Assembly: GCA_964016885.1 (NCBI GenBank)
Contig: OZ024743.1
Coordinates: forward strand, 234,732,001 to 234,796,000
DNA from: Eledone cirrhosa
Taxonomy: Eukaryota
Length of the DNA stretch: 64,000 bases
Reading direction: 5' to 3'
Both the position numbers and the translations under genes were made by a program. Below the pieces are notes generated by a model. It had not been told where the DNA came from and did no database searches. It worked only from the letters and a program-made list of their open reading frames with translations. Shown piece by piece: positions 1 through 64,000 of this stretch (position 1 is the first letter of the stretch; every line of letters starts with the position of its first letter).

Positions 1-829
1 TAACGTTGAACACGGCAGATATGCTTTGCATGGAAAAATATATATTAATCCAATTCAAGTACTAATATACAAAAAATGTTCTACTTATAAATAGTTACTG
101 AAATCATATGATTCTATAATTTAGCAAACTTGGACATTTTGTTTTTCTGTAAAATACCATTCCAATGTTAACCAGTTGATAGTTCTACAAACTCGACAAC
201 ATGAAATCTTGAAAACATCTTGAAATTTGTTATCTACCACTGTTCTTCATTCAAACATTAGCATTTAGAAGTCAAGCCAAGCACATCTACATCAGTTTTC
301 CAAATATCTTGGGGCTTGCAAAAATCATGCTACTAATCTCTGAAGGATCTTTGGAATAACGTTACTCGGTAGAATTAAGAGAGCACAGCTCTGATACTAT
401 GGGCATTTGGTTAGAATGTCTCAGGAAAGAATCACTAGACAGATTTTACGGACAAAACCAATCAGCAGGAAACCCAGGGGTAGACCCCGAGCAAGATGGA
501 TAACATCCATGAGCTCGGGTGGTCTTGCTTGGTGATCCAGCCAGATCAGTTGGAAACTGTTGCTTCTGACATGACCTGCTGGAAGGAGTGTTTGTGGACT
601 TTGCCCCCACGGCCCTCTCAAGAATAAGTGATTGAAGAAGGTTTAGATATTGTTAAGTTCCACATATGAATATATAGATTTTGAACCTAACAAATGTCAT
701 TGAGCTGACAACTAAGTTTCAATTCTCATTTAACACCAGTGCCTCATGAAGTTTGCATAAATGAACATAACTAGGACTTTCTCTGTAACATATTTTTTGA
801 GTGTCTGTAACATAAATGAATGGTTAGGG

Positions 830-1200
830 TTAGGTTATATGGTCTTGATTGTGTTAATTGGACGACAAGGTCACTTCAGAAGCTCTCTACATTCCAGAAC
901 CACATCATGAGACTTATGACTGGCAAGCAGCTCAGCAACCGTATCTGTATCAGTGAGCTGCTCAACATTACCAGACTTAGACCAATTACATCAATTGTCA
1001 AGAATACTCAAACTATACAGTCATATAAAAAGATCAACTCATGTGAGTAGGTTATGGCTGGTAAGAGAAGCAGAGGCCAGCAGCCAAAACGATGGCTTGG
1101 TAATGTCAACCTATGGACTGGACTTGATCTTTGCTCTTTAAACTCTGTTGTTGGTGATTGAACTTTATGGAGAAAAATATCTCATGCTGATGCGTAGTCT
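830..1200 (+). mobile_element. Degenerate non-LTR retrotransposon 3' fragment
   Basis: Translation LYGLDCVNWTTRSLQKLSTFQNHIMRLMTG resembles the region C-terminal to LINE reverse transcriptase; frame is disrupted. Confidence 0.5.
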
Positions 1201-2342
1201 GCAACTGGCACAGTTTAGCGTCAAAGTAGTAACATAAATGAAACAAAATGCCTACACACTCAAATTGAATTTAGATCCTGAAATCTGTTCAATTGTAGTG
1301 TCTTTACTCTATTGAGTGTTAATGAGAGCACAATATATATTATATGAATAGCAGTGTGGATGAGCTGAGTTTGGTTCACTCCGGGTTCAACTATAGGCAG
1401 TAATATAGCAGTTAATTCAACTAAGTGTGGCTGAAATGTTTAGAGCGTCGGACGAAATGCCTTGAGGTTCTAAGTTGGAATCCTACAGAAGTCAACTTTC
1501 ATCCTTCTGAGGTCGATAAAATAAATTATCGGTCATATATTAGGATTGCTTTATATTACTTTAAAATTCACATATGAATTATAATAAAAGTCTACTTTTC
1601 CTTGGAAAAAAAAAAAAAGCTTGTGCTAAGGTGAAATTATCATCTTCAATGCTGTAAATATGTAAAGCTTTAGAATTGAAATTGAATATCGGAAATGTAT
1701 TTGAACTATTTTCTATTTATAAATAAATGATCTTCTTTCCTCTTCGTTTTTCGTCACTCATAAGCCGTCCCTATATTTTCCGTTGTTACTTAGCAACACG
1801 CTCTTCCTATTGGTTCAAATACAAGTTATGTGCCATATGACCCAATGATTCATAATCACAGACTCAAGATTGGGTCGTGATTGTTGTTAGTTTGTTACAC
1901 TACTGTATCCTTCTCTCCGCTGCTGCTATTTCGGTAACCATTTGTCTCTGATGCTTACTTCAGTTATTATTTTATTTGTATGTATTTAATATATATTATA
2001 GAATGGTAAATTGAACACTGATGAACACAGCTATTACACATGCATGCATACATTTTCTACTCTATAGACGAGTTTTGAAATGTGTTTACTGAAAACACAC
2101 CGTACATCTATATTTATTACATGTAATCTCTACGTTTCACCGTTAAATTTCAGTATTTTATTCGTTCGTCGATACAAGATGGTGTTATTATATTTTTCCA
2201 CCTTGTGACTAGAAATAGAATATGAAGTAACGACAATTCCACGTGTAACGGATTTTGAAGTGTTGTTGAATTATCACGTAGACATAATTTTCACATTCAA
2301 ATTTCCGACTGATCTTTACAGTCGTAAGTGTTGATTTGACAC

Positions 2343-2702
2343 ATGCCACATTGTATAGCCCTAGGCTGCACGAGCCATGATGGCCGAGTGCCTCGCCACA
2401 TTCGGTTGCATTGTTTTCCCAGGGATCGAGAGAAGTGTCGAATCTGGGCACAGAACGTGGGTGTCGACTATGGCCAGATGGATAGTTTTTTAGACATAAC
2501 AAGTTCAGACATTCCTAAAATACGGTGCAAAATTCGAATCTGCACGCTACATTTCGAAAGTCAATATTTGGAAGTCGGCTTCCGCTGCAAATTACCGCGT
2601 GTTAAATTGAAGCCTAATGCAATACCCACTCTCTTTCTGGATAACAATGGATCTTTACCACAAATACAAACTGATGATGCACAGCTTGACAATCGGATTG
2701 AT
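2343..2702 (+). CDS. Variable exon V1: complete THAP zinc-finger domain
   Basis: MPHCIALGC..LHCFP..W..ICTLHF..LKPNAIPTLF (C2CH plus AVPTIF box); 120 codons then GAT|gtaagg donor, phase 0. Confidence 0.9.
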
Positions 2703-2755
2703 GTAAGGGTTACCTTTTGTTCATTTTTATGGATTATTATTAATGTTATATATAA

Positions 2756-2946
2756 GGGTGGTGGATTGGCAGTATCGGTAGAGGGTCGGACGCCATGCTT
2801 TCCAGCATAGTTACGTCCCTTTACGATCTGAGTTCAAATCCCTCCGAGGTTGACTTTGCCTTTCATCCTTACGGGGTCGATAAAATAAAGTACCAGTAAT
2901 GCACTGGGTAATTGCTGGCCTTGTGCCTAAAGTAGAAACAATTATT
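2756..2946 (+). mobile_element. tRNA-derived SINE, full length
   Basis: A-box-like TGGCAGTATCGG, B-box GAGTTCAAATCC; near-identical copies at 22642, 30806 and 51157; flanked by direct repeat TTATTAATGTTATATA. Confidence 0.85.
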
Positions 2947-3729
2947 AATGTTATATATATATATATATATAGGCGAATTTTGTGTCGGGTTCAAATTTCA
3001 TCTTTCCAGTATAGATTGATAAATTAACTGTGTGGGTAGTCTCGAACTAATCTAAATAAATGTATTTTGCTGTTTAAGATAGTAGTTACAGCAGAGAGAC
3101 TACAATCATTTTTTTAGTTACGTCCCTTGAAACTTTTGAGTTCATTTCCCGCCAGGTTTGACATTGCTTTGCATACCATCACTCGATAAGATCAGATATT
3201 AGTTTTTCACCAGAGTGAATTTTATTGAGGCGCAGGTATAATCGTCAAAGTAACATTTACATCATATAAGGTGATAAGTACAACAGATAGGTTTACGTAT
3301 GTAATAAATAGCTCAAACACATTGGCAGAACAAAAAACTTCTTCCGGCTAAAGTGAAATGTCTTGTTATAATGAAAACATGCAATTCTTTTATTTATATA
3401 TTTAATGTAGTGAGTGGGTTGTCAATATCGTTAGACAAAATGCCTTGCGACATTTAATGACGGCCTTTTGTGTTGTTGTTTTTTTTTGTTTTTTTAAAAT
3501 ATTTGTTAGCGTTGATTTTCTGGAGTAGATAAAATTAAAATTCCAGTCGAATATTCTGTCAGTTTAGTCGACTATATTTTCAAGTAGTAAAATGAAAATT
3601 TATTTGTAAATTATTTTGAAGAAATGAACAAGATTCTTTTTCTGACAGATTTTGAATACAGAGCTGGAACTAATATTATATCTTAAGTATGATCATTTGG
3701 TACCTGGTATGAGTATCGATGCTTCCCAG

Positions 3730-4372
3730 ATGGGCATCAATACAAGAAGCGATAGTTAAACTTGAGCGAGTGGTTGGTCCACTCCTTCTCGAGCCTTGAC
3801 TTAAAATGTTGACTGGGGGTGCGTCAACTGTTTCTCGTTTGAGGTTGTTCCAATGGTTGATCGCACGTGCAGAAAAGTGGTTCCTCAGGCTTTGTTGGTG
3901 TTGCACCTGGAACTTCCGATTGTGTCCGGGTAGTCCTGTTGAGTGCCTCTCTGAATAGTGCATAGCCGCAGATGGGACACCTTATGTACTGTATTTTATC
4001 GAACTCTTAGTATTTTAAAGGCTTCTATGATGTTTGCTCTCTGCCTCCTATACTCCAGCGTCGGGAGTCATAAAGCCTGAAGACGTTCATTGTAGTGTAG
4101 TGAATAGAGCCTCTAGACAAGGCGTGTTGCTCCTCGCTGCACATTTTCAATAATGCCCTTGTCTGTCTTTAACTTGGGTGCCCATATAACGGAGGCATAC
4201 TCAAGGTGTAAACGTATGCTTTTGTATAGGAGTGTGAAGGACTGTTTGTCCAGTACAAAGGTGTGCTTGAGAGCACCCAAAGTTCTATTTGCCTTGTTGA
4301 CTTGTGCTCGTATATGACTGCTAAATGTTAGGTCATGGTCGATGGTAACTCCCAAGTCTTTTTCTTCTATTC
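3730..4372 (-). mobile_element. CR1-like LINE 3' fragment (pseudogenised)
   Basis: EKDLGVTIDHDLTFSSHI..KANRTLG..LEYASVIWAP..IENVQRGATRLV and FSARAINHWNNL, typical of the CR1 ORF2 C-terminus; frameshifted. Confidence 0.8.
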
Positions 4373-7001
4373 AACTTTCTGATTACTCAATCAACTTGAC
4401 CAGTCAGTTGGCTGGGTTGTCAGAGCTTTGCATAATGTGCATTGCGATATTTGTTTTGGTCACCTACTGAAATCCCGTTCGGGTCAATGAAGTACCAGTT
4501 GGTGTAGCCCCCTTTAGTTTGCATCTCTTAGATATTCTGCCGGGTCTTATGGGAGCATCGAGAGGTTGTTTCTCTTTGTTCTTAAATACATAGAAATCTA
4601 ACTATCACCTAACATTTATTTGCGCTTAGTTAGTTAGTCAGACAACTAGTTGCAGTGTTCCTGGTATACTGTGCCTCTATTTTATCAACTACTCTGTGTA
4701 ATTTGTTTTTCACATAATGCTATGTGAAAAGCTGTGCACATCACAGTCCTTTTCTATCCATTCAATTCTCGAAGGCATGTTGGTTTTGGTTGATGTGAAT
4801 TGCTATTTTTGTTGTATGTGCCTCAGTATACATGTAGTGTTTGAGGTTAAAGTTGTCTTGACCTGGGCAAATTTGGTAGACATACAAGAAAATGCATGCA
4901 CAGACAAGATACAAACAATACTAACACAAAAGACATTAGATTTGGTGATAAATGAAATGATTCAGATAATTTTGTTAATTTATTTGGACAATTATGTTTT
5001 CTAATGCGAAGAAGGTCCATGCTTTATTCTGGTTAGGTTGTCCTGCCAATTTTGAAACATTTTACAATGAACTGATGTCTATTTTTGACAGCTATGTCTT
5101 CTTTTTGGTCTTTTCATGAACTGCAACCACACTTAGGGCTAGTGTTTATCTTGTGTCTTTATAGTATTAACTGAATACTACTGTCAATCATAAGTAATTT
5201 ATACAAAGATTTGTTATTATTTTGTTTTTTTTTCATTCTCCTCTTAGAATGAAGTATATTTGCCTATGAATCACTTTCAGTAATAGTATAAGCACTTGTG
5301 ACCCAAAACTTCTACTGTCCAAGAAAAAGTTAGTGCTGGTTCTTATTTTCATTTTTTCTAAGGATACATCACAGTAGTTGTAAAAGGCCTAAAGCGCAAT
5401 GAACGCTTCAATAGCTCACAGGTGGATCCCTGGTCTAATTAAAAAAACTTACTACACTTTATAATATACAATATTTCTTAGTGGTATGATATCCAGACAA
5501 TAAAATCATTCTTTCTTTCATTGACATCACATTAACAGTATAAAATGTCTTTTTAAAAATCGTTCTGCATCAAAACAGATTGTTTTGTATAATATATTAC
5601 ATAAATATTAAATATATAGTAAGGTTTGTAAATTACTCAATTGAAGTAAATTTTTTCTGTATTTGTTATATATTCAACATATGATTGAAGATTTGACTAT
5701 TGAATTTTCTAACATTAATACAAGGTCATCTTTTTTTTTTTTTTTTAATGCTATTATCATTGATCTAAGAAATCTAATCTGGAGACAAGCAGTTGGGGAG
5801 CATGAACCTCACAACTTCCTCAAAAATGTTCTTGACTATCTAGAGATGTTTATGTATATACATTAATTAAAAACCTAATACTCTTTGCCTGTCCCAGCCC
5901 ACATGTTGTGGCGAAGCTCGGGCAATTATCATGTATTTAAAAAAAAATAAAAGTGGAATTGTTAGACTCCAGCAATTATTTTGGTTGTTGAATGACATTC
6001 AGAACCGTTTTCCTAGAAGAAATCCCAACTATTTTTTAAAGACATTATTGTGTTCAATTGGTGACTTGGGTGATCTTTCAGTACAGAATGAATTCTGCAT
6101 AAAGTGATAAGCGAAAAGATTCATTGCCTGTGTACTTGCTTCGTCATTTACCTTTGACTGTATATAATTTATTGAAGGATGTGTGTGTGTTGCTGTGTTA
6201 GCAGTTCGTTTAGATGTTGACTGCATTTATTAATATTTCATTTAGCTGGCAACCTTAATATTAAATAAACCAAATAGAGAAATAATTTTCCTTCTATGCA
6301 ATAATCTTTTCGGTTCTCTAGTGTGATTTGGAACCTATTTTATAGAATTGCCTCTGGTACACGTCAGCCAACCTGCCACAAGACTGACCGTGACGTCACA
6401 CTTAACGATAGTGCGGATAAATTTCACTCAAGTAGTGCAGTAGTATTTCAGTGTTTCTTTTTAATATTCTAGCTCATCATACACTGTAAAAAAAAAAGAG
6501 GGGGGTTTCGAAAATTTAAATGTATTATCACCCATTTTAAGTTCAAACTTAATGAAAAAAATTCCCACGCCTGCTTAAATTGTTAAATCGCCCACTAGTA
6601 TGCACTAGCGTTCGTGCTAAATCCATTGAAGTAGTGTGTTGATAAAAATAATTTTGACGTCACATAGTTAACTAATTCTTTCTTTATCATTCACTGGTCG
6701 CTTTCGTTCGTGTCTGTTTTAATGTAGTATCACTATTACTTCCATTTCTTTATCACTCAATGATGTTTTTCTTATTCGTTCTAAATTTGAATTTTGTTTA
6801 TGTGCTAATTGTAATTTGATGGGGGTGGAAGCATACGAGAACCGGTAGAGACAAACTAAACGCTTTAAAAATTCCTCAAGCAAAACGTGCGTCTAAGCAA
6901 CACAATAATAACCACACTACTTATTACTATGACAATCGACTATAACAGTGTGTTGTATTTTTATACTCGTCTTTAATTGCGCAAATAACTAACTTTACAA
7001 T

Positions 7002-8144
7002 ATGGATACTTTTACTGTTAATAAGCAACATAAGGTCGTACCTAAAAATACGAAACGTGCCAATGAAAAAGCGGCCCGTGCTTTACGCGAGTATTTGAAA
7101 GATAAGAGTATGTCCCTTGATTTTGAATGTTTGGATGCCAAAGAACTGAGTGAGTTGCTGGTAGTATTTTACCGTGATGTACGAAAGCGTGATGGGGATC
7201 AATACAAAGTGACCAGCTTGGAAGGTTTCCGGTACGCGCTTAACAGATACTTTCGGCTTCCACCGTATCTCAAAACATTTGATATAATTAAAGATGAAAT
7301 ATTTGAAGAAGCTAATGTTAATTTTAAAGAAACTGTTAATGAACTGAAAACTAGCGGCAAAGGTGAAGTGGCCCATCACCCTATCATTTCGGATGAAGAC
7401 ATCGAAAAATTATATTCATCTGTTTATTTTAACACAAATACTCCTTTAGGCTTATTGAATAAAGTTCAGTTTGAGATCCGGTTATATTTCTTCCGAAAAG
7501 GGCCCCAAACTATGGTAGAGATGACTAAAAGGACGTTTCAGGTTCGAGTTGATTCGCAAACTGGGTATAAGTATATGTGTAAAGCCGAAGAAGAATCGCC
7601 ACGTGGTTTGAAAACAAAAACCGTATCTGTGAGTTCTGGTTCCATCTGTCAAGCAACGGGCCCATCTACAATCGACATTGAAGAATTAACGTACATCGTT
7701 GAGAGGCCTAATGATCCAAATTGTCCTGTGAAATCATTTGAAAAATATAAGAGCAAACTCCACCCACTTTGTCACCGCTTATGGCAAAGACCTATTTCTC
7801 CTTATTCGCCTGAAGGCTCTGTTTGGTATCGAAATATTCCTGTGGGGAGAAATACATTGCAAAGATTTATGCCTGAACTTAGTCTTGCCTGTTCACTCTC
7901 ACAAAAATACAGCAATCATTCTATTAGAATAACTGGTTCGAATAAGACGGTTTTATCTGGGGGCTATAATTTTACTTTACCATATGGAAAAAATTCTTAT
8001 CTGGACGATAACATTTTAGAGAGCAAATCCAATCAGTCTTCACGCTCTGGTACAACACCTTTAGCTTACTCTACACATGTTCAGAATATTGAGGATTCGG
8101 ATGATGATGTAACATTAATACGGAATCTTACTGAGAAGGATCAG
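7002..8144 (+). CDS. Variable exon V2: Crypton/DUF3504 tyrosine-recombinase-like domain
   Basis: VPKNTKRAN..FYRDVRKRDGDQYKVTSL..TPLGLLNKVQF..CPVKSFEKY..WYRNIPVGRNTL..YSNHSIR; 381 codons then CAG|gtaggt, phase 0. Confidence 0.88.
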
Positions 8145-9852
8145 GTAGGTGACATTCTGATTGATTTTTATATTGGAAAAGGTTTAATAACTAGTAGGTT
8201 AAGATGTGTCTATATAATTTGTTTGCTTAGACATCCGAGATAAAGGCTGTAATTAAACTTCCACAACATTCACTGGGAAAATTTCATGGACAACCATATG
8301 AATTTGATTTTATGCAACACAGTAGGATATAAAGTTCACTGTGACCCCTCAAAAGTATGGATTTGCTACATTGTGCATCATTGGGTTAAATGGCGCAATA
8401 GCATGAAGCTAAACTTTGTAATAGTGTATTTCATTCTAGGTTTACTTAAATTTTACTGTCCTGTGAATGCATTCGCTGTGGGATATTTGATTTGTAAAGT
8501 AATGTCTGCTTATATCATTTGGTGTATCTTAACTTACCGTTAAAATGTATAAGAAACATGAAAATATTAATTTCTACTCTTATTGATAATCCTGGAAACA
8601 ATATATTATTCACCTTATATATGTAAGGAGTTTTATGTAATTGGTCCCTTAAGTTATTCATACTTTCCCCAAGTGCAGGTATCTGCCAATAAGTCGTATT
8701 GTAGAATAGGGGTCGTCGAAAGGAGCCCGTCTCTCACATCCACAGGAGATATTTTTCACACGGACATCAACGAACGATATGTCGATATAATCATCATATT
8801 GCTATGTTAGACTACCAGAAACAATGGGATCCTCTGCGTAGTCATTCAACCTGTTTGTAATATCAGCTAAATTCCCTTCAAAACAGAAACTAGAATACAT
8901 TGATTTAGTCATGGGATATAGCAAGCCTATTTAAAACGAATCGTCTCATAGTAGATAAAAATGTACTACCGTACGTGAGGGATCAACTGAATCAAACTCT
9001 GATATACTAAACTTTTCTGTGTTCTTTGAAAGCACGCGTTAACCTCGATAGATAATAAAATCCCCGCTCAACTTAGTCGATTATTTTTTTCCTTTGTCAA
9101 TCAAATGTCGAGATTTGTTTCCGATATAATGGTCAGCACGTCATGCTAAGTACTTCAAAATAACAATTATTGTCAAGTGTCAGGGTATTCAGTATGTACC
9201 TATCAAATGTCATTTCTGTACATGTTAACTTAAACTGTGAGCTTTCTTTGAAATAGTGACAGATTGGGGTTTTCTGTCTTTGGCAACACGAGGTAGGGTC
9301 GCTGGTTATATACTGTTACTTGCAACATGAAATAACTTCACTTGGCAAGGCTCATATAATGAATAAGGTACTATCGCCAAGTATTTACTATTCTATGTAG
9401 TTTACTGTGGATGTGTTGTATAACTGATAATTACTTTCTTCATTAGCTTGTCGTTCTTGGTTCATTTTTCGATATACCGGTAGGCATCCATTCCAGTATA
9501 TCACTCTCTTTTGAATCCTGCATGAAAAGGGGTGCAACCAACTAGATGTGTTACGAAGCATTGCATAATATTGAGTTGAGTTGCCAAATTTTGGTGTTTG
9601 AAAAGAAAATGTATTACTAATTATATATTAGTGTATTGTTTTTCAGGCTTTCTATTTGGTCTGCAAGTGTTTAAACAAATGCTAGTTTTTTACCTCAGAC
9701 GTTTGACCTCTCCCAACAATCTATGTCACCCATTTCAACCAATCAATTGCTTCGACTAATCACACCCCTCTTGTTCTGTCATGTCAGCCATTTTAGTTAG
9801 TCAAGCTTTCTCTGTTGCCTAGTCGTCGCCTACTTCGGTTTACTGTGGTGTA

Positions 9853-10059
9853 ATGGTGAAGCGTTGTGCGTGGGGTTTGTGTAATACAGACGATCGTTAT
9901 CCCGAACGTTTGTTGGGTGGTGTTACATTCATACCATTTCCTAAACCGAGGAGACAACGGGAAAAGTGTCTTCGTTGGATTGAACGTTGCGGTCGAATTC
10001 CCGAGCAACTGAACGTTAACATTGTTGACGGAAACAAAAACCTTTACGTCTGTTCAAAG
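9853..10059 (+). CDS. Variable exon V3: N-terminal part of a THAP domain (ends at CSK)
   Basis: MVKRCAWGLC..FIPFPKP..CLRWIERCGR..YVCSK; 69 codons then AAG|gtaaat, phase 0; lacks the Zn-ligand His. Confidence 0.88.
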
Positions 10060-11369
10060 GTAAATAACTCTGTCTTAACTTCAACCAGTCTTTGTAACCG
10101 TTATATGCACTTAAACTTTAGACTTTCTTCACTGCTTCTGCATTGATTTTTATATATTTCTACACATTATTTATTCACTTTTGAATATTCTTTATAGTGG
10201 AAATTAAAATATATTTTATGAAAATGATTTATTAGTTTTCTTAAAGCAATTGTTGCAATTTGTTCAATCGCTTTCTTTAAACTTCACACCATGTTTTGTT
10301 TTGTTTGCGGTAGATGTTTATCTCCTTCAACTAAAGATATATTCATGTTTGTGAGAGATTTTTTTTTATTATCGGTGTTAAGCATTTAAAAAAAATTAAA
10401 TGGGTATATGCGAATATGTTTGATTTCAAATATAAAGAACATACCAACAATCTTTGGAAAACCACATAACTGGAATAAAAAGATTAATTTAATCTGATAG
10501 TCATTGATTGGTTACTAACTGTATAGACGTATTGGGAAAAGATGTGACGAAAACACCTTAAATGAGAGAAGTCAAGAATTGATATGCATGTGCAGTATGT
10601 TTTGAATGGTGCTAGAGTTTCCTTCAACGCTTTCATTATGCAGACGTTATATGAGGGGTGATGGAATAATACTTTGCGATATTTAGTTACGATTTTCTAC
10701 AATCTGAATTCAAATCCCACAGAGGCCAATTTTTCCTTTCATCCTTCCCAGATCTATAAAATAAAGCACCAGTTAAGTACTGGGGAGGATATAATCGATT
10801 TTCCCCTCCCCAAAATGATTGGCCTTGTCTCTAAAATAAAAATTATTATTATAAGACATAAGTTCCTGAAGGTTTATCGGTATTTTGTTGAATCAATATT
10901 AAATTAATTACACAGTAGGTGACGTTGTAATAAAAGTTATCAACGAGCGGTTAATTGAGAATTTGGTAACCATTATATTTATTTAATCAAATCTACTCTG
11001 TAAATATGTAGTCTTGTGCTCGTATTAGAAATCGTTCAGGTTGTTGGTCGAAACTTTGCGGTGTCATGATTTATGTTCAAATTACGTTGGGGTTTATAAA
11101 AAAAAAAATACTAGTGGAGTATTAGTCAATTTGTAATCTATCTTTTAATTATGCTAATGTTCTCGGAATCCAGAAATAAACCATTTGGAACCAAATTCGT
11201 TCCTATTTCCGGTGCTGCCCTGTTTGTACGTCACATGACCGCGGTACAAACAGTATTTCCGTTTTATCCAGTGGCAAAGAATATAAATTTATTATCATTA
11301 TAATTATTCATTCCTCAAGAATTTACGATTTTTTTCTCCTTTTTTGCACACTTCTTTAAACGATCCAAA

Positions 11370-11576
11370 ATGGTAACTAAGCGTTGCGCCTGGGGTACAT
11401 GTCGTAGTGACAGTCGGTACAAGCATAAACCCCATATGCTAAACGTGTTTTTCATATCTTTCCCTAAGCCTAAGAGTTCTTTGGAGCGTTGTATACGTTG
11501 GCTTGCTGCTTGTTGCAGACCTTACTATCAACTGAATATTAATAAAATTAAATCTCACCACTTCGTCTGCTCCAAG
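11370..11576 (+). CDS. Variable exon V4: N-terminal part of a THAP domain (ends at CSK)
   Basis: MVTKRCAWGTC..FISFPKP..CIRWLAACCR..FVCSK; 69 codons then AAG|gtaagc, phase 0. Confidence 0.88.
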
Positions 11577-12137
11577 GTAAGCCTGAATACGAAAGAATTT
11601 TTTTTTTCCTCACTTCGTTTTTTAACGTCTTACTAAAACTATCGTATATGATCTCTACTCATATTCCTGTTTGATATAAAAATATTCTTACACTTATAAA
11701 CATTACTCGGTTTTATAACACTGGCTTTTTTAAATACTTTTAGTAGGGTCCCATCCTATTGCAAGCATTTGGGCCGGGTTTGCTAACGAACATTTGACTA
11801 TTTTACAATCTAAGAGGACATGGTTTTTATATATATATATATATATATATACATACATATATATTCTTTTTTTTTAATATAGAAATTACTTTTACGGGAC
11901 TCGTATACATGTATATGAGAAAAAGAGATGATGTAAAATCCCGACAGCACGGCGCCAAGCGGTTTCGGCTATATATAGCGTTTTGTTTTTTCAAAATTGT
12001 ATTTAAAACATTGAAAGATTGCGGCAATGCCAAACACAAAAAATTTACTTTTGTTTTTCGTAGTGCATTGTGGGTGGAATAATAGCGACTGCAATAGTTG
12101 TTTACGTTCAGTTTTCATACAATTCGTAAGGTCTTAC

Positions 12138-12593
12138 ATGTGTTTGTCAATGTGCTCTAAGAGTAGTGTTGTGACCGTCCCAGGGAGGGCCAAAAAAGAG
12201 CGTAAAACACTAACAATTGAGGACAAAATAGATGTGATTCGTCGCCTAGAATCTGGTGAGCGTCGCTCGAATGTCTGCAGGACGTTGGGCTTAGCACCTT
12301 CTACTGTATCAACGATTATGAACAATGTTGATAAAATAAAGCGTACACACAGAGGAATTGCAAGTGTGTCATCGCCCAACACAACTTATTCACGTAACGA
12401 GACAATGGAGAAGATGGAGAAATTGTTGGTGTCGTGGGTTGATAATATGAACCGAAATAAGGTTCATGTGAAACCGGCTGTAATTATGGACAAGGCGAAA
12501 TTGTTATTTGATGAAATACGTGAGGAATCGGGTAGCACTAAAACATTTAAGGCCAGCAAGGGGTGGTTTCAGCGATTTACAAAAAGGACCAAA
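12138..12593 (+). CDS. Variable exon V5: Tigger/pogo CENP-B-type bipartite HTH domain
   Basis: RKTLTIEDKIDVIRRLESGE..LAPSTVSTI..MEKLLVSWV..FKASKGWFQRF; AAA|gtaagt donor, phase 0; start ATG could be 12138 or 12150. Confidence 0.88.
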
Positions 12594-13271
12594 GTAAGTT
12601 AAAGATGTATCATTGTTTTATAAGTATAAATAAAACGTTTAAAATACCTTTACCTAGCAGCAGTATAAGTTTGTGTTAAATTTTAGTGGTTTCAAAACCT
12701 TAAATTACATAATTTGATGTAAAACGACTCCTATAAATGTAGATTAAATTTAATCTCATACTGACTTAGGTACATTCGTCTATCCAATTTCTTTATTCAT
12801 CTTTTTTCTGATACTTTGTGTAGTCATTAAAGTAAAATTACACGTCTTGAATTACGAGAAATGTTAGACAGGTTGTTTTGATGAATTGATTATAAATGAA
12901 TAAACAGTACGTGACTTAAAACAAACGATGTGAAAAACTACTGATTACTGTGTAAATCATTTTTTTTTTTTTTTCGTCGTTAAAAAATCTTTTTTGTGTT
13001 CTCTTGTTTTTAGACTTAGTTTCCAAAAAATCGCCTTTTTGTGTCGGTCAATTTGACTACTTTCTCGTTCGTAATTTACACCAGCAGCTGTTAAAATTAA
13101 TAAAATACCTCGAAATATTTGCCAGCCTCAGAAACTTTACATTTAAATAATAGCTCGCCATAGTTACGGTATTTAGTAGCATTAGTTAAAGTGTTGTAGT
13201 GTCGGTTGTGCTCTCCCCTTGCCTCTAACTCTTGTTACTGAGCTCTCTCCCCTCCCTGCAGTCAGCTCGCC

Positions 13272-13469
13272 ATGGTGCGCCGATGTGTGTGGGGTTTGTG
13301 TAATGCCGATGAAAGATACCCAGAACGGATAAATGGTGGATTTTTCATTCCTTTTCCTAAACCACGTACAAAACTAGAGAAGTGTTTGCGTTGGATTGAA
13401 GCATGTGGTCGGCCGTACTCTCAGCTAAATGTATTCAAGATTGATCAGAATAAATATGTCTGTTCAAAG
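13272..13469 (+). CDS. Variable exon V6: N-terminal part of a THAP domain (ends at CSK)
   Basis: MVRRCVWGLC..FIPFPKP..CLRWIEACGR..YVCSK; Kozak-like cgccATGG; 66 codons then AAG|gtaagg, phase 0; clear paralogue of V3. Confidence 0.88.
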
Positions 13470-15734
13470 GTAAGGATTGATAAAGCCAACTGACTCCGTT
13501 GTTTTTATTTCATCGTATAACATTTCCTTTTCCCTCGTCTTGCTATTTGTCAATACGCATCCTAGCAAAAGATATCTTTCATTCTTCTTGATATTTTCTC
13601 AATCTAGTCAGTACTATAAAATGAAAAAGACCGAAAGCAATTTCCTAGGAAAACATGCGTTATTAAAACAAATTTGTGTGTGTGACCGAGTCGAAGGCGC
13701 TATGTTTTTTCACTTCTCCTCTTATAATTGGTTATTTACACGCCGAAAACCTTATCACTCAACGTATGTTTGAGATATTCGTACGCAGTGGTCATTGTTC
13801 TGGATTATATATATATATATAAAGGAAAGAGAAAAGAACGGTAGGGATAGAGGAATGGTTTCACATTACACACATTAATGCCAAACACTTTTGGAGTGAT
13901 TTATAACCAGCTTTTTTCCTCTTTTCACACCAAATGCCGTTATATAGAGAGATAGGGACGCACGTACATATATATATTAGTGTTGGCTAAATGAATTATT
14001 ATAATTGTTTCTGTGAAGTCCTTTGCAGCCTAATAGGAAACTTGTAATAGTTAATTGCTATTGTTGGTTGTTCATAAATCTTACAAACAAATAGGGACTA
14101 TTTTCGTCTGAGATGTGGTTTACATGAATATCTTTTTTTTTTCTACTGGTCTCTTCTCTGTGTGTGGGTGTTTTTCATTCAAGTGTTCTACCTATTGATC
14201 CCTTGCAAACAGATGTGTCTGTCATACATATGTGCGTGTGTGTCTGTATATATATATTTTCAAAGCTAACCGACTCTTTCTCAAAATGGCTACTTTGTCT
14301 TAACAGCATCGTGAATAAAGAAAGATATTGACAATTAGCTTGTAGAATGGACCCTTTTATCCATTAAATGTTTGTTTTGGTTTTGCTCCTATATTATAAG
14401 TTTTAATTAAGCATCTGTGTAAGACGTTTCTTTTTGTGTGATTTAGCAGCTTTAAGTGGACTGTAAAAGATGTTACTATTACTACTATATTGTCACATTA
14501 TTGAAGGCCGAATTGAATTTTTCCCTCGAGACTGTTATTTGACCCTCAACCCTAAATTTGAATGTGTTTTTACAGCCTAAGCTTTTTGAGCTGTTAACAT
14601 TATCGAAGTAATATTGTATTTTAGAAACTACGATTCGAGTAGATATTTTCGACGTTTTTTTTTTTTTTAAATTTTATTTTTGAAATTTTGAGGACACGGG
14701 CGGAATTATATCTAGGACCAGGTGGAGGGGTTACTTACCGTTGTGTCGTGCATCTCTTTCCCATGAGTTTTAGGCAATTACAAGTGGAAATCAAAACTTA
14801 TTCGAAAATATTTTCTCACATGAGCACCTGTATCTGACTTTATTTTCCGAAAAGAGTTATGAAAAATTTGACATTCGTGTCATATTTTCAAGGGCATTGG
14901 CAATGCGAATGAAATTCTTTATTGCAACATTGGTTCACCTTAAAGTCTGCATTAAACCTTCTCGTTTGTCTTACCCCCCTCTCTCTCCACCTCCATAATA
15001 ATAACGCTGTAACTCCATTCTTGCTCACTTTTTTCTTCTTTTTCATATTGACCTGACCGAGTTTTTGTTAGCTTAAGCATCTCAAGTGATTTTGGGCACT
15101 TGGCAGCATCCTGCTAAAAAGTGGATTACATATATGATATGGACGGTACAGTCTCCTTCATGGCACTTCCAAGGGAAGCAAACGGTTTACATATCAAATT
15201 GACTGATAAATTTACGGTCCAACAAGGGGGTTTTCAATATGGTCGCTCTATCTACAAGATATCTCTCACAAATAACACCGCACGGTCTTGATATTGAAGG
15301 ACATGTTAATGTAAACTTAAATTGTTTTTCATAAACCTAAACGACTACTGATATATTTATTTAGTAAAATGTTGAAGATGTTTAGCCCCAGGCCAGCCAT
15401 GATTGAGCAGATCCGTGACCAAATGCTTTTTTATATAACTTTTCTGTTACTTTATGATCGATCAACTGCTAGCCACATTGTTTATATTTACATAATTAGC
15501 CAGAAATTCCTTAATGTGCAGAAGAATAGTAAGGGATTATAGACAGTTTAATAGTGACGGGAGACTTTGTATGCAGCAGATGCATGATAGATAGATTTTC
15601 TTCATTACTCGAGTGGCTTCATTACTTTGTTACTTGTGCGACCTAATTTTCAGTGAAGGATGGTGCCATGTAGTGTGCGAGAAAAATGACTGTTGTTGCA
15701 GATGTGTTTTGGGTATCAAAGTTGAGTTCTATAT

Positions 15735-17000
15735 AAAGCGATGCAGAGCAATCTCAATTGATATGACCCAGAATTATGGGATGCTGTAGTAGAGACTGAC
15801 TGAGGATATAACAATGGGCTGTGATACCTAGCGACATGCAGGACTGGAAGTGATCCCCCACCCCTATTGCTATAGAAGCAAGATGCCCAGTATCCACCAC
15901 ACTCTTTACCCCGTAACTTGTGACGACCAGTCCGTCCTTCATTACAGCTACCTCACTTACTCCTTTATATCTTTCTGCTAAATCCTACTGCACATGCCTT
16001 AACACCTGTGGCATCGTACTTGTCATCCATATTAACCTACTCATCTTAGCCATCAACATAGCTGCCTTGCGACAGTGCTGGTATCACTATGAAATGCAAA
16101 TGATAAAGTGATTGGAAGAAGAAAGGGCTTCCAACATTAGAAACTATGCAAAAAAAAAAACAGAGAATTCTTTGTTCGTGTCAGATGCATGATAAGCACT
16201 CCAGTGCTGTTGCCACGATAAAATTTACCCCATACACTCTCTAAAGTGGTTGATAAGATGGGCATCTAACTGTGGAAACTCTACCTGAACCAGAATGTAT
16301 GTAAGCAATATGTGCCTGGAACGTCTGGGAGGGCAATGGCACTAAGTACTTATTTGGTGTGACAAACAATACCAGCATGGAAGACTTGATGTTAACATAT
16401 TTGGATGTGTGTGTGTGTATGTATGTATGTCAGCAAAGCTGAAATGAATTGAGAGAGAAATTGAGCATAAGAGGGACCAACTGCAATATGCAGAAGAGGT
16501 GATTGCGATGGTATGGACATGTGATGCATATGAAGGGCAACAGCTGTATAAAAAGGTGTAGGATGGTCAAAGTTGATGGAAGCTATGGAATAGGAAAGCT
16601 TGGGATGAGGTGATAAAAGCTTAACTTGCACAATTGCACTTCTCAAAGGCAATGATACAAAATCGAGATCTCTGGTAAGCAGTAATGCAGAAGACCCAGC
16701 CTCCCTTGTGCATGAGTAGAAGCATACATTTAGAATGCACCACTTTCATATGCCTCCCACATCCTAACACTCCATCCTTCAGCTAAGTACCCTACCTCTC
16801 TAATCCCCACTCTACATACATGCACCTCCCCCAGTCCACACTGTAAATGTGGTTGGCATTAGGAAGGACACCCAGCCATAGAAACCAAGCCAGAAACGGT
16901 TATTTATGAACAAGGCACAGTCACCTGATCTGCCTTGTCTTGCCATGGGACAACTTGTCTAACCCAAGCTAGTGTGGAAAATAGATGTTAAATTATGATG
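15735..17000. mobile_element. Decayed RTE-like LINE fragments in both orientations
   Basis: 16430-17000 resembles the 3' part of the RTE copy at 61.5-63 kb (WYGHVM motif, shared 3' UTR text); 15735-16075 looks like a minus-strand fragment. Confidence 0.55.
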
Positions 17001-18278
17001 ATATATAATTAAAATAGAGATACAAAAACAATTTAATGTTATCAGGTTCACACTTAGAATAAAGAGAGAAATTGTTCAGCATATCAGATTTTAACCCTTT
17101 GTCAGGAGAGTACAAGTAGAAAGATAGTTTTAAAAATTTTTTTTAGAATATTGGATGGTTAGAGACGATGTATATAGTGTTCAGAAATGGAATGTTTCAG
17201 TTAGGTTTTCTTATCAATTTGATCATTGTCATCATTTAGTGTCAGTTTTTTCATGCTGGCATTGAAGAATTATTATTACGTTGTTAGTGTGTTTGTGCTC
17301 ATTCATGATAAAACTAGTAAATTAAAAGAAATTCTTCACTGCACACCTATGCAAATTTAGCTGGCCTTCTAGAGAAAGTTGTAACTTATTGGTTTCTAGA
17401 TTGTTTTAATAATCGGCTCCCCAGTTCTATTATGAAAAGCAATGTGAAATGAAGTGTCTTGCTGAAGAACATAACATGCTATCTGTTCCAGGCAATCACT
17501 AAGCCACACACCTTCAGTTAAAAGCATTTCCTTATAAATGTGTTACTAAGTTTATTGTAGTAAAACCCCATGTTTGTCGAGAGGGCTGAAGTCAAGGTAA
17601 ATGGGTTTTGGATGTTTATCTGTTTTTCTGTGTGATTTGAGAATAAAAATTAGGGAACCTAAGTATATATTATAGTGAGGTCAATGTAGCTATGGAATAT
17701 AAGATTTCAAATGAATCAAGCAAAAGGTAAAGGGTTATGGCTGTGTATGTATATGCACATGTGATTGGCAGTGTCTGCTTAAGTTTGGTATTTGTGGCTA
17801 GTAAAACACGGTTTCATATATACTATTTTTCAGAGAAGTTCTCCAATTGAGGGGATGGGTAATCTCGGGTCGTTTTGGAGGTTTGAATGTGTGATAAATG
17901 GTTAGCTTCTTTTTTTATGTTGGTTTGTGCATATGAAAGTGTAATCTTGTATATGTAGGTTGAAGCCTTTCAAAGAAAAAACATGCAAATTTATAATGAC
18001 CAAATATGTACATGCACACACTTATATACCTGATTGCACTTATGGGTGTAAATATAGATGATCAAGAAGGTCAACTGTGTGGAAACTCCACCTAATTACA
18101 TATATATCATTATTACTGTAGGATGAAGCAAATTTTTTTATCACGAAGAGTGAGGGATTGACACAGATGATTACTTGTCGCAGAATTGTAAAAGGATGTA
18201 AACATTTTAAAGTTTTGCAAAGAATTACATGTTTTGTATGTAAAAATTATCGCACCCTACATTAGTGTAACTATATTA

Positions 18279-19032
18279 CATGGTGTGTCAGAAAAGTAAC
18301 AGGGCTTTGTGTGCTGTGTGATCGATGAGTGAGGTAGGGACTAGCAGGTTGCGTCAACATGTGACATAATATCCAGGAAGTTTACAATTGTGATCTCAGC
18401 TCTCTGCAGCCATTGTATGTTTTTTTTTACATGCTTTTCTTAACAGTTCTTCAATTTTAGGTCGTTGAGCGATGGGCACTGATCAACAAACCATCCTGAA
18501 GTTTTGGGTCCGACTGAGGAAAACTCTGTTGGAAGCACTCGGAATACAGCAGCAAGTGTTTGGAGATAAGACAATGTTGCGCTCATGGGTTTTCAGGTGG
18601 CACAAAAGGTTCAAAGACAGGCGCAAGGATGTGGAAGGCTTGAGTGTGTTTGTCATGAGCTGCATGGTGATCATTGGCTGACTGTTTGACTGATCACAAG
18701 TGAGCTGGGCATGAACGACAACCAGGAGGAGTGCCACATGCAGGTGTGTCAGGACATCTTTGAGCATCTTGAAACTGAACCAAACTTGCTGGGGAGAGTC
18801 AGCACCAGAGATAAGTCATGAATTTTCGAGTACCACTCGTTTTCTAGGTGTGGAAGCCATCAAGCAGGCTGTGGTGAGTCCTTCCAGGAGTGCATGGAGG
18901 CAAGGCAGAGAAGGATGGGAAAGTGTGTTAGACATAAGGGGGGGGGGGTTATTTTGAAAGGGAAAACTTGTAGTTTGAATTTGACGTAATTTTTTTGAGG
19001 CCCCGATCCTGTTGCTTTTGACACACTCCATA
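18279..19032 (+). mobile_element. Internally deleted mariner-family DNA transposon relic
   Basis: ORF 18472 (QQTILKFWVRLRKT..VFGDKTMLRSWVFRWHKRFKD) resembles the mariner N-terminal HTH; imperfect TIRs CATGGTGTGTCAGAAAAGTAACAGG and CCTGTTGCTTTTGACACACTCCATA, flanked by TA. Confidence 0.75.
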
Positions 19033-19604
19033 TAATGCACCCCAACAAAAACAAATCAGTTAACCTTTTATTCGTTGTTCTAATGGGGGGGGGGGGTATA
19101 ATTGTCTGGTGTTTCGGTATTGTATATTCTGTAATTTGAAGTTGACAAACATACATGAAGTTGATGGAAAAAAAGACTGAAGGAGAAAGAAATAACACAA
19201 ATTAGCAATGTTCTATTGTAGAACACTCCTCAACTGATAGTATGTTGTTTTATTTCTTCTCTCACTATATTAAAACTCTGTTCACACCATTTCCAATATT
19301 CATCTCAACATCCTCTTTTAAACCACAACCAATTTCTACTAGTGTGACAAAGAAAATCAACTCCAGTACTGTACTTAATCTACACTTGAAAAAATAAGTG
19401 GGAGAAATTGTTGTAGGCTCGGAGGAAATCAGGCAAAGGTAGACATATGAAGAGGTTATTGAATGTGCAGAATGAGTGGGATGACAACAATGAGAGCAAT
19501 CTAGTTCTTGGACCGGCAAAGATTACTGATGAAGATGAAGCGTAAAAAGGCAGGAATTTTGGGAGGTGTTAAAGGAAGTGGATGACGGATCTAAAGGTTG
19601 GCAG

Positions 19605-20200
19605 TGAATGCAATCTCCTCTCTTGCACACTGCATCTGATCTCTTTTATGCCCATTTTCTCTCTGGGTTCATTTATGCTTTGCCATTCATGTATTACATA
19701 TCCATTGGAACGTGCAAATTTCATTTCTTTCCAATCTTCGTAGGTCCTCTGCACATAGCGACCAGATCTCACTATCGTGCAACATTTATGTTCGAATACA
19801 TGCATCATGTAATCTGCGCTTCATTTTGAGGAAAATATCTTTTGAAGCTAGCAGTGGTAGTAACTCCGTTTTTTTCCATTCCATTCTCACTGTCTACAAT
19901 GCTTTTGGAACACGCACCTCCACTGCTAATTTGATCATCAATCTAACTGAAGCCGTCAACTGCTTTTACAGAATCTTCTAAGAATTTCATAGCTTTTGTC
20001 TCCTGTGAGTGTTTGCTGCTTACTGCTCTTATACAACGGCCACATGTAAAACCTACATTCTCTGCTAGCCTACCCAAGATCCCACTACATTTCTTGTGTA
20101 CCCATTGTTTGCATTTGGGAGAGAGAATGGAATTTCTACCCACTCCTTTCCTATACACTGAGCAGGGCCATTTCCCTGAGGATATCTGTCTGGTTTTCCT
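19605..20200 (-). mobile_element. Degenerate RTE-type LINE fragment
   Basis: SGKWPCSVYRKGVGRNSI..WVHKKCSGI homologous to ORF 54340. Confidence 0.8.
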
Positions 20201-21270
20201 TATATATATATATATATACACATACGTGTGTGTGTGTGTATGTACACACACACACTAGCTCATCAATGTTCTTTGGGATTTGCAGTGACAGATCTAAGAT
20301 ATATATACCAGTTAGAAACTTTAAACCTGGGCTTTTCAAACTTCCTCAATTGTGGCCACTTTTAATCATAGGGTCTGTTTGTTTCCCTGGGCTTGGTATA
20401 GGCTCATTAAATATGCCTTTGTACAACATTATACAGTTAAAACAAAGCTATTGTATCTATTTCAAGGGGGCCAACCTTGACACATAGTGACAATCAGTCT
20501 TCCTGAAAACTACATTAAGGTACATGTCTGTGGAATACCAGCTACTTACATGTTAGCTATGCCAGCTACTACATTCCAGGATTAGGTTGTTCCATTATTC
20601 AATTAACTGGAACACTTGTCAGGGCCGACTTTCTTTTCCTGGTTTTAGTCATTGGGCTGCAGCCATGGTAGGATACCACCTTGATTTAGTCAATCATATC
20701 AACCCCCAGTAGTTGTTTTTTTTTTTTTCTTCCAATTTTGGTATTCATTTTATCAAACTCCTTCAGCACTTTCCATCAATCTAATTCTACTCCTGTCAAT
20801 GCTCACCATGATGCTACAGTAGAAGTTACTTGCTCAGGTTCCACACAGATTGAACCCAGCACAATATGATTGTGAAGCGAACTCGTTAACCACACAGCCA
20901 TGTCTATCTAATCATTTCATTAGTGAATTATAAAGTTTGATGTGCTCATCAAACTTAAACAGGGGGGCGGGAAGACTGCAGATTATGAGTCATGAGGTGA
21001 CTCAATATTGATTGATTAGCAAGAAATAATTGTACTCAACAATAAAATATTTGCATGTTTAACAAATATATAGGTGTGTCTTGTAATATTGAAGTTCAAT
21101 TCATTTGCCTACTCTAAAAGCGGCAGTTCCAGAAGCCATCATTTCACACCTTGGAGGTGACACTAAATAATCTATAAACGTTGATGTTTTAGACGAACTG
21201 CAAAGGACCCGTACGAAAATATGAATTTAAAAAAAATTAAAATTAAACTGACGAAGTTGTGTTTTTAATG

Positions 21271-21271
<1 letters not shown>

Positions 21272-21342
<71 letters not shown>
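21272..21342. repeat. (TA)n microsatellite
   Basis: About 70 bp of TA repeat abutting the left end of the Tigger-like relic. Confidence 0.95.
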
Positions 21343-21344
<2 letters not shown>

Positions 21345-22470
21345 CAGTCCCCGTGTTACGAACGTCCATATTTGCGTACCGACTTCCGTAATCCTGTTTT
21401 CTTTTATTACAGCGGACTACTTTGCCAATTACATCAAAACATTGCGCGTTTTTAGCAGTTCATCGGTTGTAAGAGTGACAACGCTACGCCGTCGCCATTT
21501 TAAGCTATTTCACGTTAACTGTGTGTATTATTTGTGTCATTTGACGTTAATTTTGTTTGTTCCCATAACCATGCATCCAAAGCGCAAATGCGATGGAAGT
21601 GGTGGTGATAAATTTAAAAAAAGAAAAACTATCACAATTGAAATTAAAGTGGAAATAATAAAGCGGTCGGAAAGAGGTGAAAGGCCTTCGAGCATTGGAA
21701 AAGCATTAGGCTACAGTCCGTCAACTATCGCGACGATTTTAAAGAACAAAGTGAGGATAATGGACCATGTAAAAGGCTCTGTCCCAATGAAAGCTACAAT
21801 TATCACTAAACAACGCAGTGGTTTAATTAATGAAATGGAAAAGCTGTTGGTAATTTGGTTAGATGATCGAAATCAACGTAATATGCCCATTAGCCTTGCT
21901 ATTATACAAGAAAAGGCCAGAAGCCTTTTCAATATTTTAAAAGCTGTGCGTGCAACAAGTGAAGGTGATTGTGAAGAAAAATTCGTTGCGAGTAGGGGTT
22001 GGTTTAATCGTTTTAAAGGGAGGGTAGATTTACACAAATTTAAAGGAATGAGAGTAAGTGTTAACCTTTATCTTTTTCTGTCTCAACTGTTTAAGAAGTG
22101 TTTTTAAAGCTAAACACATTTGTTCTAACTCTTTGCGTTTTGAGTTCGAATCCTACTAGAGTCAACTTTGCTTGTCATCCTTATGTCGATAAAATAAAGT
22201 ACCAGTCAAATACTATGGTCAATTTAATCGACTGACTCTTTCCCTAAAATTCCGGATATTGTGCCTACATTAGAAACATCATTACGACTAATTTTGCCTT
22301 TCATCCTTACGGGGTCGATAAAATAAAGTACCAGTAATGCACTGGGTAATTGCTGGCCTTGTGCCTCAAGTAGAAACGATTATTACGACTAATTGACGCG
22401 AAATACGTAACTGTTCCGACTTAAAGGCAATCGTATGAACGGAACGATTACGTAGCCCGGGGATTGTATG
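21341..22470 (+). mobile_element. Tigger-like transposon relic with degenerate TIRs enclosing V7
   Basis: Left TAGGCAGTCCCCGTGTTACG versus reverse complement of 22451-22470 CATACAATCCCCGGGCTACG (14/20 identical); encloses a Tigger HTH exon; SINE pieces inserted at about 22130-22385. Confidence 0.6.
21571..22053 (+). CDS. Variable exon V7: Tigger/CENP-B-type bipartite HTH domain
   Basis: MHPKRK..KKRKTITIEIKVEIIKRSERGE..STIATILKNK..EMEKLLVIWL..FVASRGWFNRF; 161 codons then AGA|gtaagt, phase 0. Confidence 0.9.
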
Positions 22471-22641
22471 TGTAGCTGTGAATACATTAGCTTATACAAT
22501 TGATAAAGCTGACTCGATAGATGTGGGCCGAGCTAGTGAGAAGGCTCTTGCAGCCATTCAACCAGCTAGCAATGGTAACCTAAGTTTCCGTAGAAAAATA
22601 AATTGAATACAGAGGACGATGTAGTCACTTCTTAAAACCTC

Positions 22642-22828
22642 AATAACTATTTCTATTTTAGGCACAAGGCCAGAAAATACTCAGTACATTGCTGGTACTT
22701 TATTTTATCGACTCCGTAAGGATGAAAGGCAAAGTTAACCTCGGCGGGATTTGAACTCAGATCATAAAGGGACGTAACTCTATGCTTCAAAGCATGGTGT
22801 CCGACTCTACCGATACTGCCAATCCACC
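22642..22828 (-). mobile_element. tRNA-derived SINE
   Basis: Reverse complement of the SINE at 2756. Confidence 0.85.
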
Positions 22829-24337
22829 ATAACCTGTTTCTAACAGCTCACTTAAATCTTATTTCCCATTGCTTAGTATTTAATTCTTTCCTCAATATTC
22901 ATTAAATGTAATTCTCGTAATTTTTACTAATAATTAAAAACAAAACGAAAACTGTTTTCTGAAGAAACGGAACACCTCGATGATGATGATAATAACAAAT
23001 CAGTGGAATATGTTTACTGTGTAAGTGGTTGAGTATGTGTGCCGTTCGAACGTGTATCCTCCACTTTCAACTTATCTTATCCCCGCCTCTTGGTCCCGGA
23101 GTCCAAACATCATAATTCACGAACCCCACCACCCCCCACCCACCCACCCCAAAAAACACGTTCGTGTTGAAAGTGCTTGACTTGTGCAATATAACGGTCA
23201 AACTTAGAGTAAACTACTGACAGATTAAATCCTCATGTTTCGGACAGTGTGTTTCCCTTTCTCCGTCTCCTCTCCACACACGCGCGTGAGTGCGTATGTA
23301 GCCCTTTTAACCGCAACAGACATTCCATACAATCATTCGTCGTCGCTTGAAAACAAATCGAAAGTTTGAACTTTCATCTTTAGTTTAAATAGTTATTCGT
23401 CTCTGGGTGTGTCAAATTATTTTGACTACAACATATGATGGAATATCATATATGTGCGAGTCATTCGGTGCTAAATCATTTACGAAACATAGAGAGAACA
23501 ATGTCAATGAGATTTTTTTTTAATGACGTAGATAAGTGAAATAGTTTCAATGAAGAAACGAGACTGGGTCAGCAACCTCCTGGGAATAGGAATGTTTTTA
23601 CTAGTAGTAGTTTGTTGCTTCATTACATCTCGGCAGATTCTCGCGAGAATCCATAACGTTATGGAAGTCTTCTCTGCGGATGACACGGTGGCGGTTGTTT
23701 ATATTTCATAGTTTTTTTTTATATTTCACTTAGTATATATATATATATATATTACATATTTAGAACTTCTATGCTTTAATGAATATTATTTCAATTTGTC
23801 GATTAAGTCGGAAAGTATTCCCGTTAAATGCTTAAAAGAAACGTTACGTATGATTTTGTATTCGAAATATTGATTTCGAAAATGGCCGGCTTTCTATTTC
23901 ATAGAGATATTCTGAAAATTGACGGCTTCACTTAATATTGTATTTTTTTTCTTGTTATATGATCAACACATGTATACTATATACTATACTAGTACAACTA
24001 CAAATTGACATTCTTTTGTTTTTAGTAATTATTGACGATATGGTACTCTTAAAAATATTAATGTACAGAAGCAATTTAAGATATTGGACTTTTTTCGATC
24101 AGGCCTAAAGTAGGAAATAAACAACACAAGCAGCAAAAGGGAATAAATAGTTGAAATTGCTTTCGTTTTCTTTTCCTTTTTTATTATTATTATTGCAAGA
24201 GAAAGCTTGGTGTAAATGGTTTTACCGTGTATTTTCGGGAAAGAACTTGATCGTTTTAGTAATAAAATTTAATTTTGTTAGATGTAAGTGGGTTACTGAA
24301 AGAAATTGTTAGTTTGGCAAATTTTGAAAGGTCAATT

Positions 24338-24514
24338 ATGGTTCAGTCGTATGTCCGGAAAACCGACAACGGAAAGTGGTCATCTAGCCAGATGGTTTCT
24401 GCTGTCTCAGCAGTACTGTCTGGAAGTCTCAGTATTAGGAAAGCTGCTGAGAAGTTCGCAATTCCTAAAGCTACACTTGCTCGACATTATAAAAAACCAT
24501 GCTATTCTTTCTTA
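24338..24514 (+). CDS. Variable exon V8: pipsqueak-type HTH
   Basis: MVQSYVRKT..WSSSQMVSAVSAVLSGSLSIRKAAEKFAIPKATLARH; 59 codons then TTA|gtaagt, phase 0. Confidence 0.85.
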
Positions 24515-26189
24515 GTAAGTAGTTGTGCGTGTCTGTATGTATGTATATTTATGTATATATATATATATATACATATGTGTATATATATATATACACACAT
24601 TTGTTTTTATTCTTTTATGAAACTTGTTTATTTACTTTCATTACAACTTTAAAAGGACACTTCTATTTTAATTTATAAACGTCCCTTTTTTTTATAAGAA
24701 TATTTCTTTATACAATTCTTCAAAATGACAATTGCATATTTTGCGTGCGTGTACGAAAATTTTGTGATTCTTAATTTGTCAAAAGAAAATTACGAGCAGT
24801 TGTGTTATCCATATTTTAAAGTTTTATTTGCATTTCTATTTTTTTTTTTAAATCTTTAAAAACATTGATATATTCCTATTTTACTTCGTAAAATACTAAT
24901 TTATTTTCTACTTACTATTTTGGCAGTAGTACCGGTATTTGTTCATAAGTGAATTAACGTTCTGTTTTGATTGATTTATTTAATTTTTAAACTAAATAAT
25001 TGTGATGGTGCTTAGAGCAATTTTACAATATTGTTTTTAAGTACACTAGTAGAAGAACCGCCTAATGGGCGGTTTTCTGCTAGCATATGTAGTATGCGTA
25101 TCGGTATTATACGCAAATATATATACATATAGATATGGTACGTAAATTGACAATATCGTCTTCTCCCACTTATTTCTGGGAGGGTAGTGGGGGCAGTCCT
25201 CATCAAACACTCCTTCCAGCGAGTCTGTCAGAAGCACCGATCATTGTCAACTACTTTCCATTTATATCTTGCATGACACTAACCCAAGAAGGTCTTAGAT
25301 GTAGACGCTTGCACTGCTAGAAGTAATCTATAAATATCCCTTAAATTACATCCCAGAAAAAAGGATGGATACATTGGAAAAATTAATTCTTCGACACACT
25401 GCCTGAAAATAAGATGAGATGGTTGTTGGTCAGTTAAACGAGAGCTTTTATATGGTCGCTTGACCTATTAGAAATAGTAGCCAGGTTTCCTCAAATCACA
25501 TCCGATCATCTTACACAAACATACATATTTACCTAGTCCTGCCAGGTTATGCTCACCTTTTCTCTTTATGAAGATAGTCTACATGAAACGTGTACCATTA
25601 GTGGAGTAATTAATGTGAAAGCACTTGATGGGACAGAGAAATGAAACAAGTGCTATATCTTAGTCTTTTTCTTGTGAGATATTAACCTCCATGAAAGACA
25701 AATGTAAATGGTGGTGTTGGATATTAAAGAGCAGATGTGTGCATAAGAATGGAACATAAATGCAGGATAAAAAAATGTGCTTTCGGTTGATACCCTCTGC
25801 CAAAGTGGTGAGGCCAAGTAAGCCATGCTAACATGATCCCGATATAATTTTTTTGTCACTATTTGTTTAAGAAATAATTAATTACCAATGATCTTGGTAT
25901 TATTTAGGTATCCTGTGCACCATGCATTGCTTGTGGCACCTATTCAGCTAGGAAGCAACACTCCATTACTGATGCATATTTCAAAAAAACCTTGATTTTA
26001 TTCAATTGGTTATTGCTGACCTTCTGGTGAAAAAAATCGAGTATTTCTACAAGAGTCCTGTGTGCTGATCATTTCATATGATGAAAGAATACATTGGATG
26101 TTGATGTTCATAAAAATTATATCCTAGAAATTTTTGTTGGCAAAATTTATTGTATTTTTATATTCTAATCAATGTTTTGTTTTCTTCAG

Positions 26190-26285
26190 CATTTTGTTGG
26201 TGGCAATGGACCTACACGAGACCACCCTGATCCTCTACCTGTTAGACCAATGAATGTTCTCCATTCCACAGCTGGCTACATAGAT
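26190..26285 (+). CDS. Shared internal exon S: C-terminal part of a THAP domain
   Basis: ttttgttttcttcag|CAT TTT gives HFVGGNGPTRDHPDPLP..YID|gtaagc; 96 bp, phase 0-0; matches HFIGQNGPTPEHPDPIP in the unsplit THAP exon V16. Confidence 0.88.
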
Positions 26286-27559
26286 GTAAGCATAATTTAT
26301 TTTAATTGTAGTCATATAGTATCAAACATTTATTTTTCAGATCAAGTTGGAATAATAATTGCCTTTTAAAACAAACATATACCATTTATACTCGTGTACT
26401 ATTTTCTGCCAAAATATTTGGATTTTTTTATGGATATCTTGTAAAAACAAATTCTAGTTTTTCACAGACAAGAAATCAAGGTATTATCTTGAACATAAAT
26501 GTTACTATTATGAAATCTGTTTACACTATCATGCTCTGGTGCACATATCTTCCTGAATATTTCACTGAGAAATCATAAATTAGGTTACATCACTATTATA
26601 AATTTTGGTAGTTTTTAATATTGACCTGCATTAGCAAGGTAAACCATTGCTCATAGCTCCAGTGATGATGTGTATTTCTTAAGAAATATTTCATATCTGC
26701 TTGCTGGCAGTCATGTGTTGCAACTCAATGAGGCTGAAGTTTACACCATCATTTCTTATATAACCTTGGCTGTGTATTTATCAGTTGTACACCATAAATA
26801 CCCTATCTTTGAATGGCTACTAAAGGTAATTATGCTATATTTTGTAACTTAAAATCAAGATAACTTAAGCCTGCCTGCCATTTGCAGATGTAAATACATT
26901 AACAATGTTATTACTATCGGTCATGTTGTCAAAATTATTAAGTTTAATGCTTTCTCATGTCAACAAACTTTGGTTCCCTCCTATCTTCATGCAAAATTTG
27001 ATGTGGCATGCAGCTGTTGATTATTTTCTCAGCTACAGTGGGCACTCAGATTGTCAAATATCTAATAATTATGAATCAGAAAAAATACCAGTATCTTATT
27101 CATTACCATATTTCTAATGAAAGGTGTCACCCTTATTTTTCAAATGATCCAGAATCTGGAGGGATTTAGTAATATAACCAACTTTCTCGGTATTAAAATG
27201 ATGTTTGGAATATAACAAAGTTTCTTAGATACATATAAAGACATAAAAACTTTGTTTTTATGATTTTATATTCATCTAAAATATCATAGAATGAAGAGGG
27301 CATTTAGTATCAAATGGGTTAAGAATTAAAAGGATGGGGGGGAAAGAGAAGTGCATTCTAGTGACACCAAAACTAGTGTTGTCTCACCCATTGCAGTCTA
27401 AAAGAGATCTCGCCATTAATCTTCAATCTCACCGCACATGTTGATGGGTGGATCTCACTAGTCTACTCAAATCTTGTGTCATATCCTATTGTGAGGTTGT
27501 TTCTTAAAATGATTATTTATAACTGTCCCTTGTCTCCCTCTTATACACAGGTTTTCTTT

Positions 27560-28330
27560 CAGTTCATTTGTGCTCCTACATTTACTAACACATCTAGCAG
27601 AGAATGCAGACTTCATTTCTTTCCAACCATCACAAATATTCTACACTCATGATCCACACCTCACTGCCATGTTAGCATAGCAGTTTAAACACACTCATAT
27701 AATCTGCCCTTCATTTGAGAGAGAAGTCCATTGTTAGCAGTAGGCATAACCCCTGATCCTCTTCCACCCTTTTCTCATTGTCTATCACACTTTCAGTGCC
27801 TTCACCTCCCACTTCTAATTAATGTGCTTACTTAGATAGATAGTAAAAACTATTTGCTACTTCTAATTAGTCTTCTTAGCATTTAAGAGAGTTTATTTCT
27901 CTTGTCTGCTCTAGTGCACCTGCCATATATGCAGCCTACCTCTGATCCTACTGGTTGCGCTGTGTAGTTCCTACCTTTTAAAACTTTCTAAATCTAAAAT
28001 AGTCTTTGCTAGGTTTACTTTAAGGTCTTTTGATTCCAGATTTTGTTTCTATGTCTGCAACTTCGTTGCAAATTCTTCCAAGAGGAATCCTAAGTGGTGT
28101 ACATGAGAGAAGACTGTAGGTACAGATGTGTGATGTGCATGAATGATGATCAATGGGTGAAGAGGTGCCAGGAAATGCCGCAGTTGAGGTAGACCAAGAA
28201 AGACCTGGGCTGCGTTGGTGAGAGCTGATCGCAAATCACAGACTCTCGGAGGAGATAACAAAATGTGGAGAGATATTCTGCTGAAAAAAACCCTACCAAC
28301 CCATGCGAATGTGGAAAAACAGACATAAAA
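27560..28330. mobile_element. Decayed RTE-type LINE fragments in both orientations
   Basis: Similar to parts of 54326-55365 (GGTAGACCAAGAAAGACCTGGG; CTTTGCTAGGTTTACTTT on the minus strand). Confidence 0.65.
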
Positions 28331-30805
28331 ACAACAATGATTATATATATATATACATACACACACATTTTTTTCAACTGTTGATCAGCTGTTATGATCA
28401 TTTGCGTTGAGGTGCACAATTTTCAAATTTTACCAGTCCTTAATTAAGTCAGCAGCTTTTAACATAATGGTGAATGCACTCAGCCAGTATCTGAGAGATG
28501 CAGGGCTTGATTCTTTGCATGTGTCTCTGTCCACTTGTTCCCATTGTTTCAACAATTATGATCAATTGCATTCAGAGATGCACACATTTCATATACACAC
28601 AAATCTAATATTTTATTATTAAAGTTGATTATTTCTTTAGTCAAGTTTTCTGCTAAAAATTTCTTTGTTGTTATCTTAACTATCTTGTAGATGTTTCCTC
28701 AAAGCTAAACATGAAAGAAGGGTTTAAGTTGTCAACTTGAACAATGATGAATATATAGTAGTAACCATATGATTAATTTCACTATCTAAAGAATATCATA
28801 AGGAGAGGAGTAATATTTTGAACAGTTAAATTTTTTTTTTTTTTTTTTTTTCAAGGGGTTTCTTTGCATATATATATTGTCTGTAAATTTCTTAGTGTTG
28901 TTTTAGGGGAGCTCACAAGACAAAATAACATTCTACAATCTTTGTTGTCTTAACTGCTTTTGTTTTTACTTCAATTGCCAAGAATGAAGAATGGCATTAG
29001 AATCTGTGATTGATCTGAAATGTTTGACTCATGGGTTAATGGCAATTTAATATATTTTACTTGTCCTTAAATATCCAGAATTGGTAAATGCTTTTAAAGA
29101 TTAAGCTTATTGTATTTTCAGAAGCAATTATTTATAATTTTCATTGTCTTTTCTTACACTAATGATAATGAAAACACGTTTGTAAGATTGATTTGCTGAA
29201 TAATCAATTAAACATAGAAATTGCAAAACTAAATAACTGCATTTTCCAATGTCCTCCTTACAGCTGGATACAACCCTTCCCTGGTAGACCTCCAGTGCTT
29301 TCTATTTGGTTTTGGTCATGTCAGGGGTATAGCCGTACTCACCAAATTTGGTCAGTTGCAGGTTGAGGTGGATGGCCATTCTCTCCTTTTAACAGCTCTT
29401 GTATTTTATGTTGATGGGGTTTCACTTACCCTCCTCACCAGATCAGAGTTTGGTTGGAGAGCCGATTTAGTTTCCGACCACTCAACCATGAAGTAGATTG
29501 TATTGGGTTACATGGTACCAATAGCAGGCAGAAGCCTGGGATGACTATACATTTGTGTCTATTGATTCGTATTTCACTTGAACTTTTATCAGTATAGGTG
29601 CTGTAAAATAATCATGTCAGTTTTATTTGGTGATCAAGAGGAAACTTTTCACGAAGTCCTTTGCCCTTTAATCATATAAAGGTGTTAGTGTGTGTGTGAA
29701 TTGGTTTACAGAATCTGCAACATGGTAATTACAAATTAAATATAAATCAGGTATCTATCAAATATATACTTTTGTGTGGACATCCAAAAAGAAAATTCTC
29801 AGTCGGTTGTTGAACCATTTTGACTTGTCCCAGATACCTGTTAATTAATTTACAATACATAAATAGAGCTATGCATGAAACTAGTAATGGGCTTGTCATA
29901 AGATTTTGACTTTGGGATATAGAAATAGCTTGTGGAACTGTAGTGTTGGTAACTATTTGATTCTGTGAATGGCAGAATATTTGAGTTGTATGAAAGTAAA
30001 TGTGATGTTAATTACTTGTCTTAAATATGTAATGATTAACCCTTTCATTACCATAATGTAACCACAGATTGTCTGAAATGACATATATACCTACCCAATA
30101 AGACAAAAATGCTTCAAGTACAACACTTCTAACTTTACAATGCCCAATTCAAAGCTAACAGACATTACCTAGATCATTAATTTAAATTTTATTTCTTTTG
30201 GAACCATTATAAAACAATTTTATTTATCTAAAAGCCAGGATAACTTTATGTAAGAGCTTTTGTTATGTTCCAAACATTAGCTTAATAATGAGAAAGTTAG
30301 TTATATTATAAAATACTTCAAAATTATTTGAAAAGCATAGGTAATGGTTGTTGTTTTTTTGTTTTTATGTATTCTATCTAACACTAGTCGGCTCCAAACT
30401 AGACTTGTATAATCAAGAAGTGGTTGACTAATTGCTTTGTTGATTAATATAATCTTGAATTTGTCCTTTCTCTAAGTACTGCCAACCAATAATTTAAGAA
30501 TGATGTTTCATTGTTGAACACGACTTTTCATTCTTCTGCAATTTGTTCAGAACATGGATATTATGCCACAAATTACTTTGTCTTCGGCTATAGCTCCAGA
30601 TATAGTATATGGCCAAAAACTTGGAATATGCTTTTATGGCGTTTTTCCTATCGCATGAGCTTAAAAAAATCTTTTTTTTTTTCGATGGCAATACAGTTTG
30701 GTATTATATTTTCGGAGCTTTTAATTTTGTATGACGACAAACTTAGTTTTCCAGTAAATTAATCTGCTTAATTTGGTAATATTATTTGATATTCAAAAAT
30801 GGATA

Positions 30806-30983
30806 TGCAGTATCGGTAGAGGGTCGGACGCCATGCTTTGACGCATAGTTACGGCCCTTGTCATTCTGAGTTCAAATCCCGCCGAGATTAACTTTGCCTT
30901 TCATCCTTACGGGGTCGATAAAATAAAGTACTAGTAATGCACTTGGTAATTGCTGGCCTTGTGCCAAAAGTAGAAACAATTAT
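30806..30983 (+). mobile_element. tRNA-derived SINE
   Basis: Near-identical to 2756-2946; followed by an older minus-strand SINE piece. Confidence 0.85.
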
Positions 30984-32480
30984 TTGATATACAGTTTCTG
31001 ATAATAATTTGCTCTCGTAATTCCTGAGGAATATGAGAAAAAGAGATATAGAAGAAGAACCCCAATACTTGACTAGTACTTTTTTTTTTTTATCAACCTC
31101 GAGGATGAAAGGCAAAGTTGAACTCGCAGAGGCTGAACGAATACCGCAAAGCATTCTATGCAACGTCCTAACGACTCTGACAATCCGTCACTGTGGTGAT
31201 ACATTTACATTGCATAAATTTAAAATACAATGAAAAGTATTTCAAGGGATGTAACTCTCAACGTGAATAGATAAACTTAGGTTTTGGGCACATATTAATT
31301 TCATTTATTTTATATATTGTCATCTATTTGGGTTTTATTATAACAAGTATATTTTTTTTCAGTGCTGAGTAAATAAATATATTTTAGACATAAAAATATT
31401 AACTATTTTGATTCCCTGAAACCATTCGGTGCATATTTAGTGATCTCTTGATCAGAATTTTTATTAATGTCATTGAAAATTATTTCAATTAGATTCGGAA
31501 GAATTTTTTATGGAACACTACTAGCTTCTCAACATGATTGCAATAGTCTTAGCACTACCGTTCGTCTATAATAAATTGCATAAAATTATACTGTACGGGC
31601 CTTTACTGTCTTTATAGCTGGCTGAACACGGGCATCATTTAGTTAAGTTTTAATTTCTTGAGTCAGTTGAAGTGAATATTGACATTTTATTGAGCAATAA
31701 ATTATCACCAATTATGCTGGATTGTGTGGGTTTCGATTGCATCAGTGTGGATCCTCTGTTCTGTATGGGTCTGGAAAATCGGTTAATATGAGGGGGTAAT
31801 GCGATATTTTGCTGCATTCATCATTATATAGTGACGGGCTGTTTATAGACTCCATTAAACTGTCCGGAATTTGTATCATGCTCCCCACTCAGGTAGATGT
31901 CACAAATAAAAATTAAAAGTAATTCACTATTAATAATGATTTTTTTTTTTTAAATTACTCATTTTTTCGGTTCTTAATCGCTTATCTCCTACTGAAATTG
32001 TACTAGTGTATGTGTCCAAACCACACACGTCATGTGACTGACTAAGTTGCCTCATTTTGAACTAATACAGAAGCAGATATCACGTGGCTGTTGCCGCCAT
32101 GTCTCTTTGTTCATTACGGAGACCCATCACTACTAATTTACTACTGTTGTTGACTCTATACCACCCCAGCTTCAATGTCTGCTATGTGCTAGCTGGTGAT
32201 GTTGGTTAACTTCCACTCCAATCAACTCGCTATAAATGTAACCATCAAATTCGTAATGCTATAATGAAGTGGATGCGTATGTGCCCGAAACGCGCACTTC
32301 ATCTGTTAATATATTTAATTATAGAATTAAATAAACAATAATTCGATTTTCTGGCTCAATTAAACAAATCAATTTCAAATAGACCGCCAAATCGTGAATT
32401 TCTTAATCTCTTTCAAAATCTTTATCGAGCGGAGTTTTTTTTTTATTTTTATTATTCTCCTCCATCGTATATGCCAAATA

Positions 32481-32657
32481 ATGGGAAGGCCAAGGAAATA
32501 TGCTACCGAAGAGGAGCGTCGTGCTGCGAAAGCCATGAGAGAAAGGGCCCGGAGAGAGAGAGAAACTGCAGAAAAAAGGAGCAGTCGTTTGGAAAAAATG
32601 AGAACGTCTGCAGTAAGGAGAAGACGGATGCGTACTAGTATTGGCAATTTTGCTAAG
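32481..32657 (+). CDS. Variable exon V9: basic AT-hook-like / STPR-like peptide
   Basis: MGRPRKYATEEERRAAKAMRERARRERETAEKRSSRLEKMR; 59 codons then AAG|gtaatg, phase 0. Confidence 0.75.
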
Positions 32658-33614
32658 GTAATGTACTTCTCTGAACGTGTGATTGTGAGCTAGTTTGGGG
32701 GAGTGTGTCCGAAAGAAGTTGGTAAACTCAACGGGCTGTCTTGTTTCTGTAAAAGAAAATATAGACACTTGCTTTAGTGGAGATTATTCTCTTTAGTTTA
32801 TCTAAATCAATAGTTTCATTATTAATGAAGCTTTTATTACTTCAGATTGTAAGTGTGAATTCAAAGTGGATTTGAAAAATAAAACTGACTAAACCGGACC
32901 ATGTAAGATTAGGAGGGGGAAGTAACCAATTTCCGCACCCGACAGCTCTCGCCTCCCTTACCTCTCTACACCTAATCCTCTCGCTTCCACTCGTCTGAAT
33001 TATTAATGTTGATGATAAATGTATTGGAATTTGGTATCTCGCCTTGCCTTTTATTACTTTAAAGGGAGCTTTGGCACGCGTTTTCTGACTAAAAATTATT
33101 TGAAAAAAGATAGCATCCTCCAAATACAATAGAATTTTTTTTTTTTATTTAACAAGAATTATAATTGTGTGAATGGATGTGGAAATGTATGGTAGTCGTT
33201 CCTAGTGTTTATTTTCGCGAGTGGTGAAAACCATAAAGGTTATTTATTAATCGAATTCGAGTTATTTCGATACTTAACCCTTAAATTGAATAAGTTGCGG
33301 AATCGTTTCAGTTCCTTGAGGAAACTAGTTTACATGTGTTGCTAATGTTTTTGAGAAAGGCATCATGTAAGAAATTTGCTTTCGATTTTGAAATTTTCAG
33401 GTGAAATTTTGTTTACAGTTACAATGTAATACCATAGGCAAACGAGGAGTTTGTGACGTACTACTGTTTCGTTGGCTTGTCAATATCAAGGAGAGGGAGG
33501 AAGGTTACTTAGCGCATGCGTATCCATTTCACCGACATTCTATTTTTCAAAGAATATTTTGTAAAATTATTCCCCAAGCACATTTTTTGTTATGTGATTC
33601 TTCACATTCTAGTT

Positions 33615-33950
33615 ATGCCTTCTTGTGTTGTTGTAGGTTGTAAAGTAAGGGCTACCAAAGAAAATTCTGCACTCGGCTTGCGATTGCATAGATTCCCACG
33701 AAACCCCTATCGGCGACAGTTGTGGATGAATGCTATAAACAGGCCGAACTGGATTGCTAGCGACAACGACCGAATCTGTGGCTTGCATTTCCATAGCCGA
33801 TACCCCATAGCTAATATAGCAAGTATTGATTATGTCCCTACGATATTTTCGACACGGCCATACGACGAATCTGACCTTGTTGCCAGACAAAGACTGAAGT
33901 GTTTCCAATTTGCTATCAACAGTGCCACGAGATATCCCGATATTTTTATT
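33615..33950 (+). CDS. Variable exon V10: complete THAP domain
   Basis: MPSCVVVGC..LHRFP..WMNAINR..RICGLHF..DYVPTIF; 112 codons then ATT|gtaagt, phase 0. Confidence 0.9.
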
Positions 33951-35573
33951 GTAAGTGTGTTGGGTTCCAAGTTATAGGATCCTATAACCTAACTTTGAAG
34001 TCGGAGATTTCATTTAGAAAATTTCACTTTTGTCAGTTATTTAAATTTATTTATTTCTCTACCCACTGTGTCTTTCTTGTGTATCGTAACTGATCTAAGG
34101 GGCTTTTCGAGTTTATAGAGAAAACTGCAGTTGGTATTTCTTTCTGTTAGAAAACAATTTTGTGTAAAATCAGACGGAGATAACTAATTAAATAATTGTT
34201 CCATATAACTGCATCGAGTTAAGTTAGTCTAACAACTTTTAGCCAATTCCTATATTGAACAATCAACAGTCGTTTTCCAAATAGATAAGAGATAGGTTTG
34301 TGGCTGCTATTTCATGTGGAGGCTTCTCTTAGCTCGATTTTCAACAAGTATTTGCAGTTTCCTATTTCGCAAGGGGCGCGACCAATCTAAAATTCCGTGT
34401 ATTTTTTTATGACAGCATTAGTGTCCCGTTTCATTAAAAGTGCAAACGAACCGTATATTTATATGTACACTTACTATTTATCTAATCATTTCGATTGAAA
34501 ACACATACAGTATTAAAGTTTTTGCCACTCACATTGCTTTATTATAGAATGGGAAAATGTTTTCTCTTTATTTTCTTCTGCAGTAGAGCCAAATTTATTT
34601 TTCGTTCCAAATATCCTTGGGGGTTTGGTTCATGATATGGTGGTGCGGTTCGCTTTATTTATATATATATATATCGAGACTTCCCGTAAATAATGCAGTG
34701 TTTTTATACTTCTTTTATCTTTAAAATTGAAGATAAACTCCACTTTTCAAAGCTTGAATTAAGAATGTAAAGGTGAATTTAATACCAGCTTTTATAGCAT
34801 GCAATTTACCAGTAACGCACTGGGGTACTTGCTGGCCTTGTGCCAAAAGTAGAAACAATTATTTATGGGATGACCCAATATATACACGCACATTCGATCT
34901 CTTATAGTGAGGCTCGTCAGATTCCTTTGGTTAATCCACTTGTATCAGCAGACTAACTAGTAGTCAGTAGTAGCTCTAACATATTATGAACTAGAAATGT
35001 GTATGAAGGCATATAGAGACAGCTGAATACATTCATAGCGAGACTTCTATATGTTTATTATACAGAAACAAATCGTATATGACGTTAAGTTTCGCACAGC
35101 ATCGGAAGCGACAGTGTTTTATTTTAACGAGTATTGGCTCATTTTAAAATAAGTCAAAAGTCTTCCTTCCGTCTTAAATGTTTCTATTACAGATAATTTG
35201 ATTAATAATACTTTGTAATGTTTGAAGTAATCTCAGACAAGTCTTATAGATAGTTTCAAAGTATTGACTATTTAATTCGATAGTTACTTGATTTCATTGA
35301 AAGGTTAATTTGATCTTTCCTCAAAGGGAATTGCAAGGATTGTCATAGTTAATTTCTTAATTTTCTAAGTGACGTTTTGCGCATATTAATGACGTCATTT
35401 TATGACACCCAATCATTTATGACGTGTGAGTAAGTATCTATAAATGGCGCTGTTTTTCTTAGTGCCTCATCTTTGTGGTTCTTTGGATTTTTTTTCTTTC
35501 TATTTATATTTTGAAACTAAAGATTTATAGAAAGTACGTTTAAAGAAAGGATATAAGCCAGCAACTTGCTATT

Positions 35574-35948
35574 ATGGTTACCCGTTGTGTTGTCCGCGGT
35601 TGTGCGAAGGCTAAGCAGGATGGCGTGAGTCACCATAAGTTTCCGCAAAATAGTGTTTGTAGGAGAGTCTGGATTGAATTTGTCCGTAAAACTCGTCCTA
35701 ATTTCAGATCTCCATCGATGTTCACTTACCTCTGCAGTGATCATTTCGAAAAGGACATGTTCAGTATCTCCAGCTTGAACCGTATCAAATTAGGATTATC
35801 TCACAGGTTCCAGCTAAAATCTACCGCTATACCAACTATACTTTTCTCGCAAAAGACAGTCAACTGTCAAGTACGCAACTACAACGAAGAAACAGATGTT
35901 GGTAAAAAGACGATAATGTCGCCTTCTGGAAAGTTACATCTACTCCAG
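35574..35948 (+). CDS. Variable exon V11: complete THAP domain
   Basis: MVTRCVVRGC..HKFP..WIEFV..LCSDHF..LKSTAIPTI; 125 codons then CAG|gtagga, phase 0. Confidence 0.9.
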
Positions 35949-36143
35949 GTAGGAGATGGCCCTAATTAGACACGCATGCGTGCAAAACTTGTTTTGTAAA
36001 TTAATATATAATTTATTTAGGATTAATGAAAGTATATTATTTCTAATGAATTGTTTGCTATTGAACCAGACGCTGGCCGCGTTTCAAGATTCCCCGTCCT
36101 TTTGGGTATATATATATTAATTGTGAATTCATCATGACATAAT

Positions 36144-36410
36144 CCTATTTGGAGGTTCCATTAAAGTGGGGGTTCTAGACAGGAAATCGAAAAATACTTG
36201 CTGACTGTTTCTGTGGAAATATGCTAATTTTGTTTAGTTTTGCTTCCATTCTTGCTATTCTCACATTTTGCATTAATAAATTCATTTTCAGTCGAAGATA
36301 TTCCGTAAGTATAATTTCCATTACCTTTCACAATTCTGATTTTCTAGTTTAAATGTTTACTGTTCGATTTCCCGTCTGGAAATGTCGCATTAATAGAACC
36401 TAAAAATAGG
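36144..36410. mobile_element. MITE-like element with ~48-bp imperfect terminal inverted repeats
   Basis: CCTATTTGGAGGTTCCATTAAAG..AGACAGGAAATCGAA versus reverse complement of the right end CCTATTTTTAGGTTCTATTAATG..AGACGGGAAATCGAA. Confidence 0.6.
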
Positions 36411-37569
36411 TCTTAAAAACACTGCCGTAAAAAAAAAATGTAATTGCATTAGTTGAAAATTTCCTATTTCCTAACCCCAACCTAATTAAACGTTTGTTAA
36501 AAGAAAATATAAATGTAGTGTAAGACAAAGTAAATGTATAATGTTTAAATTTTCAAATTGAGTCAAGTGTAAAAATCATAAACAATTTTAATATTATTGG
36601 AATAGCTTATTTACCCTGAAATTGAACTGCTACAATTTTTTTTTTTTTTTTTGAATTCCGATTGAAGAAAATCGCTACAGGTTGGTTATAATTGTATCAC
36701 AACTTAGCATCCGTTGCGTGTATAAAATATTTTTCGACTAGGCACACCGTTCAAAAAATTACTGTAGTGAAGTTTGGTTGTTCGGAATTGCCATGCCATG
36801 CTATGCGTCCTAAATACTGCTACTGTGTATAGCCCGGCCAAATATGAAATGGTTAAGAGTATCTGAATTATAAATATTTTAATGAAAGCGATAAACTTCA
36901 GATTCGTGGTAAATCGTTGTGGGCCTGGACCAGGCGGTTAAATAAAAGACAATTGTTCTCTTATATAAAGTTATATCTGTCGGGTATTTTTCAAATAGTG
37001 TAAAGCTAGGTTCATTATTAATGTTTTGTTTTTCTGAAAGTAGAAATATTATTTAAAAATTGAGAAATCAAGAAAAGCTAATTTTAGAATGATTTGTGCT
37101 AATCTATACTCGTTCATTGTATTTCTTTATATATAACCAGGTATTTGGAGGTAGAATTATTTTTTCATCTTTTTATTATTATTATTATTATCCAACGTCG
37201 TTTAATTGCAAATTACCGTATAGTAAATTGATTTTCATACTAAAAATTGAAATTGAAAATAAATAACAGTAAACAGTTTTACGGACCACCATCTTTAATG
37301 CGAATTTAGACAATGCGATTTGGTTAGTGCGTCTGGTTTTTATCTCCTACTTCTTTGCTGGCTGTGTTGGTTTTATTAAGAGGGGCGGAGGAGAGAGAGA
37401 AGAGATAGAGAGTGCACAGTTGGCGCGTGTGGCCTTGTGGGAATGAAGTTTACATAGCTTACTATCTGGCGTTTCTAGATTTACAATACCACAGTGAACT
37501 TAGTGTTTTGCATTTTCATTATTTTCTCTAAATTTTTGCATATGCTTGTTATTTACCAAAGTTTACGTC

Positions 37570-38022
37570 ATGTCGTTACTTGGTGCTTCGAGTTCGTTTA
37601 CGAAACGCAAACGAACCTATTTGACATTAGAAACTAAGTTAGAGATTCTTGAACGGGCCGAATCTGGTGAAGGTTCGTCTGCATTAGGTCGTGTGTTCGG
37701 TGTTGGGGAGAGCACTATACGTTCAATCAAGAAGAATGCTGATAAGATAAAGAAATCAGTGTTATATTCTGCACCGTTTAACGGAACTATAACCAGGATA
37801 GGAAATACCGCGTTGAAAAGAACTGAGAGAGTGCTTGGTGCATGGATTACAAAACAACTTCAGGACAAGAGTTTTAGCCTCAGCACGGCGAGTATTAGAG
37901 ATAAAGCACTGGCTATTTACGAACGTTTTGTCCGTGACCAGGGTGGAAGTTACGAACCTTTCGTTGCTAGCAAAGGATGGTTAAATAATTTTCTCAGGCG
38001 TACAGGCTTTGGCTGTTTAAAG
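37570..38022 (+). CDS. Variable exon V12: Tigger/CENP-B-type bipartite HTH domain
   Basis: KRKRTYLTLETKLEILERAESGE..GESTIRSIKKN..ERVLGAWI..FVASKGWLNNF; 151 codons then AAG|gtaaat, phase 0. Confidence 0.9.
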
Positions 38023-38311
38023 GTAAATTCTACAATTACTAAATATCATTGTATATATACATACTTTTCTTCCTTTTCAGTCATTTGTCTGCGACCCACT
38101 CGCATATATTCAATGAATGCCTTTTTTTCCTCCATAACTATAAATCGTACCTTTCCGGATATTTCCGGAGTAACCTCCCCACTCTTAATGACATCACTTT
38201 AGTGCAACACTGTCGCCATCTTTGTGTGTTCTGTTAGTTAAGGCTTGCAGCAGCAGCTCATACAAAGAGAAAAGTTTTCATATAGTAAAGTTGAAATTTA
38301 AATGATAGCAA

Positions 38312-38623
38312 ATGGTTCACTGTGTTGCTTTCGGTTGCAGTAATCAAACAGGCAGTGGTAGAAGCTTTTTTCGCTTTCCTGACAGCAACACAAGACCACA
38401 TATATACAAGGAATGGTTATCAAGGGTTAATCGGGCGGAATTTATACCTTCGAAATATTCTAGTTTGTGTTCTGATCACTTTGAACGAAACTGTTATGTA
38501 AAAGACCCTAATTTACTCAAACACTGGGGCATAAAAATAAAACAGAGGCTAAAACCGGATGCAGTACCAACTATCTTCAACTTCAAACCAATCCGACGGC
38601 GTGGAGCGAAGAAGCGGTTTGAG
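38312..38623 (+). CDS. Variable exon V13: complete THAP domain
   Basis: MVHCVAFGCSN..FFRFP..WLSRVNR..LCSDHF..LKPDAVPTIF; 104 codons then GAG|gtagat, phase 0 (weaker donor, so the end is less certain). Confidence 0.85.
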
Positions 38624-39011
38624 GTAGATACAATAAAAATATCGCTTGTATCACTCGTGTGTGATGTGACCTACCTTGATTTCAGATTTGGCAAGCGCAT
38701 TTACTTTCGTTATTTCATACATATTGCCATTTCCTGCATAAAAAATTATGTGACTTAACTATTTTTCTTTCTTTCGTCTCTATTTTAATTCCGGATATAT
38801 TCTCTTTTTCGTTCGTAAGTTTAACTACTGTAAGCTTTTTTTCTTTTTTCTTTTTATATTTTATATTTTATCCAAGACTTACGTCCCTTGGTCAGTCACG
38901 TGATAGTATTGGTGTAGGCATAGTCATTTCCGCTCAATTATCAAATTATTTGTTTGCCTGTCTTTTTTTAGGGTTGCCTAACGAGCTTGATTCGTGTAAT
39001 TTTTTTTTATA

Positions 39012-39380
39012 ATGGAGACTACTTGCAAGGCGAAGTGGTGGTGTATAGTACATCAGTGTAGCTCTGATTCACGTAAGAGTGTTAGTGTTTATCCATTTAT
39101 GCGTGGTGTTCGCTTTTTTCCTTTTCCTACTGCCAAGAAAGATCCGTATATGCGTCAGCTTTGGACGAAGCTAGTAAGACGTGGTGACAACTGGGACGGT
39201 CCAAAAAAGCATCATCGCGTTTGCTCTAGGCACTTCAAAGATGGAGAGCCTAGCCTTCAGAACCCTGCTCCAACTATTTTCCCGTGGACGCCTGCTCAAA
39301 CAATCTTTCCTAAAATTGATTTCAGAGCGCGGCATAGTAAAATGCTTTATGGTGGCAAAGATGTTATTAAATCTCTTCAA
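39012..39380 (+). CDS. Variable exon V14: complete THAP domain
   Basis: WCIVHQCSSD..FFPFP..WTKLVRR..RVCSRHF..NPAPTIF; 123 codons then CAA|gtaagt, phase 0. Confidence 0.9.
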
Positions 39381-39684
39381 GTAAGTGTTTTTTTTTGTTT
39401 TGTTTTTCCACTACTTACCGTGTTAAAGTGGGTTTCGTTGGATTTTACCTAAATATTTCATATTCTACCTTCATCGTCGATTCTTACATCTCGGGTATGC
39501 AAAGTATTCAAATATCCGTTGTTTTCTCATTGATTTTTTCCAACCGTTTTTATTGATTGTAGGAACTGGCTTGCCTTCCATGAGCATGCGCATTCAAATG
39601 TCATGTCTATCTGCGTTTTTCCGTGTATGAAATAGGCAATAGAAATATATATTAAAGGATGGTATTATTTCATCCAACGTTGAG

Positions 39685-39838
39685 GGCGGTGAATCTAGCA
39701 TAGTTACGTCCCTTTACGATCTGAGTTCAAATCCTGCCGAGGTTAACTTTGCCTTTCATCCATACGGGGTCGATAAAATAAAGTACCAGTAATGCACTGT
39801 TTGATTGCTGGCCTTGTGCCAAAAGTAGAAACAATTAT
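39685..39838 (+). mobile_element. tRNA-derived SINE, internally deleted
   Basis: Same family as 2756; flanked by direct repeat TTATTTCATCCAACG. Confidence 0.8.
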
Positions 39839-42336
39839 TTCATCCAACGACATGTAAAACTACAGATACTGTTTAAAACGATTGCCGCTGGCCTAGTCCA
39901 AAACAATCATAACTTATTGAGTGATTTCACTTCAATTACATTCAGGATATTTTTATAATTTTTAGGGAAAATGTCAACTTGTGATAGTTTGGCATGTCAA
40001 AAGTTCCTGTGAATCCATTTTTCTTCCGTGTTGCCATTCTTCTATGGTTTATCCAGCAGGATATTTTTTTGGTTGACTTAATCCTCGCAATGTTTCCACT
40101 TCTTTTCTATTGAAAAAATTCTAGTACTGCTGCTGACTGTCTCTCTATCGGCTATTCTAGTGTATAGACGTTACCATCAAGTGGTACTGCTACTCTCTCT
40201 CTACTATTATAGACAGTGGTACTGCTACTGTTTCTAGACATGTTGAACGTGGTTAAATTTTTTTTCCTTCCTTCCTTCGCGCACTATTTCGCACTACCTT
40301 TGTTCACTTACTGCTATCAGCTAATAATTTGTAACGTGAGTAGTATATAAATATATATGAATAGCTAACGTGATTGTGACAACTATTGTCCTCTTCTTAG
40401 GTAGTTTATATGCCTGGGGTTTTATTCATTGATGTACAGTAATATGGAAATGTTGCTAAAAAGAATTAGATGATGTTCTCAAATTACTCATTGTTAGAAA
40501 TATAGATATGGCGAAAACAGGTCAGTTAAATGTTTTGTTTTGTTTTTATGAATCCGTGACTTCTTTTACATTAACTCGGCGGTCCCTCCTCCACCTTCCC
40601 GGAAAAAAATCATACCTTTTTTTAATGATATTTAATAAAGATCGATATTCCGATTATAATGATATTTAATTTATCATTTTTAGACTACCATTCTTTCAAT
40701 CTGTATATGTTTGAACATCAAGTCGGGAGGTTTTTCGTTGTGCCTTCCCATTTCATGTTGATAATGTAACATCGTACATTTTCTATAGGAGCTATGATTT
40801 TTTTTTTTTCTTAAATTTAATATCACCAGTAATCTACACCTAAAAAATTATAAGGCTATAAGGAAATAGTCGGCGAGAGAACTAAACCGTAGTTATGCTG
40901 TTGAATCTTGGTATAATTAAAAAGGCTATAACTTAGTATTGTAAATGAATTACTCGTAAAAGTGATTCAATTGAATTTCGATTGAAATACTTAATCAATG
41001 TTTGTTAGGTATCTTAATGTGACTGCTGATTATGACAATAACTTATTTTTCTCACTGAAAATACAGATGTAATTAATATAAGGATATTGAGAGGTGGATA
41101 AAGAAGTTTCTTTCGTAAAATGATGATCCAAATTAAGATGGCATTCGGAACCAGAATGGGGATTAGGTATTCATTTTGAGTCTCGAAGAATTCTAAATAT
41201 TCTTGCGATGAAAAATAATACTAGGTCACAACCAGTTATCTCGATGTTTTACCACCTACTCTTCAATCATTCAAATAAGCTTGGTAATAAGCTTTGATTC
41301 GAAGATAATTTGATGAACTAAATTGTGGAGGTCTGCTCGATCAGTGAGCAAGTCGACCCAATGATGTTACTGAGAGATGTGTAAAAGAATGTGATTTTCA
41401 TGACAGACGATTGGGGAGGGGTTGAAGTTATACTAGAAGGGGGGTGGATATGGTAAATGCAAGTATTTACAATAAAACAGCGTTAATACAATATTGGTCT
41501 CTAATTTCCTATCTGTGTATTTAGGATCTCCACAGCCTGCCAGTTTTTCATCCATTGCTAGGGAGGGGGGTGCCATCCCTTCGCATAAGTTATACATATG
41601 TAAATCGTCAATTTGGACAGCAAGCGGGGGTATTAATCCCCAGGGGACATTCAAGTAACTCAAGAACCAATCAGAATGTTTTTCTTGAAAAGGAAGTTAT
41701 ATGAAGACCAATAAATTGAAGCGTGACAGTTTCTGCCAAAATTTGAATCTGCAGCTTTTCATTGTATAATTTGCAAAGATCTTTGTTTTTGGTGTTCAGT
41801 TATATCCACAACTGCTGTTTTCGCCATTTCACTGTTTACAGGTTTTAAAAAACTGTCAAAGTCTGTTAAAGTACTAAGGTAAGTTCTTATAGCTTATTTG
41901 AGTACTTGGGTTATGTTATTTAGATAAAAGACATGGGCATCTAATTGGGGATAAAGAAAAAAATGGCCGTTGTAGTCATTTTAGGATCTCAAACTGAGTG
42001 ATACAATTAATCGGAAAATATGCACAGTGGGTGTTTGTTTTCTTTGGGTGTAGTATAAATAAGCATTTTTTTAGAAGGGTGGTGGTGGTAATTTTCTATA
42101 GCCTAACATGTATGGCATTTGAAAATGCGTGGTGCCTAGTGTCCCCAAAATACTTGGGGGGGGGGGGGGCTCAATTGTCTATAGCTGTCAGAATGCACAA
42201 ACACTCAGGTAAAATTGGATTGTGGGTTATTTATACCTATATACAAGCAAGGAAACATTCCTTGCTTGGTTTATTTAGTTTTTGTGTAGATAATAAAAAA
42301 TGCTTGTGCTTAATGCCCCCCATTTTTTCCCTTCAG

Positions 42337-42591
42337 GTGTTACAACATTATAAGAAGACTGAGGGTGGCAGGAAAAACTATGCAAATAGTCAGGAAATGG
42401 CTGATGCCTACAACTCAGTAATGAAGAAAGAGATGTCTGCTTACCAGGCAGCTAAATACTTTGGTGTTTGTAAGAAGTCTCTTCTGAGGAGAGTTAGAGA
42501 AGAAATTCCGATTAATGCGCATGTAGGAAGGAGGTGCACTTTATTCCCTGATCAAGAGTTGAAGCTCGGAGAGTGCTTGAAACTTTCAGCG
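42337..42591 (+). CDS. Variable exon V15: pipsqueak-type HTH (pogo-like transposase N-terminus)
   Basis: ttttttcccttcag acceptor; EMADAYNSV..MSAYQAAKYFGVCKKSLLRRV..GRRCTLFPDQELKL; weak GCG|gttcgt donor, phase 0; start ATG 42397 or 42313 uncertain. Confidence 0.7.
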
Positions 42592-44556
42592 GTTCGTTGA
42601 CTAATTGTTTTTAGTCCTCCAGTCCTTTGACTCACCTATTCTGTGTAGATTTGGATACTTTTAACGGGGTGGGGGGGGGGGGGTTAACATTTACGCGACC
42701 TCACCATCCGGTCGGATACTCGTTCGTGAAGGATACTGCTGTCGAAATAAATGTAAGAACGTCTACGTGGTCGATCGATCGACTAGATACAGTGGCTCTT
42801 TTGATCATGAAAAACACACCTAAGGCAATAACCATTCCTTAAGTCGAGATAGATAGATATATATATATATATGTGTGTGTGTTTCTCTATTTCCTGCGTA
42901 CTCTCTGGTGTCGAATACCCACTCATCCAACCTCATTAAATTTTGCTAATCTATCTCCGGCGGAATTTTTTTTTTTTTTTTTTTTTGAAGTGGTAACATT
43001 CCTGCGACAATTTTCTTTGGACATTAAAAAATCATACATCACAAAGAAGTGCGTCACTAGAAATACCATACGTTATAAAATGAATAGGATGGGTCAATGA
43101 CTTCTTTTTTTTAATCAACGGAGATAACCTAGGGGAAAAAACATCGATTTTCTAATCCCGCCTGTTATTTGGAATCCAAGAGTAGATTTAACATTCTTCA
43201 CCTGTTTATTAACACTAAAAAATGTAACTGCAGTTTAGCCCACTCCCACGCCCCGTGCGTCCACCTCCCACAACTTGGATGAAATTTTTCAACGTTTTAG
43301 ATTATGTTCATGACATTTATAAAAATATTTTCTTATATTTTTTATTCGTGTTTACCGAATGTTTTCGGTTTGTAGTAGACAAAACGTAAACTCAGCTTTT
43401 TTTTCGTTGTACCTTCAAATTTTTTTTTTTTTTTTTATGTGGCCATTGTCGAATCTCAACCTTTCGAAATATATCCGCAAAAGTTCATTAAAACATGCGT
43501 TAAAGTTATGAGGAAACAGAGTGTAGTTACGTCAAATTATTTGCATAGATTGAATAACATTGCCATAAAATTAATTAGAACGTCCACTCCCGCTAATGTA
43601 ACAAGAACTGTAGTAACAATTGAGATGTTAGAATTAGAAGGCTTCTGCGAGAGAAATTAATGCGAATAGGGAAATATAATCCAGCCGATCCCGAGCTATC
43701 AGCATGTCTCTCTCTCCCCATCTGCTGTGTTCATGATAATTATGTAAAATCTTGCCGTTTACATATTGTAAAAGTTTTAAGCCCACGGGTCTTTTCTGAT
43801 ACAGCGAAATACTAAATAGCTTTGTTATTTCGGTCATATTATTGCAGTGTTTCTTTTTGTTTTGTTTTTTATCTTTGCACTGAATAGACTGAGCAATACT
43901 ATTACTACTACGACTACAGTATTTAGGACAAGTTCTCTGACAAAGGCTCTTTCCTCGGCTGTTGCCATAGTAATACTATTGCTGCTGCTATTATTATTAT
44001 TACTACTGACGTGTTCAGCCTATCTACGTTAGCTTCTTTCCCTCGTTCACTACTGCTGCTATCAATGTGTTAACAGTAGCTTTTATCATGACTGGATACT
44101 GTATATTTTATAGGACAAGCTATCTCGTTGTGACTACCATTTTGTCCGCCATATTATGCAGTTTAGCAAAACAAAATGCTTGCTTTTTTTTCCCCCCTTC
44201 ACTCGTATTCCAGTAATATTCACTGAAAATTAAATAGAATTTCGTTCAGAAATTAATTTATTCAATTTATCGAATTTACTGTTATCACAAGATGATAGTA
44301 ATCAATAAATACTACTACTGTTACACCAGATTTAAACAACAAACAAGTATTGCAGTATATTCAACCTCATGACCAAGTTTTGTTTTTTTTCTTTTTGGTT
44401 GATTTTTTTTTTAAAACATACTAGATGAGTTTACTGTTATTGAAATATATATATAGATATATTCACATTGCTGAATAGATTTGTTGATATTTCTGTTGAA
44501 TCTGATGGAAGGAAGAACATATGATTAAAGACACTACCTAAACCGCTGTAAATAAA

Positions 44557-44829
44557 ATGCCGGCCAATCGTCACTGTAGCTATGGTACCTGTAAAAGTGA
44601 TAGCCGTTATCCTAACCGACCTCAAATGAAAGGGGTTTGGTGGATTCCATTCCCTAAACCTCACAAAGATTTCTTGAAGTGTCAGCGTTGGGTAAAAGCT
44701 TGCGGTCGATTATACTTCACGGTTAATAACATCAAACCATGGACATATTTATGTAGCTTGCATTTTATTGGGCAAAACGGCCCCACTCCGGAGCACCCTG
44801 ACCCTATACCGCTATTGGACTATTATCAG
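44557..44829 (+). CDS. Variable exon V16: complete (unsplit) THAP domain of the V3/V4/V6 subtype
   Basis: HCSYGTCKSDSRY..WIPFPKP..CQRWVKACGR..LCSLHFIGQNGPTPEHPDP; 91 codons then CAG|gttaat, phase 0. Confidence 0.88.
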
Positions 44830-45318
44830 GTTAATTATTTTTTTTTTTTTTTTTTTTTGTGTTATTGTTGTTGATATTTTTCGTTTGTATTTATTTTATT
44901 TTTTTAATCTGCAATTTTATTCGATTGATCACTTTAGCTATTGGTTTATCTCGAAATACATACTCTGTTTCATCTTGCTTATTACATAGCTATATAGTCG
45001 CCATGTAACAGTGTAATAGCTAGACCTATGACTACTGCTCTTCTTATTGGCTAGTTCATCTCACGTGGACCTACTACAGTCGGTCAATAGTCTACTGTTC
45101 CCCATGGGAAATAAGTATATGATGCAGGAAAATGGCGGTGGGAGACAGATGAGAGGAAACAGCAAAACAACGTAGCATCATTAACGTAATCCTTTACACA
45201 CATCGCTGCAGTCAGTTTTATTTTACTGAATGATTCTATATTTAGTTGAAGTTAGCAGTTATTGCAGATTGTTTATGGATTTCCTCATATAATTTCTTTT
45301 ATCTCTCTACCACTCAAC

Positions 45319-46320
45319 ATGGCGTCTGAAAGCTTAGGCGATTCACAACTACTAACACAAGAGCCTAAAACGTGTGTTTCCACAAACCGTATGAATGGTG
45401 TGGAGTTTATCGATTTAGAAGAATCCCTACGAACTCAAAATATTATCAAAAGCGCTGTCAAAATCTTAAAGGACTATTGTAGGACTCAGCACACTTCTTT
45501 ATCTATACTAGAAAAAAAGCCTGCTCAACAATTAAGCCGATTTCTGGAAAAGTTTTACACTGAGGTGCGCCAAGTTAGTGGTAAACTCTATGCCCGAAAA
45601 TCAATGATTACGCTACGTTATGGTTTACAGCGTCACTTCAAGAGAACTGCTCGCTTAGATATAATAACAGATGATGAATTCATTGAAGCTAATGAAGTAT
45701 TCAGTGTTATCCTGATGAAACTAAGGGCAATGGGCAAGGATGCTATTAAGCGTAAAAACCCTATTACAGAGGAAGATGTACAGAAAATTATGGTATCATC
45801 CGCCCTTGATCAGGACAAGCCACGGGGTTTGCAAAATAAAGTATTCATGGATTTAATGTTGCATATGTGTAGCCGCGGACGGGATAACCTGCGGGAGATC
45901 TCGAAACGAGACTTTAGTATCGAATTATCTCCTCAGGGTCTCCAGTATGTTACTTTTCGAGTTGGGGCTGAACTGAGCAGTGGTGTGGATGCGTCTGCTA
46001 ATGAAGTACGCATGTATGAAATACCGGGTAGTAAATTGTGCCCGTTGACATCTTTTAAAAAATACATTAACCTCTTAAATCCACTCTGCGATGCTTTTTG
46101 GCAAAGAAGTAAGCAGAATGTAAATCCAGATGAAATTCCATGGTATGATAACATGCCAATTGGCAAAAACACTCTGGGAACTCGAATGAAAGAGATTTCT
46201 CGAGAGGCTGGTTGTTCTCAAATCTACACAAATCATTGTCTGAGAACTACGCAAATTTCTACCTTAAGGATTTATAATATGGACTTACCTCAACAGTCAA
46301 GACTATCATATTCACTGCAG
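45319..46320 (+). CDS. Variable exon V17: Crypton/DUF3504 tyrosine-recombinase-like domain
   Basis: FYTEVRQVSGKLYARKSM..PRGLQNKVF..SRGRDNLR..CPLTSFKKY..WYDNMPIGKNTL..YTNHCLR; 334 codons then CAG|gtgggt, phase 0. Confidence 0.88.
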
Positions 46321-47398
46321 GTGGGTTGGTAAATTTAGATTGTCAGTTTCAGGAGTTTCTTATACTATTATTAAGTGTCCACATAATATTGCATTCAATA
46401 AGTTTGTACCTTTTTTTTTTTTTTTTTTTTTTTTTATGAGAAGTTGCTACTATCACAATTTGAACTATGAATGTGAGGACCAGATTTAAATTTAATAAAA
46501 TGGGAGGGTTTTTTTTTTGTTTGTTTGTTTGTTTTACGTATGTAATATTTGTGTGCATATATTAGTCTTGTGCTTACGAACCTAAGAGGGTATATATATA
46601 CACCCTCCTCTTCGGTTCGTTCGTTCATAAGCACAAGCTTCGCGTGAAGAAGAAAAGTACTATGACATTTTATTATATTGCTGACTAATTCACAGAGTTA
46701 ATTTTGTTTGGATCTTATTGAACAAAATCAACTACGATAGAAATAAGATTAACTTTGAAAACTACTCACAAATAAAATGAGTGTGGCATTGACAACGTAT
46801 CTCCGGGTCCTTGCAGCTGCGTGTACTTAATAGTTGGCGTAAGATTACAACTTGTAGTTTTGTGTTATTAGGCTGTGCGCAAGATTGCTAAAGGAGTTTT
46901 TACCTAGGGTTGTAACGACTCTTCTACAAATGCTATTGTGGAAGACGACGACTATCCTGTGTTCGTGTTAAGTTTGTCAACACAATAAACGGACGTACGC
47001 AGCATATCCCCATCTTAACAGTTTTCTGATGGGCGGTCGTCTCTAGCTGATCTCTTATCGTATTGGTTGTTCAGTCTGGCTTTCTTGCCAGTGGACAAGT
47101 CACAGCAGCAGTCTTCCTACTAGAGAACCAGTCTTTCTTGCTTTATCTAATGGCATACGACTAACTCAACGAACACGAGGTTCACAACCTGCCGCCATTT
47201 TTATTGCTCTCGTTTTCATGGAATACTTCGAGGCTATTTTTTTTTTTTTATATTTTACCCCCACCCTACAAAATTTTTACACTTCTTTAGCTTCTTTCAA
47301 TTCCCTTATAATTATCAGTCTAGTTTCTCTTCGCCGTTCATTATATCTAAAGAAATTATCTCGTCCGTTGCAGTAGTAAGCAAATTTTGTAATTTGTG

Positions 47399-47851
47399 AT
47401 GGTATTTGTTCGGAAGTTTAAGGGCCCGTCTTCTGAGGATAGTGTTAAGTGCCCTGTTCGATCGTGTCTAACTGCATTGAGTAAATTTCGCAACCTACCA
47501 AAACATTTGCGATCACAGCACAGATTTGACGAGCCTGTCGTGAAATCGATTGTAAATCGAATCAGGAACTGTGTTAAGGACGTTGAAGATTTTTGTGAAG
47601 ATAATCTACCGGAGAAAGTCGGGTCGAAGAGTAGCTGCAGTTATAGTCGATTTGATGTCGGTAACAAATTTCGACAGTCTACCTCCAACAGTGTCAGATT
47701 TGTAAATGAGACAAATGTAGCGTCCAGTTCCACCCTAACTTCTACCTGGGGATTCCACGGAGATTCTCCGTTCGAGTCTCTTCGGGATGCTTCTGATAAT
47801 ACGATTCACCATATACCTATGCCGCTGTCCGTTTCCATTAAACTGCCCCTG
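47399..47851 (+). CDS. Variable exon V18: single C2H2-like zinc finger plus Ser-rich linker
   Basis: CPVRSC-x12-HLRSQH; 151 codons then CTG|gtaagt, phase 0. Confidence 0.78.
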
Positions 47852-48138
47852 GTAAGTGGTCAAGGATATATATATAATATACATTATCAGATAGACAAAT
47901 TAGCTACGTGTTGAAATAGAAACTTTTTGTTGTAAGTAATGCAGATTCTATCAACACTACCCTCGGTGATAATCGCCTTTTTTTTCTTTATCTATTTTAA
48001 ATATATATAATTGACTTTTCCTAAGTCTTTCGACTGTTTACTTATAGAAACATGGTAATTCGGATGCAACACACTCCAATTGCATATTAAATCTTTTTTG
48101 GAACAATTTTTTATTATATAGGGCACTTGTCTTTGGAT

Positions 48139-48495
48139 ATGATCAATTCAAGGAGAATGGACATACCAGATAGTTTCCTATTTTATCATAATACAACATA
48201 CAATACCGGTGTCCTCGCACAGAAATGTAATGTTAGGTATACAAAATCTTCCCTCAGTTCTTTGAATGACCTCCAAAGAACTTATCCTTGGTTACTGGTA
48301 CAGTTACGTCCAAACCAAAATCCGTTAGCTAGCTGTGCCGTCTGCCAGAAATATTGGTTCTCTAGCACAAGGTCTGCTTTAAAAAATGCCTGGGTCCAAG
48401 GTAGTGTTGACTTGGGATCCAGCCATAGGAAAAGTAAACTTCTTCTACACGAGAAATCTGAACTCCATTCCAAGTGTATAGCACGAAGTTTAAAG
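48139..48495 (+). CDS. Variable exon V19: TTF-type (hAT transposase-like) zinc finger
   Basis: YPWL..CAVC..AWVQG..LLLHEKSELHSKC; 119 codons then AAG|gtaagt, phase 0. Confidence 0.8.
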
Positions 48496-49585
48496 GTAAG
48501 TAATTTTTCTAGTGGAAGTTAATTTCAATGAGGAAATTAAAAATCGTCGTTATTAGTTTTCATTAACCTACTTCGTTTCTCTTTTGACGAGTTTGCCGCC
48601 ATCCCATTATATTTGTTGTCGCTACTTGTTCCTTATTATTCTTTTCGTGTCACTAATTTATTCCGTTTCTGACTACAGTATATCTCTTTGAAAATTGTAT
48701 TGAATTCATTTATTTTATTTTTACTTTGTCAGCTGTCCAAAGAATGAATGTTTTACCTTTCATCTTGGGCAGTGGCCACATCCATTTAGTTTCAGTTTGT
48801 TTTCACTGATGTGCCATGAGTAAAATGTTTCTGAAGAATTAATTCCTCTTAGTTTCAATCACTTATTCGGTATTGTTTTAATAGTATTGTTCACTATTTT
48901 CATTATGATCTGCCATTAATCTTAAAGCTTATTGGTAATTTTATTTTCAGGTGGAATGTTTAAACAATATATGATACTAATACACAATATCACTTAGATA
49001 ATATATGTATTAAAAAGAAATTCAGGACGAATTGTAGTTTGATTTACTTGAAAAACTTTAATAAAAGACTGACAAGCATCGTTATGTTATTAAAAATAAT
49101 GTTAAGCCTTTGATCTAAGGCTTCCTTCTACATTTCTTTGTTCAACTGTTCTATTTATGAAATATATGTGTAGGGTTTCGATTTGTGTTTTAAGAAAAAT
49201 TCTTTTCGTATAACACAAGTTTGTTTCTTGGTAATATTGTCAATGAGAACTTTTAACAGGACTTCTCTCAACTAAAGTTACGTTTTATTTTGACTACAAT
49301 GGTGTTTGTCTGAGTTGACATGTATTGTGAAATGTGTGTGCCATGGGGATAAAATAGTTTGAGGCTGTCCTTTCTTTTGAAAAAATGTTTTCAACTGTTT
49401 GGAGAATGTTCTCTCTCTCTCAAGTGATTGACACTCCTGAGGCACAAACTTCACTCCATTATTGAAAAGGCTTCTTTTGGTCTCTCTCCAGAAATAGTTG
49501 CATTCATTTGAAGTACACATTTTTACCTGCCAGTGGAAGGCAGTTTCAGGAATATAATACTTACCACCTTTCAGGAGTTTATTAT

Positions 49586-49719
49586 TACGGCCCTTGCCAT
49601 TCTGAGTTCAAATCCCGTCGAGGTTAACTTTGCCTTTCTTCCTTACGGGGTCAATAAAATAAAGTACCAGTAATGCACTGAATAATTGCTGGCATTGTGC
49701 AAAAAGTAGAAACAATTAT
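49586..49719 (+). mobile_element. 5'-truncated SINE copy
   Basis: Same family as 2756. Confidence 0.75.
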
Positions 49720-49860
49720 TTAAAACAGTAATTTCTCAGTTAATAAATGATAATGATAATTCTCTTTTGCCCCAATGCAATGATATATAAATGAAAAGAA
49801 ATACTTGTTAAATTAATCTTTATACTGTGTCATGAAAATGCTTATATTTTATACTTGTAG

Positions 49861-50096
49861 GCAGGACCTTCAAACCAAGTTTTTTCCGGAAAACCTGAGA
49901 ACCCTAGACGAAAAAAAATTGCTGCTGCCACAGTCTCGTCTGCAACAGTACTCATTCCAGATGACTCACCTCCGCAACCTTCGCCTGCAAAAATTCAGAA
50001 GAAACAAATTGATGATCGCCGCTTTGATGAGCAACGCTTCCAGGAACAGCGTTTCCAGGAACGGAGGTTTGAAAATCGTCGATTTGATGACAGACG
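49861..50096 (+). CDS. Constant exon C1 of BTB/POZ protein
   Basis: tttatacttgtag|GCA, phase-0 acceptor; open frame AGPSNQ..PRRKK..DDRRFDEQRFQEQRFQERRFENRRFDDR with no Met; CG|gtatgt phase-2 donor. The ORF track shows a different frame here. Confidence 0.85.
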
Positions 50097-50487
50097 GTAT
50101 GTGGTTAATCCATTGCTTTCCCTCTTAAATTTGGACTTCACTTGTTTCTCTTCTAAACAATCATTTTAAGGCCATCTTCCCTGCCAATGTAGGGCTTATC
50201 CCAGCAGACCCCATTCTTCTATTGTCTTTAGCCATATCTTGAATTTTTTTCCACACATTGTATATTTTGTGTTTTTCTCTCTCTGAATGATATTCTACTG
50301 CTCCTCATTAGCACACCACCCAGTTACCTGAATTCTAATCTCTATTCCTGGCCCACCACCAACTCCAATCAACGTGTTTCTTGGGTAACAATAGCGAAGA
50401 GGCTGTTGAGTTTGTCTTGGGAATGGTGTGAATATGAAAGGTATGAAAACTATTTTCTTTTAAAGTAGTTGTAAATTTTCATTTTAG

Positions 50488-50794
50488 GCAAATGGTTAGT
50501 GCTCAGGCATCTCAGATGGCTGCAAAATCGTTACAAGTTTCTCAAATACCAGTCCAGCAACATATGAGTGTGCCTCAAGTATCTCAGAATATTACAAGGC
50601 CTGTCCAAGTGTTGGCTCCACCAGTTCAAATAAGCGAACCCAAACCAAAGCCTGTGGAAAAACCTCGGCCGCGGGAGAAACGAATATTTGTTGTTGCTGA
50701 TCATCAGCGTTGTGTTATGTCCAATCTAGCATCTCTTTGGAAAAGTGGAAAATTGTGTGATGCCGGTATTGGTAATGGCTCATCTACTGTGATG
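50488..50794 (+). CDS. Constant exon C2: Q/P-rich linker and start of BTB domain
   Basis: ttttcattttag|G CAA ATG completes the phase-2 codon of C1; HQRCVMSNLASLWKSGKLCDAGI; ATG|gtaagt, phase 0. Confidence 0.9.
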
Positions 50795-51156
50795 GTAAGT
50801 ATATTGCTCTAAACATTTGAGATTCTCTTAAACAACATTATCTCTTAACATCTTGTACTGCATCAAACTGTGTTAGCAAGACTTTCTTAAAAGGTACAAA
50901 ACAGCACTATTTACTCTAATATTTAGAAATTTAGATTAACAAACCATTTTTTCTGCTAAATTGTTACAGGATTTTAAGGATTAGAGAAATTTAGAGTATT
51001 TTCTTTAGACACTAAACCCTATTTCTTGTAAGGGGCCAATATGCTTTATTGAATCTAACTTAATTTCATTATTTGCACTTACGGCAATGCGTACCAGTAA
51101 TGCACTGGGTAATTGCAGGCCTTGTGCCTAAAGTAGAAACAATTATTTGCACTTAC

Positions 51157-51346
51157 GGCGGTGGATTGGCAGTATCGGTAGAGGGCCAGACGCCATGCTT
51201 TCCAGCATAGTTACGTCCCTTTACGATCTGAGTTCAAATCCCGCCGAGGTTGACTTTGCCTTTCATCCTTACGGGGTCGATAAAATAAAGTACCAGTAAT
51301 GCACTGGGTAATTTTTGGCCTTGTGCCTAAAGTAGAAACAATTATT
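51157..51346 (+). mobile_element. tRNA-derived SINE, full length, preceded by an extra SINE 3' end
   Basis: Near-identical to 2756; ATTTGCACTTAC occurs at about 51071, 51145 and 51344 (target-site duplication). Confidence 0.88.
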
Positions 51347-51737
51347 TGCACTTACTTTATAGACCCCCACTGGAAATGAAATGTATTAATTGATGATCTG
51401 GGACACAACCACCCTAGTTGCTTTTAAATCCAGTTACTCTGAATTATCACGTTTTATGTTGAAAGTGCTTTTGTATGCTTAGTAAATAATATGCAGGGCT
51501 ATATGGACTTAAAATTGAGTCATTCTTCAAGAAACATCTGAATTGCTCTTGTAAAATTTTCAATATGGTTTGTATTGATGAACCAATCATTATCCAAATC
51601 ATTTTCTTTTCATTGATCTATTTTTTGGTGGGGTGCAATGTGTATAGAAGTTTAGTTTTTCTATTTAAATGTGTTACCTTTATTTTCCCATTATTTACCT
51701 ACCATATAGTTAATTTCTTATATTTGTTCGATTTCAG

Positions 51738-52811
51738 GTTCATAAAGTTGTCCTGTCTGCTGTGTGTCCTAAACTGTTGTCAGTATTTAGTACAGATATT
51801 CTATCTCACAAATTTCTCCAAGTAAATTTTCCAGAAGAAGTTAGCACAGAAGCTTTAAATGCCTTTGCTGAATATATGTACAATGGGCTATTAGATATTG
51901 ATCCTGATATTTTACATCAGTTAAAAATCATTGCAAAACGTTTGGACATGAAAGAATTTGAACAACTGTGCGATAGCCGTCTTCCAAGCACAATACCTCA
52001 ACAACCGGCTTCAACGGTTACTGTATTTGGTGACCTCAGCCACATGCAAAGCAATTTATCAATCCCATCCAGCATCACAGTTCCAACAGTTCAACCATCT
52101 CTGCCTTCATCTTCCATCATATCAGTTACATCTCAATCTGCTCCATCTGTCACAACACAAGTCATTGATGTTAAACAAGAGATTTCTGAGGCTGAATTAG
52201 CACAAGTTAAGAAAGATACAGCTGCTGTCTTTGGACAGGAATCTGAGGTTGCTTCACTAGATGCTAGTAAGAGTGGAAATTCCTCTGGTGGTTTTGTCAT
52301 TGTTCCCAGTGTGAAAACTGAGCCTGTGGGGCCTGAAGATGACAGATATGGTCAACTTAATAATCAGTCTTACACATCCACTCCAGTTTCAATCAGTTCT
52401 CGCATAGCAAATACCAGTTTGAATTCTACGGTTGTGTCTTCTACAGAATTTGTTTTACCATTTTCAGACAGCATAGATAGCAATGCAACAACAAATGTGA
52501 TACATGGAACATCATCTAAATTAAAATCTAATGTATTTGAAAGCTCTCTAGTTTCTGACTTATCTCCTGTATCATGTATTGTAGAAAAAATGTGTTCTCA
52601 ATCCAGTCCCATAAGAGAAGACCCTTCTAAACCACTAAATCGAACTCTAACTACAACTCAGTCAATTGATAATATTGTAACATCTGGTAGCCATGAAGGT
52701 GTTTATCCGGTAGGACTTTTTACAGCAGGAGGAGACAGTTTACCATTATCATCATCACAAGTTACCAATGTTAAAAATATAGGTTTATATAAAACAGATG
52801 ATCTTACCTGA
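51738..52811 (+). CDS. Constant exon C3: rest of BTB/POZ domain and Ser/Thr-rich tail, stop codon
   Basis: atttcag|GTT gives VHKVVLSAVCPKL..VSTEALNAFAEYMYNGLLDI..AKRLDMKEFEQLC (BTB signature H-K-x-V-L, Y-M-Y-x-G); TGA at 52809-52811. Confidence 0.92.
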   Translation, partial: VHKVVLSAVCPKLLSVFSTDILSHKFLQVNFPEEVSTEALNAFAEYMYNGLLDIDPDILHQLKIIAKRLDMKEFEQLCDSRLPSTIPQQPASTVTVFGDLSHMQSNLSIPSSITVPTVQPSLPSSSIISVTSQSAPSVTTQVIDVKQEISEAELAQVKKDTAAVFGQESEVASLDASKSGNSSGGFVIVPSVKTEPVGPEDDRYGQLNNQSYTSTPVSISSRIANTSLNSTVVSSTEFVLPFSDSIDSNATTNVIHGTSSKLKSNVFESSLVSDLSPVSCIVEKMCSQSSPIREDPSKPLNRTLTTTQSIDNIVTSGSHEGVYPVGLFTAGGDSLPLSSSQVTNVKNIGLYKTDDLT

Positions 52812-53256
52812 TATCGTCAAAATGGATACATTTTCTCCATGGTGTGTGTGTATATATATATATATTTGATGGATCGAGTTGTATTTTTGTATTAAACATT
52901 TTCACAAATAACTGACTTGTTACAATTTTTAAAAAATTATAGTGTTTAAGTCCTTTGATTATAAGGAAATGGTAATAATGTCTATATCCTTTGGCAAAAT
53001 ACATGCTATTTCTAAATCAAAATTCTCAATTTCACTGTATCAGTGGATTTGTTTTAGTGCAGCTTATCTATTTCTTTGTATACAGCACAAATTTCCTATC
53101 TCTATTTCAGACCATATACAAGTGTTTGCCTTCTGAAATGACATTATCATAATTACATATGGGTATTTTAAATATCTATTGCACTATATATTTTCAGATT
53201 TAGCAGTCTATGCACCTGGTATTCAATTAGGTTATTTGTTGAATAAAAAAGTAATT

Positions 53257-53442
53257 TTAACCCTTTTAGCATTTCCATTGCTCCATATATATACTATTGT
53301 ATTTTCATGGTAGAGGATTTATCTCGTAATATTGAATCTATGAGATTTTGTTGTTTATTTGAGAACAATATACCTATGAGTAGCCAGTTTAAAGAGCAAA
53401 AAGGTGAGAGAATTCTGGCCGGTTTAAATAGTAATGGGCTAA
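53257..53442. mobile_element. Short TTAA-ended MITE-like repeat
   Basis: TTAACCCTTTTAGCATTT..AAATAGTAATGGGCTAA imperfect inverted ends; second partial copy at about 55745-55915. Confidence 0.5.
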
Positions 53443-54325
53443 AATTTGTTTATATAAATAGCAAAATGTGCTATATAGGTTATTAAATTTAAATGTTTAC
53501 ATATTAAGTAGATTGTTTTTATAGCAAATGGAAAAGTTGCTTAAATTTTTTTGTCTTGTGCATTTACTATTTATATGTTAAGATTTGGTGGGGGCAGAGA
53601 AACGGTTAAGATTAATATATGTAAAAACAGTTTCTAAACATGGTTATTAATGCAGGAAGTCCAATATTTGATAGTATTCCAAGAAAAGGTTTCATGAAAC
53701 CTGTTATTGAACTGAAAAGTAATTTACATTCTTGTTCAATTCTATATTTAAAGAAATTGATTGCTCCTGTTAATTTCTGTACTGCATTAACAAGGCATTT
53801 CTTGAAAAGTAGAGAATAGCATAAATTAAACTCTTCAGTTTTCTATAAATTTATACAATCCTTTTTCCACTGGTGAAGTTACTATAAACATTTGGATTAA
53901 CAATCCATTTTCTGCTAAATCATTAAAGGATATTCAAAGTGAAGCAGGTGAGAATGCCAGTTTGGTTCAAATCAAGATTTAGATTTAGTTTCCTAGCTCA
54001 AAGATGAGTCTTGTGTATCTTGCTAACTTATCTATACCTTGTATTGATCTTTTTTCACGTTATTGATAAGTAGTAAATTGTGCATAGATGAAATCAATCA
54101 TTTTCAAACATTGCTGGTAATTTGGTAGTTGGTGTGGCATAAAATAAAATTTGAAATTCATACAGTACAAAAAGCTAAGTGTAGGTGCTTATCTATTTAC
54201 AATATGGTCATTACACTTTCAAACCTTGTTTGTGTATTCAACTGCAGATAATGAGCAACAGTTAAATAGAGCTGACTAAATGTTGGTATAATTCTAATTA
54301 CTATTGCATATGGTTATATGATGCC

Positions 54326-55365
54326 ATCTCAGCCTGCTCTTGTTCATTATAGTCCTCCAAGCCATAACAGAAGAGTTTAAGACTGGCTGTCCATGGGAAC
54401 TTCTCTATGCTGACGATCTGGCTCTTATGGCAGAATCAGTAGAGGATAAATTCCGGCTATGGAAACAGCAGTTGGAAGCAAGAGGACTGAGAGTAAATCT
54501 AGCTAAGACAAAAGTGTTGATGAGTAGAAAAGAGGACAAAACCCTGATTCCGTCAGGGAAATGGCCATGTTCGATATGCAGAAAAGGAACTGGCATAAAT
54601 TCTATAAAATGCACACAATGTAGGTCCTGGGTACACAAGAGATGTAGCGGGATAGCAGGCAAACTAACAGGTAGGGAGAAATATGTATGCAGTAGATGTA
54701 CAGGGAAATTAGACAGTAGAAGTCGCACTGATAGACACATTTTTCAAATGCGAGAGGGCGCTATAGAAGTGGTGGATAGCTTCCGGTACCTAGGAGATCA
54801 GATTAGCATGGGAGGAGGGTGTTCCGAGGCCATAGTATCTAGAATAAGGACGGGTTGGAAGAAGTTTAGGGAGCTGCTTCCTCTGTTGACGAAGAAGGGT
54901 TTCTCCCTGCGTACGAAAGGCCGGTTGTATGATGCCTGTGTGAGGAGCGCGATGCTGCATGGTAGTGAGACATGGGCAGCTACCGCAGAAGATATGCGAC
55001 GGCTGGAGAGAAATGAGGCAAGCATGCTCCGTTGGATGTGCGTGAACGACCCAGCATAAATGTGTTGAGAGAGAAACTGTGTCTGAGAGGGATAGAATGT
55101 AGTGTACGGGAGAGGAGACAGGTGGTATGGACATGTGATGCGCATGGAGGATGACCGATGGGTGAAGAAATGCCAGTTGAAGGAAGACGTGGTAGAGGTA
55201 GACCACGAAAAACATGGGCGGAGGTGGTGAGAACAGACCTCAGATCATTGAAGCTCACGGTGGAGATGACGAGGGACCGTGACGAGTGGAGAGATGCTGT
55301 GCTGAATAAGACCCGTCCCACCCTTGCAAGCAGGGAAGAGCGGACGTAAAATGATGATGATGATA
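54326..55365 (+). mobile_element. 5'-truncated RTE-type LINE, best-preserved copy
   Basis: RT motif LLYADDLAL, Cys-rich insert CSICRKG..WVHKRCSG, GRRGRGRPRKTW C-terminus, ends in (TGA)n. Confidence 0.9.
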
Positions 55366-56804
55366 GAGAGAGAGACAAGGCCTGAAATATGGGAAGTATG
55401 GCATATAGGCCATTGCATCAATTACAGTACTTGATTGGTATTTTATTTTATCAGTTCCAGAAAAATGAGTGCAAATTGTAGATTTGATTTGGTCAGTTTG
55501 TTCATTGTCTCTTGAGTTGAGATGTATGGTTGCCATTGTCGGTATTGAAAGAAGAATAACAAAAGCTGTTGCTTTTAATAAATGTTATTATTGTGATAAC
55601 AGGGACAGTAGATTTGTATATTGTCTGTGGATGCTCATAGCAATAGTCTTAAAAGTTGTAACTAACCTTTGGAATTGGATGGGGGAATGAGTCTGATCTT
55701 TAATGAACTCAGCTGAAATGGCTTGGGCAAACTGGGGATTTTGCATTCACATTGCTCTATATATACTATTATATTTTCATGCTGAAGGCTTTATCTCACA
55801 AGATATCAAATCTGAGATTTTGAAAGTATTTATTTTGAGAACAATACCTTAACATCAGTTTGAGCAACCAGTTTCAACAGAAAGAGGTAGAAAATTCTGG
55901 CCGGTAATGGGCTAGAAAACTCATCTAGACAATTTGGTGACACAAGTCCCAAAACAAAAGTAATTCACTAACTGGGCAACAATAGTTCTAATCTCAGCTT
56001 AGATTTGCTACAAGTTATCCACCCCACCCCCTTTATATACTGAGGTTAACTAAATATATCTATGCATTTTGTCTACTCCCATAAGTTATCCCAATCCACT
56101 AACCTAAATATAAACATATGCAACATATCTATCTAGATTAGTGTACTTTTAAATCATGTACAGGTTGTAAAATAGTTAATATGGAAAATGACCTCAAGAG
56201 AGGTTTCTGTAGCTTATTTAATATATGTTTTAACTATTGTTGAAGACTTAGTCTTTATTTAGTAATTTGAATATTTCCCCTACTTATTTTATGGAATTAT
56301 GTAAATTAAAGTAAAATAGCCTCAACCAGAAATCAAGACAGGGTCCTGGATTTTGATTTAAGTGACCAAGAATAACATCATCCGTATATTTTAAGGGCCA
56401 TAGTTCTTCAACATTAAGTCTCACCATATCTCTTTGCAATAAGCTCTCAGAAAGAAAAATATAGAACAGTTTCAATCCACGTAGTTATATCATACAGCTG
56501 GATATTGAAAAGATGGGGAATCCATTTGCTGTATCTAGCAATATCCTATTGAAAAGTTATTAGTCACAGACACATCTGTATTTCTTCAATCATCCACTCA
56601 CTATCTAGACGTGTTCAATATTGATGATCTCAACACCCTTCCGAAACCTCGAAACATTATATAGGTGGATTAATAAAAAGAACAGAATTCATAGGTATGC
56701 ATATCCCTGAATTTAGCACCATGCATAGTGCCAAAAGTTCCAGTAACTTAGGGTTCAAAAGATCACATCTTTTTAGTATCCATATGGGGTCAACAAATAC
56801 AAGC

Positions 56805-57004
56805 ATTCTACTGTGTAATGTCCATGCTAACATTTTTTATAAAAAATGTGTTTCTTCTATCCCCAGAGAATCTTATTGTGAAACTAGAAACTATTCTACT
56901 GTGTAATGTCCATGCTAACATTTTTTATAAAAAATGAGTTTCTTCTATCCCCAGAGAATGAGTTTCTTCTATCCCCAGAGAATCTTATTGTGAAACTAGA
57001 AACT
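56805..57004. repeat. Tandem duplication of ~88 bp with a nested short duplication
   Basis: ATTCTACTGTGTAATGTCCATGCTAAC..GAAACTAGAAACT occurs twice; TTTCTTCTATCCCCAGAGAAT three times. Confidence 0.85.
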
Positions 57005-57339
57005 AAAGTGCAGGCTGTGTATTGTTGGGGCATATTCTGGCAATATGCAAAGCATCTGCAAAATATTCTTCTGAGTATACTTGCTACAATACTAAAATAA
57101 CAATATAAAAAGAATCCAGGTGACGGTACACAGAATGTCATATAGACACAACAGCTCGTTAGATCTTAGGGAAGACATATGCCAAAAGTTATTTAGGCCA
57201 GTTGTAGGTAATGTAATATACAATAGGAAAAATTATTGAAAACAAATTCCAAATGCACCAGAGAAAACTAACTTTTCCAATTAAAGGTGATTCTGTGTAG
57301 GAGATTGTTGTAATAGCATAGTAACAAGAATAAGGCCAT

Positions 57340-59260
57340 GGTGGAAAAACTTCAGAGCTTCTCTACCTTTGTCGGAAACAAAGAGATGGTCTCTTCAGGT
57401 GAGGGGTATGTTGTATGATGCCTGCATGAGCAGATAATATACAAAAGCTGGAGAGTAGAGAAGCATGCTCCACTGGATATACAATGTTGGTGTGCACAGA
57501 TGATGAAGTACAGATGGACTGAGAAAATCTGGGCATAAGAAGAATCCTGTAGCATGCAGGAGATAATGATGTGCTAGTGTAGACATATAACATATGGATG
57601 ATGATCATTGGGCAAAGAAGCTATAACAGAGGTGAAAATTGATCAAAGGAGATGACATGAAAATGGATGTAAAGTGACATCTAGCATAGGAAAATGGATG
57701 TAAGGTGTTTGTGCATGAATATATATATATATATATTATTCATAGTATGCAAGTATAATATACATGATTGAATCGTAGGAGTGCCATATTGACATTAGGC
57801 GTTTCTTGGGAATTTTTAGACCTGGCAGAGCCTATCTCTTCTCCAAATTTAAATTCCAGGGAAGGAAAGAATTATAGAGGAAGAATCGATCCTAGTTCTT
57901 TCCTCTTTTTAGGACCTGTTATTTTTCTCTAAAAAGATTTTTTTTTTTCCCCAACTCTGCCCATCTCATCTCAATCTTTCTATTTCTTCTTTAATTTCTT
58001 ATTATTTCTTCTGATGAAGGACTAGCGTCCAATATGTTAAGATTGCTATTTCAAGCATTAAACTAATATATTCCTTCCATGTACTGGGACATTTGTTTTG
58101 TTATTTCCGTTTACCTTTTATATACATATATATGTATATATTTATCATTTTGCATACATTTTTCATGCCAGCATAGTTTTAATAGGTTATTATGGTGTAA
58201 GCCAGTTCTAAGTCAGTCACCATCCTTCTAGATAGGCACATGATATGCTGTTCAGCATTGTGCCAGAGAGAGGCACTTCTGATGTCATCTTCAATGTGAG
58301 ACAATTGCAGGAGAATCACTTCATAATCTGGTGGTTACACACTCCTCAGTCATCATTCCACCAGAAACTAGATGTAGATGAATGGTTTGTGGGGGATGCA
58401 CAGACAATGTACAAAGATGCAGTCAGCAAAGTTAGAATTAGCAATAAATACAGTGATGAATTTATGTGCAAGTTGGGGTCTACTATTACTCAGTTCTCAA
58501 TCTCCTGTTTATTATCATCCTCCAAGCAATGATGGAGAAGTTTAAGAGTGGCTACCCATAGGAACTCCTATATACTGATGACCTAGTTTTCATAGCTAGA
58601 TCTGTGGCAAAATTTGAGTCAAAATTCCAGACATAGAAGCAAAACCTGGAATTAAAGGGTCTCAGAGTGAATGAAGAAAAAGGGAAAAAAAGACATTTGA
58701 TTCCACCAGGAAAATTGGTTGTGCACAATATGCTGAAAAGGAGTTTGTAGGAATTCCATACTGTGTATAAAGTGTAAACTATGGGTATACAGCAGGATTT
58801 CAGGTAGGCTAATGAGGAATGTAGACTTTGTAAGTGACAAATACAGTAAGCAGTAATCCATATGAAACAGGTGTAAACCAAACGCTCAGATTGCGTTTTA
58901 GAAGTCGTTGACCACTTCTACTAGGGTGACAATTAGCAGTGAAAGTGGATGTTCCAAAAGTACAGTAGCTAGAGTAAGAACTGGTTTAACAAAGTTCAGA
59001 GAGCTGGCTACAAATGGGTTATCACCGAGAGTGAAAGGCAGATTGTATGTGCCTGTGTTTGAAATCTGATGCTACATATAAGTGGGACTTGAACCTTGAG
59101 CAAAAAAGATTTGAAAAGATTGGAAAGAAATGCAAGCATGCTCCAGTGGGTGTGTGATATTAATGTACATGAACAACAAAGTATTAATATAGAGAGAGAA
59201 AACTAAGCATATGAAGGCTCTGATGTAGTGAACAAGAGAAGAAAGACATGTGATACCTAA
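57340..59260 (+). mobile_element. Heavily decayed RTE-type LINE fragments (about 57340-57620 and 58240-59260)
   Basis: Remnants such as GAACTCCTATATACTGATGACC homologous to the 54.4-kb copy; many stops. Confidence 0.7.
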
Positions 59261-60374
59261 AAGGGATATCAATGCCTGAGTGAGGTCAATGTAAGAATGA
59301 TAGAAGTCAAAACTTTATTCAATGTATTTTTCTTCTAACTAACAAACTGAAAATACTATTTCATATCAAACGTCTACACACGAAGAATCTCTATAAAAAT
59401 TAGTAAAACATAAATTATCAATAAAACTAAATGCATAAAAACAATGTTTTCTTTCTTCTTGCGTTTACCGCTCTTTCGAAGGTAAAACATTCATTTTACT
59501 TTTTCTAATGGCTAGAATGTATGTTGCTTGTCACACCTGCATAAGCATCCACGGCACCGATGTTGTTTAAAGGAATGGCCGATACAGCTTGACACCTATG
59601 ACGCTGCAACTCATTTCTACAGCCGAGTAAACTGGAGCAACGTGAAATAAAATGCCTTGCATCACCCGGTCCGAAAATCGAACTCCCAACCTTCCGATTG
59701 CAAGCCCAATGCTCTAACCATTAGGTCATGCATCTTCCCAATGTAATAATAGATTATAAATTATAATTCTGTTTAATAAACAGAAGAGAAAAAAATCCGC
59801 TTCCAATTTATCGTTATTTGTTTCTGGGGTTTGTGTTAGTCGATAGACATTGTTGACAGAAAGGTTTGAACAAAGGGAAATAATTCAACACTCATAAATA
59901 ACCCAACCTAAAAGAACTTTCGTTACCAGCATAGAGTATAATGATACATCGAATTTGTTTCCTAACTTTCTTAATAATATACATTTTTAATGAAATTTTA
60001 CAGAGATACATTTTCGAATCATACTGATGAAATTTAAGAGAGTTATTTTATTTATTTATTTTTTTTTTTGCAATTCATATTTGTAGATAAAAAAGAAAAA
60101 AATGAGGAAAAAAACTATTTCCAACAGAAGTTGAAAGGAGTGTTCTTTTAGAATGATACCTAAAATTGAATAATTTTATTGATAGATATCACTAACACTT
60201 TGTAACATAACTGTTAGTAAACACTTTGGTTAATTTTTAAGCCCAGGCACTGATTTATTGTTGGCTTGTTTATTATAGATACAGTATATATTTTTAGTAA
60301 GACTGAAAGTTACCTTGGAGGAGTTATTCTAGTTTTTCTCATAATAGATGATGACTGAGGAGTGTGTTTCTTAG

Positions 60375-60630
60375 TACAGAGCATGGCAGGGGGAAATCTC
60401 TACCCAATCTTCCCCAACAAAGAATATTTTCCTACAACTGTACCACCTGAAGGAAGCTCATCAAAAGTCTTGGAAAGACATTACAACATGGATGGCATCA
60501 CTTTTTTCTAATTACCCAGGATCAAAGTGTAGCTATCTCATTGAAACAACTTTTAAGGCAGCATCTTCAATCAAGACAGCTGCAGTCTTTAGACTGTTCC
60601 TTGAAGAAGAAACCAATCTTGATTTCATAG
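60375..60630 (+). CDS. Candidate orphan coding exon, product unknown
   Basis: gtttcttag| then 85 open codons YRAWQGEIST..NIFLQLYHLKEAHQKSWKDITTWMASLF..NLDFI then AG|gtaaga donor. Confidence 0.3.
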
Positions 60631-60820
60631 GTAAGATTTTACTATCTCTTTTTCATTGATTATATTGGGGGCTGTTCCTTGAAAAAGAAACCAATCTTGA
60701 TTTCATAGGTAAGATTTTACTATCTCTTTTTCATTGATTATATTGGGGGCTGTTCCTTGAAAAAGAAACCAATCTTGATTTCATAGGTAAGATTTTACTA
60801 TCTCTTTTTCATTGATTATA
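60594..60820. repeat. 78-bp tandem repeat, ~3 copies
   Basis: Units start at 60594, 60672 and 60750 and are nearly identical. Confidence 0.92.
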
Positions 60821-61504
60821 GGGGGGGGGGGCATATTTTCTTGTCTTTCATATATGTATTATTAGCTTTAGGTGGTGAATTGGCTGAATTGTTAGAATAT
60901 TGGATAGAATGCTTTGCGGTATTCATTTAGGCTCTCTGCTCTCTGAGTTCAAATCCTGACATGGTCAACTTTGTCTTTCATCCATTTTAGGTCGAAAAAA
61001 ACGGTCCAGTCTAGTACTGGGGTCAATTCTTCCTCTATATCTCTTTCTCACTTCCATTCTCTCACTCTCTCTATCCTTCTCTGGAAGAAATCCATTCTAT
61101 TCAAACCTGGTGAAGATTGTGCTCCACCAGGTTTAAAGAATGCCCTAAAAATGCTGTATGTCAATGTGGCATTCCTGTGACTCCTCCAGGAGTTATGGGA
61201 CCATGCTATGCCATTATTAGCTGAAAATTACTGTTGCCATGCTCCATACTTTATGTATGTGGTTGTGTGAGTGAATGTGTGTGCCATTTTATGATTTTAT
61301 TTTTTAGATTCACATCTAGTATAAAACTGAATACTCATAATTCAAAATATTATTTTTTTAGGAAACTTTCCCACACAAGGCCTACCAGGCCTTTACTTAG
61401 TTCCTCTCTTTTCATTTTCTTTTATGTTGATTTCACCAATTAATGTGTATATTGTCAATATGTACGTGACTTTATGTTTTGTCAGGTACATTTGTATGTT
61501 TTTA

Positions 61505-63055
61505 TTATCTGGTGGGCTCTTAGAAAACTAGGAGTAGATGAATGGCTTGTGATAGCTATACAAGCCATGTATAAAGAAACAGTCAGCAAGGTTAGTATTA
61601 ACGATGAATGTAGTGAAGAATTTAGTGTAAAAGTAGGTACCCCTCCTGTTTATTATTGCCCTTCGGGCTAAAACAGAGGTGTTTAAGACCGGCTGCCCAT
61701 GGGAACTTCTCTATGTAGATGATCTAATGCTCATAGCTGAATCGATGGCTGAACTAGAGAAGAGAGAAGAAATTCCAAACATGGAAGCATGGCCTAGAAT
61801 CAAAAGGCCTTAAAGTTAACTTGTCTAAGACTAAAGTTCTAGTATGTAGAAAGGAAAATAGAGCATAGGTGCCTTCTGGGAAATGGCCATGCTCAGTGTG
61901 TAGGAAAGGAGTAGGTAGAAATTCCATTCTATGCCCCAAATGCAAACTATTAGTACATAAAAGATGTAGTGGGATCACAGGCAAGCTATCTAAGAATGTA
62001 GATTTTATATGTGGCTGATGCTCAGGTGCAATAAGTAGCAAATGCCCACAGGATACTAGCTCCTTCTACTGCCCAGATGGTTCTATAGAAATAGTGGACA
62101 CTTTCCATTACCTGGGTGACAAAATCAGCAGTGGTGGAAGGTGTTCTGAAAGTACAGTAGCCAGAGTCAGAACGGGATGGAAAAAGTTCAGAGAGCTAAT
62201 ACCACTGTTGGCCACAAAATGTTTCTCTCTAAAAATGAAAAGCAGATTGTATGATGCAGTGAGTCATGAGAATTGTGTGCAGAGGACCTGCGCAAATTGG
62301 AAAGGAACGAAGCATGCATGCTCCGTTGGATGTATAATAGTAATATACACAAACAGCAAAACATAAATGAACTAAGTGATAAATTAGGAATAAGAGAGAT
62401 CAGATGCTGTTTACTTGAGAGAAGATTATGTTGGTATGGTCATGTGATGTGCATGAAAGACGACAGCTGTATAAAAAAGTGCAGGGCGATCAAAATTATT
62501 GGAAGTTACAGAATAGAGAGTAAGTAGACCCAGAAAAACCTGGGATGACATGATAAAATCCGACCTTGCACACTTACATCTCTCTAAGATAATGTCACTG
62601 GATCGAGATCTTTGACGCTATGCAGTAATACAGAAGACTCGCCTTCCCTACGTACAAAGTTAACCTACAGTCAGTAGGCACCTCATAATCAAATATACAG
62701 CCCAACCCACTACCCCTACTTCATCCTTCCAATCCCACCAACACCACCCTTTCTCTGTAAAGTTATGTTGGTATCACAACATCTAAACCAATCTAAAGAG
62801 GTTGTGTAGGTGTCACAACAAAAAAACACCCAGTCCACGCTATAAAGTGGTCGTGTAGGAGACACAGTAAAAAGGCTCCCAGTCCACACTGTAAATGTGG
62901 TTGGTGTTAGGAAGGGCATCCAGCCATAGCAAACCTGCCAGATACAGTCCTATATGAGTGATACATGGTCACCCAATCAATCTTGCCTCAAGTGGGACAA
63001 TTCCCGTCTAACCCATGCTAGCGTCGAAGATAGACGTTAAACGATGATGATAATG
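61505..63055 (+). mobile_element. Degenerate RTE-type LINE with 3' UTR
   Basis: WWALRKLGVDEWLV, GCPWELLYVDDL, ARVRTGWKKFREL, WYGHV; ends in (TGA)n; multiple frameshifts. Confidence 0.88.
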
Positions 63056-63379
63056 AAATAAATATCGAGCAAAGGAACAAAAATGGAGAGTTTCTTATGA
63101 GTTCAAATAATAGAACATATTCATGCAGTGTATATCATACTATTAGTAAAATTTAGCATGTTCTATGACTTTATTTCAAACAATCCTTCAATGACGCACA
63201 CATTCCACATGGTGGGCACATCACTCGTGGGATCTTGCTGGAGCTGCTGGACACATTCGGAGAGATGGGGCTTTTCTCATCTGTCAATCATTTGTATCCT
63301 AATAAGTATAACAAAAAATAAATCAAACACAAATCAAAAACAAAATATATCCAGAATCAAGATAAGCAGTTGGAATTAG

Positions 63380-64000
63380 ATGAGAGAAAGAAACTTGAAT
63401 ATAAGGTTAGGGAATTGAGAAGGAAGGTTAGTAAGCATAAACAAAAGATTGATGCAGTGTGAAAAAGTAATCAGGAGTTAAGGCAAAAGTTAAATGAAGT
63501 GGAAAACAGATCTTTATAGTTAGAGGCAGAGAAACACGACATAGAATTGGAAAGCTAGAATTAAGGGAGGAAACAACAGGGCATTGAACAACTAGGAGAA
63601 GTCTGTTGAAAAATGTGTAATCGAACTATTTGGGGAAAATGATATTCCAACTGCAAAGGTTTGTAATGTGACACTCTTGTTAGCAAATGGATTTTTAATA
63701 AGAACACTGTAGAAAATATACCCTCTGCCTTGACTGCAAATATAATGATGGACAGGGCATATGTTCTCAGCAAACTTCATGTCAGTGAAGGAATTTCAGA
63801 ATTGGCAGGATGGACATTACATAGGAATGGAACATCAAGGAATGACAAAAAGATAGTGGGGCAACAAGTAGCACTTGATAGTGGGGAAACTATGTTTGGA
63901 GGAATTTCTAGTGTGGCAGTTGAAAATAGCACCACACTCCTTGATAATGGGATAGCTATGCTAAGCAATTCAGTTGGTTGGGGAAGAGAACATGGTTGAT
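63380..64000 (+). mobile_element. Possible decayed LINE 5' region (coiled-coil ORF1 / endonuclease start)
   Basis: Purine-rich disrupted coiled-coil-like coding text followed by GWTLHRN..GGISSVAV; weak. Confidence 0.3.

Follow-up and report, generated by a model that had tools for sequence, protein, structure and literature searches.

Tandem arrays of variable 5' exons, each with a promoter of its own and spliced to a constant set of exons, are known from the clustered protocadherins, UGT1A and the chelicerate sDscam, and the variable exons of these systems are paralogs that encode adhesion or enzyme domains. Among BTB genes, mod(mdg4) and lola of Drosophila each yield 20 to 30 or more isoforms from one gene by combining a constant BTB with variable FLYWCH or C2H2 domains, and the same study reports no TTK motif in molluscs (PMC11426971). 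In tetrapods, 94 host-transposase captures have been described in many different genes; most used an acceptor preceding the transposase, and KRAB was often the recipient. The transposase DNA-binding domains lie on their own exons and are spliced to a host regulatory domain, and neither "BTB" nor "invertebrate" occurs in the main text (Cosby et al., bioRxiv 10.1101/2020.05.07.082677). Within single genes, isoform b of KCTD1 joins an alternative upstream Crypton-derived DUF3504 exon to a BTB, and KIAA1958 has alternative DUF3504 exons (PMC3212892). The octopus THAP-BTB, CENPB-BTB and Psq-BTB proteins of Mukherjee and Moroz (2023; PMC10027918) are the same proteins as those treated here; they stand there under separate gene names, with the BTB called transposon-derived, and 11 rows of the supplement (Table1.XLSX) carry LOC106877732. 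The word "isoform" appears 0 times in the main text or five supplements, and the accessible parts of that paper do not describe the single-locus architecture. It is likewise undescribed in the literature found, including main texts searched for six locus identifiers, a search that covered few subscription journals and the supplements of PMC10027918 only.

Here we analyse a window of 64,000 nucleotides from Eledone cirrhosa (OZ024743.1, positions 234,732,001 to 234,796,000), which an earlier note had read as a single BTB gene whose many DNA-binding N-termini are interchangeable. This agrees with public models of the Octopus bimaculoides ortholog (LOC106877732) and recurs in paralogs and in abalone, and we consider it probable that the locus is one BTB gene with 30 or more alternative-promoter isoforms built from captured heads.

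Leader Exons and Extent of the Array

The window holds 19 coding segments, all on the + strand, with intact frames and with GT donors where the earlier note had placed them (Table 1). Twelve pass the curated Pfam cut-off (THAP in six, CENP-B_N+HTH_Tnp_Tc5 in three, HTH_psq in two, DUF3504 in one) and five have sub-threshold matches (THAP at 9853 and 13272, DUF3504/QRICH1 at 45319, zf-C2H2_aberr at 47399, zf-C17orf113 at 48139). The Pfam search gave no relevant match for 11370 and 32481; P0021, the close counterpart of the former, passes the THAP cut-off together with exon S. For the psq exon at 42337, whose donor had been given as 42591, the best-scoring donor is 42522; with a strong acceptor at 42336/42337, this exon is therefore probably internal. 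The term first exons fits most leaders and fails for two psq exons of the array that are internal, and for at least two leaders composed of two exons.

The array continues far upstream of the window, as the earlier note had thought possible, and its figure of about 19 isoforms was an under-count: upstream DNA and one unplaced contig yielded 12 further leaders, 31 in all, so that this genome has at least 31. Where at least seven domain types had been counted on the one effector we find at least eight, mutually unrelated and paralogous only in subsets. Two leaders of O. bimaculoides, the THAP of isoform X4 and the CENP-B of isoform X5, were not found with the queries used in this genome, whose assembly has a gap within the array that prevents loss from being read from it.

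TABLE 1. Leaders and shared exons in the window. Tier 2 leaders pair with exon S, tier 1 leaders with C1.
Feature	Position	Strand	Evidence
Leader, THAP, tier 2	2343..2702	+	Pfam 52.3 bits; ortholog model P0030 joins S
Leader, DUF3504 (Crypton-type), tier 2	7002..8144	+	Pfam 33.8 bits; joined to S at an identical residue in models P0009/P0047
Leader, split THAP ending VCSK, tier 2	9853..10059	+	last zinc ligand His in exon S; model P0025
Leader, split THAP, tier 2	11370..11576	+	97% identity to P0021; ligands C6, C11, C67, H70
Leader, CENP-B_N + HTH_Tnp_Tc5, tier 2	12150..12593	+	Pfam; phase-0 donor; start ATG 12138 or 12150
Leader, split THAP, tier 2	13272..13469	+	100% identity to P0022
Leader, CENP-B_N + HTH_Tnp_Tc5, tier 2	21571..22053	+	Pfam
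Leader, HTH_psq, tier 2	24338..24514	+	Pfam; model P0046 joins S, its 5' UTR colinear with upstream DNA
Shared exon S (32 aa), encoding the C-terminal portion of a THAP domain	26190..26285	+	phase 0 in and out
Leader, STPR-like basic helix, tier 1	32481..32657	+	44% identity to STPR leader of paralog P0069
Leader, THAP, tier 1	33615..33950	+	Pfam; donor scoring
Leader, THAP, tier 1	35574..35948	+	Pfam; donor scoring
Leader, CENP-B_N + HTH_Tnp_Tc5, tier 1	37570..38022	+	Pfam; model P0001 joins C1
Leader, THAP, tier 1	38312..38623	+	100% identity to P0027, which joins C1
Leader, THAP, tier 1	39012..39380	+	Pfam; model XP_014782214 joins C1, UTR colinear
HTH_psq exon, probably internal	42337..42522	+	acceptor 42336; donor 42522, alternative 42591
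Leader, intronless split-THAP-class copy with own S-like tail, tier 1	44557..44829	+	Pfam
Leader, DUF3504/QRICH1-like, tier 1	45319..46320	+	sub-threshold Pfam; models P0008/P0044 join C1
Leader, single C2H2-like finger, tier 1	47399..47851	+	model P0006 joins C1; Pfam weak
Leader, zf-C17orf113-like zinc finger, tier 1	48139..48495	+	sub-threshold Pfam; donor score 7.9, phase 0
Constant exon C1, lacking a Met, acceptor in phase 0	49861..50096	+	splice context
Constant exon C2, encoding a Q/P-rich linker and the N-terminal BTB portion	50488..50794	+	splice context
Constant exon C3, coding portion with remainder of BTB, disordered tail and stop	51738..52811	+	splice context

The Constant Region

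A constant region of 538 amino acids had been proposed, and the splice contexts return it by arithmetic, C1, C2 and C3 adding up to 1617 nt (538 aa and the stop), with an AATAAA at 53242 downstream of the C3 coding part. Its predicted structure and fold matches indicate a long-form BTB with an N-terminal extension, resembling the BTBs of BCL6, PLZF, Miz-1, LRF and, as top match, the kelch-family NS1-BP; the TTK motif FxLRWN is absent from the BTB consensus. A Pfam search of the constant region detected no domain C-terminal of the BTB, and the tail there has predicted pLDDT values mostly below 50. All isoforms would have this BTB and disordered tail in common and would differ in the DNA recognised; they may bind DNA, dimerise with one another through the BTB and act as repressors.

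Tiered Routing and Splice Phase

Each leader pairs with the nearest shared exon downstream, which is Q, R, S or C1 (Q>R>S>C1), a four-tier routing that the earlier layout had missed. C1 as the downstream partner holds for tier 1 and fails for the eight leaders upstream of S (2343-24338), which join S at 26190, with gene models for six of the eight. In 30 of 30 tested leaders the best-scoring donor after the domain has the phase needed by the shared exon, with a switch to phase 1 in exactly the five tested leaders between Q and R. Multiplied together, the per-exon chance fractions give 9e-13 for the 30 leaders and 4e-9 for the 19 in the window, computed with an approximate donor matrix and with domain ends set by hand after some ortholog models had been seen. 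Most leaders would carry a start site of their own, a Met, one DNA-binding domain and a donor; lacking a coding acceptor, they would be skipped by transcripts from earlier leaders, which would join the first shared acceptor downstream. Against this reading, one contig of sequencing run X4 crosses donor 39380 unbroken, and another crosses donor 47851.

Some further observations were made on the sequencing runs. In run X4 (88 Mb of contigs from one study, their kind not on record) contigs end at 38023 and 46321, one base beyond two donors, and the larger runs X1-X3 continue past 38023 (all three) and, at the second donor, to 46401; these ends are not counted as evidence. Contig 31 has 24 unplaced letters after 48493, a weak hint that is not counted either; 24 is the number expected for 31-letter words if the leaders ending at 38022 and 48495, which share eight end letters, both join C1. 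When the runs were compared with 30300-50299 a repeat swamped the joint table, and no splice joint was seen among the joints listed.

Orthologs and Paralogs in Other Molluscs

Spliced isoforms are seen in public gene models and in contigs; in the models of O. bimaculoides, isoform numbers run to X36. The 25 models retrieved reach the BTB via Q (8), R (5), S (7) or directly at C1 (5), exon S being present in 20 of them and having a counterpart in abalone. These RefSeq XP_ models are predictions, and expression in E. cirrhosa is suggested by public gene models; the main cluster was covered for 15 of its 32 members, and eight of the 19 window exons have no retrieved model. In all 18 leaders compared, the exon end matches the model junction, and identity between the two species is 92% inside domains (1763/1923) and 76% outside (504/661). 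One scaffold of O. bimaculoides has nine leaders listed on it, and the seven with a counterpart keep the order found here.

That the leaders are instead chained in one long mRNA for a multi-domain protein seems to us extremely improbable. An older gene model, P0037 (1402 aa), does string six leaders into one protein, THAP is joined to psq in isoform models X4 and X7, and psq 42337 could be added likewise; yet P0037 enters THAP leaders at sites that cut off their first zinc ligands, and 23 of the 25 retrieved RefSeq-type models contain at most one DNA-binding leader.

Annotations show a comparable layout for other octopuses, for sister genes in cuttlefish and for abalone, whose LOC124116851 shares the design and has an exon resembling S. 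In contigs of 2.4-4.2 kb from sequencing runs, a single frame leads from the head to the BTB, and one body is found with different heads: P0068 (THAP head) and P0097/P0100 (ZSWIM3_N head) have 828 aa in common at 99% identity, and P0132 (THAP head) and P0306 (FLYWCH head) about 700 aa; the contigs with alternative heads represent paralogous genes, and their clusters or matches include cuttlefish proteins. A BTB tree of 60 rows, built by a quick method with the careful search unfinished, recovers a cephalopod clade (SH-aLRT 99) and leaves the abalone rows unplaced. No bivalve or non-mollusc ortholog occurs among the named matches; 10 of 150 profile matches were looked up by name, and other searches scored 8000 candidates, a scope that does not establish absence.

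Selection and Probable Transposon Origin

The captured domains are under purifying selection, as seen in their protein identity across species and in paralogous leaders, where dN is lower than dS in seven of seven pairs (e.g., 0.032 vs. 0.50; dS saturated in five of the seven). In split THAP leaders the fourth zinc ligand is missing until they are spliced to exon S, and the joined product has a predicted pLDDT of 77-93 over residues 1-80. We regard as very unlikely a view of the leaders as fossil transposons or small independent genes whose junctions are annotation artefacts or splicing noise. Relatives of some leaders do occur in the genome as numerous pogo/Tigger- and Tc1-like relics, but the leaders lie on one strand with intact frames and phases that match their tiers, their domains are conserved in another octopus at the identity given above and have the same final residue, the split THAP class is confined to this array (five genome matches), and DNA-like runs give about single-copy depth over most exon bins. 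Ten Harbinger-type transposase tails left no remnant in the region, which also speaks against fossils; together with one DDE_1 query they detected no catalytic remnants beside leaders at E below 0.05.

The claim that the heads are mostly of transposon type stands for the two classes tested directly, split THAP and CENP-B, and for the others by domain name only. Judged by sequence, both classes are kin to transposases. Split THAP with S is 44-58% identical, over the matched stretch, to transposases of THAP+HTH_Tnp_4+DDE_Tnp_4 structure; the relatives of leader 21571 in the genome reach at most 49% identity among full-length matches, with DDE_1 in two of three examined; and P0124, a relative of the HTH leader of the next gene, carries DDE_3. 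The nearest relatives of the two tested leaders are about 50% identical, no close transposon copy was found, and the captured domains sit on exons separate from the BTB. The array probably grew by repeated capture of transposase DNA-binding exons, with loss of the catalytic parts, and by local duplication of leaders.

Promoters or Splicing

How one leader is chosen is probably a matter of separate promoters, one per leader. CpG counts in the 300 nt upstream are 5-16 for 28 of 31 leaders and 1-4 for seven internal exons, the background being itself not low, with a median of 4 and a 75th percentile of 7 per 300 nt; two of the three low-CpG leaders are psq exons with an acceptor at their edge. 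Seven model cDNAs with a 5' UTR (PMC10027918 supplement) have no 5' sequence in common, and four of the seven UTRs are, by eye, colinear with DNA just upstream of the ATG in this genome. A 6-8-mer screen of 29 upstream regions against 82 background regions revealed no shared promoter element, the best word occurring in 15 of the 29 (uncorrected p 4e-5).

Selection of the leader by splicing among real isoforms, from one or a few far-upstream non-coding exons or by trans-splicing as at mod(mdg4)/lola, is an alternative to which we give only a small chance. Acceptor-like sites above the background 90th percentile lie within 150 nt upstream of 9 of 31 leaders, so that some leaders would be second exons; the psq exon at window position -164057 is preceded in models by two or more different exons; and the counterpart of the isoform X18 leader lies on another chromosome in this genome, intact and with the same exon end. 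However, this displaced exon has an in-frame cis partner there, aminoacylase-1, the model 5' UTRs are private, four of them being colinear as noted, the DNA upstream of most leaders is CpG-rich, the leaders are all on one strand, and nine are on one scaffold in O. bimaculoides. Promoter choice, not trans-splicing, is the likelier switch, and one molluscan BTB transcription-factor gene would in this way yield 30 or more isoforms.

Implications and Comparison With Known Systems

Transcription factor repertoires are counted by gene, and this locus would hide about 30 DNA-binding specificities in one; several heads are listed as separate genes in the 2023 survey (PMC10027918). With some leaders common to octopods and others found in one lineage only, the locus offers a natural example of transposases captured again and again at a single address, where it can be tested if the captured domains have retained binding to the transposons they came from. 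It is tempting to speculate, as a tentative reading, that the locus has been a standing platform for capture since the split of gastropods and cephalopods or earlier, supplying renewable transposon-recognising regulators with cell-specific promoters and mixed-head BTB dimers. If so, a DNA transposon inserted upstream in the correct orientation, and bringing a donor of compatible phase, would immediately gain a BTB effector, and the regulators in one gene and its paralogs would be the functional equivalent of KRAB zinc-finger clusters. The promoter chosen would vary by cell and BTB dimers would pair heads, giving about 500 pairs from 31 heads; in cephalopods, cell-specific promoter choice could supply a combinatorial code.

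In contrast to the protocadherin, UGT1A and sDscam genes, the octopod leaders encode largely unrelated DNA-binding domains, with no common promoter element found. KCTD1 and KIAA1958 have one or two captured exons of one type, whereas three DUF3504 leaders stand here among 31, and unlike the tetrapod fusions of Cosby et al., about 30 heads are joined at one locus, via donors, onto a BTB. The long-form BTB with its N-terminal extension is shared with ZBTB factors, whose arrangement of an N-terminal BTB and a C-terminal C2H2 array this gene lacks. With mod(mdg4) and lola it shares a constant BTB joined to many alternative DNA-binding exons, and the earlier comparison to their mirror image is apt: the variable exons are 5' and end in donors, and the stop is in C3. 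It differs from them in a BTB that is central, not N-terminal, and lacks FxLRWN, in the absence of variable 3' terminal exons, in heads of at least eight unrelated types and in four shared routing exons. The insect design of one BTB with many DNA-binding domains would have its mirror form in molluscs, with a non-TTK BTB.

Exon Structure and Extent of the Array

The 19 leaders proposed in the earlier note (alternative 5' exons of one BTB gene that mostly encode DNA-binding domains, here called heads), the shared exon S and constant exons C1 to C3 were all found where they had been placed, and the length of the 538-aa constant part was borne out. In a Pfam check of the segments, 12 of the 19 passed the cut-offs, five gave weaker matches of the expected type and two gave none. 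With 93-94% identity to the proteins of LOC106877732 (Octopus bimaculoides) and LOC115209932 (O. sinensis), and 81% to Argonauta, the large BTB exon points to an octopod source. The direct routing of leader donors to C1 needs correction for the eight leaders upstream of S, which join S (26190). The psq segment near 42.3 kb is bordered by a strong acceptor, and 42522 is a better donor for it than the one assigned, so that this segment is probably internal to the transcript.

The suggestion that the array extends upstream was also correct, as five further intact leaders were found in ~290 kb upstream (see table). Seven more are located on C581, an unplaced contig of the same assembly (FLYWCH, four THAP, one of them in two exons, and two BrkDBD), which brings the total to at least 31. 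This contig probably belongs in the assembly gap at window -71287, because O. bimaculoides scaffold coordinates from a published table show the same order. Broken duplicates of adjoining leaders (a split THAP, the class whose last zinc ligand comes from exon S, and a CENP-B) and a Mos1-type HTH fragment were also seen, possibly the raw material and debris of turnover. Among the repeats listed in the table, LINE-type fragments similar to those downstream of the gene recur through the region analysed.

Locations of array exons, related BTB genes and neighbouring repeats (positions relative to window start unless a contig is named)
Feature	Location	Remarks
Upstream leader	-2281	Split THAP
Upstream leader	-10893	DUF3504
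Upstream leader	-25145	THAP
Upstream leader	-62566	CENP-B
Upstream leader	-164057	psq
Shared exon R	-56258	
Shared exon Q	C581 41789	
Broken leader duplicate	-2573 (L010)	Split THAP
Broken leader duplicate	C581:77473-77761	CENP-B
HTH fragment	C581:78345	Mos1-type
Second BTB paralog after window	G000:C4:234803452-234841639 (L011-L015; +71452 to +109636)	Leaders BrkDBD+HTH_Tnp_Tc5, FLYWCH, IS630/Tc1-type HTH, CENP-B; assembly gap at +78731 within this region
Two further BTB paralogs	G000:C4:285.93-285.98 Mb (L053-L057)	Leaders THAP, BrkDBD-like, FLYWCH x2; CENP-B, BrkDBD-like
More BTB exons	C4 286.03-286.08, 297.95-298.33, 312.38 Mb; also C7, C10, C11, C21, C23	
C1/C2 partial duplicate	L011:640-856 (+64640 to +64856)	First 27 nt of C1 joined out of frame to second half of C2; both splice sites retained
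HTH exon on other chromosome	G000:C1:342788672-342789064 (+); L059:4672-5064	Intact
LINE-type reverse transcriptase fragments	54322-55056, 58236-58529, 62019-62524	With PHD-like finger, downstream of gene
Short repeat in array introns	30.8-31.0, 39.7-39.8, 49.6-49.7 kb	Very high copy, run depth over 10^5
Two tandem satellite arrays	G000:C4:234442001-234482000 (L045-L048)	Units ~227 and ~472 nt; 250-290 kb upstream of window

Tiered Routing and Splice Phase

Leaders reach the constant region through the shared exons Q, R, S and C1. Exon Q has a phase-0 acceptor and a phase-1 donor, exon R a phase-1 acceptor and a phase-0 donor, and the acceptors of S and C1 are both phase 0; chance would hardly produce such a shift to phase 1 and back again. 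For 30 leaders we took the best-scoring GT between the domain end and the next stop, and in 30 of 30 its phase was the one required by the shared exon that follows (Q 3, R 5, S 11, C1 11). A random choice of GT would match all 30 phases with a probability of 9e-13, a generous figure in that the ends of the domains were fixed manually after some of the models had been seen.

The same tiers are used by the models of the O. bimaculoides ortholog, whose isoform numbers run to X36: among 25 models, eight run via Q, five via R and seven via S, while five go straight to C1. The end of the leader exon coincided with the model junction in all 18 compared (identity 92% within domains, 76% outside), and leader 39012 is also matched by a model, so that 11 of the 19 window exons have an ortholog counterpart among these predicted models. 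Models of this kind are generally built by NCBI from RNA-seq junctions. Sequencing-run contigs, which are independent of genome annotation, contain single frames from head to BTB, and two paralogous genes were each seen with two different heads in such contigs; in the THAP protein P0068 the junction lies once more inside the THAP domain. Because the gene family has introns within the BTB, we infer that these contigs come from spliced RNA.

Choice of Heads

Promoter choice is the simplest switch. A leader with a donor but without an acceptor would be skipped by transcripts from upstream, and its own transcript would join the first shared acceptor. Leaders and internal exons are distinguished by their CpG counts. 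The 5' ends of seven model cDNAs are unrelated to one another, and in four cases they run colinear with the DNA just upstream of their own leader. Two findings speak against a version in which promoters alone decide: acceptor-like sites lie near 9 of 31 leaders, and psq exons accept upstream leaders and thus allow two-head isoforms. The BTB is of the long form, resembling those of BCL6 and PLZF, and is followed by a disordered region without a Pfam domain; from the known behaviour of long-form BTBs, dimerisation and co-repressor binding would be expected.

The intact HTH exon on another chromosome matches the head of isoform X18 of O. bimaculoides at 77% identity over 131 aa, with the same end residue. 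It is in frame with aminoacylase-1 and lies 127 nt ahead of that gene's first coding exon. It may be a leader that has moved, a recent fusion or a candidate for trans-splicing.

Origin of the Heads and Paralogous Genes

The split THAP together with S matches transposases carrying HTH_Tnp_4 and DDE_Tnp_4. For leader 21571 the genome contains 148 other matches, the full-length ones at most 49% identical, and two of three examined carry DDE_1. An Argonauta paralog model has kept HTH and DDE_3, where the second gene of this genome has the HTH alone. DUF3504 has been described as Crypton-derived (PMC3212892). A search beside the leaders with 10 Harbinger-type tails and one DDE_1 query (E below 0.05) found no catalytic transposase remnant. 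Some leaders are local duplicates that are still under purifying selection. For the C2H2-like and STPR-like leaders, a transposon origin need not be assumed.

Many paralogs of the BTB are present in this genome, and the next gene downstream and two genes at C4:285.9 Mb have small leader sets of their own; several heads per gene are also found in public models (LOC106879774, LOC106872008, LOC115209549). A decayed DDE_3 transposase remnant lies among the 285.9-Mb leaders, at about 285964909.

Abalone Gene and Comparison With Known Systems

In abalone, isoform numbers of LOC124116851 run to X14, and the 12 Haliotis rufescens models compared have 12 distinct heads (THAP, FLYWCH, C2H2, MADF), nine through an S-like exon and three without it. 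Five heads of this gene belong to the split THAP class that is also present in the octopus array. The S motif is the natural THAP end in Harbinger-type transposases, and this one type of transposase head has been captured repeatedly. Hagfish, a cyprinid and Dreissena have proteins in which it is joined to C2H2 arrays, and in abalone it is joined to a second, different BTB gene (together P0318, P0328, P0329, P0330 and P0327). A BTB tree of 60 rows does not resolve where the abalone gene falls; a P-x-N extension is common to octopus and abalone S and absent from the six other proteins compared with them. We consider it likely that the two loci are orthologous; if they are not, the design arose twice in molluscs.

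The proteins of the locus are already in RefSeq and in the supplement of PMC10027918, where they are listed as separate genes. Our literature search for a description of the locus as a single tiered array found none. The architecture is real, and its ingredients are known, namely transposase capture, the DUF3504-BTB isoform of KCTD1, mod(mdg4) and lola, and variable-first-exon clusters.

Follow-up and report, generated by a model that had tools for sequence, protein, structure and literature searches.

The Eledone cirrhosa locus described here is very probably one multi-promoter cephalopod gene in which each promoter drives a transposon-derived DNA-binding first exon, and in which a single shared exon, S, completes the zinc finger begun by four of these first exons, V0, V3, V4 and V6. 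The DNA analysed, referred to as the window, is a stretch of 64,000 nt, and the features listed within it are all on the + strand. Judged from its sequence, the locus is one gene, the octopod ortholog of Octopus bimaculoides LOC106877732, for which RefSeq lists at least 36 isoforms that differ at the N-terminus and share the C-terminus, and whose exons were mapped in order. In the annotation models, a transposon-derived DNA-binding first exon is spliced onto a constant BTB tail.

Organization of the locus and the split THAP exons

Upstream of S, first exon V1 (2343..2702) encodes a complete THAP domain (Pfam E 2e-13) and V2 (7002..8144) a Pfam DUF3504 domain, which we take to be of Crypton-type tyrosine-recombinase origin. 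V5 (12138..12593, start codon uncertain) and V7 (21571..22053) each carry CENP-B_N and HTH_Tnp_Tc5, and V8 (24338..24514) carries HTH_psq; V1, V2, V5, V7 and V8 all have phase-0 donors. The half-THAP first exons in the window are V3 (9853..10059), V4 (11370..11576) and V6 (13272..13469). S itself (26190..26285) is an internal exon of 96 bp, phase 0-0, common to the upstream starts. Past S, about 10 more candidate first exons (THAP, CENP-B HTH, DUF3504 and zinc fingers) make up the last tier, 32481..48495; last-tier first exons splice straight to C1, and isoforms X14, X28, X3 and X15, which lack S, map there. A psq ORF near 42340 in this tier is CpG-poor (0.27) and may not be used as a first exon. 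The first constant exon, C1 (49861..50096, phase 0 to 2), lacks both His and Cys. The BTB domain, residues 261-364 of X29 according to Pfam, begins in constant exon C2 (50488..50794), and the last coding exon, C3 (51738..52811), holds the remaining BTB segment (Pfam) and a Ser/Thr-rich tail, with 93-94% identity to the Octopus orthologs.

The initial annotation described V3, V4 and V6 as stopping at VCSK before a GT donor and sharing one distant exon, and this split-THAP observation is confirmed. Each of the three reads from an ATG through the first three Cys ligands of a THAP domain to V-C-S-K and a phase-0 GT (GTAAAT in V3, GTAAGC in V4, GTAAGG in V6). Coded VCSK/GT, where the slash marks the splice site, occurs three times in the window, exactly at the ends of V3, V4 and V6; in 200 block shuffles it came up 0.035 times on average and never more than once. 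The single 96-bp phase 0-0 exon is also as described, with the boundaries ttcttcag/CATTTT...GAT/gtaagc and the translation HFVGGNGPTRDHPDPLPVRPMNVLHSTAGYID. The paralogue V16 (44557..44829) is indeed unsplit and reads LCSLHFIGQNGPTPEHPDP; it is a THAP of the same broad family (Pfam 29.6 bits), on a tree branch apart from the four half exons. The set of three half exons was real but incomplete: a fourth, V0, ending in ICTK/GTATAA, lies 2.3 kb before the window (window -2281..-2081; G000:C4:234729719-234729919), and with two further shared exons upstream, J3 (phase 0-1) and J2 (phase 1-0), the locus has four tiers. Splicing to S spans introns of 16,130 nt from V3, 14,613 nt from V4 and 12,720 nt from V6; the intron from S to C1 is 23,575 nt, and the four half-THAP exons lie 13 to 28 kb from S.

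Four AG/His-Phe sites occur in -2300..49861 and only the one at 26190 gives a THAP reading, in keeping with the earlier by-eye impression that no other exon supplies an HF-starting second half. An HMM of the second half, made with the octopus row left out, was run over 264 kb and a further 88-kb contig and matched S (E 4e-9) and V16 (E 4e-8) alone, which rules out a private second exon near each half-THAP. The DNA of S has one match in the whole genome. Three runs of one sample covered 9700-26400 in every one of its 30 bins, and none of the long contig pieces listed over the exons had more than one differing letter; this contig cover, together with cross-species conservation, rules out an assembly artefact. 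The runs covering the exons are contigs with DNA-like continuous cover, with none of the 15 joints listed (of 264) at exon ends, and are uninformative on expression.

Exon S in the THAP fold and in the isoform models

From S come the His ligand, the Phe and the loop that closes the THAP fold, and after them a disordered linker. With S included, X29, X30 and X32 scored 27.6, 27.1 and 25.8 bits against Pfam THAP (PF05485), above the gathering score of 23.9, whereas the halves alone all fell under it (V3 22.6 bits, V6 19.5 bits, V4 no match); V0 alone had no Pfam match. The predicted C2CH ligands of V6+S are C5, C10, C64 and H67, of which C64 is invariant in a 66-row alignment and the others are at least 90% conserved, and CSxHF aligns with 2JM3. 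THAP domains carry a C-terminal AVPTIF box. The literal box is absent here, the whole subfamily having PDP-x-P at that place (P79, P81), aligned to the matching stretch of 2JM3. An AlphaFold model of X32 residues 1-98 had a mean pLDDT of 87, with values of 91-95 through residue 80. With VIA-align, the top four of five structural matches were THAP domains, the alignment spanning the S part, at middling Z scores of 5.4, 5.2, 5.2 and 3.1; the best, 2L1G, had Z 5.4 and an rmsd of 3.4 over 78 residues. Foldseek gave no match at E<=0.001 (best E 0.09), and its top three rows were THAP domains. The modelled V+S domain is consistent with a THAP fold, at modest scores. V6 folded alone gave a pLDDT of 54; because it was folded without an alignment, the comparison with the V6+S model would be unfair, and no weight is placed on it.

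The proposed variable-S-constant assembly agrees with the annotated isoforms: in O. bimaculoides RefSeq, X29 is V3+S+C, X30 is V4+S+C and X32 is V6+S+C, and a Sepia pharaonis model reads V6-S-C1. These joins are those of annotation models; RefSeq alternative isoforms require RNA-seq-supported introns. The isoforms were retrieved by a C3 search for longer proteins, and a protein search with the V/S alignment returned transposases, with no named Octopus isoform in the best 120 of 382. S is present in 27 of 34 annotated full-length isoform proteins, a set that includes cross-species repeats; of the 32 members of the main isoform cluster, 15 were listed. Six of the seven proteins without S begin downstream of it, and the seventh has a first exon outside the locus in the E. 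cirrhosa genome. The initial annotation had also supposed that V1, V2, V5, V7 and V8 could include or skip S. V1, V2 and V8 are all annotated with S, i.e., V1 in P0175 and O. bimaculoides X16, V2 in P0192/P0154 and X1 of O. bimaculoides and O. sinensis, and V8 in O. bimaculoides XP_014782223 and O. vulgaris P0191. The same holds for the other upstream first exons among the isoforms listed, where no skip form is found. A V0+S isoform is likewise absent from the isoforms listed; V0 has the weaker donor, GTATAA. From these models, use of S looks constitutive rather than optional. As S is frame-neutral (96 bp, 0-0), rare skipping may occur.

V3 is identical to X29 at 66/69 residues and V4 to X30 at 67/69, and V6 is identical at 66/66 to both X32 and the Sepia model P0301. 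That V6 is unchanged in 66/66 residues argues for strong selection on the arrangement. V3 also matches 64/69 residues of a protein that matches the cuttlefish model. Residues 1-15 of S are conserved at 15/15 in four named octopod species and at 14/15 in Sepia; over longer stretches the Sepia comparison gives 27/32 for S and 139/269 for the C3 tail, with V6 identical. The S. pharaonis gene model is imperfect, with part of V3 fused ahead of V6. Apparently, the V-to-S arrangement has been kept since before the octopus-cuttlefish split. The median CpG o/e was 1.02 at 23 first-exon candidates vs 0.37 at 6 internal exons (p=4e-4), and S, at 0.15, is gene-body-like. Distinct cDNA 5' ends in supplement rows and the CpG retained around first exons would fit a separate promoter for each.

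We propose that each promoter would drive its own transposon-derived DNA-binding first exon and that the same BTB exons would end all transcripts. The four tiers of first exons would be separated by the small shared exons J3, J2 and S, and then C1, and a transcript would take one first exon, skip the others, and include all the shared exons that lie 3' of where it begins. In origin, S would be what remains of the second exon of an ISL2EU-type (THAP-HTH-DDE) transposase gene that was captured and whose ancestral intron lay between the third Cys and the His; V0, V3, V4 and V6 would have retained only transposase exon 1, so that S finishes their C2CH zinc finger, and for the other upstream first exons S would be a 32-residue linker. 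In solved THAP-DNA complexes the N-terminal tail, beta-sheet and loop L3 read the major groove. The variable halves would contribute these three elements and S the common His and minor-groove loop, and promoter choice rather than S skipping would decide which of four related DNA-binding specificities is mounted on the common BTB scaffold.

The initial annotation favoured S as a regulated cassette, the skipping of which would give three-ligand, zinc-deficient BTB proteins acting as dominant negatives. We consider this improbable. The frame would survive skipping of 96 bp in phase 0-0, nothing in C1 could substitute for the missing ligand, and BTB proteins dimerise (10.1101/132027), but among the annotated upstream isoforms listed, which do not include V5 and V7 isoforms, none lacks S. 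Skip forms would measure 600-603 aa, a range between X35 (612 aa) and X36 (598 aa), which appear to be consecutive; of the 24 numbered isoforms listed for O. bimaculoides, 23 keep to a descending order of length. Neither J3 (0-1) nor J2 (1-0) is singly skippable, which suggests constitutive use, and the phase-0 ancestral intron discussed below accounts for the phase of S. Harder still to credit is the view that the half exons are transposon remnants without function or artefacts of annotation. The joins are those of annotation models, but this reading is largely refuted by the conservation, since octopods and cuttlefish have an identical V6 and V3 keeps its 64/69 match; in addition, the frames are intact, the donors strong and the CpG retained. 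Constitutive joining of the half exons to S remains our preferred interpretation of the models.

Transposon source of the split and origin of the half exons

Among their relatives, the half exons come closest to THAP-HTH-DDE_Tnp_4 transposases, e.g., P0070 (THAP, HTH_Tnp_4 and DDE_Tnp_4). A metagenome scan with V6 alone gave no match; an alignment of close relatives did, yielding 22 related loci. Ten of these have CSx/GT and, further downstream, a second exon; 3 have just the donor, 4 show no split and 5 are uninformative. The 13 donor-bearing loci are not independent, because 10 of them come from two assemblies. At one split locus the downstream transposase region is also present, and 17 of 168 parsed relatives show CSx-Val reading into the intron. 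Related animal loci have the donor after CSx and the acceptor before HF at this codon too, a match in position with relatives rather than with a direct parent element. On this evidence the split is inherited from an ancestral intron of an ISL2EU-type THAP transposase and was not designed at the locus; S would be in phase 0 because the ancestral intron was a phase-0 one. In the isoform models the transposase-derived domain is joined in frame to the host BTB domain. DDE_Tnp_4 had no match in the 24 window ORFs scanned, and the isoforms carry THAP and BTB only; an active transposon is ruled out, there being no DDE domain. No free genomic copy of the half-THAP family was found, all 5 genome matches being inside the locus.

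How four half exons came to share S may be read in two ways. Our slight preference is for separate captures of different ISL2EU-type elements, in which an insertion upstream of S could use S through the shared intron position and at least some V+S domains would be chimeric. Every half is at least as close to non-cephalopod relatives as to the other halves: V4 has 65% identity to an Amphiura protein vs 46-52% to the other halves, V3 reaches 75% with a Tegillarca transposase and 68% with another half, and for V6 and V0 the values for a non-cephalopod relative vs other halves are 70% vs 68% and 67% vs 64%. A tree of 48 of 188 rows puts the halves in four places, and none of 200 bootstrap trees unites them; however, the tree rests on 69 columns, with rows chosen partly by similarity to each V, and an AU test leaves a single clade unrejected (p=0.123). 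The flanks of the half exons share no similarity, but such likeness would vanish over this time span anyway, and the lack of a free family copy in the genome also counts against repeated capture. The other reading, that one two-exon THAP was captured and its first exon and promoter were tandemly duplicated and diverged with a single second exon kept, is a serious possibility that we rate somewhat below even. The coding parts of V0, V3 and V6 can be aligned at 70-73% DNA identity, local duplication does occur (the V0 start is partly repeated 292 bp upstream, and tier 2 has two near-identical THAP first exons), and the AU test allows one clade. Against duplication, V4 especially groups with outside sequences, and the unrelated first exons V1, V2 and V5 interleave with the halves.

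A more speculative extension of separate capture, as a whole rather unlikely, is that S might be a reusable landing exon: related transposons would have been independently domesticated by their first exon only, borrowing S to make two-element chimeric zinc fingers. The four-tier locus would then be a cephalopod transcription factor repertoire, with at least 35 transposon-derived heads on one BTB body and cell-by-cell promoter choice (protocadherin-like, and a mirror image of lola), still gaining heads.

Comparison with known systems and significance

Clustered protocadherins and UGT1A are described as tandem first exons with their own promoters, spliced to common constant exons, the intervening ones being skipped (PMC3338513). 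The Eledone locus likewise has tandem alternative first exons and common constant exons, but its variable exons are unrelated transposon-derived DNA-binding domains rather than paralogs of one domain, the tiers are nested, four in all, and one domain is cut at the variable/shared boundary. In immunoglobulin and TCR V-J-C assembly, the joining segment completes a domain begun by the variable segment. S similarly completes a domain started by a variable exon, but here by RNA splicing to a single fixed joining exon; DNA is not rearranged, and neither combinatorial nor junctional diversity arises. The BTB genes mod(mdg4), broad and fruitless, like lola, have many isoforms with different zinc fingers. 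Drosophila lola is one BTB gene with 20 protein isoforms, 17 of them with a zinc finger (10.1101/132027). Both lola and the Eledone locus produce many isoforms with different DNA-binding domains from one BTB gene; in lola a constant N-terminal BTB precedes variable 3' exons, whereas here variable first exons are N-terminal and the BTB is C-terminal. The lola/Ttk-group plan of constant N-terminal BTB and variable C-terminal zinc-finger exons is not found at the locus.

Host-transposase fusion genes are reported to splice transposase DNA-binding domains to a host regulatory domain, mostly KRAB, at transposon-supplied splice sites, 8 of 9 traced sites being acceptors upstream of the transposase ORF (10.1101/2020.05.07.082677); that paper's main text mentions neither THAP nor BTB. 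The present locus resembles these fusions of Cosby et al. in placing a transposase-derived DNA-binding domain on a host domain at a transposon-supplied splice site position, but differs in reusing an intron from inside the transposase gene, whose donor and acceptor now sit on separate modules, and in that dozens of captures feed one gene. The ISL2EU group of PHIS transposons is described as having a transposase with THAP, HTH and DDE domains (PMC4482050). The closest relatives of the half exons (e.g., P0070) share this architecture and the CSx/HF intron, whereas the locus keeps THAP exons only, without HTH or DDE.

We found no description of the locus: main-text searches for the locus and accession were empty, most subscription papers and all bioRxiv supplements being outside their scope. 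A published survey lists isoforms of this single locus as 11 separately named rows of Octopus THAP, CENP-B and Psq factors, so that gene counts are affected where isoforms of one locus are treated separately. The four V+S domains would offer a natural test set for the share of the major-groove half in THAP specificity, with the minor-groove loop held constant. For domain shuffling, the locus points to a route in which half a domain is the unit of capture: an intron position conserved in a transposon family would make 5' and 3' halves interchangeable, and one shared exon can thus serve several first exons. In sum, the locus is a candidate for a counterpart, in cephalopods, both of lola and of protocadherin-style promoter choice for transcription factors.

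Half exons and the shared exon S

About 19 candidate first exons lie in the window, most with a good phase-0 donor and, in most cases, a THAP, CENP-B/Tc5 HTH, Psq HTH, DUF3504 or zinc-finger domain. The constant exons C1-C3 are at 49861-50096, 50488-50794 and 51738-52811, with a BTB domain spanning the last two. The last constant exon shares 93-94% identity with Octopus bimaculoides LOC106877732, whose RefSeq isoform numbering reaches at least X36, and with O. sinensis LOC115209932, and 81% with an Argonauta hians protein; the host is therefore an octopod. At its 3' end (50010-50096) C1 carries a short repeat of charged residues, RRFDEQRFQEQRFQERRFENRRFDDRR; Octopus, Argonauta and Sepia all retain it and differ slightly in its length. 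A partial second copy of C2 (92% identity) is found just past the window end, at G000:C4:234796662-234796856; in Octopus, paralogous BTB genes that bear other N-terminal domains form a tandem cluster (LOC1068777xx). Introns and downstream sequence contain very high-copy repeats and decayed reverse-transcriptase fragments, LINE-like by their motifs (about 21950-23070, 16400-16900, 54322-55350 and 61750-62520); read depth is over a million near 22 kb.

Three half-THAP first exons, V3 (9853-10059), V4 (11370-11576) and V6 (13272-13469), each start with ATG and end in VCSK followed by a phase-0 GT. Exon S (26190-26285), which gives the His ligand of the C2CH motif, opens with His-Phe, preceded by a pyrimidine tract and CAG, and runs up to a phase-0 GTAAGC. 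The initial annotation had proposed that the three halves share S, and sequence inspection bore out all four positions. The window has three instances of the coded VCSK/GT pattern, compared with an average of 0.035 over 200 shuffles. Between -2300 (negative positions being upstream of the window) and C1 there are four AG/His-Phe sites, with a THAP-like reading at S alone. A search for other second-half exons, also proposed at that stage, was made with a THAP second-half profile from which the octopus row had been left out. Over 264 kb and an additional 88-kb contig, its only matches are S and the unsplit first exon V16. As DNA, S has a single match across the 3.0-Gb genome. The shared exon is a real and conserved feature, and was correctly spotted.

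Annotated splicing of half exons to S

V-S-C assembly is well supported on the basis of annotation models from relatives. The RefSeq models X29, X30 and X32 of O. bimaculoides carry each join, being V3+S+C, V4+S+C and V6+S+C, with first exons identical to those of the window at 66/69, 67/69 and 66/66. Introns of RefSeq isoforms generally rest on RNA-seq. With S, the Pfam THAP scores are 27.6, 27.1 and 25.8 bits for X29, X30 and X32, all above the cut-off of 23.9 bits; without S, V3 scores 22.6 bits, V4 gives no match and V6 scores 19.5 bits, all below it. Structure prediction for a V+S fusion, as the initial annotation had suggested, gave, for residues 1-98 of X32, an alignment-based model that is confident to residue 80 (14 residues inside S) and disordered at 88-96. 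In structural comparison the model comes closest to THAP domains: 2L1G (Z 5.4, with an rmsd of 3.4 across 78 residues), then 2JM3 and 3KDE (Z 5.2 each); these scores are modest, and no unrelated row is better.

The further proposal, that S is an include-or-skip cassette whose skipping yields zinc-deficient and possibly dominant-negative isoforms, is not supported. S is present in 27 of 34 annotated full-length isoform proteins, a set that spans several species and includes orthologous repeats. Among the seven without S, the first exon is downstream of S in six and outside the locus in this genome in one. Annotated forms of V1, V2 and V8 include S; the isoforms covered take in 15 of the 32 members of the main cluster, none of them from V5 or V7. 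Skip products of V3, V4 and V6 would be 600-603 aa. Since 23/24 of the numbered isoforms seen follow descending length order, and X35 and X36 are 612 and 598 aa, there would be no slot for such forms. C1 contains no His or Cys, so that a skip product, of which the annotated proteins seen give no example, would be left without the zinc ligand. The first exon of O. bimaculoides X18 has its best match here on another large contig (G000:C1:342788672-342789064, 77% identical), with the same phase-0 donor position, no BTB exon within the surrounding 80 kb (one gap), and many decayed relatives elsewhere in the genome; translocation, misassembly, separate recruitment or trans-splicing may account for this.

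The split between octopods and cuttlefish dates back more than 250 million years. The Sepia pharaonis gene model P0301 reads most of V3, then V6 (66/66 identical), S (27/32 overall, 14/15 over the residues that complete the THAP) and finally the constant exons, whose tail is at only 139/269. P0301 fuses V3 to V6, so the cuttlefish join is a predicted one; the exons themselves are present in a cuttlefish. The V3 stretch of Sepia is matched without differences by a Logan protein that ends VCSK-Val, indicating that V3 is split there too, and an ENA protein matching V4 at 59/69 ends likewise.

Origin of the split

Among the matches listed, those nearest to the half exons are transposases with THAP, HTH_Tnp_4 and DDE_Tnp_4 domains from molluscs, echinoderms, cnidarians and fish; ISL2EU elements are described with a THAP, HTH and DDE domain set (PMC4482050). 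Of 224 protein matches, 168 were parsable: 140 go on with the His, 17 run as CSx-Val into an apparent intron (two being cephalopod V orthologs) and 11 read otherwise. Among 22 metagenome loci, ten have CSx/GT plus a downstream second exon, three the donor only, four are unsplit and five uninformative, with 10/13 donor-bearing loci coming from two assemblies and three from three others. Seven introns at CSx could be sized cleanly, at 240-446 nt, and one split locus also has the downstream transposase region. This genome has five matches to the ISL2EU-type THAP family, all inside the locus. Because transposase relatives share the CSx intron, the best reading of S is the second exon of a transposase gene that was captured. 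The split is inherited, since relatives carry a donor at the same codon. In the fish models P0046, P0048 and P0122, the same half-THAP is joined at the CSx boundary to unrelated host genes (OTUB2-like, TNFRSF5 and a PDZ protein), which suggests that its donor is often captured with no second half at all.

Each half exon is as close to outside proteins as to neighbouring halves, or closer. In a tree of 48/188 rows (top matches plus random others, 69 columns) the halves fall in four places, and 0/200 bootstrap trees unite them. An AU test does not reject a single clade of half exons (p=0.123); we lean slightly towards at least some halves being separate captures, V4 the likeliest.

Upstream tiers and the probable working of the locus

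The initial parts list was right for V3, V4, V6 and S, but missed a fourth half-THAP first exon, V0, and two further shared internal exons, J3 and J2, all upstream. V0 (G000:C4:234729719-234729919, window -2281 to -2081) ends ICTK/GTATAA; alone it has no Pfam match, and a V0 isoform is absent from those examined. About 292 bp upstream, the 5' region of V0 recurs as a partial tandem duplicate, which breaks off after about 30 codons. J3 (G000:C581:41789, phase 0 to 1) and J2 (about -56258 to -56209, phase 1 to 0) are used by upstream isoforms, and four first exons joining J2 have a phase-1 donor, fitting the J2 phase. The upstream tiers (G000:C581:27423-77761 and -62566 to -9802) contain FLYWCH, THAP and HTH first exons; contig C581, placed by isoform order, is likely to sit in the assembly gap at -71288. 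The exon order is tier 1, J3, tier 2, J2, tier 3 (11 first exons, including V0-V8), S, tier 4 and C1-C3. In tier 2, one THAP is likewise divided, between two exons of its own that lie about 5.5 kb from each other (G000:C581:59894-59965 and 65475-65753); the break falls at a different position (after ...SFHR), and this THAP matches O. bimaculoides X11 and Argonauta X6.

With exon coordinates picked by the analyst, median CpG o/e is 1.02 around first-exon candidates (n=23) versus 0.37 around internal exons (n=6; p=4e-4), with S at 0.15 and one candidate near 42340 at 0.27. Such a pattern would fit V exons with unmethylated promoters and an S that lies in a methylated gene body, a reading that leans on general knowledge of invertebrate methylation. 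The candidate near 42340, an HTH_psq ORF at 41998-42597, is unlike the other first exons in its low CpG o/e, has no clear donor at its end, and is possibly unused as a first exon.

The transposon intron explains the split. The locus works like variable-first-exon clusters (PMC3338513) and like lola in reverse (10.1101/132027), lola-type architecture itself not being that of this locus, and it qualifies as a host-transposase fusion sensu Cosby et al. (bioRxiv). It was judged not to be an active transposon. Octopus THAP and CENP-B proteins with BTB are noted by Mukherjee and Moroz 2023 (PMC10027918), where "isoform" and "alternative splicing" are absent from the main text. Its supplementary Table 1 has 11 LOC106877732 rows under separate gene names, one isoform twice, and split-THAP isoforms are absent from those rows. 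A prior description of the locus or shared exon was not found in the literature searched, outside which lay subscription papers and bioRxiv supplements.

The THAP subfamily of the half exons is also fused to BTB in abalone (P0235 and P0246, Haliotis), and other cephalopod BTB loci have THAP, DUF3504 or whole transposase-like N-termini (P0200/P0309, P0245, P0162, P0164 (Octopus), and P0197, from a cluster including a Sepia member); by these fusions, molluscs have captured transposon domains onto BTB repeatedly. Structures of THAP1 and of the P-element THAP on DNA have the beta-sheet, N-terminal tail and loop L3 reading the major groove and the C-terminal loop L4 touching the minor groove (PMC2879526). 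The intron places the beta-sheet, tail and L3 in the V exons, and the His and next loop in S. The locus may thereby offer four related DNA specificities on one BTB body, selected by promoter, with S always included.
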